DNA of 63,997 nucleotides, filler included, from Malassezia furfur (lineage: Eukaryota), in NCBI GenBank assembly GCA_052055015.1. It is 4 parts of 4 records of this genome, joined end to end, with 100 filler letters (N's around TTAATTAATTAA, not from the genome) between each part and the next. Parts side by side here need not be neighbours in the genome. Positions count along the whole stretch, not along the records: positions 1 to 16,197 come from JBQJIT010000253.1; positions 16,298 to 32,251 come from JBQJIT010000255.1; positions 32,352 to 48,300 come from JBQJIT010000256.1; positions 48,401 to 63,997 come from JBQJIT010000265.1. The stretch is one strand, 5' to 3'. Positions within the stretch are counted from its first letter, which is position 1. Each line of letters opens with the position of its first letter. This document shows, in pieces, positions 1 to 63,997 of this stretch. The notes beneath the pieces are model-generated. The model made no database searches. It worked only from the letters and a program-made list of their open reading frames with translations, and was not told the origin of the DNA. The position numbers and the translations under genes were made by a program.

Positions 1-837
1 GGCCGGCGCGCTCGGCGCGCTCGGCGGCGCCTGGGCGGACGGCGCAGCCGGCGCACTAGTGGCCGGCGCGTCCTCCGCGTCGTCCTCCGAGTACGACCCG
101 TACTCTTCGACGTCGCGCGTCACCGTGTAGCCCTTTTCGTTTTTCGTCTTGATCTTGCGCACGACCAGCCGCCGCTTGCGCCCGGGCTTGCTGGGGTGTG
201 GCTCGCCCTCGCGCTTGGTATCTACGCGTGCCGGTGCCGCGGCGGGTTTGGAGTCGTCTGTGGGCGGCGCGGCGGGTTTGGTGTCGTCCGCAGGCGGCTT
301 GGCAGGCTTCGTGTCCTTGGCGGGCGGGGGCCGACGCGGCGCGACGGCCGGCAGATCGCCCGACGGCGTATGTGCGTTTGTGATGGCGCCGAGGCGGCTG
401 GTGTCTGCCTGTACACGCGCGAGCATCTCGGCGTCGTGCAGCGTCTCGCGGTTGACCGACGCGAGGAGCGGCGCGTCGTACGACTTGTGGGCCTGCACGG
501 CATACAGGAGGCACTCGGGGGCCGTGTACTGTGCGCGTGCGTTGTCGAGCGCGTCGGAGCCCACGAGCTCGATCGTTTCGACGGTTGCGCCCGTATCCGC
601 GTCCTTGCGCTGGCCCCGCACGACATAGGTCGCGTACACCGACGCGTCGTCCTGGCGCGTCATCCAGTCGTGCATAGTGCTGTGTGAGCGCGTCAAGACG
701 TACGTGCGCGCGTCATCCAGAGCGATCCCACATGCCCGGCTGAGCAGCCGGCACGTCACCTGCGTGAGTGCTGCTCCACGTACCGCCTGCCGCTCGTGCA
801 GCACGCGCGCGACCAAGAACGCGCTGGGTGCCTGCAT
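1..837 (-). CDS. CDC27: DNA polymerase delta subunit 3 (Cdc27/POLD3/Pol32 family), 3' end runs off window
   Basis: Not in ORF track. Manual translation from ATG 837 with 24-nt introns 760-783 and 680-703 gives MQAPSAFLVARVLHERQAVTCRLLSRACG... and later RKRRLVVRKIKTKNEKGYTVTRDVEEYESYSE, typical of the N- and C-terminal motifs of the S. pombe-type Pol delta Cdc27 family (not APC/C CDC27). Confidence 0.8.
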   Translation of the reverse strand, partial: MQAPSAFLVARVLHERQAVRGAALTQVTCRLLSRACGIALDDARTYVLTRSHSTMHDWMTRQDDASVYATYVVRGQRKDADTGATVETIELVGSDALDNARAQYTAPECLLYAVQAHKSYDAPLLASVNRETLHDAEMLARVQADTSRLGAITNAHTPSGDLPAVAPRRPPPAKDTKPAKPPADDTKPAAPPTDDSKPAAAPARVDTKREGEPHPSKPGRKRRLVVRKIKTKNEKGYTVTRDVEEYGSYSEDDAEDAPATSAPAAPSAQAPPSAPSAPA

Positions 838-872
838 GATGGTGCGTCGAGGAAATAAGTTTTCGTCGCACC

Positions 873-2386
873 ATGAGCCAGACGGATGGGAAGAGTGCGT
901 GGGCACGACTGACGCAGCGGTAGAGTCGCTTTCGTCGCGACTCGGCGGAATTCTGTCCGACGCATTCAAAGAGGAAGACAGCGAGGACGAGCTGCCTGGC
1001 GGCCCCGTGCCGTCCAAGAAGCCCGAGGCGAAGCCCGCGCAGCCCGCGGCGGACGACGCGAAGAAGGACGCACAGAAGGACGCGCAGCCGGCTGCGGCGC
1101 CCGCGTCGGGCGCTCCGGCGGACAGCTCGTCGCTGCGTGAGTCGCAATACGATGTGCAGGTGACGCTTGCCGACCAGCAGGCGGACCCCAACTCGCCGCT
1201 GTACTCGGTCAAGTCGTTTGACGAGCTCGGCCTGCACGAAGACCTGCTCAAGGGCATCTACTCGATGAAGTTTACCAAGCCGTCCAAGATCCAGGAGCGT
1301 GCTTTGCCGCTGCTGCTGCAGAACCCGCCGCGGAACATGATCGGGCAGTCGCAGTCGGGCACAGGCAAGACGGCGGCGTTTGTGCTGACGATGCTCTCGC
1401 GTATCGACTTCAGCGTCGACAAGCCGCAGGCGATTGCGCTTGCGCCCTCGCGCGAACTTGCGCGCCAGATCATGGACGTTGTGCAGGCGATGGGCAAGTT
1501 TACGCCCGTCAAGACCGCGTTTGCGATCCCCGATGCGATCAAGCGCGGCGAAAAGGTGCAGGCGCACCTGGTCGTCGGCACGCCCGGCAAGACGTTTGAC
1601 CTGATCAAGACGCGTGCGCTCGACCCCTCGGCGGTCAAGGTGTTTGTGCTGGACGAGGCGGACAACATGCTCGACCAGCAGGGCCTCGGCGAGCAGAGTA
1701 TCCGCGTGAAGAACACCATGCCGCGCAGTTGCCAGATTGTGCTCTTCTCGGCGACATTCCCGGAGAACGTGCACAACTTTGCGGTCAAGTTTGCGCCGAA
1801 CGCGAACGAGATCCGGCTCAAGCAGGAGGAGCTGAGCGTGGAGAGCATCCGGCAGTTCTACATGGATTGCCGCTCGGAGGAGCACAAGTACGAAGTGCTT
1901 GTCGAGCTCTACAACCTGCTCACCATCGGCCAGAGCATCATCTTCTGTGCGCGTCGTGACACTGCGGACCGGATAGCGAAGCGGATGACCGACGAGGGGC
2001 ACCGTGTCGACTCGCTGCACGGCAAGCTGGACAACACGGAGCGTGACAAGACCATCGACAACTTCCGGTCCGGGCGCAGCAAGGTGCTGATTGCCACAAA
2101 CGTCATTGCGCGCGGCATCGATATCCAGCAAGTGACGCTCGTGATCAACTACGACATGCCCCTCACGCAAAAGGGCGAGCCGGACACGGAGACCTACCTG
2201 CACCGCATCGGGCGCACCGGGCGCTTTGGGCGCCGCGGCGTTTCGATCAACTTCGTGCACGATGCCGAGTCGAAGCGCCAGATGGAGACGATCGAAAAGG
2301 CGCTGCACTGCACCATGGTGCCCGTGCAGACCGACGACGTGGAGGCGATGGAGACGACCATCAAGGACGCGCTCAAGGCCGCATAG
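873..2386 (+). CDS. DBP5: DEAD-box RNA helicase Dbp5 (mRNA export)
   Basis: QSQSGTGKTAAF, DEAD, SAT, HRIGRTGRFG motifs and LADQQADPNSPLYSVKSF. Start ATG 873, 23-nt intron 895-917. Confidence 0.95.
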
Positions 2387-2426
2387 CATGCAGGATTAGA
2401 TAAGTCGTGTTTCGCTGCCCCCCGCC

Positions 2427-4433
2427 ATGGCGCATCCGGCGGCCCGGCGCGAGTCGCACGGCGACGTGTCGCTCCTGTCGCTTGCAGGCGACGAGAGCGG
2501 CGACGCGATCACTGCGCCCGCAGCCATCGCAGCGGTGCCGGACGGCCAACGCAACGCACTGCAGCGCTGGATTTTGTCGCTCGCGCTCGTCAACTTCGAT
2601 CTGGAGCTGGGGCCCGATGTCGAGTTCATGTACCCGCCACTGGGCATCAGCAAGGAGGAGAAGGACAACATCGCGTTCTCCTCGTTCCCAGATACGACCG
2701 TGTTTAGCGACGGGAGCCTCGTCTTCTCCTGGCGCGTGCGCGAAGTGCCGCTCGAAGAGTCGCGTGCCAAGCCGCCCCAGATTCCCGACGTCGCCCAGCC
2801 GACGCGGCACGCGTCGATGCGCCAGAAAACGCGCCGGTCCTCGGCCATGCTCACGCGGCACGCATCGCTGCGCTCCGCGGGGCGCGCCGCGCGCAGTTTT
2901 CTGCAGCGCGCCGAGCCGCCCGAGCCAGATGCGTCGCCGGGGAGCAGTCGCTCCACCAGCTACATCTACGGCTACACCTTCTTTCGGCAAAGGCGCGACG
3001 CATCGCTACGCCGTGGTTACTTCCAAAAGTCGCTCGTGATCCTGACGCACCTGCCGTACGTCGCTCTCTTTACTGAGCTCGTTGGACAGCTCGGCGCGAA
3101 CTTTTTCGAGCATGGCCTGCCCGTGCTCGAGTCGTTTGTGCAGGAGGTCATTGCGTGGCCCGACCCACGCGCCGGCGCGACGCTTGCACTGCCATTCCTC
3201 GGCCAGGTGCTCAATGTCGCGCTGCCGCACGGCCACGAGGCGCAGAACGGCGACTGGGCGCAGACGTCCAGGCGGGGGCTGCAGCCGCAGCCGCTCCTCG
3301 CATCCGTGCCGCAGACCTCGCTGATGGTCGTATTCCGCTCGCTGATCCCCAGCCTGTGGCTCATCTGGGAGTGCATGCTGCTCGCCGAGCCGATCCTCGT
3401 CGTGGCGCGCGACCCACGCACCGTAAGCGAGGCGGTATGGCACATGGTGGACCTGGTGCGCCCGGTGCAGTATGCGGGCGACTTCCGGCCCTACTTCCAC
3501 ATTCACGACTACGACTTCAAGGCGCTCGCGACACGCAACAAGCCACAGGCGGGCACGACGCTCGGCGTGACAAATCCCTTCTTTTTGCAGACGTGTGCGC
3601 ACTGGCCACACCTGCTGCAGCTCGAAAGCGCCGCGTGCGGTACGCCCGCCACACCGAGTGCACACGTGCAGCGTACCTCGGGCGCGGCGCAGGCCACCTT
3701 CACATCGCCGCGCAAGCGGCACGTAAGCAAGGACCGCGTTCTGCTCCGCGAGGTGCTGGCACTCGCGGAACAGCCGGCAGAGCTGGACCATGCCAGTGCG
3801 CTGCTGCGGCACTACTTTGCGGACCTCACTGAGCGCTTCCTCGCGCCGCTAAACCGATACATGGCGTCGCTGATCCCTGCCGACTTCACGCTGTCGTCCC
3901 CTGCCGAGACGCCGCAGGTGCGTCCGTTCAACCGCGCAGCGTTCCTCGCGTCGCTGAAGACGCACAGCACGCCGCTGCGCATGCGGCAGCGCACGCTATC
4001 CACCGCGAGCACGCTGCGGCACGCGCTCTACTCCGACTTTCTGCAGTGCCCCAACTTCTCGCTGTGGCTGCAGTCGCGCATTGCCGCTGCCGAGGAGGAG
4101 CAGCGCCAGCGGCGCATTGCGGCGCTTGCTGACGGCGACGTCGTGGCATTTGGGCGCACGCGGCCAGAGATCGAGGTGGTCGATCTGTATCTGCGTTTGG
4201 TACAGGAGCTACATGCCATCGACGACGCCGTTGCGCGCCCGGCCACGAGTGGCCCTGGGCAGCGCTGGCGCACGATGCAGGAGTCGGATCCGCTGCCAGT
4301 GCCAAGTGCACCGCGCGCGCTTGTTGCACAGCGCGCGCGGCTTCAGGCGCAGCTCGAGAAGCTGTGTGCTACAATGCCTGCCAACCTGCGGGCGGGGCTG
4401 GACGCAAAGCACAAGATACCCCTTACACGTTAG
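2427..4433 (+). CDS. DENN-domain protein, DENND6/FAM116 family (Rab GEF)
   Basis: VNFDLELGP, NIAFSSFPD, RRGYFQKSLVIL, DFRPYFHIHD, GVTNPFF motifs. Confidence 0.85.
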   Translation: MAHPAARRESHGDVSLLSLAGDESGDAITAPAAIAAVPDGQRNALQRWILSLALVNFDLELGPDVEFMYPPLGISKEEKDNIAFSSFPDTTVFSDGSLVFSWRVREVPLEESRAKPPQIPDVAQPTRHASMRQKTRRSSAMLTRHASLRSAGRAARSFLQRAEPPEPDASPGSSRSTSYIYGYTFFRQRRDASLRRGYFQKSLVILTHLPYVALFTELVGQLGANFFEHGLPVLESFVQEVIAWPDPRAGATLALPFLGQVLNVALPHGHEAQNGDWAQTSRRGLQPQPLLASVPQTSLMVVFRSLIPSLWLIWECMLLAEPILVVARDPRTVSEAVWHMVDLVRPVQYAGDFRPYFHIHDYDFKALATRNKPQAGTTLGVTNPFFLQTCAHWPHLLQLESAACGTPATPSAHVQRTSGAAQATFTSPRKRHVSKDRVLLREVLALAEQPAELDHASALLRHYFADLTERFLAPLNRYMASLIPADFTLSSPAETPQVRPFNRAAFLASLKTHSTPLRMRQRTLSTASTLRHALYSDFLQCPNFSLWLQSRIAAAEEEQRQRRIAALADGDVVAFGRTRPEIEVVDLYLRLVQELHAIDDAVARPATSGPGQRWRTMQESDPLPVPSAPRALVAQRARLQAQLEKLCATMPANLRAGLDAKHKIPLTR

Positions 4434-4786
4434 TAGCTAGGCGAAAGCAGGCGGCGCAGCATGCGCGACACAGGGCCCTGGGACACGACCTTGGTGCCGT
4501 TCAGACGGTGCAGGCGCACGCGCGACATGCCCGAGTTGAGGTGCTGCTTGTTCGAGCTGTTCCGCTTGAACTTCATCGCGACCGGGTTGCCCTTGGCGGA
4601 GCCGAGCACCGGGAAGAAGCGCTTCTTGGCGCCCGAGTGGGACTTGAGCTTGGTGTGCTTCACGGCCGGCCGTGGCGCAGCAAAGGCAGCAGCTGAGGTA
4701 TGCAGCGCCGCACGCAGCGGCGTGCCGCGCGCCGCGCCCACGCCCCCCGTGAGCAGCGCACGCGCGCTCGACAGCCAGGGCAGCAT
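4430..4786 (-). CDS. Mitochondrial ribosomal protein bL35m with presequence
   Basis: KLKSHSGAKKRF...FKRNSSNKQHLNSGMS matches the bL35 signature; Arg/Ala-rich N-terminus from ATG 4786. Confidence 0.85.
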   Translation of the reverse strand: MLPWLSSARALLTGGVGAARGTPLRAALHTSAAAFAAPRPAVKHTKLKSHSGAKKRFFPVLGSAKGNPVAMKFKRNSSNKQHLNSGMSRVRLHRLNGTKVVSQGPVSRMLRRLLSPSY

Positions 4787-4858
4787 CGTGGAAGAAGACG
4801 GCACGTGATATGCCCCCGCCTCCGCTCGCACGCACGACCTCGGAGCCGGACGAGCCGG

Positions 4859-6797
4859 ATGGGCGGCGAGGTAGGTGACGCGCCAAGCGAGAGCGCGCAG
4901 CATGCCGCCGAATCGTACGGCGAGCTTATGGCACTATATGACAAGCACGCGGTCACCATAACCGAGCTGCACATGACGCTCGTGGACGAGGTGCCGCGGC
5001 GGCTCGCGTCAATGGCCTCCTACACGGACGAGGCGCTGCGCATTGCGCGCGACTACGTGGACGATGTCGCGCTGATCTTCCGGTTCCTGAAACGTGCGCA
5101 CTTTGATACAGAAGCCATGCGGAACATGCTATACGCGACGCTGCAGTGGCTCCTCGAGGCGGACATTGACGACCTCGCGACCGATCTGCTCCACGCGTCG
5201 TACATGAGCGACACGAACAATGGCATCCCGCTGTTCTGGCTGCATTCGCGCTTCCGCGACCGGCTGGGGCGCCCGTGTCTTGCGGTGCGCCTGCAGCACG
5301 CCGAGCGTGCGCCCGACGGCCTGCGCGACCTCAAGACGAACATCATTGCGAGCATGGACGTCGTGCGGCGCTATCTGCACCACGTGAACCGGCGGTGTCC
5401 CAAGTCGGCGCCGGTGCTACAGAGCGTGCTGATCATTGATGTCGCCGAATCGGGCATCTTCAACTTTGAGCTGGAGCTCATGCCGTTCCTGGTAGACCTG
5501 TTCAAGAATCACTACCCCGGCCTGTTTGGCACGGTGTTTGTGGTGAACTACGGCTGGCTCCAGTCGGGGCTGTGGCGCATCCTGAAGCCTGTGCTGCCGC
5601 CCAAGCTGCTCGCGCGCCTCCTGTTTGTCAACAAGGAAGAGCTGCGGCAGCACTTTGACACTGCGCTGCCGCAGCAGTTCGGCGGTGCCTTGCCCATACC
5701 CATTGCGCCTGACACAAGCGACATCTTCAATTTTTACGCGCGCTCTGTCGCATGGCGCAAGCCCGAGCATGGTCAAGACCGCATCCCGCCAGCCCTGCGG
5801 ATGCGGAACACCGACTTTGAGAGCATCTATGACGTGATGTCGCGCGTCGGCTCAGTACGTCCTCGCCTCACTGACCCAGCCCTACGCGTCGCACAATGTG
5901 TCCCCCATGACGATGCGCACACCCGTGACGAGCGGGCCCAGCACACCGCGCACGCGTGCGTCGTCGTCGCCGCAGCTACCGGCGCAAAGCAACGTGCTGC
6001 AGACCCACAGCCCCGGCTACGTATCGCCCGGCCTCCGGCGGCACCACCGGCGCAGCTCCGATCCGCTGCTGGTGAATGATGCGCCCTGGGGCCAGCAGCC
6101 GGGCCCGTCGCTGAAGCAGTGGATCGCGACGTGGATGCAGTCACGCGACGAGCCGGGAGAGGACGTCGAGGACATTCCGCGCATCGAGCTGCCCCAGCCC
6201 GTGGCACCACCGGCCGAAGCACGCACCACCGTGGACGGCAGCAGCGGCGATCAGACGCCCGCCGCCGAGCACAACACGGTCACACACTACTTTTCCTGGC
6301 GTGCACACAAGTACGCACAGATGGACGGGCATGTCTCGCCGTACAACATCGAGAACCCGTACTTTGGATACCCCGCGTCGTATGTGGACCACGATGTGCC
6401 GCACGACGATGCAAGCACGACGAGCGTGGTCAACACCACCGACCGCAGCAACCTTCCCGGCCTCTCGCGGCAGTTGCGCGTGCGGCGACGCAAGCGCGAC
6501 TTGCTGCGCACGCTCAGCTACTTATTTGTGCTGCGCCTGGTCAATTTCTACCGGCAAACGCGGCACACGGCCATCGTCGTGTACTGGATGGTGGTCGGCC
6601 ACCCAAGCCAAGAGCGGGTTTCGCGCACCATTTCGCGCTCGCTGACGCGCACAACACGTGGAATTGGTGCCAGCATCACCGAGTTTCTCTCCGAAATTCG
6701 CATGCGTTCCGTGCTAGTTATTGGCATGCTGCTGGTGCTGCGCCTCGCTCCTCTGCGGCGACCCCTCCAGAAGGGGTGGGGATCGACAGGTAGATAG
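4859..6797 (+). CDS. CRAL-TRIO (Sec14-like) lipid-binding protein with disordered region and hydrophobic C-terminal segments
   Basis: FRFLKRAHFD, DRLGRP, HYPGLFGTVFVVNYGWLQSGLWRILKPVLP; two ORFs joined by 25-nt intron 5855-5879. Confidence 0.8.
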
Positions 6798-6827
6798 CGC
6801 GACGAGCAACAAGCAAGGCAGGCACGC

Positions 6828-7104
6828 CTACTTGCTATCTTTCTGGGCCTCGGCGAGGAACTGCTTGATGAACGCGTCTTCCTCACTGTGTGAGCCTCGT
6901 GGTACGTACGCGTCCTGGCCGCCGAGCACCGCCGGAGCCGGCGCGGAGGCGGAAGCACCGGAGCTCTGCTTGTCCTTCGACCCGCCGCGCGTGGCCGCGT
7001 AGGCAGCAAGGCCGATCGCACTGTACGTGCCGAGCACAAGGTACTCGTTCAGGACTTTCACGCCTGCGTCAGCGCGCGCACGTACCGAAGATGTTGTAGG
7101 ACAT
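6828..7104 (-). CDS. ATP19: Mitochondrial ATP synthase subunit k (Atp19)
   Basis: MSYNIFGVKVLNEYLVLGT...EEDAFIKQFLAE; introns 7064-7085 (22 nt) and probably 6886-6909 (24 nt). Confidence 0.8.
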
Positions 7105-8905
7105 GGTGGTATCGATCGAGCACCACCCGTCGCTGCCCGAGCTCGTTTCGGCCGAGTTCACGGAGGCCCATGCGCTTATGCAAGAAGACACCGGTGGCTC
7201 GACGATGACCACGAGCGCGGATGCCGCGCTCGCGCGACCTGCGGCACGCGGCAGCAGCGGGGACGCACACACAGCACGCGGACCCACCACTGCACCGCGA
7301 CTCGTGATGAGCGGGGTAGAGCCACTCGACCCGGGTGCCGATCCTTTGTCTCATGCTGCGCCATCGGTGTCTAACAAAGCGGGCACGTCCGTCGCCCCGA
7401 TTTCCGCAGAGGGCATGTCGACGCCGGGACGCCCACAGGCACGCAAAATGAGCTTGATGCTCCCGAGTGAGTCGCATGGCAACTCGCCGCTCAAAACACT
7501 ACACATGTCACGGTCTATGTCGAGCCTCGCCACGCCCACACGCTCGACCGACGCACGGCGGCGGCGACCGCGCGTCTCGTACGTCACATCGCCGCCTGGA
7601 AAGGACTTGACGGCGAGTCCGCAGCAGACCACACCGACGCCCGCGATGCCCAAGTCGGGCCCCGCATCGCAGCCCGATGCTACTGCATCTACGGCAGGTC
7701 AGGGCGGCGCCGTCGACGTGGACGCGCTCCTAGAAGCATGTGCGAACTACTCACGGAACAATGACCCAAAACGGAACGGGTCACTCCATGCCGATATGCT
7801 GCACGCAATCGCGGCCAAGGAGCGACTATGCCTCGAGCTGCGCGAGCAGCTGCAGAACGAAGAGGCACACCTCAAAGCACTGCAGAATGCGTGGCAACGT
7901 CTCGCGACGCGCGGCGGTGTCAAGGTCGTCTCGTCGTCGATAGCCTCGCCCAAGCACCCGGAACTGCTCCGCCGGCGACAGTCGAATATTCTGTCGCCGT
8001 CGAGCATCCAGGCGCGGCGCACAGAGCAGTCGACTCCTGTTGCGCCTGTACGCCCGCCGAGCGAGGCACGCCCCAGTCCGTCGCCCTCCAAGCTCCCCGA
8101 GTTGTCGTGGCGCATGCGGCTTCCGCATCAGCTCTCGTCGTGGGTCGAGCATGTAACACCGACGCATGAGCCCTCTACAGCGCCGGCGCCCCAGCGCACG
8201 CCAGCACACGACGTGGCCCAGTGGCTCTCTTCGCGCGAAATGGAGAGCGGGCGCACGCCTGCAACGCCGCGCGTCGCCGCCGACGTGCTAAACCAGCCAC
8301 AGACAGCCGGGTCAGCGACATTGGCCGAGCGGCGCATGTCGAGCGTTTTGCCAAACCAGGCGCCGGAACTGCCACCGAAGGAGAGCGACGGGCTCGGCGA
8401 CAAACTGCTCTCGGGCTGGAATGTGTTGTCCAAGCGCCTGATTGAGACGACCTCGACACTCACCGACCCACAGACGTGGAACGAAGGGCTGGCGGGTCCC
8501 CCTAGCAGCCGGGGTTCCTTGCCGCGCGACTACATGAGCGATGCGCCGGATAGCAATGCGTCCGACTCCATGCGGCCACTGTCGAGCTTGCCTACTCCGA
8601 TGGGTGCTGGAGCAAGTGTGCTCGGCATGCGCTCAATCATGTCCCAGAAACGCTATGCCGACGACGAGCCGTTAACGAAAGGCCCCGACGCTCCACCCGT
8701 CCCGCCCAAGGAACACGAGCCCAGCTCGCGGCGTGCTTCGCGACCGCTGTCGCACGCAGCCGACCGACCGCCGTACGCGCTCGGCGCAGACGAGGGAGGA
8801 GGCGATGCGGGCTATGCTGCCAACCTAATCGATATGGACGACACGCACACGGGTGGGGTGCGGCACATCGACGACGTGGGAGATACGTCGATTGACGATA
8901 TGTGA
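7103..8905 (+). CDS. Ser/Pro-rich protein with a short coiled coil (Tda11/DUF4048-like); true start may be a downstream ATG (e.g. 7178)
   Basis: 600-aa ORF; IAAKERLCLELREQLQNEEAHLKALQNAW resembles the fungal 'ERxVLELREEL...LK.QW' coiled-coil motif. Confidence 0.6.
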   Translation: MVVSIEHHPSLPELVSAEFTEAHALMQEDTGGSTMTTSADAALARPAARGSSGDAHTARGPTTAPRLVMSGVEPLDPGADPLSHAAPSVSNKAGTSVAPISAEGMSTPGRPQARKMSLMLPSESHGNSPLKTLHMSRSMSSLATPTRSTDARRRRPRVSYVTSPPGKDLTASPQQTTPTPAMPKSGPASQPDATASTAGQGGAVDVDALLEACANYSRNNDPKRNGSLHADMLHAIAAKERLCLELREQLQNEEAHLKALQNAWQRLATRGGVKVVSSSIASPKHPELLRRRQSNILSPSSIQARRTEQSTPVAPVRPPSEARPSPSPSKLPELSWRMRLPHQLSSWVEHVTPTHEPSTAPAPQRTPAHDVAQWLSSREMESGRTPATPRVAADVLNQPQTAGSATLAERRMSSVLPNQAPELPPKESDGLGDKLLSGWNVLSKRLIETTSTLTDPQTWNEGLAGPPSSRGSLPRDYMSDAPDSNASDSMRPLSSLPTPMGAGASVLGMRSIMSQKRYADDEPLTKGPDAPPVPPKEHEPSSRRASRPLSHAADRPPYALGADEGGGDAGYAANLIDMDDTHTGGVRHIDDVGDTSIDDM

Positions 8906-9194
8906 CCTGCCACGCTTCATGCGTGATGCCGGCTCACTCATCTACGTGCACGGAGCGCATACACATGCGCTCCCTTACATTCTCTGACACTATGCTTCAA
9001 GCTGACGCCCATAGACATCTCCTCATAATGACGAATCTCACGAGACAAATTCTGGCGCATCAGCAAGCAGATGCTCTGAGTCTAGACTCTGAACAACACG
9101 CAAATGTCAGGCGACAAAATGTGTCATTTTTTGGTAGCGCAAGTGTAACTGCCAGGCTGGGGTGGCTCCTAAGAACATGCGTATAGGTACACGA

Positions 9195-9656
9195 TTAGGC
9201 CTCCTGGGCACGAACACGCGCGTTGGCGTTGGTCACACGCACACCAAGCACCTTGGCCCTGTCGGTTAGTCGCACATTCACACTTGGTAACATACTTCTC
9301 CAGAATCTCAATGCGCTTCTTGCTGCTCACGTTGTGCGCAACCTCGGCGGCGAAGGTGTTGTTGTGCCTGCGCGGTCAGTCGATATGCGTTCCACGTACA
9401 TCAGAAGCAGCTCAACGTCCTTGGGGTTGCTGACCACAAAGCGGCGGAAGCCGTTCGGGAGGAGGTGGCGGGTCTTCTTGTTCGAGCCGTAACCGATCTT
9501 GGGCATGGCCATCGTGCCCTTGAAGCGGCGGCGGACACAGTTGTCAATACCAGTGGGCTTGCGCCACGACTCGCCGACACGCTTGAAGCGGTCAGACTGG
9601 TGGCGCTTGAACCGGTTCGTCCGCTTCTTGACAATCGGAATGGTAGTAGCCGCCAT
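9195..9656 (-). CDS. RPL32: 60S ribosomal protein eL32
   Basis: [50 protein letters not shown]; two CDS introns (about 9369-9399 and 9259-9295) plus a 5'-UTR intron 9663-9705. Confidence 0.97.
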
Positions 9657-9968
9657 TTTTACCTGCACGGGTGTTAGCCTCCGGACGACGACGAGCGCTA
9701 CGCACAAATCCACAGCAATGACCGTTGGTGAGCAGAACCGAGACCGATTTTCGGCGGCGAAGGTGCTCACGCACTTCGGCCGAGGCACATGGAACTACAG
9801 TTTCTATTTTGTCACATGACCTCAAGGGGCGGAGGTCTACGGCGGACGCCTGCTCCCTGTCGTTTTACCACCCGCCGGCAAACCGTCAAGGTACGTTGTG
9901 GTGTGCACGACGTGCGGACGTCGTGTCCCGTCGAGAACAGCTACTGACCACCATTAGTCTCATTTGCC

Positions 9969-10610
9969 ATGTCTCTTCAGCAGAGCACCCCGTACATTGT
10001 CGACGGCAAGGGCCACCTGCTCGGTCGTCTCGCCTCGATCCTGGCCAAGCAGATCCTCTCGGGCCAGAAGGTGACCGTCGTGCGCGCTGAGCTTATCAAC
10101 GTGTCCGGCAACTTCTTCCGGAACAAGGTATGTTTCCTCATTGCTTACCGTTAGCTCAAGTACCTTGCGTTCATGCACAAGCGTCACCTTGTGAACCCGA
10201 AGAAGAACGGTCCCTTCCACCACCGTGCTCCTTCGCGTATCCTGATCCGTGCCGTCCGCGGTATGGTTCCCTACAAGACCGCCCGTGGTGCGGCTGCGAT
10301 GGAGCGCCTCAAGGTCTACGAGGGTGTGCCCCAGCCTTACGACCGCAAGAAGAAGCTCGTCATCCCCGACGCGCTCCGCGTGCTGCGCCTGAAGCCCGGC
10401 CGTAAGTACGCCACGATCAAGCGTATCTCGAGCGAGTGCGGCTGGAAGTACAGCGAGACCGTCGACAAGCTCGAGGCCAAGCGCAAGGTCAAGCAGCAGG
10501 CGTTCCACGAGCGCAAGACTGCTGCGCTCAAGCGCCGCACTGCTGCGGCGACGGCGGCTGCCAGCCAGCTCCAGCCGATCAACGCGCAGCTCGAGAAGTT
10601 CGGCTACTAA
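9969..10610 (+). CDS. RPL16: 60S ribosomal protein uL13 (L16/L13a)
   Basis: [24 protein letters not shown]; 27-nt intron 10128-10154; 5'-UTR intron 9891-9957. Confidence 0.97.
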
Positions 10611-10960
10611 ATGTCTTGCGATTTCCAAAATCCTCGCGATACACACTTGACCGCTTGGGGGCTCGGCTCGGGTGTACCTTGTCGATGGCGTTATTGCGCA
10701 TGAAATGCACGTAATGCTAGCCGTGCCTCGCGTGCGTTCTGGCGCTTCGGCATCCTCGAGTTAGTCACGCATCTAGATTCCCCCTGTCCCACTGCGGCAG
10801 GCGTGCGTATGTATGCTAGAGGAATTTTTCTCTCATCCTATGATATGCTTAGTCAGAATCTGGCCTGTGAATTCGGGTTTCAAAGGATTGGTTGGGGAGA
10901 TGGGACGGGCGACCCGGATGTGGGGTAATCTTGCCTATCCTTGTCACCCACGACTCGACC

Positions 10961-11376
10961 ATGACAGCGTTTGGGTGGCTCGGCCACAAAGCAGACCTTT
11001 CTGCGCTGGGTATAGACGATGCATTCTTGCACTGGCCCATGCTCGGTGTCCAGTTCGTTCTCGCTGTGATCATCCACGGCTTCCAATTTTTCGCCGCGTT
11101 CGCCATGTTCCCAATTGCCTTGTTTGTGATCATGGAGCTATCCGGATACTTTGTCCTATTGACAACGGGTACGTGTTACGCTTCTTATACGCAGGAGTAC
11201 GTCATAAAGAGCGCGATGCAGCAGAGGAGGAGTTGTTACGGCAATCCGAACAGCCAAGCTCTAAGGAGAGCGCTCCTATTGTCTCTTCGACCTCGCTCGA
11301 CTCGGCCTGGCGGGGAACCACGGATGTCGCGGTCGAGACCACCTTGCGCAACCGTGCTATCGCAACTGGCGTGTAA
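10961..11376 (+). CDS. Small hypothetical membrane protein (about 129 aa)
   Basis: ATG 10961; hydrophobic exon 1 joined through a 26-nt GTACGT...CAG intron (11169-11194) to a hydrophilic exon ending TAA 11376. Confidence 0.55.
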
Positions 11377-11438
11377 TTTACGCGGCCAATGACTTATGAA
11401 CCAAATATCCTGATTGTTATAGTCTACATTTTCGCATG

Positions 11439-13295
11439 CTAGTGTCGTCGATGGCTGCTGGGTGTGTCGGGCGGTGCGTGCAACGTATTTGAGGTGCGTC
11501 GCGGAGAGGATACGTGAAAACCGGGCGAGCTGGGACTGATACCGATGCTGAGCCCGCGCTCGACCAGGATCCCGTACAGTGTGGGCCGGTGCATAGCATT
11601 GATGTGCGCACGGTCCGGGGAGCGGATGCCCTCGTTCAAGGCATGATCTAGCGATATCGTTGGGCGCTCAGTTCCGAATGGCAAGCTGACGCTGCGCCGT
11701 GGTCGTGGAAGCAAGTGTGGTGCAAGGGGTGCATTGCGAGCAATGTGCGGTGTGATGTGCGAGCTCCCAGAGGCCCGTGGTGATGCTCGCTCGGCTTCGA
11801 GCGCGCCCGAGTACATAGGACCCGCGAGCGGCGTAACAGCTGCGCCCTCGATGATGGCGTCGTGCTCGTGCCATGCTGCTGGGTCGTGCCAGCCAGGCCC
11901 CCAAAGCGTGGTATCCTCCTCTTCGCCCATCTCGTCGCCCTTGTAAGGGCTACGGTGCAGCGAAATGACCCACACACCACATAGCAGCAGTGCGGTGCCC
12001 ATACAAATGCACGCGACATCTGTCCACGAGAGCTGCTCGAGCTCGTTGAAGTACATCAGCCCGAGCGTGATTGATGAAATGTTGTAGAAGCAAAAGGCCA
12101 GCGGACACACCAGCACGGGATCAGCGAGTTTGAGGCTCTTGTTCAGGTACCACAGCTGAAGGAGCGCAGCGGCGAGCAGGATGCTGATAAGCATCCAGCT
12201 CAGTGGGCTGGAGAGCTGGTTGTTTCCACGCACGGTCAGGACAAGCAGATCGACGCCGCTCTTGGCCAACAACAGGCACACACCACTCAGTGTCCCGCTT
12301 GTTGCGCTGTAGGCCACCGCCAGCGCCAGTACGGTCGGCCGGTTTTCGGGAAGGGAGAATACGGACGGCATTGCAGGCTTTTGGGCGTCAGCCTCGACGT
12401 CGCGCAGGGGTGCGGCCGGCGTCGAATTGGCGCGTTTTAGGGGCGCTCGACGCTCGCGTGGGATCGCGCCGTAGGACGGCTGTCGTTCACTGGGCGACGC
12501 CGTGCGCGATGCGTCCGCAAGAGTGCCATGCATGCTTTTTCCCGCATTCAGGTCGGCTGCCAGGGTGTCGATAAGCAATTTCGTGCGTTCGGAGTTCAGC
12601 GCCGTGGCTGGATTCGGTGTCGCGATCCCTGACGAGTTTTCGCTGACCTCGGCGACGGTAGCGAGCGCCGGCGTAGACCGCCGCCGACGCGCCAGTGAGC
12701 GCCACCGGCGGCGCATTCTGCCGCGCTGTTGCTGGAGGTTGGGCTGCCACAGCAGCTGCCACTCGGTCAAATGGGCCATGGTCAAGATCGAGACAAACAC
12801 GAGCAGGTAGAGCATCGCGAATGCCACAAACGGTGGGCGCGTATATAGCTCGAGAAGCTCGTGCAGGGAGTGGGGCTCCTCGCCCACTGCACCAAAGTAC
12901 CCGATCAACACCGCGCCGACTGCAATCAACGACGAGCCTGGGTCAGTGCGCATGGCGTACCGAGCAACATGTGCTGCGACAAGAAGTCGTCGAGTAGCGC
13001 GCGCGCGAGCAATGCATTGTACAACAAGCTCACGGCGCCGAGCGGCGCCAGGATGACAATGGGCAGTGTCCCGATCTGGAAGATCGTCCCGCTGATGTTG
13101 GCCGCCAGAAACACGATGAACCCGGCGACCCACAAGGGGCGGTGCCATTCCGAGCGCCGCTCCTCTTCTGGAAGGCGCTCATTGTGCAGGTGAGAGCGCC
13201 GCTGGATGGTGAGGCCTACATTAGTGCAAGGACCTACCCAAGCTCTGTACGAAACTCGCCAGGAGCCCGAGGCCGACCGCCGTGGGCACGTCCAT
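11439..13295 (-). CDS. NIPA/DUF803-family magnesium transporter-like protein
   Basis: GLLASFVQSLGLTIQRRSH, RPLWVAGF, ILAPLGAVSLLYNA, LQLWYLNKSL, VCPLAFCFYN; introns 13216-13237 (22 nt) and 12938-12960 (23 nt). Confidence 0.9.
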
Positions 13296-13336
13296 GCCCT
13301 GAGAGTGTGGAGGGTGGAGGTGCGCCTGACGCGGCG

Positions 13337-16018
13337 ATGCACGTACCGCCGGACGGTCCGCGGCGGCGGCCGACCGACCCGATTCCCATCCGCTCCCCGT
13401 CGCGGAGGCGGAGTTCGGGCAGCGCAAGCATCACGTCAGACTCCAGTACGCCATGGTCGTCGTCGCCCGCGTCGATCACGCGCTCGTTCACCGAGTCGAT
13501 CCAGGGACTCCAGAGCCGCTATGCGGATTGGAAGCAGTCGACCAAGGCGTTTCGGCAGATGCGCGCCGACGGCTCGCGCGACGTGGCGCCTGACGCATCC
13601 GCACCCCCGCCATCACCCGTGGGCGCGTCGCTGCTCGAGCCGCTGGAGCGCATCGTCCCTGATGTGCTGCGCCACGGCGAACCCCTGCTCAAAGTCACCC
13701 AGAACAAGGTGGCGCAGCGCACCTTTCGTGTCGACACCGAGTCGGCCTCGATCGTGTGGGCGAGCAAGAAAAACAACCAGGTGCCACTGTACGCGATCGG
13801 CGACGTGCGCCTTGGCGCCGAGGCGCAGTCCTACCGGCATGCGCTGCAGATCGCCGACTCGCACGAGCCGCGGTGGATCTCCATCATCTACCAGACGCCC
13901 AAGGCATACAAGGCGGTGCACATGATTGCTCTGTCGCCCGAGTCACTGCAGCGCTGGCGCGACACGCTGCTCGGCGTGCTGTCGCAGCGCCAGGCGCTGC
14001 TGTCGGGCCAGGTGCCGGCGGCGACGACGCAGTCGCACTGGCTGCGTGCGTCGTGGCAGCGCGACCAGGGCGCACTATCGATCGAGGACGTGGCGCGCCT
14101 ATTGCAGCGCACGGGCATCCAGTGCAGCGGCAGCGACCTGCGCATGCACTTTGACGCCGCCGACAAGGACCGCCGCGGTGTGCTCCACTTTGAGGCGTTC
14201 CAGCGCTTTGTTGCGGCGCTCAAGCGGCGCAGCGACGTCGAGGCACTGTTTGCGCGGTGGACGTCGACCGACGTTCTGCCGCTGGCTGCCTTTGCGACGT
14301 TTGTGCGCGATGAACAGGGTGAGACGTGGGACGACGCCTACGTCAAGGGCGTGTATGCGCGGCATGCGGGGCCCGGCGGCATGACGTGCGACCAGTTTCT
14401 GGCGTTTCTGGCGTCGCGCGACAACGCGCCGACTACGGTGGCGCGTTCCGCGCGGCACGAGGCGCTGACGGAGCCCCTCAGCGACTACTTTATCAGTTCG
14501 AGCCACAACACCTACCTCGTCGGCGGGCAGTGGAAAGGCGACAGCACCGTCGAGGGCTACGTACGTGCGCTGCAGCAAGGCGCGCGCAGCGTCGAGCTCG
14601 ACTGCTGGGATGGCCCACACGGCCAGCCGCAGGTGACGCACGGGCGCACACTCACCAGCAAGGTGCCGCTCGACGACGTGATTGCGGCGATTGCGCAGTA
14701 CGCATTTGTTGCGTCGCCGTACCCCCTCATCCTCTCGCTCGAGGTGCACAACGACGTCGCGCAGCAAGAGGCGATCGCCGCATCGCTGCGTACGCGCCTC
14801 GGCCCCATGCTCGTCACTGAGCCGCTGCCCGACGTGCCGAGCGGCACTTTGCCGAGCCCCGAGCAGCTGCGCGGGCGCATCCTGGTCAAGTTTAAGGACT
14901 GGACGCTGATCCGCGCGATGGAGCGTGCGTTCGATCTCGCCGCGGACGACACGTTCACATCCACGACCACCGATCACACCGAGTCCGAAGGCGACTCGCT
15001 GCTGGACCATGCGCGCGGCTTGGTGCGCAACATGCGGCGGCCGCTGCGCAAGGAGGACGCGGCGCGGCGCACCGAACACCCCATGGCGCACGCGCTCTCG
15101 GCGCTGCTCGTGTACACGGTCGGCGTGCGCTTCCGCGGGATCAACAAAAAGGAGCAGTACGCGGCGGAACACATGTTTTCGCTGTCGGAACGCAAGGCGC
15201 TGCGCATGATCCGGCAGAGCAATGCGGACCTCGTGAAGCACAACGTGACGCACCTTACGCGCGTGTACCCCAGCCTCTCGACGCTGAGCCGGCTGCACAG
15301 CAGCAGCGCCAACTTCCTGCCGAACGACATGTGGGCCGCTGGGTGCCAGCTCGTGGCGCTCAACTGGCAGACGCGCGACCGTGGCATGGAGATGAACCAG
15401 GCCTTCTTTGCGTCGAGCTGCGGCGGGTACCGGCTGAAGCCCGAGGGCTTGCGCGTGCGCTCCCTGCTCAAGAATGCGCCGGGCACCGTGCGAGTGCGCC
15501 TGCACCTCACCATCGTCTCGGCGCAGCAGCTGCCCATGTCGAGCGACGGCGAGATGAGCGCGCACGTCCACCTTGCCGTCCATACGCCGATGCAGTGGGG
15601 CAAGGCTGCGCGCGTCGTCGACACGGGGCCCGGCGGCGTGCCGGCGTCGCCACGCCTGTCGCACCCTGCGTCGTTCCGCACGGCGAGCGCCGCGTCGGGC
15701 CTGGCGCCGCAGTGGAACGCGTCGTGCACCGTGCAGCTCGACCTGCCTGCGCCGCTCGCGCCCGAGGCGGCGCACGCGTCGTCGCTGCGCGCTGCGACGC
15801 GCGGCCTACTCGACCTATGCTTTGTGCGTTTCGCCGTGTACAACGACGCGGACGCCGGCAACGCGGTGCCGATCGGCTCGTGCACCGCCAACCTCGGCAC
15901 GCTGCACGCGGGCTACCGCCATCTGCCGCTGTACGACACCCAGCTCTCGCGGCTGCTCTACGCGACGCTCTTTGTCCATACCCACTATACCCTCGAGCAC
16001 GCGGCGCCGCCATTGTAG
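13337..16018 (+). CDS. PLC1: Phosphoinositide-specific phospholipase C
   Basis: PH, EF-hand, X box (YFISSSHNTYL, VELDCWDG, HGRTLT), Y box (LTRVYP, GCQLVALNWQT) and C2 domain. Start codon uncertain. Confidence 0.93.
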   Translation: MHVPPDGPRRRPTDPIPIRSPSRRRSSGSASITSDSSTPWSSSPASITRSFTESIQGLQSRYADWKQSTKAFRQMRADGSRDVAPDASAPPPSPVGASLLEPLERIVPDVLRHGEPLLKVTQNKVAQRTFRVDTESASIVWASKKNNQVPLYAIGDVRLGAEAQSYRHALQIADSHEPRWISIIYQTPKAYKAVHMIALSPESLQRWRDTLLGVLSQRQALLSGQVPAATTQSHWLRASWQRDQGALSIEDVARLLQRTGIQCSGSDLRMHFDAADKDRRGVLHFEAFQRFVAALKRRSDVEALFARWTSTDVLPLAAFATFVRDEQGETWDDAYVKGVYARHAGPGGMTCDQFLAFLASRDNAPTTVARSARHEALTEPLSDYFISSSHNTYLVGGQWKGDSTVEGYVRALQQGARSVELDCWDGPHGQPQVTHGRTLTSKVPLDDVIAAIAQYAFVASPYPLILSLEVHNDVAQQEAIAASLRTRLGPMLVTEPLPDVPSGTLPSPEQLRGRILVKFKDWTLIRAMERAFDLAADDTFTSTTTDHTESEGDSLLDHARGLVRNMRRPLRKEDAARRTEHPMAHALSALLVYTVGVRFRGINKKEQYAAEHMFSLSERKALRMIRQSNADLVKHNVTHLTRVYPSLSTLSRLHSSSANFLPNDMWAAGCQLVALNWQTRDRGMEMNQAFFASSCGGYRLKPEGLRVRSLLKNAPGTVRVRLHLTIVSAQQLPMSSDGEMSAHVHLAVHTPMQWGKAARVVDTGPGGVPASPRLSHPASFRTASAASGLAPQWNASCTVQLDLPAPLAPEAAHASSLRAATRGLLDLCFVRFAVYNDADAGNAVPIGSCTANLGTLHAGYRHLPLYDTQLSRLLYATLFVHTHYTLEHAAPPL

Positions 16019-16066
16019 TGTACGCAAATTCAGCGGCGATTTTGACTAGCTCCGAAAGCTATACAC

Positions 16067-16197
16067 TCAGCCCAGCGAGGGGAACGCAGACTTGTCCTCG
16101 AGGTTCACAACGGGGGCGCTGCTGCGGGGCGCCGACGCACCGCCACGGCCACCACGGCCACGGCCGGCACCACGGCCACGCTCGCCACGGCCGCGCG
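16067..16197 (-). CDS. STM1: C-terminal end of Stm1/SERBP1-like RGG RNA-binding protein, truncated by gap
   Basis: Minus-strand translation RGRGERGRGAGRGRGGRGGASAPRSSAPVVNLEDKSAFPSLG*; an RGG box plus FPSL terminus is typical of this family. Confidence 0.7.
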
Positions 16198-16297
16198 NNN
16201 NNNNNNNNNNNNNNNNNNNNNNNNNNNNNNNNNNNNNNNNNTTAATTAATTAANNNNNNNNNNNNNNNNNNNNNNNNNNNNNNNNNNNNNNNNNNNN
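16198..16297. other. Artificial contig-join spacer (N44-TTAATTAATTAA-N44)
   Basis: Six-frame stop linker between N runs, identical at three sites. Confidence 0.98.
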
Positions 16298-18651
16298 GCC
16301 CCGTCCGCGCGCGCGCGCGCGGCGTCGGTGTGCGCGTCGAGCTCGGCAAGCGCCGTGCGCGCCTGTGCGACCTCGGTTTGGAGCGCCGCGGCGCGGCCCT
16401 GGTCGACCTGCGTCTGGAGCAGCTCGGCGCGGTGCTGCGCAAGCTCGGCGGCCTCGGCGGCGCGCGTGTGCGCGTCGCGCGCCTCTTGGAGCGTGCGCCA
16501 CTCGGCGTCATGGGTGCGCAGTGCGTCGCGCGCCTCTTGGAGCGCGCGCTCGCAGTGCGCGAGCTCCTGCATGCGCAGCAGCACGCTCGGCCCCGCACTG
16601 CCCTTGCTGCCGCCCGCGAGGCGCCCGGCGGGGTCGTAGGTGTCGCCGTCCACCGTGACGCTCTTCATCTGCACCGCGGCGTCAAACGTGACGCGGCGCG
16701 CCGTGTCTGCGTCCTTGCACACGAGGGTCTGCCCAAAGACGTACTCAAGCGCCTTGCGCACCTGCGCGTCGCACCCCACCAGCTCCAGCGCGAGGTCCAC
16801 GCGGTTCGGCGCGAGCCGCTTGGCCGCCTCGACGCGCCGCCGGTCGGCCACGCTCGGCTGGATCTGGCGCAGGGGGATGAGCGTGACGCGCTTCTTCAGC
16901 TGGCCATGCGTGAGCAGCTGCGAGCCGGTCTGCTCGTCGTCGACTACGACGTTGTACAGGCGCGAGCCCGCAGCGGCCTCGAGCGCCGGCGCATACGCGC
17001 GGTGCGCCGCATCGAGCGTCACAAGACGCGCCACCAGCCCACGCACGCGCCGCGGGTCAAACGAGCCGCCGGGTGGCACGTAGGTGAACTGCAGCGCGCT
17101 CGGCAGGCGCTCCTGCAGCGCGTCGCGCTCCGTCTGCAGCGCCGCGACGCGCTCCTCCAGCTGCGCGCGCGTGTGGGCCAGGGCATCGTAGTGCGATGCG
17201 TCCCAGTGCAGCGCAGCGACCGCGTCGTGTGTGTGCTGCGCCGCACGCCGCGCCTCGTCCAGCTCGGCAACGAGCCCGGCGCCGGCACTCGCCTCCTTCT
17301 GCGCCAGCGGCTCCTTGGTGCGCAGCTCGCGCTGCAGATGCTCGCGACGCACCTGCGCCTGCTGGATGTCGGAGCGCGCGGCCGCCTCGCGCTCGCGCGC
17401 GCGCGCGAGTTGCCCCTGGAAGCCCGCATGGCCCGCGTCGTTGCCCTCGCCACCGAGGCCGGTGAGCAGCGACTGCAGCAGCGCATCGGTGTCGGCGGCG
17501 CGCGTCGCCACCGCGTCGTGCGCGCTTTTTTCCTGCGCAAACGCCGTGCGCAGCGTCGCGAGCGACGCCGTGTCCGCCGCAAGCGCCTCCTCGGCAGCAG
17601 CAAGCGCGCGCTCCTCGTCGGCGGCGTGCGCAGCCTCCTCGTCGCGCGCCGTGCGCCGAAAGTCGCGCTGCGTCGTGGCCTCGACGAGCTCGTGCGCAAG
17701 CGCCTTGGTGCGCTGCACGAGCGCATCCTGCTCGCCATCGGCCGCGAGCTGCGCGTCGCGCTGGCTACGCAGCTTGTGCAGCTCGTCATCGAGCGCGCCG
17801 AGCTGCCGCGTGAGCGCCGCGACATCGCTGGCGTACGCGGCGAGGCGCGCCTTGGCCTGCCCCGCGCCCTGGTCGGAGCGCTGCGTGAGCTTGCGCTGCA
17901 GCGTGTGCCACTCGTATGCCTTGTGCAGGCGCGTGGCACGCTCCAGCTCCGTCGAGGCTTTCTGGTACTCGAGGAACGCGCGCTTTTCGTCGCGCAGGCG
18001 GTCGAGCTTGGGCTTGATCTCCTCCTGGAGAAGCGCGGTGATCTCGCGCACCTTTTGGTCCTTCTTCGCCATGGTCCGGAAGGCGCGCTCCTTGCGCTCC
18101 TCAAACATGCGCGTGCCCGCAGCCTCCTCAATCATGGACAGCACCTCGGCGGGCTTCATGTTGAGCACCTTGGTGATTTTGCCCTGCATGATGAGGAAGT
18201 TGGGGTTGTTGATGTTCAGCTGCACGCTCTGGAACATGTTCTGCACCGCCTGCTGCGTCGCCTTGTGCCCATTGATCAGATACTTGGACACGCCGCCCAT
18301 CGCGATCTGGCGCGTGACGGTGATCGTCGCGCAATTCTCAAACGACACGGGCGACCGCTCGCGGTCCGCATTGTCAAAGACGATCGTCACCGAGGCCTTC
18401 GTGACGCCTGCCTGCCCGCGCTTGTAGATCAGATCCTGGATATTCGACGCGCGCACCGAGCTCAGGTTCGTCAGGCCCAGCACAAAGCAGATGGCGTCGA
18501 GAATGTTGCTCTTCCCGCTGCCATTCAGCCCAGTGATCGCATTGAAGCTGGGGTCAAAGCCACGCACATGCGTGCGCACGGGATAGCTGCGTCAGTCGTA
18601 CACGCCTACGCACCTCTTGAAGCCGTCGAGAATCAGCTCCTCGATCCGCAT
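16298..18651 (-). CDS. SMC2: Condensin subunit Smc2, N-terminal head to hinge, truncated at gap
   Basis: MRIEELILDGFKSY (27-nt intron 18587-18613), FNAITGLNGSGKSNILDAICFVLG, QLNINNPNFLIMQGKITKVLNMK, hinge VTVDGDTYDPAGRLAGG. Confidence 0.95.
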
Positions 18652-18703
18652 GCCGCACGCCGCCGTCGTGAGCCCCGGGGTGGCTGTTGGGTGGTGGTGC
18701 GAA

Positions 18704-18747
18704 AGGCCACGTGGCCTGTTGGACACGCGCGACGCGACGCGACGCGT
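18704..18747. promoter_or_regulatory. SMC2/DNA ligase divergent promoter: 14-bp palindrome AGGCCACGTGGCCT and four ACGCG (MCB-like) cores
   Basis: Palindrome 18704-18717; ACGCG at 18725, 18732, 18737 and 18742 (last is a perfect ACGCGT). Confidence 0.6.
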
Positions 18748-18753
18748 TGGACC

Positions 18754-20993
18754 ATGGCGAAGCAGCAGCGCACGCTCGAGTACGTGGGCCGCCGCACTGA
18801 CACAGCGCCTTGTTTGGCAAGCGCGACGAGCCGGCAGCGAAACGCACGCGCACCGAGGCCGATGCAGCTGCAGAGGCGGACGACGCCGACGACGACATCC
18901 CCGAGGCCGACGCGGCCGAAACCACGGCGCAGATCGTGCAGCAGAGCACCGCGGCTCCGAAGTCCGTGGGAAAGCGCGGCGCCCCAATCAAGTACGCAAC
19001 GCTCGTCGAGACCTTTGCCAAGGTCGAGGCGACGACGAAGCGCCTTGAAATTCTGCAGCTCGTCACGGACCTCTTTGTCCAGGTGATCGCCCACTGCCGC
19101 CAGGACAGCGTGGCCTCCGCAAGCGAGAACCTGCTGTACACCGTCTATCTATGCATCAACCGACTGTGCCCGGACTACGAGGGACTCGAGCTAGGGATCG
19201 GCGAGGGCCTCCTCGTCAAGGCGATCGCGCAGAGCACCGGGCGCGAAGTCGCACGCATCAAAAAGGACCTCGAGAAGCAGGGCGACTTGGGCCTGGTGGC
19301 ACTCGCCTCGCGCAAGCACCAGCCGACCATGTTCCAGGCGCAGACACTGACCGTCCCATCGGTGTTCAAGCAGCTCACTGAGATCGCCCGCGCGTCCGGC
19401 ACCAAGTCCCAGGACAAGAAGCTCGGCATCATCAAGCGACTGCTCGCTGCATGCACGGGCGACGAGAGCAAGTACCTTATCCGCAGCTTGGAGGGCAAGC
19501 TGCGCATTGGACTCGCCGAAAAGACGGTGCTGGTCGCCGTCGCCCATGCCGTGGTGCTGGCGTCGCTCAGCGACGAGGCGCACACGATGGACCGCGAAGA
19601 GCTCGCCGCCAAACTCGAGCACGACGCGAATGTCGTCAAGGCGGTGTTTAGTGAGCTGCCGTCGTACAACGTGCTTATCCCCGCGCTGCTCGAGCACGGC
19701 ATCGATGGCCTGCGCGAGCGCGTCAAGCTCACGCCGGGCATCCCGCTCAAGCCCATGCTCGCCAAGCCCACCAAGGAGATCGGCGAGGTGCTCGACCGAT
19801 TTGAGGACCGCACGTTTACGTGCGAGTACAAGTACGATGGCGAGCGCGCACAGGTGCATGGCTTCCGCGATGCGGCAGGCAAGCTGAGCGTGCGCGTCTT
19901 TTCGCGCAACTCGGAGGACATGAGCATGAAATACCCCGACTTGGTGGTGCAGGTCCCGCGGTGCCTCGGCGAGGGCGTGCAGAGTTTCGTGATCGACGCC
20001 GAAGCTGTCGCATGGCAGCCACTGCACGTCGCGCGCGCCGAGCGCCCGGACGCCAGCGTCGGGCGGCTGCTGCCCTTCCAGGAACTGAGCCGACGGAAGC
20101 GCAAGGACGTCAAGGCGGAGGACATCAAGGTGTTTGTGAAGTTGTTTGGCTTCGACCTGCTCTACCTGAACGGCGAGCCGCTGCTGCACCTCGCGCTGTC
20201 GGAGCGCCGCGCCAAGCTGATGGCGCATTTTGTGCCGGTTGCCGACGAGTTCGACTTTGCGACGCACCGCGACTGCCATACCACCGAAGAGATCCAGACC
20301 TTCCTCGACGAGAGCGTCGCGAGCGGCTGCGAGGGACTCATGGTCAAAATGCTCGATGGCGCCGACGCGACCTACGAGCCCAGCCGCCGCTCGATCAACT
20401 GGCTCAAGCTCAAAAAGGACTATTGTACGCCGTACGACTCACCCAGTGTCCGGCACCGGCGACAGCCTCGATCTAACTGTGATCGGCGGCTACTATGGCA
20501 AGGGCAAGCGCACCAACGTGTATGGCGCCTTTCTCCTCGCATGCTGTACGTTTTCCCGCACTGACGCAGACGATGAGGATTCGGAGACGTATCAGAGCAT
20601 CTGCAAAATCGGTACCGGTTTCTCCGAAGCGGATCTGGACGCACACTACACTACGCTCAAGGCGCTTGAGCTCACGCAGAAAAAGGGGTACTATGACGTG
20701 GGTGATGCCAAGCCTGATGTACGTGCACGCCGCTCATCCAGGTCTATTTCGCGCCGAAAATCGTCTGGGAGGTGCTCACGGCAGACCTGTCGCTGAGCCC
20801 GGTGTATACGGCGGCCAAGGGCCTCATCGATGCGCGCGGCATCTCGCTGCGCTTCCCGCGCTTCCTCCGCATCCGCGACGATAAGGCACCCGAGGAGTCG
20901 ACGGCGCCCGAGCAGATCGCCCATATGTACCGCGCCCAAGCCGTCGCGTCCAAGCGCCAGCGCGGACGTGACGACGAGGACGACTTCTGGTAG
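18754..20993 (+). CDS. CDC9: DNA ligase I
   Basis: PIP-like QRTLDALF, CEYKYDGERAQ, CEGLMVK, WLKLKKDYL, KIGTGFS, SLRFPRFLRIRDDK; introns 18780-18805, 20425-20446, 20546-20569, 20719-20741. Confidence 0.96.
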
Positions 20994-21013
20994 CTGACTA
21001 AACTCGCACCACC

Positions 21014-22649
21014 ATGGCCTGGCTCGCGCACGCCGCGAGCGAACTCAAGGGCGCCGCCGCGTACCTCGACACGCCCGCGATCCCCTGGAAGCAGCTCGTG
21101 ATTTGCCTGCTGTGGGGCGTCTACTTGTTCGAGACGTACGTCGCGGTGCGCCAGTTGCGCCTGTACGACAAAACGACGCCGCCCAAGGCGCTCGTACCCC
21201 ACGTGTCGCTTGACACCTTTGCCAAGAGCCAGGCGTACGGCCGCGACAAGGCGCGCTTTGCGCTCGTCTCCGACGCCATTGCGCACGCGTACAACCTCGC
21301 CGCAGTGTACTTCGATTTCTACGCGCTCGCGTGGGTGTGGGCGAGCGACCTGCTCGTGGCCGTCGGTGCGCCGACCAACGAGGTGACCAAATCGGCGATG
21401 TGGGTCGTTGTCAACTCGGCGATGCACGAGGTCGTCGGGATCCCGCTCAGCTTGTACCGCAACTTTGTCGTGGAGGAGCGCCACGGGTTCAACAAGCTCA
21501 CGCTCGCGACCTTTGTCAGCGACACCATCAAGGGGTGGGTCGTCGGCACCGCTGTCGGCGCACCGCTCGTGATGCTCGCCGTGTGGGTGATCCGCTGGGC
21601 GGGCGACTACTTCGTCGTGTACGTCATGCTGCTCTTCACGGTGGTCATCTTGTTCGGCAGCGTGCTCTACCCACTCGTCATCCAGCCGTTCTTTAACAAG
21701 CTCACGCCGCTCCCCGAGGGCGCCTTGCGTGACCGCGTCGTGGCACTCGCGAGTGCGCTGCGCTTCCCGCTCAAGCACCTGTACGTGATCGACGGAAGCA
21801 AGCGCAGCTCGCACTCGAATGCGTACTTTTACGGCATCGTGCCCGGCGGCGGCAAGCACATCGGTACGTTGTCCTCGCGCTGACCCAGTGATCTACGACA
21901 CGCTCATTGAAAAGTCGACCCCGGAAGAGATTGAGGCGGTGCTGGCGCACGAGCTCGGGCACTGGGCACACTCGGACCCGGTCAAGCTCGTGCTCATGTC
22001 GCAGCTCAACCTCGTGCTCATGCTCTCCCTGTTTACGCTGTTTATCCACAACGCTTCGCTGTATCGTGCGTTTGGCTTTGTGCAGCGCGCGGCGCCTGGC
22101 GCGCTGGTCGTCGAGCCGTATCTGCCCGTGATGGTTGGCCTCGAGCTGTTCCAGCTGGTGCTAAACCCCACCGATGCGCTGCTCCGCTTTGGTATCAACG
22201 CGGCCGTGCGCCGCATGGAGTACGCTGCGGACCGGTACGTGACCGTGTGCCTGACTCAGTTTTGCCGCCGAGCTTCCGCGCGCGCCCAGGACAGCCGCCG
22301 AGATCGAGGCGATGCGCCTGATCGAGGCCAAGGGCGGCGACAGTGACGACGTACAGCCGAGCGCGACGGTGGTAGATTGGGTCGACCGCCTGAGCGAGGT
22401 GCCTGCGCACCGCCTGCCCTCCGAAACGATTGGGGATGCGCTCCCCGAGGAACAAGAGCCGTACACGGAGCTCCTCAAGCGATCGCTCGTCAAGCTACAC
22501 ATCCACAAGTATGTCTTACGCCCCACTCACACAGCTTGTCGTCTATGTACCACGATCCCCTGTACAGCGCCTACCACCACTCCCACCCCACGCTCACCGA
22601 GCGGCTCGTGGCGCTCGACCGGGTGGCCTCCACCAAAAAGACGCATTAG
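21014..22649 (+). CDS. STE24: CAAX prenyl protease 1 (Ste24, M48 zinc metalloprotease)
   Basis: EERHGFNK, DGSKRSSHSNAYFYG, AVLAHELGHW, RRMEYAADRF, DPLYSAYHHSHPTLTERL; introns 21864-21888, 22235-22259, 22509-22534. Confidence 0.96.
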
Positions 22650-22712
22650 GCAGTACGGTAGCCTATTATGTAAGAGCACCCAGCAGGGTCCAAGGGCCCA
22701 CCCGGTGCTATC

Positions 22713-24138
22713 ATGCCGTGGAGCGAGACTTCGCAGGGGCGCGATGCCGCATCGTGGGCTACGCTGGTCGTGTTGATCGCATGCCTGGACTGGGCCATGA
22801 AGGTCGTCCTGCTCGTGCGGCAGCGGCGTCTTAGCCGGTCCAAGGCCGTGCCCGTCGTACTCACGTCCACCGTTACCCCGGACGAGTTCCGGTTCAGTGC
22901 CCAGCGCTTCCAGCGCATCTTTGCAGCGCAACTGGGGCACGCCAACCTCGTGCTGAACACCATCGTGTGCTCTTTGCAGTTCAATCTTCTACCGATCGCA
23001 TGGAACTGGGCGGGGCTGCTGGTCCGCCCCGATCAGCCACAGGCCGCTTTCCAGCAGAGCCTCGTGTGGCTCGCGTTGCTCCAGCTTCTGCGCTCCGTCC
23101 CGCGCACGCTTATGTACATCGACGAGTGCTGGCGTGTTGGCTTGGCGAGGCGGCCGTCGCTCGCTGCCTTCTTCCTTGATCGCACGACCGTAGCGGCGAT
23201 CTTGGTGCTAGGCGCCGTGCGCATCGTTGGGGCGACGCGGCTGGGCACATGGCCGCTGCAGTCGGGTACAATTGCCATGGCCGATGCGGTCGCCGCATGC
23301 GTGATCCCGACCGTTGCCTTCTTTTTGAACGTGCCGCTTGTGCCCTTGACACAAACCCGCGCGCCAACCGAAGCACCGATCGCCACATCTTCCCTCGACA
23401 GCGACGAAAAGCACCCGGTGCATCCCACCGAGCTCGTTCAGCTGACCACAGACGAGGCCGAGGCGATCCGCATGTACGAGCGCGGCAGCAAGACATCGAT
23501 GCTCGCACAGCGCACCGTCTTCGTACTCAACCTCGTGTTTACGGTGCTGTTTGTGCAGCTGGTCAACCACAACCCGCTGTTTCTGCGTGCGTTTGGATTT
23601 GGCGCAGCGGAGCAGGGCACACCCGCCGTGATCGATGCGCCGCCGCTCGTGGTCGGCAGTGCGCTGGCGACGCTCCTCCTGCGGCCGCTGCTGGTGGCCG
23701 CGAGGCTGCAGCTCAACTTCCTGTCGCGGCGCGCTGTGTGCGCACAGGATCGGTACGTATAGACTCGCTGACCCTAGTCACTTTGCCGTACGGTGTGCGC
23801 AGATGGTGCTGGAGGACGAGGTGGTGAATGACTGGGTCGACTACGAGGCGTCGAGTTTCGCGACCGGTGCGGACCTGAAAGCGTGCTTGGAGAATGCTCT
23901 GCTCAAGCTGTACCTAGCAGACGACGCGCCGCTGTTTGCTGACCCACTGTACAATGCGTATTTCCTATCCTATCCCTCCTTGGCCGAGCGCTTTGCCGCG
24001 CTTGGGTCGGTCTCAGAAGAGACGGGGCCATCTCGTGAAGAGCCTGCACCGGTTCGCTTCAACAAGGCCGAATTCGATCCGTATTTCGATGAATCGAGTG
24101 GCGATGTAGCGGTACCGTCCCTGTTGCTGCAGGCATAG
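22713..24138 (+). CDS. Divergent tandem Ste24 paralogue lacking catalytic residues (predicted pseudoprotease)
   Basis: Collinear similarity to the upstream STE24 along its length; HELGH replaced by YERGS; 25-nt intron 23753-23777 at the same codon position as STE24 intron 2. Confidence 0.8.
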
Positions 24139-24358
24139 GGGTGGTCCGTGCGCGCGCTCCCTCCACCTGATTGTGTTGGGCTAAATAGTCCCAATTTGAC
24201 AGATTGTATATTTTGGATTGAATCATGGCCGGTAGCCAGCCCGAGATAACATGGCTATGTGCTTGTGCCGATGCCCATCGCAACAGGCTTATGTCATGCT
24301 AGCATGTCAGGCCGCGCGGATTGTACGGGGTCCGTTTCATTAAGTGGTGCTAATCCGG

Positions 24359-26885
24359 CTACTTCTTTTCTTGGCTCTTGCGATAGGCTGCGTTAGCAAG
24401 ACAAAAAAGGGGAAACATACCGCTCTGCATCTCCGCTTGAATGTTGGGCATGACAGGCTCATGCTTCTTGTACTCCATAGAAAACTCGCCCTTGCCCTGC
24501 GTGAGGCCGCGGACTGTGGTAAGTGGGGATGCACGTACGCTGACTCGAATAGCCAAACATGTCATTCAAGCTGACCTCGGCACGGATCGTAAACTCGTCT
24601 TCGCGGACCTCAGTGTCCTCAATGGTACCCTTACGCTGGTTGAGCGCGCCAATGACGGCACCCTGGAACTCGACGGGAGCCACCACCTCGACGGTCATCT
24701 TGGGCTCAAGGATCATGGGCTGCGCGTTGTTGAACGCTTCGCGGAAGGCCGCAACCGTGGCGATGCGGAATGCCAGTTCGGACGAGTCGACGCTGTGCGC
24801 CGCACCGTCCTCCAGCACGAAGCGGACACCGCACACGGGGTATCCCGCAAGTGAGCCCTTCTCCAGCGCGTCGTTGAAACCCTTTTCACACGCAGGGATG
24901 TAGCCCGAAGGAATATTGCCACCCACGACGCTGTTTTCAAACGCCGTGTCCTTGCCCGTCTCTTCATCCATCCGCATCGGCTCGATGTAGCCAATCACGC
25001 GACCGAACTGACCAGCACCACCCGTCTGCTTCTTGTGAGTGTAGTTGAACTTGGCAGGCTGGCCGATCGTCTCACGGAAGGCGACACGCGGCTTGCCCGT
25101 CTTGCACGGCACATTGTACTCGCGGCGCATACGCTCGACGTAGATCTCTAGATGCAGCTCGCCCATGCCCGAGATGATCGTCTCGCCAGACTCGCTGTCA
25201 ACGTGCACACGGAATGTCGGGTCCTCCTTCTGGAAGCGGTTCAGCGCACGCGAGAAGTTCTGCGAGCCGTCCTTGCCCTCAGGGGCGAGGGACAGCGAAA
25301 TGACCGGCTCCGGCACAAACATGGCCGACATGGACAGCGACGTGCTGCCATCCGTGAAGGTGTCTCCGGACGAGCACTCCACGCCGAACATGGCGCAGAT
25401 CTCACCGGGTCCGATTTCATTGACGTCCTCCATGTCGTTCGAGTGCATGCGGACCAGGCGTGGCACCTTGACCTTCTTGCCGGTACGCGAGTTGAAAATC
25501 ACACCACCACGGCGCAGCTGGCCCTGGTACACACGCATGTAGGTCAGCTGACCGAAGCGGCTCTCTTCCAGCTTGAACGCCAGACCCACCAGCGGCGCAT
25601 CGCTAGCGGGCACCAATTGCACCTCAGAGCCGGCCTGGGCGGAGGACACAATCTCGTCGTTTGCCTGGCCTTCCTCGGTGGCCTGCTGCGCAATCTGCTT
25701 GGCGCGGCGCGTGTCGTTGGCGATCGCAGGCGCTTCCATCGGATTCGGTAGGTAGGCGCACATACCGTCCAGCAGTGCCTGCACACCCTTGTTCTTGATG
25801 GCCGTCCCCATGAACACGGGCGAAAAGCGGCACGACACCGTCGCACGACGGACCGCCGCGGCCAGCTCGGCAATGGTGGGCTCGCGCTCCTCGATGAAGA
25901 TCTCGGCCATCTCGTCGTCCACGTCGGCGAGCTGCTCAATCAGCTCCGTGCGCTTTTCCTTCGCGAGCTCGAGCACCTCGGCAGGGATTTCGTCAGTCTC
26001 ACGCACAACGTTGCCTTTGGTGCCTTCGTTGTAGACGGCCTTCCAGCGCACCAGGTCGACGAGACCGTCGAGGCTCTCCTCGGACGCAATCGGCACCTGG
26101 AGCGCCGCGGCCGGCATGCGCAGCTTGGTGCGAATCTGCTCCACGACACGCCACGGGTTCGCACCAGCACGGTCCATCTTGTTAATGAAGCTCAGGCGCG
26201 GCACATTGTAGCGGCGCATCTGGCGATCCACCGTGATGGTCTGCGACTGCACACCCGAGACAGCACACAGCACCAATACGGCACCGTCCAGGACACGTAG
26301 CGCGCGCTCGACCTCGATAGTGAAGTCGACGTGACCGGGCGTGTCGATGATGTTGATGTGGAAGTCTTCCTTTTTGCTGGTCGACTCGGTCTCAATCGCT
26401 GCATCACCAGTGACGTTGCTCGTCTCCGTCGGAGGCGTCGCCTTCCAGTTGCAGTAAGTGGCCGCCGACTGGATGGTAATACCCTTTTCACGCTCGAGGT
26501 CCATACTATCCATCTTGGCACCGACTTCGTCGCGACCACGCACTTCGTGGATGTCTTTGATGCGGCCCGTGTAGTACAGAACACGCTCCGTCAGCGTGGT
26601 CTTGCCGCTGTCGATGTGCGCACTGATACCCACGTTACGTTGGCGTAGTAGCCGCGCAATGTCAGCCTCGCTCACGACGGGCGTCACATTGCCCGTCGCA
26701 CTGTCCGCCTCGGTCGCGAGCGAGCGAGCGTGGCATGCACCCATCCAGGCGCACGCGCGCGCGCTGCGCACGACAGGGCGACGCGTGGCAAACGTCGAAC
26801 TAGCGCGTGCCACCTGGGCGATGGGCGCACTCAGACGACGCGTCGGCACAGCAGACCGCAGTCCGCGCACTGCTCGCAGGGCCAT
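24359..26885 (-). CDS. MEF1: Mitochondrial elongation factor G1
   Basis: [45 protein letters not shown]; presequence from ATG 26885; two short introns near the 3' end. Confidence 0.96.
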
Positions 26886-26974
26886 TTTGTCGGAAGGTAA
26901 GTAAGGCACAAGGCCGCGAAGAATTAAAAATAATTCCAAATCTCATGCAGGTTCGCCAAAAAGCCAAAAGAAAG

Positions 26975-27083
26975 CGACAAGAACAGGATTCGAACCTGTG
27001 CGGGCAGAGCCCATACGCTAACCACCGGAACCGGTGTCGAACTGAATTCGAGGCGTACCCGTTAACCGCTCCGGCACCTTGTC
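26975..27083 (-). tRNA. tRNA-Ser(CGA) with about 27-nt intron
   Basis: Acceptor GACAAGG/TCTTGTC, anticodon stem TACGC/GCGTA around CGA, long variable arm GGGCTCTGCCC, GGTTCGAATCC T-arm, downstream T-runs. Confidence 0.92.
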
Positions 27084-27172
27084 TTGTGTTGTAACGATCT
27101 TGCATTTGTCGATACATATCCCTATTTTGTCACCTGGTCACCGGTAGAGCGTGCCTGGGCGGAGGCACTGGT

Positions 27173-28217
27173 ATGCTCGAAACCTCGGACGACGCGCTCG
27201 TGCGCCTCGTGAAGCTCACATCCGATGTGCTTCCGTCTGCCAAGCAAGTGGCTCTAGTAGACGGGCGCCATGAAGGCATCTCTGTGGTACGTGTTTCGCT
27301 CATGCAAGGGACGTGATCGCTCATATACCCCACGTCTCCGCCTGCCGTCCATGGAAGTCAGCAAACACCACGCGCGCATTTTCGCCATCTATCGCAAGAA
27401 ACAGTTTGATCTGCCGCCAAATGTGTCGTTAACGGATACCGGATCCACGCACGGGACGTTTGTCTACCGCCCCGACACACCGAACCCGACACCGATGTCC
27501 CGCAGCCGCGTGCAGCAGATCCCAGAGGAGCTATTTTTGCGGCTCTCGCCTGAGAAGCACGCGAGTCGTCCCTTCGATCTGCAGCATCTGGATGTGATCC
27601 GTTTTGGGGTACAGAGCAACGTATTCGAAGTGCATATGCACGGCAATGCGTGGGCGAGCTGCTCTGCGTGCCAGCTGTCCCCCGACGGTGCGAACGAAAT
27701 TTCGCTCGCGCCACAGGCACGTACCACCGCGCAGGATGCGTCGAAGAAAGTTCCGGCAGGCGCGCAGCAGGCACGCAAGACGCAAAGCGAGAAGCGCAAG
27801 GCGCACCACGAGACGAAGCAGCACCTGCGCGAACTCAAGAAGGTGTATCTGAAGCCTGTTGCGCGTGGTCCTGCGTCTGTGGATGAGCGGCCGCTGTACC
27901 GTGATCGTGCCTCGGCGCGCCGCGATTTGCACCCCGATGCACCGCCCCCCGTGCCCCGCATCGGCCCATCGGAGCTGCGGACGGAGCCGCTGGTCTCGGC
28001 AGAACCAGCGCCGCTCGATGCCTCCAACGTCGGCTACCAGCTGCTGGCTAAAATGGCAGAGGGTGCCGAGCATATACCCCAGCAAGACCCCATCGCCCCC
28101 CGTGTGGGAGCCCAGCGTGCCGGGCTGGGCAGCGGCGCCCTGGTCGAGCCGACCGAGCGCCTTTCGTACCAAGCGCACGCCAAGGCGAGCACACAGCAGC
28201 GTTACAATGCATTGTAG
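27173..28217 (+). CDS. FHA + G-patch domain protein (AGGF1-like)
   Basis: After a 22-nt intron (27287-27308): ISVGRDR...EVSKHHA...DTGSTHGTF (FHA); YRDRASARR; NVGYQLLAKM...RAGLG (G-patch-like). Confidence 0.75.
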
Positions 28218-29364
28218 CTAGATGACAAATACCTGTGTACGACGCAAGCCGCCTGTCGGTCCCGCCGTCCTGCGCCCCGTCTCGAGCAAACGGCGGTCGC
28301 GTTGCAGCTGCGCAAACGCCTCGCGAATGTGCCAGGCCTCGAGCGGCGGCTCGGCGCTAGGGGGCAGGCTGAACAAGGTGCATGCGGCCTCTTCGGGATT
28401 CTCATCCGCGGCGCCCTCGTCCTTAGCATCGGTATGCTCAAACGTGCGCTGGGTACGTGCCTGCACCCCCTGCGCACGTTCCTCCCATTCGCGCTTGATA
28501 CGCATCGCCGAGGTGCACAGTTCGTGGACCACCTCGAATGCGAGGAACCCCAGAATATCGATCGTGTCATCGCTCGGCTTGACATCCAGGTAGTGACTCG
28601 AGTGAATAAACTCGCGGAAGCGTTTCGCTGGGTAAGCTAAGTCACGTACCCTTGCGGAACGTGAACGATGCCTGCCGACATTCAGAGTAGAAGACGTACT
28701 CCTCGCGCGTCATGCGCCGCGTGGTCTCGTCGGCAGCCTTGAGGCGGCGTAGGCTGTCTTCGTTGGTCTCAATGGTATCTTCGTCCTCGTCTTCGGCCTC
28801 GTCGCCCATTCCTGGGTTCGCAACGAGCGGGTATTCAAAAAACAGGGCAGAAAGCTCCCAGGGGAGCTTGAGTTTGCGCTTGTTGGTGCGGAGGGGCCCG
28901 TCGACGGCGGTGTCCTCGATGCCCTCTCCCGCACCTCCCCCCGCGGCGGGCCCGGCACCGCCATCACCGCCCGAGTCTTTGGCGTTCTTGCGCACATCCT
29001 TCCAGCTCAGGTACGTGCGCAGCCGATTGACCTTGGCGCGATCGTACCGGATCAAGAAAATCAGGTCCTCTGGCATGAGGTATTTGGAGGAGCGCCGCAT
29101 CGCGAGCCAGCGCGACTGAATGATCTGCGTCAGCGGTGGGTGCACGCACCATCTCGATCACCTGGTTGCGCACGATGTCTTCGATCAGTCGGGTGACTTG
29201 TGGGTCCGGATTCTCGACCTCCGTCGAGACAAACATCTGGGTGAGCACGCAGGGCGTACCATCTGTGCAATCTCCTGCTGATACTTGTATCCTGTCCCGC
29301 CATCGATCGCCTCGGCGGGCCCGGCCGCGCGCGCGCCGGCGTCGATCGCCTCGGCGCCCTCCAT
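28218..29364 (-). CDS. SPT3: SAGA complex subunit Spt3
   Basis: YQQEIAQMMFV, EDLIFLIRYDRAKVNRLRTYLSWKDVRK, YSECRQASFTFRKAKRFREF, DILGFLAFE; introns of 23, 25 and 22 nt. Confidence 0.93.
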
Positions 29365-29413
29365 GGCCGTTGCACTAAGACACCTCCACTCTTCCCCGCG
29401 CGGTCCAAGCGGG

Positions 29414-30999
29414 ATGGCATCCGAGACGATGGAGGCGGCAAACGTAGGTGCGCCGAACGACCCCAGCGTGGTGCTTGCGCGTGAGCCCGCATGGGCGTCA
29501 CCACCGTCTTATTTCCCACAATTCCACGAGAGCGGTGATGAGGTGCGTGGACGACACTCACGCAGTATACCCGTCTGTACGGTAGGTGCAGCCACTGATG
29601 CAGCCGAGCTCGCCAGCCTGGGCGACGTGCCCGCACAGCAGGAGACAAACAAACGTGCACTATGGAAAGTCTCGGGCTCCATTGAGACGTCGTCCGCCGT
29701 GCTGAGGCGTGCACAAGATGCTGCGTGCGTTGCCTCCACTGACGCAGGACGAAGCGGCAAGCCGCGTTGGACAAAGCGACCCGGACCGTGCTCGCGCGCC
29801 TCGCGCCTGCGCTCCAGCGGCGCTCGCAGCGCATGCAGGCCCTCGAGGCCGAGCGAATGGCTGCAGTGCAGGCGCGCGATGCGGCGCAGGCCAAGGCAGA
29901 CGCCGACGTCGCGCGCCAGGCGGAGCTGGAGCGCACGCGCGACGCGCTTGTGGGCGCGCGTGTGCGCTATGATACACTGCGTACGCAGCTGCAGACGCTT
30001 GGCGCGCGCCTCTTCCCGCCCGAGACGGTGAGTGTGTTTCCGGTGCTGGAGACGCTGCAGTGGGAGGGCGAGGTGCAGACGGCCTTGTACCGGCTGATCC
30101 CCACCGAGATCGACCGCGAGCGGCGCGCGCGCCAGGCGCTCAAGCTCGCAGACAAGCACCTCCAAGAATGCTTCAAGCTCATTCGCACGATCCTGCAGCT
30201 CGGCATGAAGATGGGTGTGCCACAGAACAACAAGCACCACCAGCAGCTCTTTTCTGGTTCGGCGCTGGCGTACGCCAATCAGAGCATGCCGCACCTGCTG
30301 AGCTGCAAATCGAGTCTCGGCGAGTTTCATACATGCATTGCGCGGGCACGCATACGCCAAAAGATGGTGCATCGCGCGCCGACGTTTGAACTGGTGGACC
30401 TCTCGAAGCTGCCCGGGCGACGCCGCGCCGGCACGATGGACGAGATGACTATGTACGCAAAAATGGAGACGTCGTACGCGCAGTGCCAGTTCTGCCGCAC
30501 CTATATCACCAAAGAGATCCGCACGTCGCTCGCGCGCGAAAAAGCGATGCAGGAGCGGCTGGGCACGATGGGTGCGGCTATCGAAGCGGCGGCCGTCGAC
30601 GTGCGCGCGGCGCAAAATACCATTCTGACCAGCTATACACGAGGCCTTCCTGAGACGCACGCTGCACTTGAAAAGCAGTTTGGTGAGCGCGTGGCGGCGA
30701 TCCGATCGAGCATGCACACGGCGCTCGCGCGCGATGCGGCCGACGCCGAGGCGGAGGCCAAGGCCGAGGAGGCGCACGAGACGGACGCCGGATCGACGCG
30801 CGCGTCGACGCTCCCGCCGTATGGAACGAGCGAGGTAGTGAGCGTGCTGACCCATGCGCCTGTGCCGGGCATGTCGCCGCAGCTGTACGCGACGACGCGT
30901 GCGCTGCTGCACGCGCTGCTCGCCGAGATCGACGCCCAGACGCGTGTGGAGGACACCGAGGAGGACCTGCCGTGGCACCCCGGCGCGCTCGGTTGGTAA
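29414..30999 (+). CDS. Hypothetical helical/coiled-coil protein
   Basis: ORFs joined by introns 29543-29565, 29582-29603 and 29725-29747; no family recognised. Confidence 0.65.
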
Positions 31000-31063
31000 G
31001 CCTCCACTGGCCTCGCACGTGGAACGGCGTGCGACGGTGCGCCGAGGCCTTCGCGGACGCACG

Positions 31064-32251
31064 ATGGCCTGGCTGCACCGGATCCGGTCGTCGCCGGCGT
31101 ACCTGTACATCAAGTGCTACTTGATCTGTACGCTTGTGACGCTGTTTGCGGCGCGCCCCATCTCGTCGCGGCTACGACCGGGTGGACACTGGGTGTGGTA
31201 TGAGTCGACCGAGGGCGGGCACGGCGCGACGTCGTGGGGCCGGATGCAGGCGATGCTTGCCAATGCGACGCGGCGAGGCGACGGAACGGGGGAGACCGGG
31301 GCAGCAACGACGTCGATGGAGGCCGAGCCCGAGACGCCATCTATGGCGTGGTGGCAGGAGCGGCGCTTCCCGTATCTCTTCCCACCCCCCCAGCTGCCGC
31401 TCAATCTGCCGCCGCCGCCGCGGCTCACGGCGCTTCCGCGACTGCAGCGGTGGCGATGGCGCTGGTCGGATCTATCGCAGCTCGCTGCGCAGGTCGATCA
31501 CGACGCGCAGGACACGGCGACCTATCCCGAGCTCGCGTGGGACGCCAAGGTGCGGTGTTCGCCGGAGCTGCACGACGACGAGGTCGCGTTCATCGCGCAG
31601 CGCCGGCGGCGCATCTCGTCTGAGGGCAACAATGCGCTCGCGCACTTTTTGCAGCTGCCCGAGGGCACGTACGTGCACCCCGACGACGTGCCGCTCATTG
31701 CGATTGGCGGCTCGGGCGGCGGCTACCGCGCGATGTATGCGTACGCGGGATTTATCAAGGAGGCCGAGAACACGGGCCTGTGGCAGTGCACGACGTGGGC
31801 GTCGGGCGTGAGCGGGAGCTGCTGGACGATTGCGTCGCTGTATACGATTGCCTCGTGCTCGACGGACGTGCTGATTGCGCACCTGCTCGCCATGGCGCAT
31901 GAGGAGGCGCATCCGATGAGCGTGCAGGCGATGGACCGCGTTGCGCGCAGCCAGAACGGCATCTACTACCTGCTGGGCCCGCTGCTGCGCAAGTCGCGCG
32001 GGCGCAGCGTGTCGTGCCGCCTGATGGACTTCTACGCGACGCTCGTGCTCTCCTACCAGTATTTGCCGCGGCCGCTCGCGGTGTTTGGCACGGACTGCTC
32101 CTACCACGGCCCCGACACGGCGCGCGCATCGACGCCCGTCCGCGAGAGCATGGAGCAAGGCGAGTATGTGCCGAGCGAGGGGATGCGCCGCACCTCGTTC
32201 CAGTGGTCCAAGGTGTGGCACCGCGCCAAGCTCCACGAGGCCGCCGCGCCG
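31064..32251 (+). CDS. Cytosolic phospholipase A2/lysophospholipase family, truncated by gap
   Basis: VPLIAIGGSGGGYRAM and GVSGSCW catalytic motifs. Confidence 0.88.
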
Positions 32252-32351
32252 NNNNNNNNNNNNNNNNNNNNNNNNNNNNNNNNNNNNNNNNNNNNTTAAT
32301 TAATTAANNNNNNNNNNNNNNNNNNNNNNNNNNNNNNNNNNNNNNNNNNNN
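32252..32351. other. Artificial contig-join spacer
   Basis: N44-TTAATTAATTAA-N44. Confidence 0.98.
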
Positions 32352-34291
32352 GGCGGGGCGTGTGCGAGGCACTCGGCCGCGTCGGGCAGCGGCGCCTGCA
32401 GCGGGTCGCACGACGTTGCCTGCGCAATCCACGCGCGCGCCGCGTCGAGCGCCAGCTGCGCGGCGTCGTCGGATGCCACCGTGAGCGTCGCGTGCCGCGC
32501 GAGGTGCGCCGCCAGCGCCGCAAACGCGCCAAACGCGCGGTGCGCGAGCAGCTGCGCAAGCAGCCAGGCGGGCGTCTCCACCGGCAGCGGGCGCCATGCA
32601 TCCACGTGGCGGCGCGCCACAAACGGCGCGACGTCGTCGACGAGCGCGACGAGCGCCGCGTCGCTGCCGCGCGCAGCGCGCCAGAGCGCGGCGCACAGCG
32701 TCTTGGTGCGCGCCTCGTCGAGGCCGACATAGAAGCGTACGGGATGCGCGAGTGTGTGCCGCAGCAGCACGCGGCCCAGGTCCACGCACACGCCGACCTG
32801 GCCGAGCGCCGCGTCGACCGCGTCGTCGGACGCGACCGAGAGCTGCGCGAGGCGCGCGCGCGGCGACGCATCGGCCGCGTGGCCCACGACCGCGACGAGC
32901 GGCTCGGCACGGGCATGGTGCGCCGCGCTGCTGAGCGAAGCGAGCGAATGCAGCGCGACGTACGCCGCATCGTCCGTCTCGTCGCACGTCGTGAGCATCG
33001 CCAGCGCGAGCCGCCGGCGCACCGCCGCGTCGTCCATCCACGTGAGCACGATCTGCGCCGCGATCGCGAGGCTGCGCTCGGTGCGCAGCGCAAGCACGAG
33101 CAGCGCGAGCTCGGCCTCGGCGTCGCTCGCCGAGGCGCCACGGAACGCGCCAGGGTCGGCGTACGTGCCTTTTTGCAGGAAGGGCAGGACGTGCTCCTGC
33201 AGCATCGTCACCACCTCGCCAACGCTCTGTGGCTGCGCCACGACGCTCTGCACGATCGTGCGTGCGTCGGCGTCGTGCAGCGTCGCGCGCGACCACTGCG
33301 CGCCGTACGACAGTGTGTAGGAGAGGAGGCGCAAGAAGCGCAGCTCGTGCGCAACGGCACGCAGCGGCACGAGACTCAGGCGCACGCCCGCCTCGGCTAG
33401 CGCGCACGCGGGGTCCACGAGCCCGAGCTCGGCTTCGAGCTCGTTGATCACGTCGAGGTACCATGCCGAGAGCGCCGAGGGCGGCGTCGGCGGCGGGCCG
33501 AGCGGCGCGACGTACCCCTGCACCACGAGGCGCGCGACCACCGCGGGATGCTCGACCCACAGCGCGGCCGCCGTCGCCGGCGTCGTCGCCTTGGCGGCCA
33601 GCTCAATCCACGCGCCGCTCTCGCTGTCCTCCACTGGCATTTTCGTGCCGGGCAGGAGGCGCAGGCGCAGCAGCTCGTCGGCAGGCACGCCACCGGCGGT
33701 GATCAGCGCATGCAGCAGCACAAAGCGGTACGGAAATAGCGCACGCGCCACGGCGACGTGTGCGCCCAGCAGCGCGCGCAGCTCGACGGCGCGGCCGGCC
33801 AAGCACAGCGTCTGGGCATGCGTAAGCAGCGGCTGCTCGGCGAGTGCCACGATATCGCCCTCGAGCGGCGCGTCACTCGCGAGCGGGATGCGCAGTAGCC
33901 ACTGCATGAGCCACAGCTTCCGGCGCAGAAGCAGCTGCGGCCACCGTGCAGCACCGCCGGCGTCGAGGTAGGCATCGAGCGCGTCACGATCGAGCGCGTC
34001 CTGGATCTCGGCATCGATGGGTGCGGTGCGTGCTGCGGCAATCGACAGGACGTGCGCGACATCGGCCGCGGTCCACGTCGTGCCGGCCGCGTGCACAGCC
34101 GCGACACACGCCGCGGCGACCCACCATGGGTCGTCGATGGCCTCGAGCGACGCGGCGACCTGCGCCGCGGGCGCGGGCAGCGCACTCAGCAGCGCGCGCC
34201 GCGCGTCCTCGGACGGCGCGTCCATCGCCAATGCGTCGCGGTCCGTGCCCCGCGCTGGATCACGCGGCGGACTCGCAGCAGCGTCGCTCAT
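32352..34291 (-). CDS. SEC39: Sec39/NBAS-like ER tethering protein, 3' truncated by gap
   Basis: LFPYRFVLL and AWYLDVINELEAELGLVDPACALAEAG resemble the Sec39 domain; long helical ORF. Confidence 0.65.
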
Positions 34292-34536
34292 CGCTGCGGG
34301 GCCAGGCGCCGTATGCACAGCGCGCACGTGGACGAACACGCACGCGGCATTGCATGCCGGCCTGTGCGCACGTGCACACGCACCGTGCACGAGCCACGCA
34401 CCAGGGACGGCACGAGGCCCCACGAACACGCGGGCGGGGTGGCTTGTCTGTGCCGGCACCGCTGTGCTTTGTGCCACGAGCTTCCTTTCTCTTTGTACTG
34501 CACCGCTGTGGTGTGTCTCCCGCGTGTTCCCCTGTG

Positions 34537-36948
34537 ATGATGGATAAATTCTCCCATTTCCGTGAGCTGGTGCCGGCGTCGCTGGCGCAGCGCGTCGCGT
34601 CGCTCGGCCCCGTGGTCGTGACGGCGCTCGCGTCGCTGCTGGCCATCACCGTGCTGGCGACCGTGTACCGCCCCTTCCGCGATACCCTAGTGTTCGCATA
34701 CAACTGCTTTCTGCAGCCGCTGGGGAAGACGTCGAACCAGGCCGAGCGCCTCGACCGCTTCTATCAACACCAGGCATCGGGTGCGTAGCTGTGCAAGAAT
34801 GCCCACTAACGCCAGTGTACGACGCGACGCGGACAGGCCTGCTGCGTGGCCGCAAGACCATGCTCAAGTACGTACGAAACCGCTGACGATAGGCTGTGTG
34901 CCGCCGAAATGCGCCAGCTCCGCGAGCGCGAGCCGCACCGCAAGCTCGTCTGGGCCGATATCGGCGGGGGCACGGGCTGGAACATTGAGCAGATGAACCA
35001 GTACTTCCCTGTGGCCGAGTTTGACCAGGTGTACCTGATCGACCTGTGTGAGCCGCTGCTCGACGTCGCGCGCAAGCGCTTTGAGCGCCTCGGCTTCAAG
35101 AACGTGCAGTGCCTGTGCCAGAACGCCAAAGAGTTCACCTTCCCCGGGCTGCCCGCGGACAAGAAGGTCGACCTGTTCACCTGCTCGTACTCGATCTCGA
35201 TGATCCCGCCATTCTACGCCGTGCTCGACCGGATCAACGAGTTCCTCGACCCGAAGGTGGGTGTGTTTGGCGTCGCCGACTTTTACGTGTCGAGCGCCGA
35301 GTCGACCTCGGACCAGAGCACGCTGGTCGGCGGCTCGGTGATGCGCAAGTGCCACTGGCTCAACTCGTGGTTCTGGCGGCAGTGGTTCTCGCTGGACCAC
35401 ATCGAGCTGCACCCCGCGCGTCGCGACTACCTCGAGCACAAGTTTGGCACGATCAAGTGCTTCAACGGACGTAACCACTTTATCGTGCCCTACCTTGTGC
35501 GCATCCCGTACTATATCTGGCTCGGCGTCTCGCGCGAGCGCGACACGACCAAGGCCGTGCAGGCGTTCGAGGTCGAGGCCGGAAACAACGTCGCGGTGCC
35601 GCCCAGTTTCCCCGACATTGCGCGCAAGCGGCTGCAGAGCAACGACACGCGCCAAGCCGACGCGCAGGTCGCGCAGCTCAAGGAGGACCTGGCGGTGCAG
35701 TGGCCGCAGAGCTCCTTCCACTACCAGCAGCGCCAGTGGCGCCTGCCGTTCGTCGACGACCGCTTCAGCGACCTGTTCCGCACGTGGATCTACGGCTTTA
35801 CGTGGGAGGACCCGTACGTGGACATGGAGCACCTCAACCTCGGCCCGGATGACTCGATCCTGTGCATCACCAGCGCGGGCGACAACGCGCTGCACTACGC
35901 GTGCACGGCCAAGCCGCGCCGCATCCACGCGGTCGACATGAACCCGTGCCAGGGCCACCTGCTGGAGCTGAAGCTCGCGGCGATCGCGACGCTCGACTAC
36001 GATACCTTTTGGCAGATGTTCGGCGAGGGAAAGGCGCCGCACTTCCCGCAGCTGCTCGACGAGCAGATCTCGCCGCTGCTGTCGTCGCACGCCTACCAGT
36101 TCTGGCGCACCAACAACCATTCGTTTGACAAGGCGTTCTACTTCCGCGGCTACTCGGGCCACGCGCTGCGCCTCGCCAAGGCCGCATTCCAGCTGATGGG
36201 TGCGCGCAAGGACGTTGACCAGATGTGCACCACCGCCTCGCTCGAGGAGCAAAAGCAGATCTGGGACACCAAGGTCCGCAAGACGATCATCAACGAGACG
36301 CTCATCCGCCTCTTCCTGTCGAACCCCGCGTTCCTGTGGAATGCGCTGGGCGTGCCGATGAACCAGCTTAACATCTTCAAGGAGGAGGGCAGCGTCGAAC
36401 AGTTTGCCAAGGACACGCTCGACCCGATCCCGGCGCGCTCGCTGCTGTCCAACGAGAACTACCACTACCGCCTGTGCCTCATGGGCAACTACACCAAGGA
36501 GAGCTGCCCGCTGTACCTGAAGCGCGAGGCGTTCGAGCAGCTCAAGGCGAACAATGCCGCGACGCTCGACTCGTTCCGCCTGCATACCGACTCGATTGTG
36601 TCGGTGCTGCGCGGCATGCAAGACGGCAGTTTGTCGCACGCGATCCTGATGGACCACATGGATTGGTTCGACCCGATCCCCGCCTCGCGGCCCCTGCCGA
36701 CCCTTGCCGAGTCGCACAACGAAAACGACAAGTCGGTCTCGGATCTGGACCGCGAAGTGGTCGAGCTCGCGCGCGTCATCAAGCGCGACGGCCAGGTGTT
36801 CTGGCGCAGTGCGGCCAAACACCCCTGGTACACGCAGCGGTTCGAGGCCGCCGGCTTCCGCGTGAGCCCGGTGCACATCCGCGAGACTGGCAAGCCGATC
36901 GACAACGTCAACATGTATGCATCTTTCTATCGGGCCGTGCGTCTATAG
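34537..36948 (+). CDS. BTA1: Betaine lipid (DGTS) synthase, methyltransferase + DUF3419 fusion
   Basis: VYDATR, WADIGGGTGWNIE, YGFTWEDP, ITSAGDNALHY, VDMNPCQGHLLELKLA, MDHMDWF, VNMYASF; introns 34781-34815 and 34868-34892. Confidence 0.93.
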
Positions 36949-37042
36949 TGACCCCCACATAGGAGGAGAGGAGACCACGTGGCCGACGCTGGGACGCCGC
37001 CGACTCCACCTGCGAGGGCTCGCGACGGGTGGTCCCACGGCG

Positions 37043-39445
37043 ATGTTTGAGAAGTCGCTCACGACGCTTATCAAGGGGCTTCGCTCGCACAGGGGGCGAG
37101 ATGAGGCGACCTACATCTCGAACCGGATCCAAGAGATCCGCACCGAGGTGCGCAGCGCCGACATGGAAGTCAAGGCGGAGGCCGTACTGAAGCTCGCCTA
37201 CCTGCGCATGCTCGGCTACGAGGTGCAGAGCGCGTCCTTCCCGGTGCTCGAGACGATGGCCTCGAGTCAGTACCACATCAAGCACATTGGCTACCTTGCC
37301 GCGGCCCTGTGTTTCTCGGAGGACACCGAGGTGCTCATCCTCGCGACCAATCTCATCAAGAAGGACCTGCACTCGGCGCAGCCGCTCGACGTGCAGGCCG
37401 CACTCAACGGCCTCTCGCACGTCATCAACCAGGAGCTTGCTCAGCACCTTGCTGAGGACATTGCGATGATGCTCACGCACTCTAAGCCGCGCGTCCGCAA
37501 GCGCGCCGTCCTCGTGCTCTACTCGGCCATTGTCCGCTACCCCGAGGTGCTCGACAGGACGTGGGAGCGCCTGCGCGACCTGCTGTGCGATAGCGACCAG
37601 GGCGTGGTGACGGCCACGGTGAACGTGATCTGCGAGCTCGCGCGGCGGAACCCGCGACCGTTCGTGCCGCTCTCGCCGCAGCTTTTTGAGATTTTGACGC
37701 AGACAAGTAACAACTGGCTGCTCATCAAGGTCGTCAAGCTGTTTGGCGCGCTCGCACGCGTCGAGCCGCGTCTCGTGCGCAAACTACAGCGACCCATTGC
37801 CGAGATCATCTCGACGACGCCCGCGATGAGCGTGCTCTACGAATGCATCCACACCGCCATCATCGGCCACATGCTCGAGGGTGCCGACAGCGAGGACTTT
37901 GCGATGCGTTGCATCGACAACCTCGGCCAGTTTCTGAGTGACGCGGACCAGAACTTGCAGTACATTGCGCTACTCGCACTCGCCAAGCTCGCGCCGACGC
38001 ACCCGGCGCTGGTCGCCCAGCACGAAGCGACGATCCTCGCCGCCATTCGGCACCCCGACCGCACCATCCAGGTGCGCGCGCTCGATCTCGTGTGCCAGCT
38101 TGCCACCAACGGGTCGATGCGCACGATCCTCGACACGCTGCTCACCTACGTCGAAGAGCCGCAGGGCGGTGCAGCGTCCGGCGGTGCATCGGCGGGCGGT
38201 GCGAGTCATGCGCTGCAATCTGCGCTCGACGCGCATGCTACGGTACGCACCGCCGACGCACCGCCGATGCCCGACGCCGACGATCAGGCAGGGCTGCGTG
38301 CGCAAATCGCCGAGTCAATCCTCGAATTGGGGGGCGCCGACGCATATGCCCACGTCCCCGATCGGGGGTGGTACTTTGGTATCTTGCAGCGCCTCATGGT
38401 ATGCGTGCGCCCCGACGTGGCGCAGCAGGTCGCCGATCAGATGATCGACCTCGTGCATCGCTCCGCGCCGCTGCGCCCCGCAGCATGCGCTGCCTTGGAG
38501 CAGCGCTGGCTGCATGCCGCCGACGAACACCTCGGTCGCGACAGCGCCGAAGGCGAGTGGCTCCGCGCCGGGGCGTGGACATGCGGCGAATACCCGGAAT
38601 ACGTCACGGCGCCGGCCCAGCTGGCACGCGCCGTACTGCAGCCGCACACCGCCGAGCTGCGCGCGCCGGTTTTGGCCGTGTGCATCCAAAGCGCGCTGAA
38701 GCTGTGCGCGCATTATGCGGCGTCGCTGTCGCCTGTCTGGGATGCCGCACAGCGCTCCGAGCTTGAGCAGCTCGTCGAACACCTCGTGGCACAGCTTGCG
38801 CCCCTCGTGCATCATCAGGACTCGGACGTGCACGAGCGCGCACAAGAGTCGCTGCAGCTGCTCACCATCCTGCAGCAAGGCCTGGCATCGGAGCTTGGCG
38901 CCGCGCTTCCCAGCGACCGGCTCGACGCCGCAGAGTCGGCCGAAGAGCATGGGTGGGACGACAGGGCGTCCGCAGAGTCACGCACCGCGCCGCGTGCCCT
39001 GCACCTCCTCGAGCCGCTCTTTTTCACGCGCGGCGACATCCAGGAGGACGAGCAGGCGCTGCCGATGCTGCCGCCGTCGTTCGACCTGCATGCGTGGATC
39101 GTGCCTGAAAAGGCCTGGGACGCCATCCTCGCACACGTCGAGCCCGCAGCCAAGCCGCGCACGCGCCCGGTGGAGAGTGCCAGCCGGGCACCCAGCAAGG
39201 GCACACGGCCCAAGGACCCGTCGCGTCCCAAGAAGAACAAGAAAAGCGAGCAGTTGCCCGCCGCACCGCACGCGGCCGTGGAAGACGGTGAGCTGAACGA
39301 CATCCCCATTGTCCAACTCAGTCTTTCGGATTTGACGCCGCAAACCCCCGCGCACGGCACACCGAGCGCCTCTTCCGATACCCCTGCGACCGTGCCGACG
39401 GTACAGCCCAAAATTGTGACACGCAAGAAAAAGGCACGGTCGTGA
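37043..39445 (+). CDS. APL5: AP-3 complex delta adaptin
   Basis: MFEKSLTTLIKGLR, IGYLAA, LATNLIKKDL, SNNWLLIKVVKLFGAL.EPRL. Confidence 0.93.
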   Translation: MFEKSLTTLIKGLRSHRGRDEATYISNRIQEIRTEVRSADMEVKAEAVLKLAYLRMLGYEVQSASFPVLETMASSQYHIKHIGYLAAALCFSEDTEVLILATNLIKKDLHSAQPLDVQAALNGLSHVINQELAQHLAEDIAMMLTHSKPRVRKRAVLVLYSAIVRYPEVLDRTWERLRDLLCDSDQGVVTATVNVICELARRNPRPFVPLSPQLFEILTQTSNNWLLIKVVKLFGALARVEPRLVRKLQRPIAEIISTTPAMSVLYECIHTAIIGHMLEGADSEDFAMRCIDNLGQFLSDADQNLQYIALLALAKLAPTHPALVAQHEATILAAIRHPDRTIQVRALDLVCQLATNGSMRTILDTLLTYVEEPQGGAASGGASAGGASHALQSALDAHATVRTADAPPMPDADDQAGLRAQIAESILELGGADAYAHVPDRGWYFGILQRLMVCVRPDVAQQVADQMIDLVHRSAPLRPAACAALEQRWLHAADEHLGRDSAEGEWLRAGAWTCGEYPEYVTAPAQLARAVLQPHTAELRAPVLAVCIQSALKLCAHYAASLSPVWDAAQRSELEQLVEHLVAQLAPLVHHQDSDVHERAQESLQLLTILQQGLASELGAALPSDRLDAAESAEEHGWDDRASAESRTAPRALHLLEPLFFTRGDIQEDEQALPMLPPSFDLHAWIVPEKAWDAILAHVEPAAKPRTRPVESASRAPSKGTRPKDPSRPKKNKKSEQLPAAPHAAVEDGELNDIPIVQLSLSDLTPQTPAHGTPSASSDTPATVPTVQPKIVTRKKKARS

Positions 39446-39647
39446 AGTAGAATGCGATACGTAGCCTTGCACTTCAGCTCGCGCAGGCTGCGCGCAACCC
39501 TCCTCTCCCCCACCGCGTCAGGTCCCAGGCGTGGCACCGTAGCGCCGCCTTCGTCCGGTGGAGGCTGCCTAAGCGCACGGCCCAGCTGGCCCGTCGGTGG
39601 AGACTTCAATTGCGCCAATCACGCGAAAAAACGACTCTCGGAACACC

Positions 39648-40843
39648 ATGACGGAAGAGCAACCGAGCGGTGCGTGAAGAAGCTCACACCTAGTCAACGA
39701 GAACCCCGGCGACATCAAGAAGACGATCTCAATCGCCATTCTTTTGTGTGGCAACCCGTCCGAGTCGACGGTGAGCAAGTTTGGGTCGTATGACATCATG
39801 TTCCGCAATGTCTTTACCGAGGCCCTGGCTACGATTCCTCGCTACGAATGGCACCCGAAGATCTCGCTGTACCTGCGCTCCTTCAATGTTGTCCTGGGCG
39901 AATTCCCAGAAGTGAGCGAGTTGGACGACGGTGTCTGGGACGCTGTGCTGGTGACGGGCACACGTACGTTTCCCCCGTCCAAGCTGACGCACAGCCGAGT
40001 CCTGCACGCAGGAGAATGTACTATGGATGGATGTGCTGCGCAAATACCTCGTTCATGTCACGACCGTGCACCCACTGGTGCGCGTCATTGGCATCTGTTT
40101 CGGGCACCAGCTGATTGCCCAGGCCTTCGGCTCCCAGGTGGTCCAAGATAAGGCCAAGGCCGAGGTACGTTTCCGGCGCCCACTGACCTGCAGCTTGGCG
40201 TCTTGCCGTTCGACTTGACACCTGAGGGCACAAAATTACTTAGCCCATTCGACCAGAAAACGACCTGGGTACGTATGCCTTATCCGTCCATGCGAGAAAT
40301 CCTATTGGTGGAACGCATTTGTGAGAATGGCGTGTCACCCATCGGACGTGTTTCTCGCGTAGACGTCACTGAACCTGTACTGACACCGCCCGCCAGCGCT
40401 TGGAGCAACTGCATGAGGATGCGGTAATGGATATGCCGCAGCCGGTCGACGGCGACGCATGGGAGCTCGTGGGCTCGTCCGAGAAGGCGAAAATCCAGGG
40501 ACTCGCACTGCGTTATCCTACGGAGGCGCCGCCGCTACCGTCGGCCGTGAAGACGTCGTCGTACATTGCCTTTGACGTGGACGACAGTACCACCAGCGCG
40601 TCTGGACCGCTGCCCATCCGGAACCTGCATGTGATTACGCTGCAGGGTCATCCCGAGTTTAACACCGCGGTCACCGAGAACGAGCTGACCGCCCTCCACA
40701 ATGGTCAGGTGCTCGACGAGGCGACGTTTGCCGGTGCGTTTGGCCGTGCCAGTGAGGAACAGGATGGGCTGGAAACGGCACGCATGTTGTTGGCAATGTT
40801 GGGCGTCGAGCCCGCCTTGGCGCAAGAGGAGATAGTCCTTTAG
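39648..40843 (+). CDS. Class I glutamine amidotransferase-like protein
   Basis: VLVTG, VIGICFGHQLIAQAFG (Cys nucleophile), QGHPEF; four introns, the last 128 nt (40269-40396). Confidence 0.85.
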
Positions 40844-41378
40844 AAGCCTGGGGTACCATGTGAATGCAGGAACGCGCATCGGCGTAGTGGACACATGTGC
40901 AATATATTAGATATTGTGCGTCTGACGTGCAGGGCTTGGCGTGGACGCGCTGTACCCTCATGCAGGAAATATGTGCAGGGTCGCAAGGAATCTCCGCACC
41001 GCGCCCCCTCGGCGTGCGCCGGCGCTGGTGCAGCTTTCAGGAGGCGCGCGCGTGCGTATCCCTGCGCATCCGACCCAAAATTCGGCAATCGCGACTTTCA
41101 TCCAGTCTTAAACCAACCGTCACACCATTTGGATCGGCCATCCGTTCCTCAACCTTCAACAACAAGTCGCAATCGCATTCGAAGCCCTTACGCTCCTTCG
41201 GTCTGTGAGAGCTGGCGAGCATTTTGGACGATCGTGACGAAGGAGTCAGACTTCCAATATGTACGTCCTTGCGCCCGCCGTATCCACGCGGTGGCTCAAC
41301 ATTCCTTTTAATGCGCTTCGCGGCGAGCGATGGCCTTCGCCGTCGACGTTGACGCAAGCGATCGATTCGTCGTACATC

Positions 41379-42938
41379 ATGATTCCCATCGAACTACGCC
41401 AGGCGCTTCTTTATCGCGCTGGTGACAGCGCGAGTCGTTGGTCTCTCGCTGCCCTTGCTACTGCAACGATGCTGACGAGCGCGATGGCACTGTACTACTA
41501 CGTGCCGTGGGGACAACTGGAGCTGAACATGGAACACATTCTGTCTTCAATTGGGTCAGAGGGTTTTGGTTCGGTGACGGAGTACTCGTCCGAGTCGTAC
41601 GACGAGGAGGATCATGATGACGACGAACACGTGGACCCTGAATTGCTCGATGGCTTCCAGTCGGACGGAAAGGACCAAGTCGTCAGTGTGGTGCTGACGT
41701 CGTCGGATCCTTCGAGCGATCTTTGCCACAAGCCCATCGTTATGGACCTTTCGGAACACGCCTCCCGGTCCAGATCAATCCAGTGCATCTCTCCGGTCTC
41801 CCGGTCGCAGTCGCCTGGCAAAGAGAACAGCCCCTGTGCGCCTGAGCAGCGTCGCCAGTCGTTGCCCTCGATCCTGAAACGCGACAGCCAATCGTTCCCT
41901 TCGCAGCCGCTCGGCAACCCGAACCTGCTCGAGCACAGCTCGCCGCGACGTGCGCGGCGACGGCTGCATTCACATACCGGCTCGCCGTCGCCCCTGTCGC
42001 GTCTGCTGCCGATGAGCGATGACTCGGACATGTCAAGCTCGACCGACTCTCTGCCGTCGTGCCTTTCCACGCCCTGCAAAGACCTGCGCAACGGTACGGT
42101 GACGCCGCGTAGCGTTGTGCTCAAGGAACCCGACTGGACGCCGTTTGTGGACTCGCACGACCGCGCACGGAAACGCGTCATGATGGCGTCGATCGCGAAT
42201 GCCATGAATGAGCTCCACTCGGAGAAGGGATCGCCCATCGAGAAGAGCAAGCAGTTGCCAATCTTGGAAGCGCTGCCCATTGAGCCGCCCGCGGAATTGG
42301 GCGACGGCGGCGAGTTTTGGTTCGAGCGCTTCACGCGCAGCACCGCGGCGGCGGGCAAGCACTGGGACTGGCGCCGTCGATCGTCGTCGGACCTGGTCGA
42401 GCTGCTTGACGACAATGTGCTCGCGACGCTGGAAAACTATACCGTGCAGACCCGCGAAGAGAAGGGATGTCTCTTTGCACCGACAAATACCAAGGCTGCA
42501 CCGGCCGCGTGCAGCCCGGCTTCTCCAACATTCGCCAACGAGTCTCGTGTGCAACCGCCTTCCTTCTCTATGGCTTCCTGCATGGACGCGAGTGCTGAAT
42601 GCTCATCTCCTACGCGCCTGACCGATGCGGCGCGCCCAGAAAGCTCGCCGAGCCGCTCCGAGTTCTGCTTCACGCCGACGAAGCGTAAGTTCGATTTGGA
42701 CTGGGACAGGACCGAGTCGGCCTCGACGCCAATGGCTCTCGGACTAGGCTCGCCGACAAGAGCACACGCGCATGAACGACCGCTGGAGAGACCCGAGTCT
42801 CCCTTTGGCTCGATGTCCCCTCCCCGCCTTGGCGTTGAACGGATCACGGCGCCACTGGCTGGCCGCGCTTCGATTGCGAAGCGTCGGCTCAAAGACAAAT
42901 TCACCGGACGCTTTGGTTTGGCGTTGGTGGATTCTTGA
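41379..42938 (+). CDS. Hypothetical Ser/Pro-rich protein with N-terminal hydrophobic helix
   Basis: Long ORF; LAALATATMLTSAMALYYYVPW segment then disorder with many SP/TP sites. Start uncertain (41259 or 41379; possible 5'-UTR intron from 41261). Confidence 0.65.
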   Translation: MIPIELRQALLYRAGDSASRWSLAALATATMLTSAMALYYYVPWGQLELNMEHILSSIGSEGFGSVTEYSSESYDEEDHDDDEHVDPELLDGFQSDGKDQVVSVVLTSSDPSSDLCHKPIVMDLSEHASRSRSIQCISPVSRSQSPGKENSPCAPEQRRQSLPSILKRDSQSFPSQPLGNPNLLEHSSPRRARRRLHSHTGSPSPLSRLLPMSDDSDMSSSTDSLPSCLSTPCKDLRNGTVTPRSVVLKEPDWTPFVDSHDRARKRVMMASIANAMNELHSEKGSPIEKSKQLPILEALPIEPPAELGDGGEFWFERFTRSTAAAGKHWDWRRRSSSDLVELLDDNVLATLENYTVQTREEKGCLFAPTNTKAAPAACSPASPTFANESRVQPPSFSMASCMDASAECSSPTRLTDAARPESSPSRSEFCFTPTKRKFDLDWDRTESASTPMALGLGSPTRAHAHERPLERPESPFGSMSPPRLGVERITAPLAGRASIAKRRLKDKFTGRFGLALVDS

Positions 42939-43327
42939 TCCTATGTGATAATGGCCCTACGACTTGGCTGAACAGCCCTCTCTTAACATTCTTTCCATGG
43001 ACAATTTTTGGTCTTCCGCTAACGTGTTTATTTTTCTCGCGCACATCTTGGTATTACCCACCCCCTTCTATCTTTACCGACCCCCCGTGAATCCCGTAGT
43101 ATATTTTCGTTATCGGTACAACGATTTCATTGCCGTTTTTTCCGCACTCTGCCCCTCCAAATAGGGCTGACGTCATTTTGGGTTAGTGTGGCGTAAATCC
43201 AAAAATAGATTCTCGGCGGACTTCAGGATATGTCAGTTCTGCGCCCTAGATGTTCCTAAAAAAGGATATGCACGGCGTCTACCAGGAACCGGGGCTGAGC
43301 GTGTCGTCCAAAACAGAACAAAAAATG

Positions 43328-43409
43328 TGCGCCAAGGGGGAATCGAACCCCCGGCACAGCTACATCTTTGCGATGGCAAAGCTGTATTTTACCACTAAAC
43401 CATTGGCGC
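43328..43409 (-). tRNA. tRNA-Gly(GCC) with 11-nt intron
   Basis: GCGCCAA/TTGGCGC acceptor, GTTTAGTGGTAAAAT D-arm, CAGCT/AGCTG stem around GCC, GGGGGTTCGATTCCCCC T-arm, T-run terminator. Confidence 0.93.
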
Positions 43410-43528
43410 TTGCGGATGATGGGCATAGGAAAGTGTCCCTACTTATTCGAGGCGGATAGACCTCACTAGGCAGGCCTGGCGTACCGCGAATGCCACGCGC
43501 CGTTGGCAGGATCACATCCCGGTGACCG

Positions 43529-44430
43529 CTATACGTCCTGCGTACGAAGGGCATCACGGAGATAGCCTAGCTGCTGTTCGGCAGACTCCTCGGCGACTGT
43601 AAACAGCTCTGCGCGCTGTTTCCCAGTCGTCCTCCCCGTGCTCGCATAGTACACCAACTGCGCTGCAAGTTCGCTTTCAGCATTTGCGGGGTTCATGGGG
43701 TTGTAGCCGGAGAATGCAAATGCATAGACATGGCAACTCTGGGCCACCTTTTCCTCTTCAGGCGAAGGGTCCACCAGCACACTAAGGGTCAGACGGTGCA
43801 CATACCAGTACGGCCCTTTCGTGGGGTCAACATCGCGGGTGCGCAACGCATCGTCCATACTCAGTACGGCACAAGAGGTAGCAACGATGGTAGCACGTAG
43901 GGGTATACCCGCGTCGATCAGTGCCAGGGTCGATGCATTGATGGAAACGGCGATTTCGGCAAACGTGAAAGGGACATCAGGGCCGAGTAGAAGAGGTGCG
44001 CGGTGTTTCTGCTGCTCCTCTTCCGAGGCCGTTGCGCTCCCTCCCCGGTTAAGAGAGAGATTGACCGTGGGCGCGGCCGTGGGCGGCTTGCTGGTGGTTT
44101 GGACCACAAGCTGGATGAGCGACCGGGGATGACGGTGCAAGAGAAGCACCGACTCAAAGAGCGCCTGAAATTCGGTCGCAAGTGCCTTGGTCGGAATGCC
44201 AGCCACGTTGTCCAGGGGCGACACGACCACCTGGAACGTCGCGCTGTCCGTAAGCTCGTCGCGCATCCGCACTTCGACGGGGCCGGTGACTGACGCGAGG
44301 CATGCTTGCGCGCCTGGAAGTCAGTGGGCGTTACGGTACCATATGCGAATTTTCCGCTGCCGTCGGCGCGGGACAGAATGCCCGTTCGGGCCGCCGGGCT
44401 TCGCGGGGCGACTGCCGCGCGCTGTGCCAT
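43529..44430 (-). CDS. RRP46: Exosome core subunit Rrp46 (RNase PH fold)
   Basis: LSRADGSGKF, ASVTGPVEVR, HPRSLIQLVVQ, INASTLALIDAGIPL; two short introns. Confidence 0.88.
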
Positions 44431-44533
44431 GCTTTTTGTCCTGGTCGCGGATCGTGCGTCCCTGACTTCGCACGCGCAAATTGGGCCCAATTGCAAAAAT
44501 CCGTGTCGCGTGGCACTTCTTCTTGTCGACCGG

Positions 44534-46093
44534 ATGAGCGAGGGGAAATCGCCATCGGGCGCCGCACCGGCGGCACAGCGTGTCGTGCCCGCAGCGCTTC
44601 GACCGCTGCAATGGATGGGTATCCCGAAGAGCGTCCTAACCTGGAAACCGCGCCTGCCGTCGCGCAACTGGAGCATTTTCTGGCTGTCGATCACCTCGCT
44701 GAGCCTACTCTACTACGAGGACCGGCGCCAGTGCAAGAAAATCTTGGAGGAGTACAAGGAGCGCGTGCGTGGGCTGGCTGAGGAGCCCATGTCACCCAAG
44801 GATCTGCCTCGTAAGGTGACCGTGTACACGGCCAAGTACCCCGGCGACGACGATTACGAGGTCGGTGCGCTCTACTTCCGGCGCTACGTGAAGCCGATCC
44901 TCGTCGCCGCGGCCGTGGACTACGAGATCATCAGCGGGACTCGGTACGGCGGTCTTGCGCGCGATCTGCGTGACCGGATCCACGAGCGTCGGCGCAATCT
45001 GGCCGGCGTGCTTCCCTGGCCGTCGCCGATTGGCCCCAACGCGCCCGTGATGCCCTTCCTGCCAACCCCTGCCCAGCAGCTCCAGCGCGAGCTCGACGGG
45101 GCGGTGGTAATTGTCGGCCGTCCAGCACTGAAGGAGTGGGCATGGGCGATGAAGGAGGGCTGGGACACCGAAATTCCCGTCAAGCCGGTCGACCACGACG
45201 AGGCGCTGGCGACGCGTCTGAGCGACGACAATACCTTTGAGGAGGACGAGCCGCCGGCGTCGGCACAGCCCGTGGACGTCGGCGCTGATGACGAGGAGCC
45301 CATGCCGCTGCCCACCAAAGGGTTCATGCTGCCCTCGCAGGTCGGCTTCCAGTCGATGCAGCGGACCCCTGCGGCGCCGCTTGCGTCGCGCGGAGCAGTG
45401 CCGGTGTCGGGCGCCGCTGGCGCGGATGCGGCCGAGGTCGAACAGCCCAAACTCGCGCCGCCGTCGTCGATCCCTGCACAGCCGCCCATGTGCTTCGTGG
45501 ACTTTACCAACCTGGTGGGCTGGCGCAACATACCCCGTCGTATTGCGCACCTTTTCAACCACCGTGACGACGTGCGCCGCGGCGCAGAGCTAGGTCTGAG
45601 CATCGTGCTTGGCACCAAGAACGATGCTCGCGAGTTTGACGTCGGCGCGCCCGGCACCATCTCGGACCGGCCGCCGCAGGGCGGCGACCTGGACTGGGGC
45701 TTGTCGGAAGAAGACTTCTATCCTCGCCGCTTCGAAAAGACCCCCAGCGAGATCGTCAAAGATCGCGAGCGGTTCTACGAGGCGCTGCGTGCCGAGCTCA
45801 AGGCCTCGCGCGAGATCCTGCGCGGCGAGCGCGAGCCGACGCGCACGGAAAAATACGAAATGCCACGCAGCGAGATCGAACTGCGCGACGAGCGTTTCAA
45901 CAAAGAGCGCGACTGGCGCAACCTACTCCACGGCTACGAGGTCCTGACCCCATCTGCAGGCGTCGCCTGGAACGAGTCGTGGCGCGGCAGTCTGCGCGTT
46001 TTGCGGCCCCGGTCGCCGGACGAGGCCGTGCCCCGGCGCATCTACGAAGTGCCCACCGAGGAGGCGCCTGTGGAGACGCCGACGTCGGCCTAG
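44534..46093 (+). CDS. TIM54: Mitochondrial inner-membrane translocase subunit Tim54
   Basis: [39 protein letters not shown]. Confidence 0.9.
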
Positions 46094-47059
46094 CCGTGCT
46101 CTACGCGCCAGATGCCCCACCAGTTGCCCTTGTCCCAGCCGCTGGCGACTTGCGGAACTGCGAGCCGCACAGGCTTGGCATCCTCGCCTGCGCCCTGGGC
46201 GAGATCTCGCACCGCCCAGGCCACGAGGCTCTCGAGCTCGCCTTCGCGGAACAAATGGTAGTCTAGATGAGCGCATTCTTCTGTACCCACATCGCTGGTG
46301 CACCTGCTCCTCGCGCGTCTCGGGCGCGTGTTGCGATGTCATGACCCACGGCACCAAGACGTCCTGCGCGGCCTGGTCGTCGGGCAGCACCGTGTCAAAC
46401 TGGCGGCGTCCCCCGCCGCGCTGCTCGTAGGCCCAGACAAAGATGAGGAACCGGCCCGGTCCATCACCGAGCCCATCACTGCACGGCGCTTTGTGGGGTA
46501 CGGGACGCACCAGGCGGATCATTTCCTGCACGGCGCGCATGCGGCGCTCGGGCGTCGAGAAGTGATGAATGGTCGCGATACTGATCGCGTAATCCTGAAA
46601 TGAGCCGCGCACGTACAAATGCCGCCGAGCGCAGCTGCGAGTGCAGCGCATCGGCGACCGCAACCTCGTGCATAGACCTCGAGCCGGGCTGCGGAAAGTT
46701 GTGCTGCGCATCCTCGACGAGCGGCGCACACCGATCCGAACCCAGGGTGACGAGGGAAGCGTCGGGGCCCGGACCGAACGCCGAGCGCAAATGCAGGTAC
46801 TTGCCGTTTCCGCACCCCAAATCTGCGCCGAGGCTCCCTGGCGCGAGCGTCGCGAGGAACTGGGGAATGAGCGGCCAGGGCTGCGTCAGTGCCGCGCGTG
46901 CCTACCTTGTACCGCGTGCTGGAAAAATGCGGGGCGATTACGTCGTACACGCTTAGTGAGCAACATCACGTACGCATGCACGTTGGCCTGTTCGTACGCC
47001 GCGGCATCGCCGGTCTCGCACCGCTCTGCGCGATGCACAGGCTGCGACGCACGAGCCAT
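46090..47059 (-). CDS. TRM9: tRNA wobble-uridine (mcm5U34) methyltransferase Trm9
   Basis: [67 protein letters not shown]; introns 46952-46973, 46881-46905, 46595-46616, 46263-46290. Confidence 0.93.
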
Positions 47060-47155
47060 GGCGTGGTCGGCCGGCTCTGTGCTTATGCAACCGCGACCGG
47101 CGCGGATTGCGGCCTCCACCGCGGCCGGCGCCAACGTTTCTCCCGACTCGCGAAC

Positions 47156-48163
47156 ATGGCCCAGCACGAACCGAAAGCGGAATGGGACGGTCCGCCCATC
47201 TACGTCGGTGTGATCGGCGGCTCAGGTCTCTACAAGCTGGACGGCATTGAGATCATCGATGCGGTGAACCCCAAGACTCCCTGGGGCTACCCGTCATCGC
47301 CAATCAGCATCGCCCGCACCGAGGCCGGCACGCTGGTTGCGTTCCTTGCGCGCCATGGTCTGAACCACTCGATTTCCCCATCGAACGTGCCATCGACGGC
47401 CAACATCGCCGCGCTGAAGCACCTCGGTGTGCGTACGGTGCTGGCGTTCTCGGCTGTGGGCTCGCTCCGCGAAGAAATCGCGCCGAAGGACTTTGTGATC
47501 CCGTCGCAGATCATCGACCGCACCAAGGGCGTGCGCCGCGCGAGCTACTTTGGCGAGGGCGAGGAGCACGCCGTGATTGCACACGCCACGTTCGGTGACC
47601 CGTACGACACGGTGTTGAGCCCGATCGTCGAGGGCATGTACGTACCCCCGAGGCTGACCCCAGTGTGCGTGAGACCCTAGCGGAGCACTCGCCGCTGGTC
47701 AAGGTGCATGCCAACAAGACGGTCGTGTGCATGGAGGGCCCTGCGTTCTCGACGCGCGCCGAGTCGAACATGTACCGTCAGTTGGGCGGCGACATCATTA
47801 ACATGTCGGCGCTGCCCGAGGCTAAGCTCGCACGCGAGGCCGAGTTGAGCTACGTGCTGATTGCAACCTGTACGTGTACCGCGCATCTAACTTTTAGCGA
47901 CCGACTACGACGCATGGCGCGAGACGGCCGCGTCCGTGAGTGTGTCCGAGGTGATGGAGAGCCTCCGGCACAATGTGACTGCCTCGCAGGTGGTCACACG
48001 CGCGCTGATTGACCGTGTGAGCGAGCTGGTGAGCGAGGACGACTCGCGCATCCTGAAGCGCACGCGCGAGAGCATGAAGTTCAGCATCATGACGCCGGTG
48101 GCTGCAATGGACGCCAACGTGCTCGAGCGCCTGCGTTACATTCTCCCCTGGTTGGGCAAGTAG
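47156..48163 (+). CDS. MEU1: S-methyl-5'-thioadenosine phosphorylase (MTAP)
   Basis: [49 protein letters not shown]; two short introns. Confidence 0.94.
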
Positions 48164-48247
48164 GAAGGAATCCAAAGGGGTGCCACCTGGATGCAGCGAT
48201 CCTCGTTTGTTCTAGATGTGGGGATGAGGCGATCCAAAAAAAAATTT

Positions 48248-48300
48248 CGACGAGAATGAGATTCGAACTCACGCGGGCAGAACCCAATAGCTTACTGACT
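48248..48300 (-). tRNA. 3' half of a tRNA-Ser (probably GCT), cut by gap
   Basis: ...AAGCTATTGGGTTCTGCCCGCGTGAGTTCGAATCTCATTCTCGTCG: long variable arm, T-arm, G discriminator, then a T-run. Anticodon not visible. Confidence 0.8.
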
Positions 48301-48400
48301 NNNNNNNNNNNNNNNNNNNNNNNNNNNNNNNNNNNNNNNNNNNNTTAATTAATTAANNNNNNNNNNNNNNNNNNNNNNNNNNNNNNNNNNNNNNNNNNNN
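48301..48400. other. Artificial contig-join spacer
   Basis: N44-TTAATTAATTAA-N44. Confidence 0.98.
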
Positions 48401-49448
48401 GGCGTGCTCGGCGAGCGAGCAGCGCGTCGCCGAGGTGCAGGCGGCGGCCGACGCGAGCGAAGCGGCGCTCGCCGAGGCGCGCGTCGCGCAGCAAGCTTTC
48501 CACGAGGAGCTCGCGCAGCTCGAGCAGGCGCAGGCGGCCAAGCGGCAGGCGCTCGCGGACGCGGAGCTCGCGCAGCAGCAGCTGCAGCACGAGCTCGAGC
48601 GCACCGAGGAGGAGTGCGCGTCGCTGCGCCGTGCCATCGACGCGCTCGAGCAGGAACACACGTGGATCGCCACGGAGCACCCGCACTTTGGCGAGGCGGG
48701 CGGCGCGTACGAGTTTGCCAAGCACGACATGGCGTCGGTCGCGCAGACCTGCGCGCGGCTCGCGGAGCAGCAGAGCGGCCTGCGGCGCCGCGTGAATCCG
48801 CGCGTGATGAACATGATCGACAATGTCGAGAAGAAGGAGAGCGGCCTGCAGCACATGCTCACGACCGTGCTCGGCGACAAGAGCAAGATCGAAAACACCA
48901 TCCACGAGCTCGACCGGTACAAGCAGGACGCCCTGCAGGCGACCTTTGCGCAGGTCAACGCGGCGTTTGGCGACATCTTTGCCGAGCTGCTCCCGGGCAA
49001 CTACGCCAAGCTGCAGCCGCCCGAGGGCAAGGACATCACGCACGGCCTCGAGGTGCGCGTGCGCCTCGGCGCGACCTGGAAGCAGAGCCTGACCGAGCTC
49101 AGCGGCGGGCAGCGCTCGCTCATCGCCCTGAGCCTCATCATGTCGCTGCTGCAGTTCAAGCCGGCACCGATGTACATCCTCGACGAGATCGACGCCGCAC
49201 TCGATCTGTCGCACACGCAGCACATCGGCCACTTGTTCCGCACGCGGTTCAAGGGCTCGCAGTTCATTGTGGTCTCGCTCAAAGAAGGCCTATTTAACAA
49301 CGCGAGCGTCGTGTTCCGTGCGCGTTTCCGCGACGGAACGTCGCTCGTGGAGCGCATCGCGCAGAAAACACCCGACCAGGACCAGGAGAACGCGCCGCGC
49401 CCGCGCGCCGTCTCTCGCCAACGCCTGGGGCGTGCGGAGAAATCGTGA
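48401..49448 (+). CDS. SMC2: Condensin subunit Smc2, C-terminal coiled coil and head, 5' truncated at gap
   Basis: WKQSLTELSGGQRSLIALSLIMSLLQFKPAPMYILDEIDAALDLSHTQHIG, FIVVSLKEGLFNNA. Confidence 0.95.
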
Positions 49449-49636
49449 TCGCGGCCGCACCGGGCGCTGCCGAGCGTGCTGCAACCGCGCCAGACCAACG
49501 GCAGCCGTTGGTGCTTGCGCTGCACTTTTCCTGCAGGGCACGCGTGGCCCTTGTGTATTTTTGTAATTATTGTGGCAACCTTCTTTCCACAGCGTCTTCG
49601 CCGCAGTAAACCACGATCGGCGTGTGCACTACGACC

Positions 49637-50978
49637 ATGTTCTCCCCTGTCCTCTGTGAGGCATTGCCGCTGGCGGCCGCCGGGTCAACCGACCCAAAGC
49701 ACGGCGCAACCAAGATTGATGTAGAGGTAGGTGGCGCGCCGAGTGCTGACCCAGATCTATACGCCCAGTCACCCCACAGGCGCACTGCTCAAGCGCCTCC
49801 AGGAGCTCGAGGCGATCGCCGCACGCAAAGACGGCGTCGTCACCTACTCCAAAAGCAACTGGGTGCTCGGCGATAAGGATTGCCACAACATCACGATCCG
49901 CGACACGGGCAAGGTGGTCACGGCCAAGCCGCAGACCCAAAATCCAGCGCCTGCCGATGTGAGTCACACGGCCTCGACACTGCGCAATCTCGGCGAGTCG
50001 GTGTACAACTTCTTGCTGGGCGGTGTCGCGGGGTCCGTCGGCGCGACGCTCGTCTACCCGATCGACCTTGTCAAGACGCGCATGCAGAACCAGCGCTCCA
50101 ATGTGGTCGGTGAGGCCCTCCTGTACCGCAACAGCCTGGACTGCGCGAAAAAGGTCTTCCAGAAGGAAGGCTTCCTCGGCTTCTACTCGGGCCTGGTGCC
50201 CCAACTGCTCGGTGTGGCGCCAGAGAAGGCGATCAAGCTCACCATGAACGATCTGGTGCGCAACCTGAGCCAGGACGAGCACGGTCACGTGCCGGTTCCG
50301 GCGGAGCTGCTCGCCGGCGCCGTCGCCGGTGGCTCCCAGGTGGTGTTCACCAACCCCCTCGAGATCATCAAGATCCGCCTGCAGATGCAGGGCGAGGCCG
50401 TGAATGACCCCAACAGGGTGCGTCATGGTGCCGTGCAGATTATCCGGCAACTCGGCCTGCTTGGTCTGTACAAGGGTGCCACGGCGTGTCTGCTGCGCGA
50501 CATTCCTTTCAGTGCGATCTATTTCCCTCTCTACGCGCACCTCAAGTCAGACACGTTCGGCCAGACGTCGCCGGACAAGAAGCTGAGCTTTGGCCAGCTC
50601 ACGTTGGCCGCGTCGATTGCCGGTATCCCCGCCGCCTTCTTCACGACGCCCGCCGACGTGATCAAGACGCGTCTCCAAGTGGAGGCGCGCAAGGGCCAGG
50701 GCTACAAGGGCATCAGCGACTGCTTTGTCCAGATCCTGTCCAAGGAGGGTCCCGCAGCCTTCTTCAAGGGCTCGCTCGCGCGTGTGCTCCGCTCGTCGCC
50801 TCAGTTCGGTGCGACGCTGGTCACGTACGAGTACCTGAAGAAGCTCATTCCTTCGCCGTTTGGCCCGATCTCCAACACGGCGCGTCTGCCCGACGTGGTC
50901 AACGAACAAGAATACCACGATGTGCAAGATGCGCTGCAACTCATCATGCGTATCCACTCGCTCGCTCGCGAGGCATAA
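49637..50978 (+). CDS. AGC1: Mitochondrial carrier, aspartate/glutamate (Agc1/citrin) type with short N-terminus
   Basis: [63 protein letters not shown]; 28-nt intron 49727-49754. Confidence 0.85.
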
Positions 50979-51157
50979 CGTGGACTGTGTATATTAGCCC
51001 CACATTCATAGAGCAGCCACGCGCGCGTCCTCTAATCGACGGCTCGGCGTGTGCGGGCAAGGAACGTGGTGTCCGGTATACTTTTTTGGGTACGTCTACG
51101 GCACCGACCGCCCAGCGCGGCCAGTCTAGCCTATTGGGGATGCACGGGCGCGGGCGA

Positions 51158-51170
51158 TTAGAAGCCCATA

Positions 51171-51205
<35 letters not shown>

Positions 51206-52040
51206 CGGCGGGGCAGCCGGCTTCTCCTCAGGCGCCTCGACAATGCAGCACTCCGACGTGGTCAGGAGCGAGGCCACGCCCGAAGCGTCCTGCAGAGCCG
51301 TGCGCACGACCTTGAGCGGGTCGAGCACACCGGCCTGGATCAGGTCCTTGTACTCGCCGACGCTCGCGTCGTAACCAAAGCCAAACTCGCCGGGGTTCTC
51401 GAGCAGCTTGCCAACCACAACCGAGCCCTCCTCGCCGGCGTTCTCGACGATCTGGCGGGCGGGGCGCGTGAGCGCGTTCTTGATGATCGACACACCCAGC
51501 TGCTGGTCAAAGTTGTCCGTCTTGATCGAGTCAAGCGCCTTGCTCGCCTTGAGCAGCGCGACACCACCACCGGGCACAATACCCTCCTCGACAGCGGCGC
51601 GCGTAGCATTCAGCGCGTCGTCGTAGCGGTCCTTCTTCTCGCCGACCTCGACCTCGGACGAGCCACCCACGCGGATCACCGCGACACCGCCGCTGAGCTT
51701 CGCAAGACGCTCCTGGAGCTTGGTGCGGTCGTACTCGGACGTCGACGGGTCGTTCATCGCGGCGCGGATCTGCTCGCAGCGCGCCATGACGGCCTCCTTC
51801 TGGCCGTGGCCGTTCATGAAGATGGTGTCCTCCTTGGTGATCGTCACGCTGTCGGTCGTGCCAAGCATCTCGGGCGTGGCACGCTCGAGCTTCATGTCGA
51901 GCTCGTCGGTGAACACGGCACCACCCGTGAGGATGGCCAGGTCACCGAGGATGTTCTTGCGGTTGTCACCAAAGCCGGGGGCCTTGACAGCGCACACCTG
52001 CAGCTGGCCACGCAGCTTGTTGAGAATGCACGCGGCAAGC

Positions 52041-52071
<31 letters not shown>

Positions 52072-52900
52072 GCAGAGGACGACGGGCCTGCGCGGCGGTC
52101 TCGAGCGAGGGCAGGATGTCCTGCAGCGCCGAGATCTTCTTCTCGCTGAGGAGCACAAGCGGCTTCTCGAACTCGGCCTTCTGGGTCTTCACGTCGGTGA
52201 TGAAGTAGGGCGAGATGTAGCCGCGGTCAAAGCGCATGCCCTCGGTGATCTCGATCTCGTCCTCGAGGGTGCGGCCCTCCTTGACGGTGATCACACCCTC
52301 CTTGCCGACCTTCTCCATGGCCGTGGCAATGAGCGTGCCGATGTGCTTGTCACCGTTCGCCGAGATGGTCGCCACCTGGGCGATCTCCTCCGAGGTGGTG
52401 ACCTCGCGCTTGTTCTTCTCCAGGAAGGCGATCACCTCGTTCACCGCCGCCTGGCTGCCGCGGCGCAGGTCCATCGGGTTGCAGCCAGCAGCCACGTTCT
52501 TGACACCCTCCGAGTAGATGGCACGCGCCAGGACCGTAGCGGTCGTCGTACCGTCACCCGCCACCTCGTTGGTCTTGCTCGCCACGTCCTGGACGAGGCG
52601 CGCACCGAGGTTCTCAAACTTGTCCTTGAGCGAGATCGAGCGCGCGACGGTCACACCATCCTTGGTGATCTTGGGGCCACCGAACGGCTGCTCAATGATC
52701 ACGTTGCGGCCCTTGGGGCCGAGCGTAACGCTCACGGCGTTCGCAAGAAGGTTGACGCCGGCCAGCATCGCAACGCGACCGTCGTTCGAAAACTTGACTT
52801 CCTTGTGGTTAAACACAGCAGCCGACGACGAGAGCTGACGCGTGCCAAGAGCACGCGAAGCGCTCGTCGTCTTCGCAGTAGCGCGCAGAATAGACGACAT
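51158..52900 (-). CDS. HSP60: Mitochondrial chaperonin Hsp60
   Basis: [30 protein letters not shown]-terminal GGM repeats. Confidence 0.98.
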
Positions 52901-52959
52901 CAGAAGAAGAGCTGGGGATGAGTGGCTCGCACGTCGATTTTATGGCAGGCGCTCCACGC

Positions 52960-53073
52960 GAAATCTACCGAACTCGTTGGAAGAAATGCCACGGCGGCAC
53001 CTAGTAGGGCCCCGCGACTGGCCAGTGGCAACGTCCGCGCAGCGCACATGGAAGCGCGCCGAACTGCGCCGAA
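52960..53073. promoter_or_regulatory. Two step-type heat shock elements in the HSP60/HSP10 divergent promoter
   Basis: GAA at exact 10-nt spacing twice: 52960/52970/52980 and 53051/53061/53071. Confidence 0.65.
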
Positions 53074-53174
53074 GATCCCCTAGGCTCGGCCGAACGAAAG
53101 TGCGCTGCGAAGCCTGGAAGACAAAAGGCGTGCGCGCTTGCATCGCACAGGCCTTCCAACGTTGGCACTTCGTC

Positions 53175-53583
53175 ATGGTAAGTGGCACGCCGCGCGCCGG
53201 GAGGACAGGTTACTGACCGTACCAGGCTTCTTCCACCATCCGCTCGATCAAGTCCGTTGTCCCTCTGCTCGACCGTGTGCTCGTGCAGCGCTTCAAGCCG
53301 GAGACCAAGACGGCGTCCGGCCTGTTCCTGCCTTCGTCGAGCGCCTCGTCGCCCCTCCCTGAGGCGCACGTCATTGCGGCCGGCCCCGGCGCGCCCGACA
53401 AGGATGGCAAGATTGTGCCCATGAGCGTCAAGGCGGGCGACAAGATCCTTCTGCCTTCGTGGGGCGGCAACCAGATCAAGGTCGGCGACGAGGTACGTAT
53501 ACACCGCCCGCGCGCGCAATGCTAACCCGCAGGAATACCTGCTCATCCGCGACTCGGAGATCCTTGCCAAGATCATGGAGTAG
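53175..53583 (+). CDS. HSP10: Mitochondrial co-chaperonin Hsp10
   Basis: ATG-only first coding exon, introns 53178-53225 and 53493-53532; VVPLLDRVLVQR, KTASGLFLP, VKAGDKILLP, RDSEILAKI. Confidence 0.95.
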
Positions 53584-53694
53584 ACGTGTGCACCTGGGCT
53601 GCACGGATGTATGGAGATAGAAATACCTGATTATTTTACCGACCTACGTGGGTGAGCGGCGGCGGCGGCGGTGGCGGCGGCGGCATACGCTGCG

Positions 53695-54274
53695 TTACAC
53701 GCTGATCGGCTTGATTTTGAAGTTGAGCGAAATAAGGCTGAACACGAGGCACTGGTGTGAGCTGCGCGACGCCCAACCTACCTTGAGATCCTGGACCAGA
53801 TAGTACATGACGCGTAGCCCTTCGGGGTCGTCGCTCTCCTGCACCTCGACGAGCGATCCGATTTTGGACGTCTGTGTGAGATGGGTATGCGCACCTCGAA
53901 CGAGATATGTTCCTTTCCAAGGCGAACCTCGAGCTCTTGGCGGCCGACGACGTTCTTTTTGGGCCAGCGTGCGTCGTCTTCTCTGCCGGTTAGTTGCCGC
54001 GACGCACTTGATAATCTCGCTTTCTTCCACAATCCTCCGTAGCTCCTGTGCCATTAAAGGACTGATCCACACTGTGGTTAGGGGCGCGTCACCTACTTTC
54101 TTTCCGAATGAGGCTGTCGTTGCGGTAGTTGCTGTTGTTGGCGTAACGCAGCCGCCCGCGGCTGTATTCGAACTCGAGAAATTCATGGCCGTGCCGGCCC
54201 TGATGGCCCGTACTGTATGAGCATGCCTGCACACAAGCACCACCTTACTAGTACCGCACGTAAAAATCCGACAT
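53695..54274 (-). CDS. MAGO: Exon junction complex protein mago nashi
   Basis: Splicing five introns gives [24 protein letters not shown]...[18 protein letters not shown]...EDDARWP...GRQELEV...TSKIGSL...[32 protein letters not shown]. Confidence 0.93.
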
Positions 54275-54515
54275 GCCTCACGACGCGCTGCCACGGAAGC
54301 TGCAGGACGAACGCGTGCGCACAATGTGGAGATGACCGGCCAGCGATCCATTGGACCGATTAGTGTCGACATAGATGACTAATGTTGCATGATTTTAGAG
54401 TAGGCTGCTGCGCCTGGTGGCGCAAATTCAGCGTACGGAATTTGCTGGTCATCCGACATAAGGATTGTTCAGTGCTGCCTCGTCACCACCGACCGGTCTT
54501 GCTTCTTCCCCTGGT

Positions 54516-56150
54516 ATGTACCTGGAAGATCGGGGAAGGCACTTCAGTTCTGTTCCACACCTGTCTAAGCGTTCTTCATCCAACCTGACGCGGTCTCGTG
54601 GCGAAAGCAACGATCTGCTACGTGCTGGCACGTCCCACCGGCTCCGGTCCGGCGAGCCGTGGAGCACGCCCGGCAACGTACTGGGCCCCGTCCCCCCGAC
54701 CCCCGCTGATACGCGGCTCGGTCACAGCCACCTCTCTAGCGCGGTGCCCCACGACATGCCGCCTCCCTACACGGCAGTGGAGGGTACTTCGTCGCTGGAC
54801 GACGTTGCATCGGCATCGTCCGACGCACAGTCTACTGTGGTGCCTGGTGCACCCGCCGCGGCACCGTCCGTGGCACAACTAGGCGATCCTGCGCCGATCA
54901 CGTCGGCGCTGCACCGCCCATCTGCTACCCGTGCTCCACATCTGGCGCCGATCAAGACATCGCGCGAAGCCAGCGCCTCGCCGGCGCCGCCTGAACGGCA
55001 CGCGCTGGGCTCGCTGGTCCCCTCGTTCCTTTCTCGCATGCGCTATCTGTCGGCTGTGGAGGCGAAGCGCGCCGCCGAATACAAGACGGATGCCGTCGAG
55101 GCGCTCGAGCCGCTCCCTGTGGCCTTTATGGTGCTGCTGCACAGCTTGCGCCTGTTTGCCGCGGTGCCCGGCATCCTCGGCACGTACTTCTCGTTTAAAC
55201 ACGGCATGGAAGAGGTAAGCGCGCACCACTGGATCCGCACGCCCGCCGACGTGCGCCGCCCGGGCGCTTTGGAGCACTTTATTTGTTGCACGTGGGCTTT
55301 GTGCACGGCGTTCCATGCGCTGTCGCTCATGACACTGCTGCTGCGCCGCTGGCTGATCTACTACGCGGTGCTCCCGTCGGTGATCCGCCTCGTGGCGTTC
55401 CAGTCGATTTGTTGGTCGCTGGTGCGCTGCTCGCTGTATTTGTTCGGGTCGCAGCAACCGGTTGGTGGTTGGGTGTTTGTGTCGAGCTTTACGGCGCTGA
55501 TGGACGTGGTGGTGCGCTGGATCACCAGCAACATCACCGACGTCGACGAAACGGAGCATGACGCGCCCGTGTCCGACTACCCCGACACGGGCGCCTCGGA
55601 CGCCGAGGGCCTGTACAGTGCCGGCGAGAGCTCGTCGCACCCAGTGCTGGCTTCTGGCGTGAGCCACCGGCGCTACGCGCGGTACCGCGAGCAGAGTGTG
55701 CGGCTGTTCCGCGTGATTGTCGGAGGTCCGAGCGCCGACGAAGACGAGCTGAGCGAGTCGGACACCTCCGAGACGGATACCAAGTCGGAGCGCACACTGC
55801 GGCGGCGCTTCGTCGACTCGGGCCTGACCGCGACCGAGAGCGACGTGTCGAGCTCGACCCCATACCCCCGAATGGACCCCGCCGAGTGGCGCCGGCGGGT
55901 CGATGCACGGCGCTCGCGTGCGCATCGCTCGCGCACGGAGCGGTCACGGCGGCGGCGGCGGGCGAAGCAGAACCACCTGTCGAGCTTCTTCCAAAACTAC
56001 CGCGCGGCCCGCATCCACTCGCGGCGCGTCTTCCACTGGGAAGTGGCCATGTGGCGCAACTTGATGCCCATTGCTGTGCTTGGCTACATTGCCCTGTGGG
56101 CGCTGCTCATGACGCACTACTGGCACAATGCGTCAACCCCATCTCCCTGA
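54516..56150 (+). CDS. EOS1: Eos1-family ER membrane protein (N-glycosylation/oxidative stress)
   Basis: LLRRWLIYYAVLPSVIRLVAFQSICW, WITSNI, C-terminal RRVFHW plus TM helix. Start uncertain. Confidence 0.75.
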   Translation: MYLEDRGRHFSSVPHLSKRSSSNLTRSRGESNDLLRAGTSHRLRSGEPWSTPGNVLGPVPPTPADTRLGHSHLSSAVPHDMPPPYTAVEGTSSLDDVASASSDAQSTVVPGAPAAAPSVAQLGDPAPITSALHRPSATRAPHLAPIKTSREASASPAPPERHALGSLVPSFLSRMRYLSAVEAKRAAEYKTDAVEALEPLPVAFMVLLHSLRLFAAVPGILGTYFSFKHGMEEVSAHHWIRTPADVRRPGALEHFICCTWALCTAFHALSLMTLLLRRWLIYYAVLPSVIRLVAFQSICWSLVRCSLYLFGSQQPVGGWVFVSSFTALMDVVVRWITSNITDVDETEHDAPVSDYPDTGASDAEGLYSAGESSSHPVLASGVSHRRYARYREQSVRLFRVIVGGPSADEDELSESDTSETDTKSERTLRRRFVDSGLTATESDVSSSTPYPRMDPAEWRRRVDARRSRAHRSRTERSRRRRRAKQNHLSSFFQNYRAARIHSRRVFHWEVAMWRNLMPIAVLGYIALWALLMTHYWHNASTPSP

Positions 56151-56179
56151 TACCCTCTCGTAGTAAATGTATTTATGGA

Positions 56180-57346
56180 CTACTCCTTTTCGGTATGCGG
56201 TGCGTCATCGGCGGCAGGCGCCGAGTCGGATGTGTCAGTGGGCGTCTTGCACGCTGCATCGGCGGCCGCGGGCGTGTTCCATGGGCCTGCATCACTCGTC
56301 TCACACGGGCGCATCGCCGAGTCGGACGTGTCGCAGCACTCGCACTTGCCGCCCAAGTGCTTGGGCCAGGCTTCCATGTCGACATAGCTCGCGACCTTGG
56401 GCAGGTAGTCGGAGCCGGCAATGTCGATTTTTGAGGCGGTTTGCGCAGGGAGCCACCCCTTGATATAGGACCACACGGTTGTGAATAGGTAGGGCGCATT
56501 GATGATCTGTACGCGCCCAGACAGCTCGGGGAAGTTGTCGTCTAGGATACTGAGCAGCTGCTGCAGCTGGCCCTTCATCGACCAGAACGTGCCCAGCCCA
56601 AGGCCAGCAACGTTGAGCACCATGTAGTTGTCGTCCACGAGGTGCCCCTGCTTCTCAGTGCACGCATGGTACTTGTACCGCACCGCATGCTCCAGCGTCA
56701 CGGCAAAATTGAGCACAATGCGATCGGGGGTGGTATGCGTGAACACCTTGTCGGGTTCCAGGTTGGAGAGGTCTTGGATAAAGATGGGGCGGCCAAGCCG
56801 GTCCGTTTTGTGGAAGTACATGCGCCAGCCGTGCTTGGCGACCACATCCCGCTCCTCAAACTCAAACTCCTCATATAGCTTGTCGAGCTCAATCGACTCT
56901 TTCCATTTTTCGGCATTGGCATACATATCCCGCGCGGCATTCACGTCAAAGTTGCGTGCACGCAGGAAGCGCAGCAGCTGGGGATACTGGTGGGGCGGCG
57001 GGTTCTCCAAACTGATAAGGTTGGCGTCCGCCAGCGCCTTTTCGAGCTCGTGGAAGGCACGGTGCTGCTCCTCGCTGAGGTTTCCGGGGTGGCCCGAGGC
57101 AGGGACCTGCGTCAGTGCGTCACGTACAAATGCGTCAGGTTCTGGACTCGGCCTCGGTGACCGGTCCGCCGAATTCTTGTTCTTCCGGCCCTCCGCGGGG
57201 ACCGTCAGGGACTGGGCGGACCCCGAGCTGCTGGCACCTGACCCAAAGATATTCGACACACTTCTGCGCGGTTTGTTGCTCACCGCCGGTGCGTCTGGAT
57301 CGGGTACGGCAGAGTTCTGGCGCGAGCGGCTCTTGAAGGGCGGCAT
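56180..57346 (-). CDS. Sec14-type phosphatidylinositol transfer protein
   Basis: GHPGNLS, LLRFLRARNFDV, YFHKTDRLGRP, NFPELSGRVQIINAPYLF, PKHLGG. Confidence 0.9.
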   Translation of the reverse strand: MPPFKSRSRQNSAVPDPDAPAVSNKPRRSVSNIFGSGASSSGSAQSLTVPAEGRKNKNSADRSPRPSPEPDAFVRDALTQVPASGHPGNLSEEQHRAFHELEKALADANLISLENPPPHQYPQLLRFLRARNFDVNAARDMYANAEKWKESIELDKLYEEFEFEERDVVAKHGWRMYFHKTDRLGRPIFIQDLSNLEPDKVFTHTTPDRIVLNFAVTLEHAVRYKYHACTEKQGHLVDDNYMVLNVAGLGLGTFWSMKGQLQQLLSILDDNFPELSGRVQIINAPYLFTTVWSYIKGWLPAQTASKIDIAGSDYLPKVASYVDMEAWPKHLGGKCECCDTSDSAMRPCETSDAGPWNTPAAADAACKTPTDTSDSAPAADDAPHTEKE

Positions 57347-57454
57347 TGTGACAGTACAAAACCAACGGACGGCCCTGGCTCGCACGCCCCCCTCCGCCCG
57401 CTCTGTATTACATAAAGGTTGAGGTACCAACTCCGCGCTCCACTGGTCCGCGCT

Positions 57455-58743
57455 ATGTCACTCGAGGCGCAGGCCCGCCGCGTGGCCGGCCTGCCGTCCC
57501 TACCCCCAGAAATTCTACAACAAGTGGTAGAGTACCTGTCCGTGCCAGCGTCTGAGGGCGATCCGGGTGCCATTCGTGCACTGCTGCGGCTCTCGGTCGT
57601 GTCGCAGACGATGCGCGTGTGGGCACTCGACGCGCTGTACCGCATCCTCGTACTCCCGCGGCATGTCCGCGACTTTCGCAAATGGTACAATCGTATGCGC
57701 ACTTCCTCACCACCGTTTCCGTGCGCGGGATACGTGCGTGGCATATTCTTTGGGATCGATGACGTACGTCTACCCCTCGTCTCACCCAGATCACACGACT
57801 CACGGCCGCATCCGCGGGCTGGGAATCCGAGATGCTGCGTCTGCTCCACTACTGCGGTGCAACGGTCGAGTACTTGTCTCTGTGGCAGACCGAGTCGCGT
57901 GCGCTCCTGCGCGACGCGGCGCAGGTGCGTCGCGAGGGGTCGTCGCAGCCTATCTGGGCCATTGGTGAGCAGCCACTCATGGGCGACGAGCCCGACGAGC
58001 CCATGTACCCGCCTGTCGACCCCAACGACATTCCGCGGTGGCTTCGCTCCGAGCTCGAGCATGCGCCGACCGACCAGGTGGCCAAGCAACACCTGGCACA
58101 TTTTCCCTTTGCCCCCCGCACCAACACCGCCGAGTGGTGGCGCGCGCGGCCGCGGCCACGCGCGTGTACGCCGCGCTTCCTGAGCATGGTGATGAGCTAT
58201 CCCTTTTATGAAAATGAGCGGCCGGAACTCTTTTCCAACATGATCATCTGGTCGCGGGTCGAGGAGCTCGACATGTACATTTCGTCCGATGTGCCCAAGT
58301 CGCTTCTGCTCTTGGCGCAGCTCGGCCATACCCTCATCCGGCGCTTGCGTATCTCGACGTCGCATGCCTCGCTTGCGATCGAGACGAATGGCACAGGCGC
58401 CGCACAGTACACCAACGCATGCGCTGCGTTACATACCCTTGTTTCCTCAAAAGACCTGGCGCAGGCGCTGGTGCACGAGTTTGCAGGCCGCTTCATCCAC
58501 GAGCCCACCGTGCTCGAGACGGCGTGTCTGCGCTGCCTAGAGGGCGAGACACCCGCACCGCCCACCGAGTCGTCTACGCAGCTTGCTGCCGAGCACGCGG
58601 CACGCCGCAAGCGGCTTGCGATGCGCCTGTCGCTCACGCAGGGCAACCAGGCCATCTGGGGCAAGCTCAAGCACCGGCAGTGGGACTTCCGGGAGCGTGC
58701 GCAATTCCACCGCGAAGGGGCGTGGTCATTGCTTCTCCGCTAA
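57455..58743 (+). CDS. F-box-like protein
   Basis: N-terminal LPSLPPEILQQVVEYL...LSVVSQ; 26-nt intron joins the two ORFs. Confidence 0.6.
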
Positions 58744-58767
58744 TGCTATTGCTGTAGAATACTATAC

Positions 58768-60591
58768 CTAGACCAGCGAGCTGGCCATCTGACTCAGCGC
58801 TGCGCCCTGCTCCGGGTAGTTGCGGATGAACTGCAGCTGCGCACGCGAAGCGTGCTCGTATGTGATGGCGTTCACCAGCTCGGCCTCGGTGCGTGCAATC
58901 TCCGCCGAGCGGCGGAAGTACTCGATAGCCTCGGGGATCTTGCTCTGCTGCAGGCTGAGCTGCGCCAGCGTCGCGAGGGCCACGTCGCAGTCGGGGTCGA
59001 TCTCGAGCGCCTTGCGGCACAGCTCCTCGGCGCCGGTCAGGTCCTGCTTCCACTGGAAGAGGACGAGCGCCTTGTTGATCATCGCGAGCACGTTGGTGCT
59101 CTTCGGGTCGGCGCGCTCCAGCTCGATGCTCTTGTCGAAGTTGGCGATGGCATCTTCGTGGCGCTGCTGGTCGAGGAGCAGCTCACCGTAGTAGTTGTAC
59201 GCCTCGGACGCCTCCGAGAAGGCCTTAAGGATGCGGCGGAACTCGGCGGTGCTCTTGGCGACATGGCCAAGCTTGTAGTTGGCCACGGCGTGCTGCACCT
59301 GCGAGAAAATAAACTTGTCGTCGAGCTGCGTCGACTTTTCGTAGTCGGCAATCGCCGCGTCAAAGTCGCCGAGGATAAAGTTGACCTGGCCGCGGTGGTA
59401 GTAAATGTCGGGGTCGTTGGCGTCGGCCTGGATCGCACGGTCAAAGTCGCGGAACGCCTCGTCCTTGTCGCCCAGCTCCATGTGGACGCTGGCCTTCTTC
59501 ACCCAGCTCTGCACGTAGTCGGGCACGAGCTCCGTGCTCTTGTTGAAGTCAGCGAGCGCCTTGTCCGCCAGACCGATCACGAAGTAGAACGTGCCGCGCA
59601 TGTTGTAGGCGTTCGCCTCGAGCTCGGGCGTGCTGAGACCCTGCTCGATGGCCTCGCCGAAGAGCGTCAGGGCGTGCGCATAGTCGCGGGCCTGCAGCGC
59701 CTCGTACGCCTTCTTCAGCGCCGCGTCGCCCTTCTGCGCATCGTCGGGGATCGCAGGCGGCGCCTTGGGGCGGAACGCCTCCAGGTACGCCGTGACAAAC
59801 GTCGGCGAGGGCAGGCGCGGCTCGCGCGTCTTGAGCATCAGCTGCGCCTTGCCCGACGCGAGCTTCTTGAGCACGCGCTCGACGCTCGCGGTCGCCGTCG
59901 TGTCACGGAAGTGGCCGAGGATGGCGACCGCCGTGAAGTCGCCCAGGCTCTGCTCGAGGAAGGTGCGTGCCTCGTCGCCCTCCTTGCCCTCGGCGTCGGC
60001 CTTCTCGCCGAGCTGCTCAGCAGCAACCGCACGCCGGTTGAGCGCCTTGACGTATGTGCGGTCGATCTTGAGCGCCTCGTTGCAGTCGTTGATCACCTCC
60101 TGCGGCTTGCCGAGGTTGGCGTAGCACGCGGCACGGTTGCTAAAGAACACGGCCGAGGGCCACGCGGCAATCGCCTTGGTGTAGTGCGCAATGGCCTCCT
60201 CGTACTTCTTCGAGGAGTACGCCTTGTTGCCCAGGCCCTTGAGGTGCTGCGCGACGCTCTCACGGCGGTCGTTCGGGAGACGCTGCAGCTCGGCGGCGTC
60301 GAGATGCGCGAGGTGCTCGTCCTCGGCATCGTCGAGCAGCGGGCCGTCAGGCTTCTCGACCGAAGACGACTTGGTCTTCTTCGCCTTCTTGGAGCGCTTC
60401 TTCTTCGAGGCCGCAGTGGACTTTTCGCTATCGTCCGTGCTCGGCGGCTTGCGTCCGGCTGGTGGCGCATTGGCGTAGTAATACACGCCCGCGGCACTTG
60501 CCACCGTGGCTGCCGCCGCCAGTGCGACGACCGCAACGCGGTTTTCTTGCACAAATCGAACCAAGCGATTTGCGGATCCTTGGCTTGCCAT
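58768..60591 (-). CDS. TOM70: Mitochondrial import receptor Tom70
   Basis: N-terminal anchor (AAAATVASAAGVYYY), LKGLGNKAY, FFSNRAACY, multiple TPRs (DIYYHRGQVNFI). Confidence 0.95.
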   Translation of the reverse strand: MASQGSANRLVRFVQENRVAVVALAAAATVASAAGVYYYANAPPAGRKPPSTDDSEKSTAASKKKRSKKAKKTKSSSVEKPDGPLLDDAEDEHLAHLDAAELQRLPNDRRESVAQHLKGLGNKAYSSKKYEEAIAHYTKAIAAWPSAVFFSNRAACYANLGKPQEVINDCNEALKIDRTYVKALNRRAVAAEQLGEKADAEGKEGDEARTFLEQSLGDFTAVAILGHFRDTTATASVERVLKKLASGKAQLMLKTREPRLPSPTFVTAYLEAFRPKAPPAIPDDAQKGDAALKKAYEALQARDYAHALTLFGEAIEQGLSTPELEANAYNMRGTFYFVIGLADKALADFNKSTELVPDYVQSWVKKASVHMELGDKDEAFRDFDRAIQADANDPDIYYHRGQVNFILGDFDAAIADYEKSTQLDDKFIFSQVQHAVANYKLGHVAKSTAEFRRILKAFSEASEAYNYYGELLLDQQRHEDAIANFDKSIELERADPKSTNVLAMINKALVLFQWKQDLTGAEELCRKALEIDPDCDVALATLAQLSLQQSKIPEAIEYFRRSAEIARTEAELVNAITYEHASRAQLQFIRNYPEQGAALSQMASSLV

Positions 60592-60709
60592 TCTTCCAGC
60601 AACAGGTTGAAGAAGCAAACCGTGCGGCTTCGCTTCGCTCCGCCGCCCCCCGGACCGCTCACGTGACGAGCACGGCCGAGCGTGCGTGCGCGTCGTCACC
60701 CAAATCGCC

Positions 60710-61012
60710 ATGGCGGACGAACAGACGGTGCCAAAGCCGGAAGCGCCTGAGCAACTCAACATCAAGGTCAAGGATGCCGATGGCAACGAGGTGTTCTTCA
60801 AGGTGAAGCGCACCACGAAGCTTTCGAAGCTGAAGCGCGCCTACGCGGAGCGGATGGGCAAGCCCGAGAACAGCGTCCGGTTCATCTTCGACGGCCAGCG
60901 CATTGGCGACGACGACACGGCCGACTCGGTACGTGCATGCACTCTGACGCAGCTTGACATGAACGACCAAGACGAGATCGATGCGATGATCGAGCAGCTG
61001 GGTGGTTGGTAG
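60710..61012 (+). CDS. SMT3: SUMO
   Basis: LNIKVKD..GNEVFFKVKRTT, RFIFDGQRI, EQLGG-W*; in-frame 24-nt intron 60929-60952. Confidence 0.96.
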   Translation: MADEQTVPKPEAPEQLNIKVKDADGNEVFFKVKRTTKLSKLKRAYAERMGKPENSVRFIFDGQRIGDDDTADSVRACTLTQLDMNDQDEIDAMIEQLGGW

Positions 61013-61013
61013 T

Positions 61014-62127
61014 CTACAAAATTTGGTCCAGGACACGGTCCATCTGTGGATCCGCGGCGGCCGAAGGTGTGCGCTGCGCCGCGCGTTGGTCGCGCACGTC
61101 GCGGTACACGGGGGCACGCTGCTGGAATTCGAAAGTGGACGACGCCGGCTCCTGCGGCAGCCCACGCTTCGCGCGCTTCGCCTCCTTGTCGCGCTGGATG
61201 CGCGAGCGCTCGACTTTGCGCAGGTAGTCGCGCTGCTCGTGCGCCGACTGCGCCAGCTCCATGCGCAGACGCGCAGCGTGTGCGGCACGCTCGTGTGCTG
61301 GGTGAGTGTGGCAGAAACGTACACATTTGCTCGATGAGCATCGGCCACCGGAACCCTTTCAGGTACTTCATCGTCCAGATGTCGTCTTTCCACCGGTTTG
61401 CCACGCGCGAGCCGGTTTGCGACCGGCGCGAGGAGTGTGCACTCGCGCCGAGCGACCCGATCGGCTGGGCGTTCATCATCTCGGCGGCCGTCTTGGCGAC
61501 CCGCTTGGACAGATACTCGACCCAGCCCTCGGAAAAGTTGGCCGTAGTCCGCTTACGCTTCTGTGCACCTTTGGGCTCCTTGTCCTTGGGCTGCAGGTAG
61601 ATGCGACCCACTTCGCCAAACTGCGAAAAGATGTGTCGCACCTTGGCCGGCGTCATGCCGGGCGGGATGCGGCTCACGTAGACAATCCCGCGCTTCTGCT
61701 GCTTGTTTGCGTACTCTTTCAGCGATTCCGGCGTGAGCACGCGCTGGCGAGCATGCTCGCTGTCGTGCAGGTCGTGTGCGTCGTCGTCGCTCGCGCCCGC
61801 CCTATCCTGCTCTTGGTCGCTGGCCGCACCTTGGTCGCTACCAGCATCATCGTAGGCGTCTTCGGGTGCGTCGTCATCGTCCGTCATGGCATCATCCTCA
61901 TGCGCGTCGTCGTTCGCCGATGCGTCGCCGTCCTCCGAAGCACTGCCGTCATCGGCGTCGCTTTCGAGTTGCTCCTCGACCTCGCTCGGCTCCTCCTCCG
62001 GGGTAACCTCGCGCTTCGCGCGCTTTTTCTTTCCCGAGCTCTCTGTCTTGCGCGACGATGCGCGCTTCGGCTCGTCCCACTTGGACAGGTCGAACCGCGC
62101 GTCGCGCACAGGCGCAGGTCGGACCAT
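61014..62127 (-). CDS. ESF2: Pre-rRNA processing protein Esf2/ABT1
   Basis: Acidic N-terminus, [33 protein letters not shown]; one short intron near 61298-61322. Confidence 0.92.
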
Positions 62128-62181
62128 CAAAAAAAGAAAGGTACCTCCACGTGGAAAAAAATTGGTTGCCACTCGACCACA

Positions 62182-62458
62182 ATGCCGCTGTCGTTCTACG
62201 ATGAAATCGAGCTCGAGGACATGGAGTTCGACGAGGCGAAGCAGGTCTTCCACTACCCGTGTCCGTGTGGTGACCGCTTCGAGATCACACCCGCGCAGCT
62301 GCGGGACGAGGAGGACATTGCACGGTGTCCCAGCTGCACTCTGATCATCCGCGTGATCTATGATCCGGTACGTCTGCGTCGCGCTGACCCAGCTCGATCT
62401 GCTCGATGATGACGCTGCGCCGCCTGCGGCCGCGCCCAGCATCGCCGCTTCGGCGTGA
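62182..62458 (+). CDS. DPH3: Diphthamide biosynthesis protein Dph3/Kti11 (CSL zinc finger)
   Basis: [34 protein letters not shown]; 25-nt intron 62368-62392. Confidence 0.95.
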
Positions 62459-62506
62459 TGTGTTTATATACCCTTCGAATTTGTTCGATCCATTTCGTTG
62501 TACTAT

Positions 62507-63997
62507 TTACGCGGGGAACCGCCCAGGCAAATCTTCCTCGTCCGGCACCTCTTCGACGCTGGCACTCGGCACACGCCTGTGCGAAGCGCGCGTGCTCGAG
62601 GTGGACGGAGGTGCGTCCGTAGCTTCACGGGTCGTAGAGGCATTCGCGCTGTGCATGGACGAACGCGAGGTGTCCCTGTTGACCACACGCACGACGCTGC
62701 TCGACTTGGGCACCGTCATGGTCGGCATCGGAATTTCGTCCGTGTCCGACTCGTCGTCGCTCAGCTCTGTACGCTGTGGCGGCGTCGACGAGGCGGCGGC
62801 GGTCGTACCGACCAGCCCCTTGGGCTCGTGCACCGGCCCCTCGGGCTGTGCCTGCACGTCAAGCGGCGCCGCGTCGACCGCACCGACGCTCGTGGCCTGC
62901 GACGCACTCTTGGGCACGCCATGCGACTTGAAGCCCGCAAGCGAGCTGCGCAGCGAGTCGCTTGACTTCATCGACTGCCATGGGTTGCCGACGCCAGGCA
63001 GCGCCGGACGCACGGTGGTGTCGGCCAAGTCGCCCGAACGCGCGCTCGGCAGCGCCATGAACGGATTGCCGCGCGACGGCGGGCGGCTCGTGTTCGACGG
63101 CTGGCTGCTGCGGCTCGACGACGCAGGGATCGACTTGGCCTGTGCGAGCGACGACGAAGACGACGACGGCGCAAACCCGGCGAGCGGGCGGTCAGTGCCT
63201 GGGAACGGCGCAGTGGGCGACGTAGCGACAGGTGCGAGGGAAGGGAGGTGGGCCTTCATGGGTGGGCGCGCGGTGGCGGGCGCAGGAACTGCTGCGGGCG
63301 CAGGAGCTGTCGCAGGCGCAGGAGCTGCCGCGGGCGCAGCGCGCTCTGCCCGTGCGGCCTGCCCCACCGGCGCGGCCCGCTCCGTGGGCGCCGAGGCGGC
63401 GGGCTCGTTCCGCGAGACGGATGCGTCGCCCTCGGTCACCGACGCGTAGCCCGACGAGGTCGGCGCATACCCGCTGTCCTCGGCGTTGAACGGCATCGTC
63501 TCGAGCGCAAGGCCCGCGCGGAAGAAGGCCTCCTCGTCGGGGTCGTCGAGGTTCGGCATAAACTGCCCGGCCGGCGCCATGGGCGTCGCAAACGCATCGG
63601 GCTCCGCACGGCGCACGGGCTCCGACGCGAGGTTGCGACTCAGACGGTAGTAGAGCGGCTCGACGCTCGAGGTGCGTACCGACGTGGTGCTTTCCTCGAG
63701 CATCGAGTCGTATGCGGGCGCCGGTGCCTCGAACGACGTCGTGGTCGCCTCGACGTAGAGCGACACGTCGCCCTCGGAGCTCTGCGCAGTCATCACGGGC
63801 GCAGGCGCCGGCACCGGCACCGGCGCGGCGGCGTCCCGCGACCGGTCAAACGACGACGACTCCTCGGGGATCATGGCCGGCACTTCGGTGTCCGTGCGCC
63901 CCCCCGAGCTCGGAGGGCCACGTGCGGCGACCGGCGACCACGGCAGCGACAGCGACGACACGCCCGACACGCCCGACAGGCCCGACAGCGCCGGCGC
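62507..63997 (-). CDS. Low-complexity Ser/Pro/Ala-rich protein, 5' end outside window
   Basis: Open frame to window edge; no domain recognised. Confidence 0.6.
   Translation of the reverse strand, partial: APALSGLSGVSGVSSLSLPWSPVAARGPPSSGGRTDTEVPAMIPEESSSFDRSRDAAAPVPVPAPAPVMTAQSSEGDVSLYVEATTTSFEAPAPAYDSMLEESTTSVRTSSVEPLYYRLSRNLASEPVRRAEPDAFATPMAPAGQFMPNLDDPDEEAFFRAGLALETMPFNAEDSGYAPTSSGYASVTEGDASVSRNEPAASAPTERAAPVGQAARAERAAPAAAPAPATAPAPAAVPAPATARPPMKAHLPSLAPVATSPTAPFPGTDRPLAGFAPSSSSSSLAQAKSIPASSSRSSQPSNTSRPPSRGNPFMALPSARSGDLADTTVRPALPGVGNPWQSMKSSDSLRSSLAGFKSHGVPKSASQATSVGAVDAAPLDVQAQPEGPVHEPKGLVGTTAAASSTPPQRTELSDDESDTDEIPMPTMTVPKSSSVVRVVNRDTSRSSMHSANASTTREATDAPPSTSSTRASHRRVPSASVEEVPDEEDLPGRFPA

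Follow-up and report, generated by a model that had tools for sequence, protein, structure and literature searches.

The window, 63,997 nt of Malassezia furfur DNA with filler included, is built of four short draft contigs and contains about 56 GT-AG introns on both strands, within positions 680–62392. Individual introns are written below as 5′ hexamer, spacer, branch pentamer, tail and acceptor, with spacer and tail lengths in nucleotides.

7064–7085, minus strand: 22-nt intron of ATP19 (ATP synthase subunit k), after a 19-nt first coding exon; GTACGT-7-CTGAC-1-CAG
13216–13237, minus strand: 22-nt intron of a NIPA magnesium-transporter gene; GTAGGT-7-CTAAT-1-TAG
20425–20446, plus strand: 22-nt intron of DNA ligase I; GTACGC-7-CTCAC-1-CAG
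27287–27308, plus strand: 22-nt intron of an FHA-domain gene; GTACGT-6-CTCAT-2-AAG, with an AAG acceptor
28628–28649, minus strand: 22-nt intron of SPT3; GTACGT-7-CTTAC-1-CAG
29566–29581, plus strand: 16-nt micro-exon encoding YTRLY, between a 23-nt and a 22-nt intron
29582–29603, plus strand: 22-nt intron, the middle of three mini-introns, between 29543–29565 (23 nt) and 29725–29747 (23 nt)
46595–46616, minus strand: 22-nt intron of TRM9; GTACGT-6-CTCAT-2-CAG
46952–46973, minus strand: 22-nt intron of TRM9; GTACGT-7-CTCAC-1-AAG, with an AAG acceptor
53752–54248, minus strand: mago nashi with five introns, 54213–54248 (36 nt), 54072–54096 (25 nt), 53983–54007 (25 nt), 53872–53894 (23 nt) and 53752–53781 (30 nt)
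57107–57127, minus strand: 21-nt in-frame intron of a SEC14/CRAL-TRIO gene, the shortest in the window; GTACGT-6-CTGAC-1-CAG

Gene models were built by splice-aware dynamic programming with a flat length prior of 10–80 nt, against a null of the other frames plus a minimum intron score; a mononucleotide null chained the window into three mega-genes. A score and length filter yielded a curated table of 55 introns, to which we added the 36-nt mago nashi intron (n = 56), leaving out candidates of 46–80 nt within long open frames, which are probably spurious. Curated lengths have a median of 25 nt, a mean of 26.9 nt and a mode of 25 nt (21 nt, 1 intron; 22 nt, 8; 23 nt, 5; 24 nt, 7; 25 nt, 12; 26 nt, 5; 27 nt, 1; 28 nt, 4; 29–48 nt, 13). 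The original prediction of dozens of GT-AG introns, mostly of 22–28 nt, is borne out both by the 42 of 56 that fall in this range and by strong enrichment of the motif over shuffles: the loose pattern GTNNGT..YTNAY..AG occurs 46 times at 22–28 nt (about 11 expected) and 7 times at 14–21 nt (about 7.7 expected). Using a position-weight model without a length term, at a cut-off of at least 20 bits, we found 36 matches at 22–28 nt versus 0.87 expected, one at 21 nt versus 0.13 and one at 12–20 nt versus 0.73, figures of which only the comparison between lengths is independent, because this model was trained on the window's own introns; the codon model, too, was trained on the window. No credible intron shorter than 21 nt was found in the window, where strong motifs of 12–20 nt stay near chance (1 versus 0.73); an 18-nt candidate at 33161–33178 was rejected, having CTTTT at the branch position and lying antisense to a stronger gene.

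Against Pfam profiles, a PDB chain or homologous proteins, about 27 junctions proved colinear. Exon-by-exon colinearity with Pfam profiles extends across introns in L32e (32 nt), L13 (27 nt), M48 (25 nt), EFG_C (25 nt), SPT3 (25 nt), the ligase C-terminal domain (23 nt), TRM9 (22 nt), PNP (26 nt) and mago nashi (23, 25 and 25 nt). For roughly half of the 56 introns the basis is motif and codon-frame scoring. The introns at 32928–32963, 40269–40296 and 895–923 are doubtful, as is the choice between 23 and 41 nt at 12938/12920–12960. Several choices of the gene models were rejected on Pfam or sequence grounds: 60 nt in mago nashi, 70 nt in NIPA, 75 and 61 nt in FHA and 79 nt at 40165.

Eight introns had been named as exactly 22 nt long, and all eight carry GT...AG on the given strand, each with support beyond the motif. 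In ATP19, Pfam profile positions 10–48 start at residue 1 of the exon after the intron (E = 5e-05, below the curated cut-off) and the upstream exon offers 7 residues for the roughly 9 remaining positions; a search of ATP19 against the PDB gave no usable match. The NIPA profile, read in the stop-to-stop frame, begins at position 21 at base 13213, just past the acceptor, with exon 1 supplying 19 codons and a split codon for positions 1–20. For DNA ligase I, the upstream exon ends ...NWLKLKKDY, which corresponds to residue 489 of human LIG1 chain 9bs3_A, residues 2–31 of the downstream exon match 492–521, and the split codon and residue 1 fill 490–491. Here the gene model had fused an antisense frame of an SMC gene with the ligase gene, and that part was disregarded. 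The FHA gene opens with a 38-codon frame from the ATG at 27173 to the donor, and position 4 of its profile falls on the first codon past the acceptor. Spliced SPT3 reads FTFRK/AKRFREF, gap-free in alignment with 10 of 11 homologues, among them sequences from Agaricus, Trametes and the Ustilago group; the eleventh, the ORF-called P0121 from a 90% identical relative, carries a 7-residue insert, a 21-nt read-through. In TRM9, Methyltransf_11 position 61 ends the exon upstream of 46595–46616 and position 62 starts the exon that follows (weak E-values of 0.035 and 0.23). Splicing of 46595–46616 gives a 17-residue stretch colinear with full-length homologues, while ORF-called relatives read through as VR..., and splicing of 46952–46973 gives a 23-residue stretch colinear with the full-length P0251, P0254, P0266 and P0282.

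The remaining 22-nt intron, 29582–29603, belongs to the gene at 29414, in which no frame but that of the model has positive codon scores. Its spliced model is colinear across all three junctions with M. brasiliensis WFC95005.1 (P0408, 500 aa), in which the YTRLY residues of the micro-exon are identical; homologue support for 29582–29603 consists of this one M. brasiliensis gene model. The window product is 100% identical to the public M. furfur protein KAI3620549.1 (P0241), which bears out the species as M. furfur; this public model skips the region 29543–29747. That mago nashi carries five introns, also claimed at the outset, was confirmed by profile positions exon by exon (11–45, [46–67], 68–96, 97–126) and by an N-terminus of 23 residues read from the sequence, which we take to resemble that of animal Mago.

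To describe the signals, we compiled hexamers, branch motifs and acceptors for the 55 filtered introns. GT...AG ends lie on the coding strand in 55 of 55 and in the 36-nt mago nashi intron, a property that the curated set has by construction because GT-AG was the search criterion, and that is independent only for the eight listed 22-nt sites. The 5′ sites are GTACGT (31), GTGCGT (7), GTATGT (5), GTAGGT (5) and others (7); the branch motifs include CTGAC (23), CTCAC (12) and CTAAC (7), with CTNAY overall in 54 of 55; the acceptors are CAG (43), TAG (9), AAG (2) and GAG (1). In 49 of 55 introns the putative branch A stands 5–8 nt ahead of the 3′ end, and the tail between pentamer and acceptor is 1–3 nt in 48 and exactly 1 nt in 29. 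Read directly, the introns lack a pyrimidine tract, and in the shortest the branch A lies 16–17 nt from the 5′ end. The layout proposed in the original prediction (5′ hexamer, CTNAY-type branch, 1–3 nt, YAG or AAG, no polypyrimidine tract) thus matches the curated table, and the proposed distance of about 16 nt between 5′ site and branch agrees with these shortest introns.

Spacers of 6, 7, 8, 9 and 10 nt occur 3, 8, 8, 10 and 9 times. Two spacers fall below 6 nt; one is a mis-picked branch and the other a doubtful candidate with a GAG acceptor. The 22-nt class comprises six introns with a spacer/tail combination of (7,1) and two with (6,2). It is somewhat over-represented, with 8 seen versus 4.7 expected under independence, as a real pile-up at 22 nt would also produce; the (6,1) combination, equal to 21 nt, was seen once versus 1.6 expected. 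Among introns of at most 33 nt, 11 have a length of 3n, 25 of 3n + 1 and 13 of 3n + 2, a small sample confounded by the peaks at 22, 25 and 28 nt.

The (6,1) combination is represented by 57107–57127, which has the top model score seen in the window, 24.9 bits. Exactly its 7 codons are missing from M. furfur WFD47876.1 (P0395, 381 aa), and the same 7 are missing from the SEC14-like proteins of M. brasiliensis (P0002) and M. yamatoensis (P0004). By contrast, M. furfur KAI3628743.1 (388 aa) reads through the element, as do 11 of 11 ORF-called SEC14-like copies that span the site, all keeping V[RC]..LTQ, so retention in some or all transcripts may occur. We looked for a spliced, cDNA-derived copy among the 14 cluster members and found the 381-aa form only as an annotated NCBI record. 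Between the two M. furfur alleles, 2 of the 7 intron codons differ while GT..G.. and CTGAC.CAG are kept; in the flanks, about 4 of some 123 residues differ. The element is in frame without a stop, and a search that looks for restored frames is therefore blind to it. The earlier finding of no intron shorter than 22 nt and the apparent hard floor at 22 nt do not hold: the first is countered by this 21-nt intron in the same window, with three orthologous or allelic gene models lacking its codons, and the second by the same intron together with the 21-nt read-through at the SPT3 site of the relative.

We consider it highly probable that these introns are ordinary major-type (U2-dependent) GT-AG introns in a miniaturised form typical of the genus, with a lower bound set by two distances. 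Their signals, their reading frames and the match of the spliced products to homologues are directly observed, whereas their excision and the role of CTNAY as the branch site are inferred. Such an intron would consist of almost nothing beyond three signals, a GT[AG]NGT hexamer (mostly GTACGT), CTNAY and YAG, with the first AG past the branch, 1–3 nt on, serving as the presumed acceptor. Two separate minimum distances, and not a fixed total length, would then limit its size: the GTNNGT hexamer and CTNAY stand no fewer than 6 nt apart, which puts the branch A no earlier than position 16, and a minimum of 1 nt separates CTNAY from YAG, which keeps the A 5 nt or more from the 3′ end. Together these imply a minimum of 21 nt, a corner occupied once in the window. 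The two minima may reflect the room needed for the 5′-site helix and the U2–branch helix on one short loop. With n = 56, the set is too small for the lack of spacers of 5 nt or less to prove a physical limit.

Several other explanations were weighed against this two-distance reading. That errors of sequencing or assembly caused the frame breaks has in its favour that the window is built of short draft contigs; every break, however, comes with a complete GT/branch/AG set on the coding strand, with 36 strong motifs against 0.87 expected, and the same positions in other Malassezia genomes hold introns or read-through inserts, which makes error extremely improbable. It is very unlikely that longer introns are the ones used, be it 70 nt for NIPA, 75 nt for FHA or, as KAI3620549.1 suggests, one of 205 nt spanning 29543–29747. 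On codon score the gene model did favour the 70-nt and 75-nt introns, and P0241 starts M+RTKRQ, which fits the ATG at 29538 joined to 29748. Yet the longer NIPA and FHA introns would delete residues that match the profiles, exon 1 of FHA stays cleanly open as far as the donor, both small exons within 29543–29747 have nearly identical counterparts in the M. brasiliensis protein, and the short acceptors are the first AG past the branch. A hard floor at exactly 22 nt, with 57107–57127 unspliced and translated as seven extra residues, is improbable, though less so. The element is in frame and open, it is retained in KAI3628743.1 and 11 of 11 spanning ORF-called copies, it lies within a poorly conserved N-terminal region, and the 22-nt class shows its mild excess (8 versus 4.7). 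Against this, its GTACGT/CTGAC/CAG is a perfect consensus of which 0.13 such 21-nt matches would be expected by chance, exactly those 7 codons are absent from WFD47876.1 and from the orthologues in M. brasiliensis and M. yamatoensis, the element's splice signals are conserved while its interior varies, and SPT3 of the relative carries a 21-nt read-through insert inside the otherwise gap-free FTFRK/AKRFREF.

A further possibility, developed from the original prediction, is that a branch A 16–17 nt from the 5′ site leaves no room for U1 and U2 to bind simultaneously in the canonical way, so that Malassezia would have an adapted spliceosome with changed or lost early-complex factors; we regard this as unlikely. 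The 16–17 nt geometry is real in the shortest introns, and the absence of a pyrimidine tract leaves nothing for U2AF65-type recognition to bind. Classical yeast and mammalian experiments reportedly gave much larger minimal distances between 5′ site and branch. For Stentor, avoidance of a steric clash through altered branching factors has been conjectured in the abstract of PMC9505925. On the other side, that same abstract describes Stentor introns of 15–16 nt as handled by a largely conserved spliceosome, so that shortness alone needs no special machine, and complete, functional spliceosomes are reported, in excerpts of PMC13644364 and PMC9505925, for lineages whose introns are just as short or even shorter. 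An Rfam search of the window gave two matches, both tRNAs, and no snRNA genes. Our literature searches turned up no publication dealing with branch sites, the minimum length of introns or the composition of the spliceosome in Malassezia, the last being unmentioned in 10.1101/2021.03.19.436190. It is likewise doubtful that splicing here operates at a sharp geometric limit (A at least 16 nt from the 5′ site and 5 nt from the 3′ end; a 21-nt minimum), without a pyrimidine tract and with micro-exons down to 16 nt, in a manner requiring lineage-specific changes in early assembly (U1/SF1/U2AF/SF3b contacts). If true, this reading would make transformable Malassezia the first fungus to serve as a genetically tractable model of minimal-intron splicing.

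The very short introns are real and ordinary for the genus, and the two-distance reading offers a concrete, testable statement of a fungal intron minimum. Public Malassezia records annotate such introns, especially in-frame ones of 21, 24 or 27 nt, inconsistently: the 21-nt intron is treated differently by two M. furfur records, one public record loses about 80 N-terminal residues of the gene with three mini-introns, and ORF-called sequences related to TRM9 and SPT3 are garbled at the mini-intron sites. The phenomenon is already known, and the remark in the original prediction that Malassezia are known for short introns has precedent in print. The curated annotation of M. sympodialis ATCC 42132 lists 5350 introns averaging 30 bp, with RNA-seq support for 99% of them (Zhu et al. 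2017, PMC5389616, in part), representing the same phenomenon in the same genus, with a mean of 30 bp versus 26.9 nt (median 25) in the M. furfur window; in the accessible portions of its text and supplement we found no minimum length, branch layout or distance rule. Very short introns in Malassezia genes also appear in a review (PMC7426719, in excerpt), and a re-annotation of M. restricta used a minimum intron length of 20 and then 15 (PMC6473144, likewise in excerpt). A 2026 survey of introns below 30 bp names Microsporidia as the fungal exception, and the word Malassezia is absent from the part of its text available to us (PMC13644364), suggesting that the genus is under-recognised as a short-intron example.

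In a metagenome scan we obtained 11 loci, of which L001–L003 are GC-rich and Malassezia-like; the Malassezia-like contigs have the same 22–25-nt intron architecture, and an intron at the 22-nt SPT3 position is absent from L001–L003. The nucleomorph of Bigelowiella natans, a relic endosymbiont nucleus, has introns of 18–21 nt, a comparably narrow size class near 20 nt. In Paramecium, 3n introns without stops are depleted, whereas such depletion is not evident in the M. furfur window, where 10 of 13 3n introns of any length are open in frame, a small sample. Myxozoans, dicyemids and microsporidia, which belong to other kingdoms or lineages than Malassezia, represent independent miniaturisation, in compact or parasitic genomes that keep spliceosome components, to a median of about 22–26 bp (PMC13644364, in part). 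Ciliates likewise show narrow length distributions with little beyond the splice signals (Paramecium, about 25 bp; Stentor, 15–16 nt; PMC5014332, PMC9505925 and PMC13644364, each in part), but their introns are AT-rich and reach shorter lengths, whereas those of Malassezia lie in DNA of 64% GC and carry a strong CTNAY box.

Genes in the window were modeled by splice-aware dynamic programming, in which each codon was scored by its log-odds relative to the remaining five frames, under a flat intron-length prior of 10–80 nt. With curation and addition of the first mago nashi intron, this yielded 56 introns with a median length of 25 nt and a mean of 26.9 nt (one of 21 nt, eight of 22, five of 23, seven of 24, twelve of 25, five of 26, one of 27, four of 28, and 13 of 29–48 nt). 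Three of these are doubtful (32928–32963, 40269–40296 and 895–923), and at 12960 there is a choice between 23 and 41 nt; candidates of 46–80 nt within long open frames were probably spurious and were left out. Lengths up to 33 nt are unevenly distributed modulo 3 (25 of 3n+1, 13 of 3n+2 and 11 of 3n), and 10 of the 13 introns of length 3n (any size) have no in-frame stop, so that retention would add in-frame residues, as for the 24-nt intron of the SUMO gene (60929–60952).

A loose motif scan of both strands (GTNNGT, then YTNAY, then the next AG), with block shuffles as the null, found 46 matches of 22–28 nt against about 11 expected, and 7 of 14–21 nt against about 7.7 expected. With a position-weight model of the three splice signals, lacking a length term and cut off at 20 bits or more, we observed 36 matches of 22–28 nt (0.87 expected), one of 12–20 nt (0.73 expected) and one of 21 nt (0.13 expected); this model was trained on the window's own introns, making its overall enrichment partly circular, but not the contrast between lengths. 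In a Pfam scan of each exon translated separately, profile positions continued across many junctions, and exon-by-exon matches together with the sequence bore out the five introns originally predicted for mago nashi (36, 25, 25, 23 and 30 nt).

Table. Pfam profile positions on either side of intron junctions.
Domain; intron; profile positions
Ribosomal L32e; 32 nt; 72 then 75
Ribosomal L13; 27 nt; 59 then 70, 10 residues between
Peptidase M48; 25 nt; 47 then 51
EFG_C; 25 nt; 60 then 62
TFIID-18kDa (SPT3); 25 nt; 39 then 42
Ligase C-terminal domain; 23 nt; 49 plus 11 residues, then 61
Methyltransf_11 (TRM9); 22 nt; 61 then 62, weak E-values
PNP; 26 nt; 121 then 137
Mago nashi; 25, 25 and 23 nt; 45, 20-residue exon, 68–96, then 97

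The original prediction named eight introns of exactly 22 nt, and all eight run from GT to AG on the strand given for them and carry a CTNAY branch box:

7064–7085, intron of ATP19
13216–13237, intron of NIPA
20425–20446, intron of the ligase gene
27287–27308, intron of the FHA gene
28628–28649, intron of SPT3
29582–29603, intron of the gene at 29414–30999 (+)
46595–46616, intron of TRM9
46952–46973, intron of TRM9

In the ligase, the upstream exon closes with WLKLKKDY, its last residue matching position 489 of human LIG1 (chain 9bs3_A), and residues 2–31 of the downstream exon align to residues 492–521. Spliced SPT3 (FTFRK|AKRFREF) is gap-free against 10 of 11 aligned homologues, Agaricus, Trametes and the Ustilago group among them. 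For TRM9, full-length homologues align colinearly with a four-intron model across every junction, and ORF-called relatives are garbled precisely at the intron sites. The intron at 29582–29603 is one of three mini-introns (23, 22 and 23 nt), and a 16-nt micro-exon encoding YTRLY (29566–29581 (+)) lies between the 23-nt and 22-nt introns, packing two whole introns and the micro-exon into 61 nt; the resulting protein agrees with M. brasiliensis WFC95005.1 at nearly every residue, micro-exon included. This region is left out of KAI3620549.1, a public M. furfur model that lacks about 80 N-terminal residues present in WFC95005.1. The NIPA, ATP19 and FHA introns are placed by the offset of the Pfam profile match at the acceptor and a clean ATG-bearing upstream exon; longer rival acceptors are unlikely, as profile-matching residues would be lost. 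The presence of introns differs among relatives: in GC-rich Malassezia-like metagenome contigs, SPT3 has either a 25-nt and a 24-nt intron and none at the window's 22-nt position (L002:4727–5849 and L003:881–2003) or a single 23-nt intron with an AAG acceptor (L001). Together, sequence, homology and the literature suggest that these introns are excised, and the short-intron observation is real and well supported, except in allowing no intron below 22 nt.

The counterexample is an intron in a SEC14/CRAL-TRIO gene whose reading frame runs open through it:

56183–57346 (−), SEC14/CRAL-TRIO gene
57107–57127 (−), 21-nt intron, GTACGT gacgca CTGAC g CAG

It had the top score seen in the window under the flat-prior gene model, and was missed by hunting for frame breaks because its length is 3n and it contains no stop. 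In an alignment of SEC14-like proteins (A1), M. brasiliensis and M. yamatoensis, as annotated, lack precisely its seven residues, VRDALTQ. Relatives with ORF-called proteins retain V[RC]..LTQ, as encoded by GT.(C/T)G. ... CTGAC.CAG, and M. psittaci retains an 8-residue version ending in ITQ. Two public M. furfur records in one 90% cluster differ in the same way, the seven residues being missing from WFD47876.1 (381 aa) and present in KAI3628743.1 (388 aa). Between the two M. furfur alleles, 2 of 7 codons differ within the 21-nt element, against about 4 of about 123 residues in the flanks, and the differences spare the signal positions. A second case comes from the 11th SPT3 homologue, the 90%-identical, ORF-called P0121, which carries a 7-residue insert (GMLIFNP) within FTFRK|AKRFREF, as read-through of a phase-1 21-nt intron would give. 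Both cases speak against the predicted floor of 22 nt. Below 21 nt we found no credible intron in the window, most short motif matches being nested in real introns or antisense to genes. A 17-nt GTGCGT-CTGAC-gtg-CAG motif with zero spacer (40916–40932 (+); 21.8 bits) is intergenic, between two plus-strand genes, and might represent a UTR intron or a random match (chance expectation 0.17 at 17 nt).

The lower length edge can be examined through the spacer (5' hexamer to branch box) and the tail (box to acceptor).

Table. Signals of the curated introns (n=55 for hexamer, box, acceptor and tail).
5' hexamer; GTACGT 31, GTGCGT 7, GTATGT 5, GTAGGT 5
Branch box; CTGAC 23, CTCAC 12, CTAAC 7, CTTAC 4, CTCAT 4
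Acceptor; CAG 43, TAG 9, AAG 2, GAG 1
Tail; 1 nt in 29, 2 nt in 9, 3 nt in 10
Spacer; 6 nt in 3, 7 nt in 8, 8 nt in 8, 9 nt in 10, 10 nt in 9, tailing off beyond

Two spacers below 6 nt were artefacts: that of 22509–22534 reflects a mis-picked branch, CTCAC being present 1 nt before the CAG, and the other belongs to the doubtful GAG-acceptor candidate. The putative branch A always lies at position 16 or beyond from the 5' end and at least 5 nt from the 3' end, and 16 + 5 = 21 nt is the shortest intron seen. The class with a 6-nt spacer and 1-nt tail was seen once against 1.6 expected if spacer and tail are independent; the 22-nt introns (six with spacer 7 and tail 1, two with spacer 6 and tail 2) number 8 against 4.7 expected, a mild excess that is not significant. 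Since the spacer and tail minima sum to 21 and the class counts are near independence, we hypothesize from these 56 introns that the edge arises where two distinct distance limits meet rather than from a total-length limit at 22 nt. Mechanistically, the 5' site helix and the U2–branch helix may have to be separated by a few unpaired nucleotides, with the acceptor perhaps simply the first AG past the branch.

The window is not a single unbroken sequence but four contigs of decreasing length (16,197, 15,954, 15,949 and 15,597 nt; 63,997 bases, 64% GC), with artificial joiners of 44 N, TTAATTAATTAA and 44 N at 16198–16297, 32252–32351 and 48301–48400. One exon translation matches M. furfur KAI3620549.1 at 100% identity; other window genes match M. 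brasiliensis or M. furfur-like records at 86–98%. These identities bear out the genus Malassezia named in the original prediction. Several further features were observed:

26975–27083 (−) and 43328–43409 (−), tRNA genes with anticodon-loop insertions
48241–48300 (−), right end of contig 3, resembling a tRNA T-arm and acceptor end
21014–22649 (+) and 22797–24138 (+), adjoining genes matching the CAAX prenyl protease N-terminal domain
16298–18591 (−), SMC gene N-terminal part and hinge, left end of contig 2
48402–49445 (+), SMC gene C-terminal part, left end of contig 4

The tRNA with a long variable arm, apparently Ser(CGA), has about 23–26 extra nt that are not of GT-AG type and was missed by ARAGORN; the other has a 13-nt insertion and an ARAGORN call with undetermined anticodon. 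The last 60 bases of contig 3 are cut by the contig end and had no Rfam match. The second CAAX protease-like gene (E ~1e-3, against 1e-55 for the first) may be a diverged tandem copy. Because the SMC gene is divided between them, the left ends of contigs 2 and 4 probably adjoin in the genome.

The practical worth of these results lies in annotation quality, public M. furfur gene models conflicting with one another and with homology at 29414–30999 (+) and 56183–57346 (−), and in a testable geometric rule. Our literature search turned up no publication on branch sites, minimum intron length or spliceosome composition in Malassezia, and an explicit distance rule may be absent from print. The short-intron phenomenon itself is already known for the genus. 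The curated M. sympodialis annotation has 5350 introns with a mean of 30 bp, 99% RNA-seq supported (Zhu et al. 2017, PMC5389616), a 2020 review states that Malassezia genes have very short introns (PMC7426719), M. restricta was re-annotated with a minimum intron length of 20 and then 15 (PMC6473144), and for a 2023 multi-species Malassezia annotation M. sympodialis proteins and, where available, RNA-seq served as guides (PMC10410736). The lineages listed in a 2026 survey of introns below 30 bp are ciliates, Microsporidia, Dicyemida and Myxozoa; the name Malassezia does not occur in it (PMC13644364).

The original prediction also read intron shortness as a sign of a spliceosome adapted to it, which we consider unlikely. 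The window contains no snRNA genes, and shortness alone is weak evidence for adaptation, since still shorter introns in other lineages are removed by largely canonical machinery. In Stentor, with introns of 15–16 nt, all snRNAs and most proteins are reported to be conserved, and altered branching factors have been conjectured (PMC9505925).
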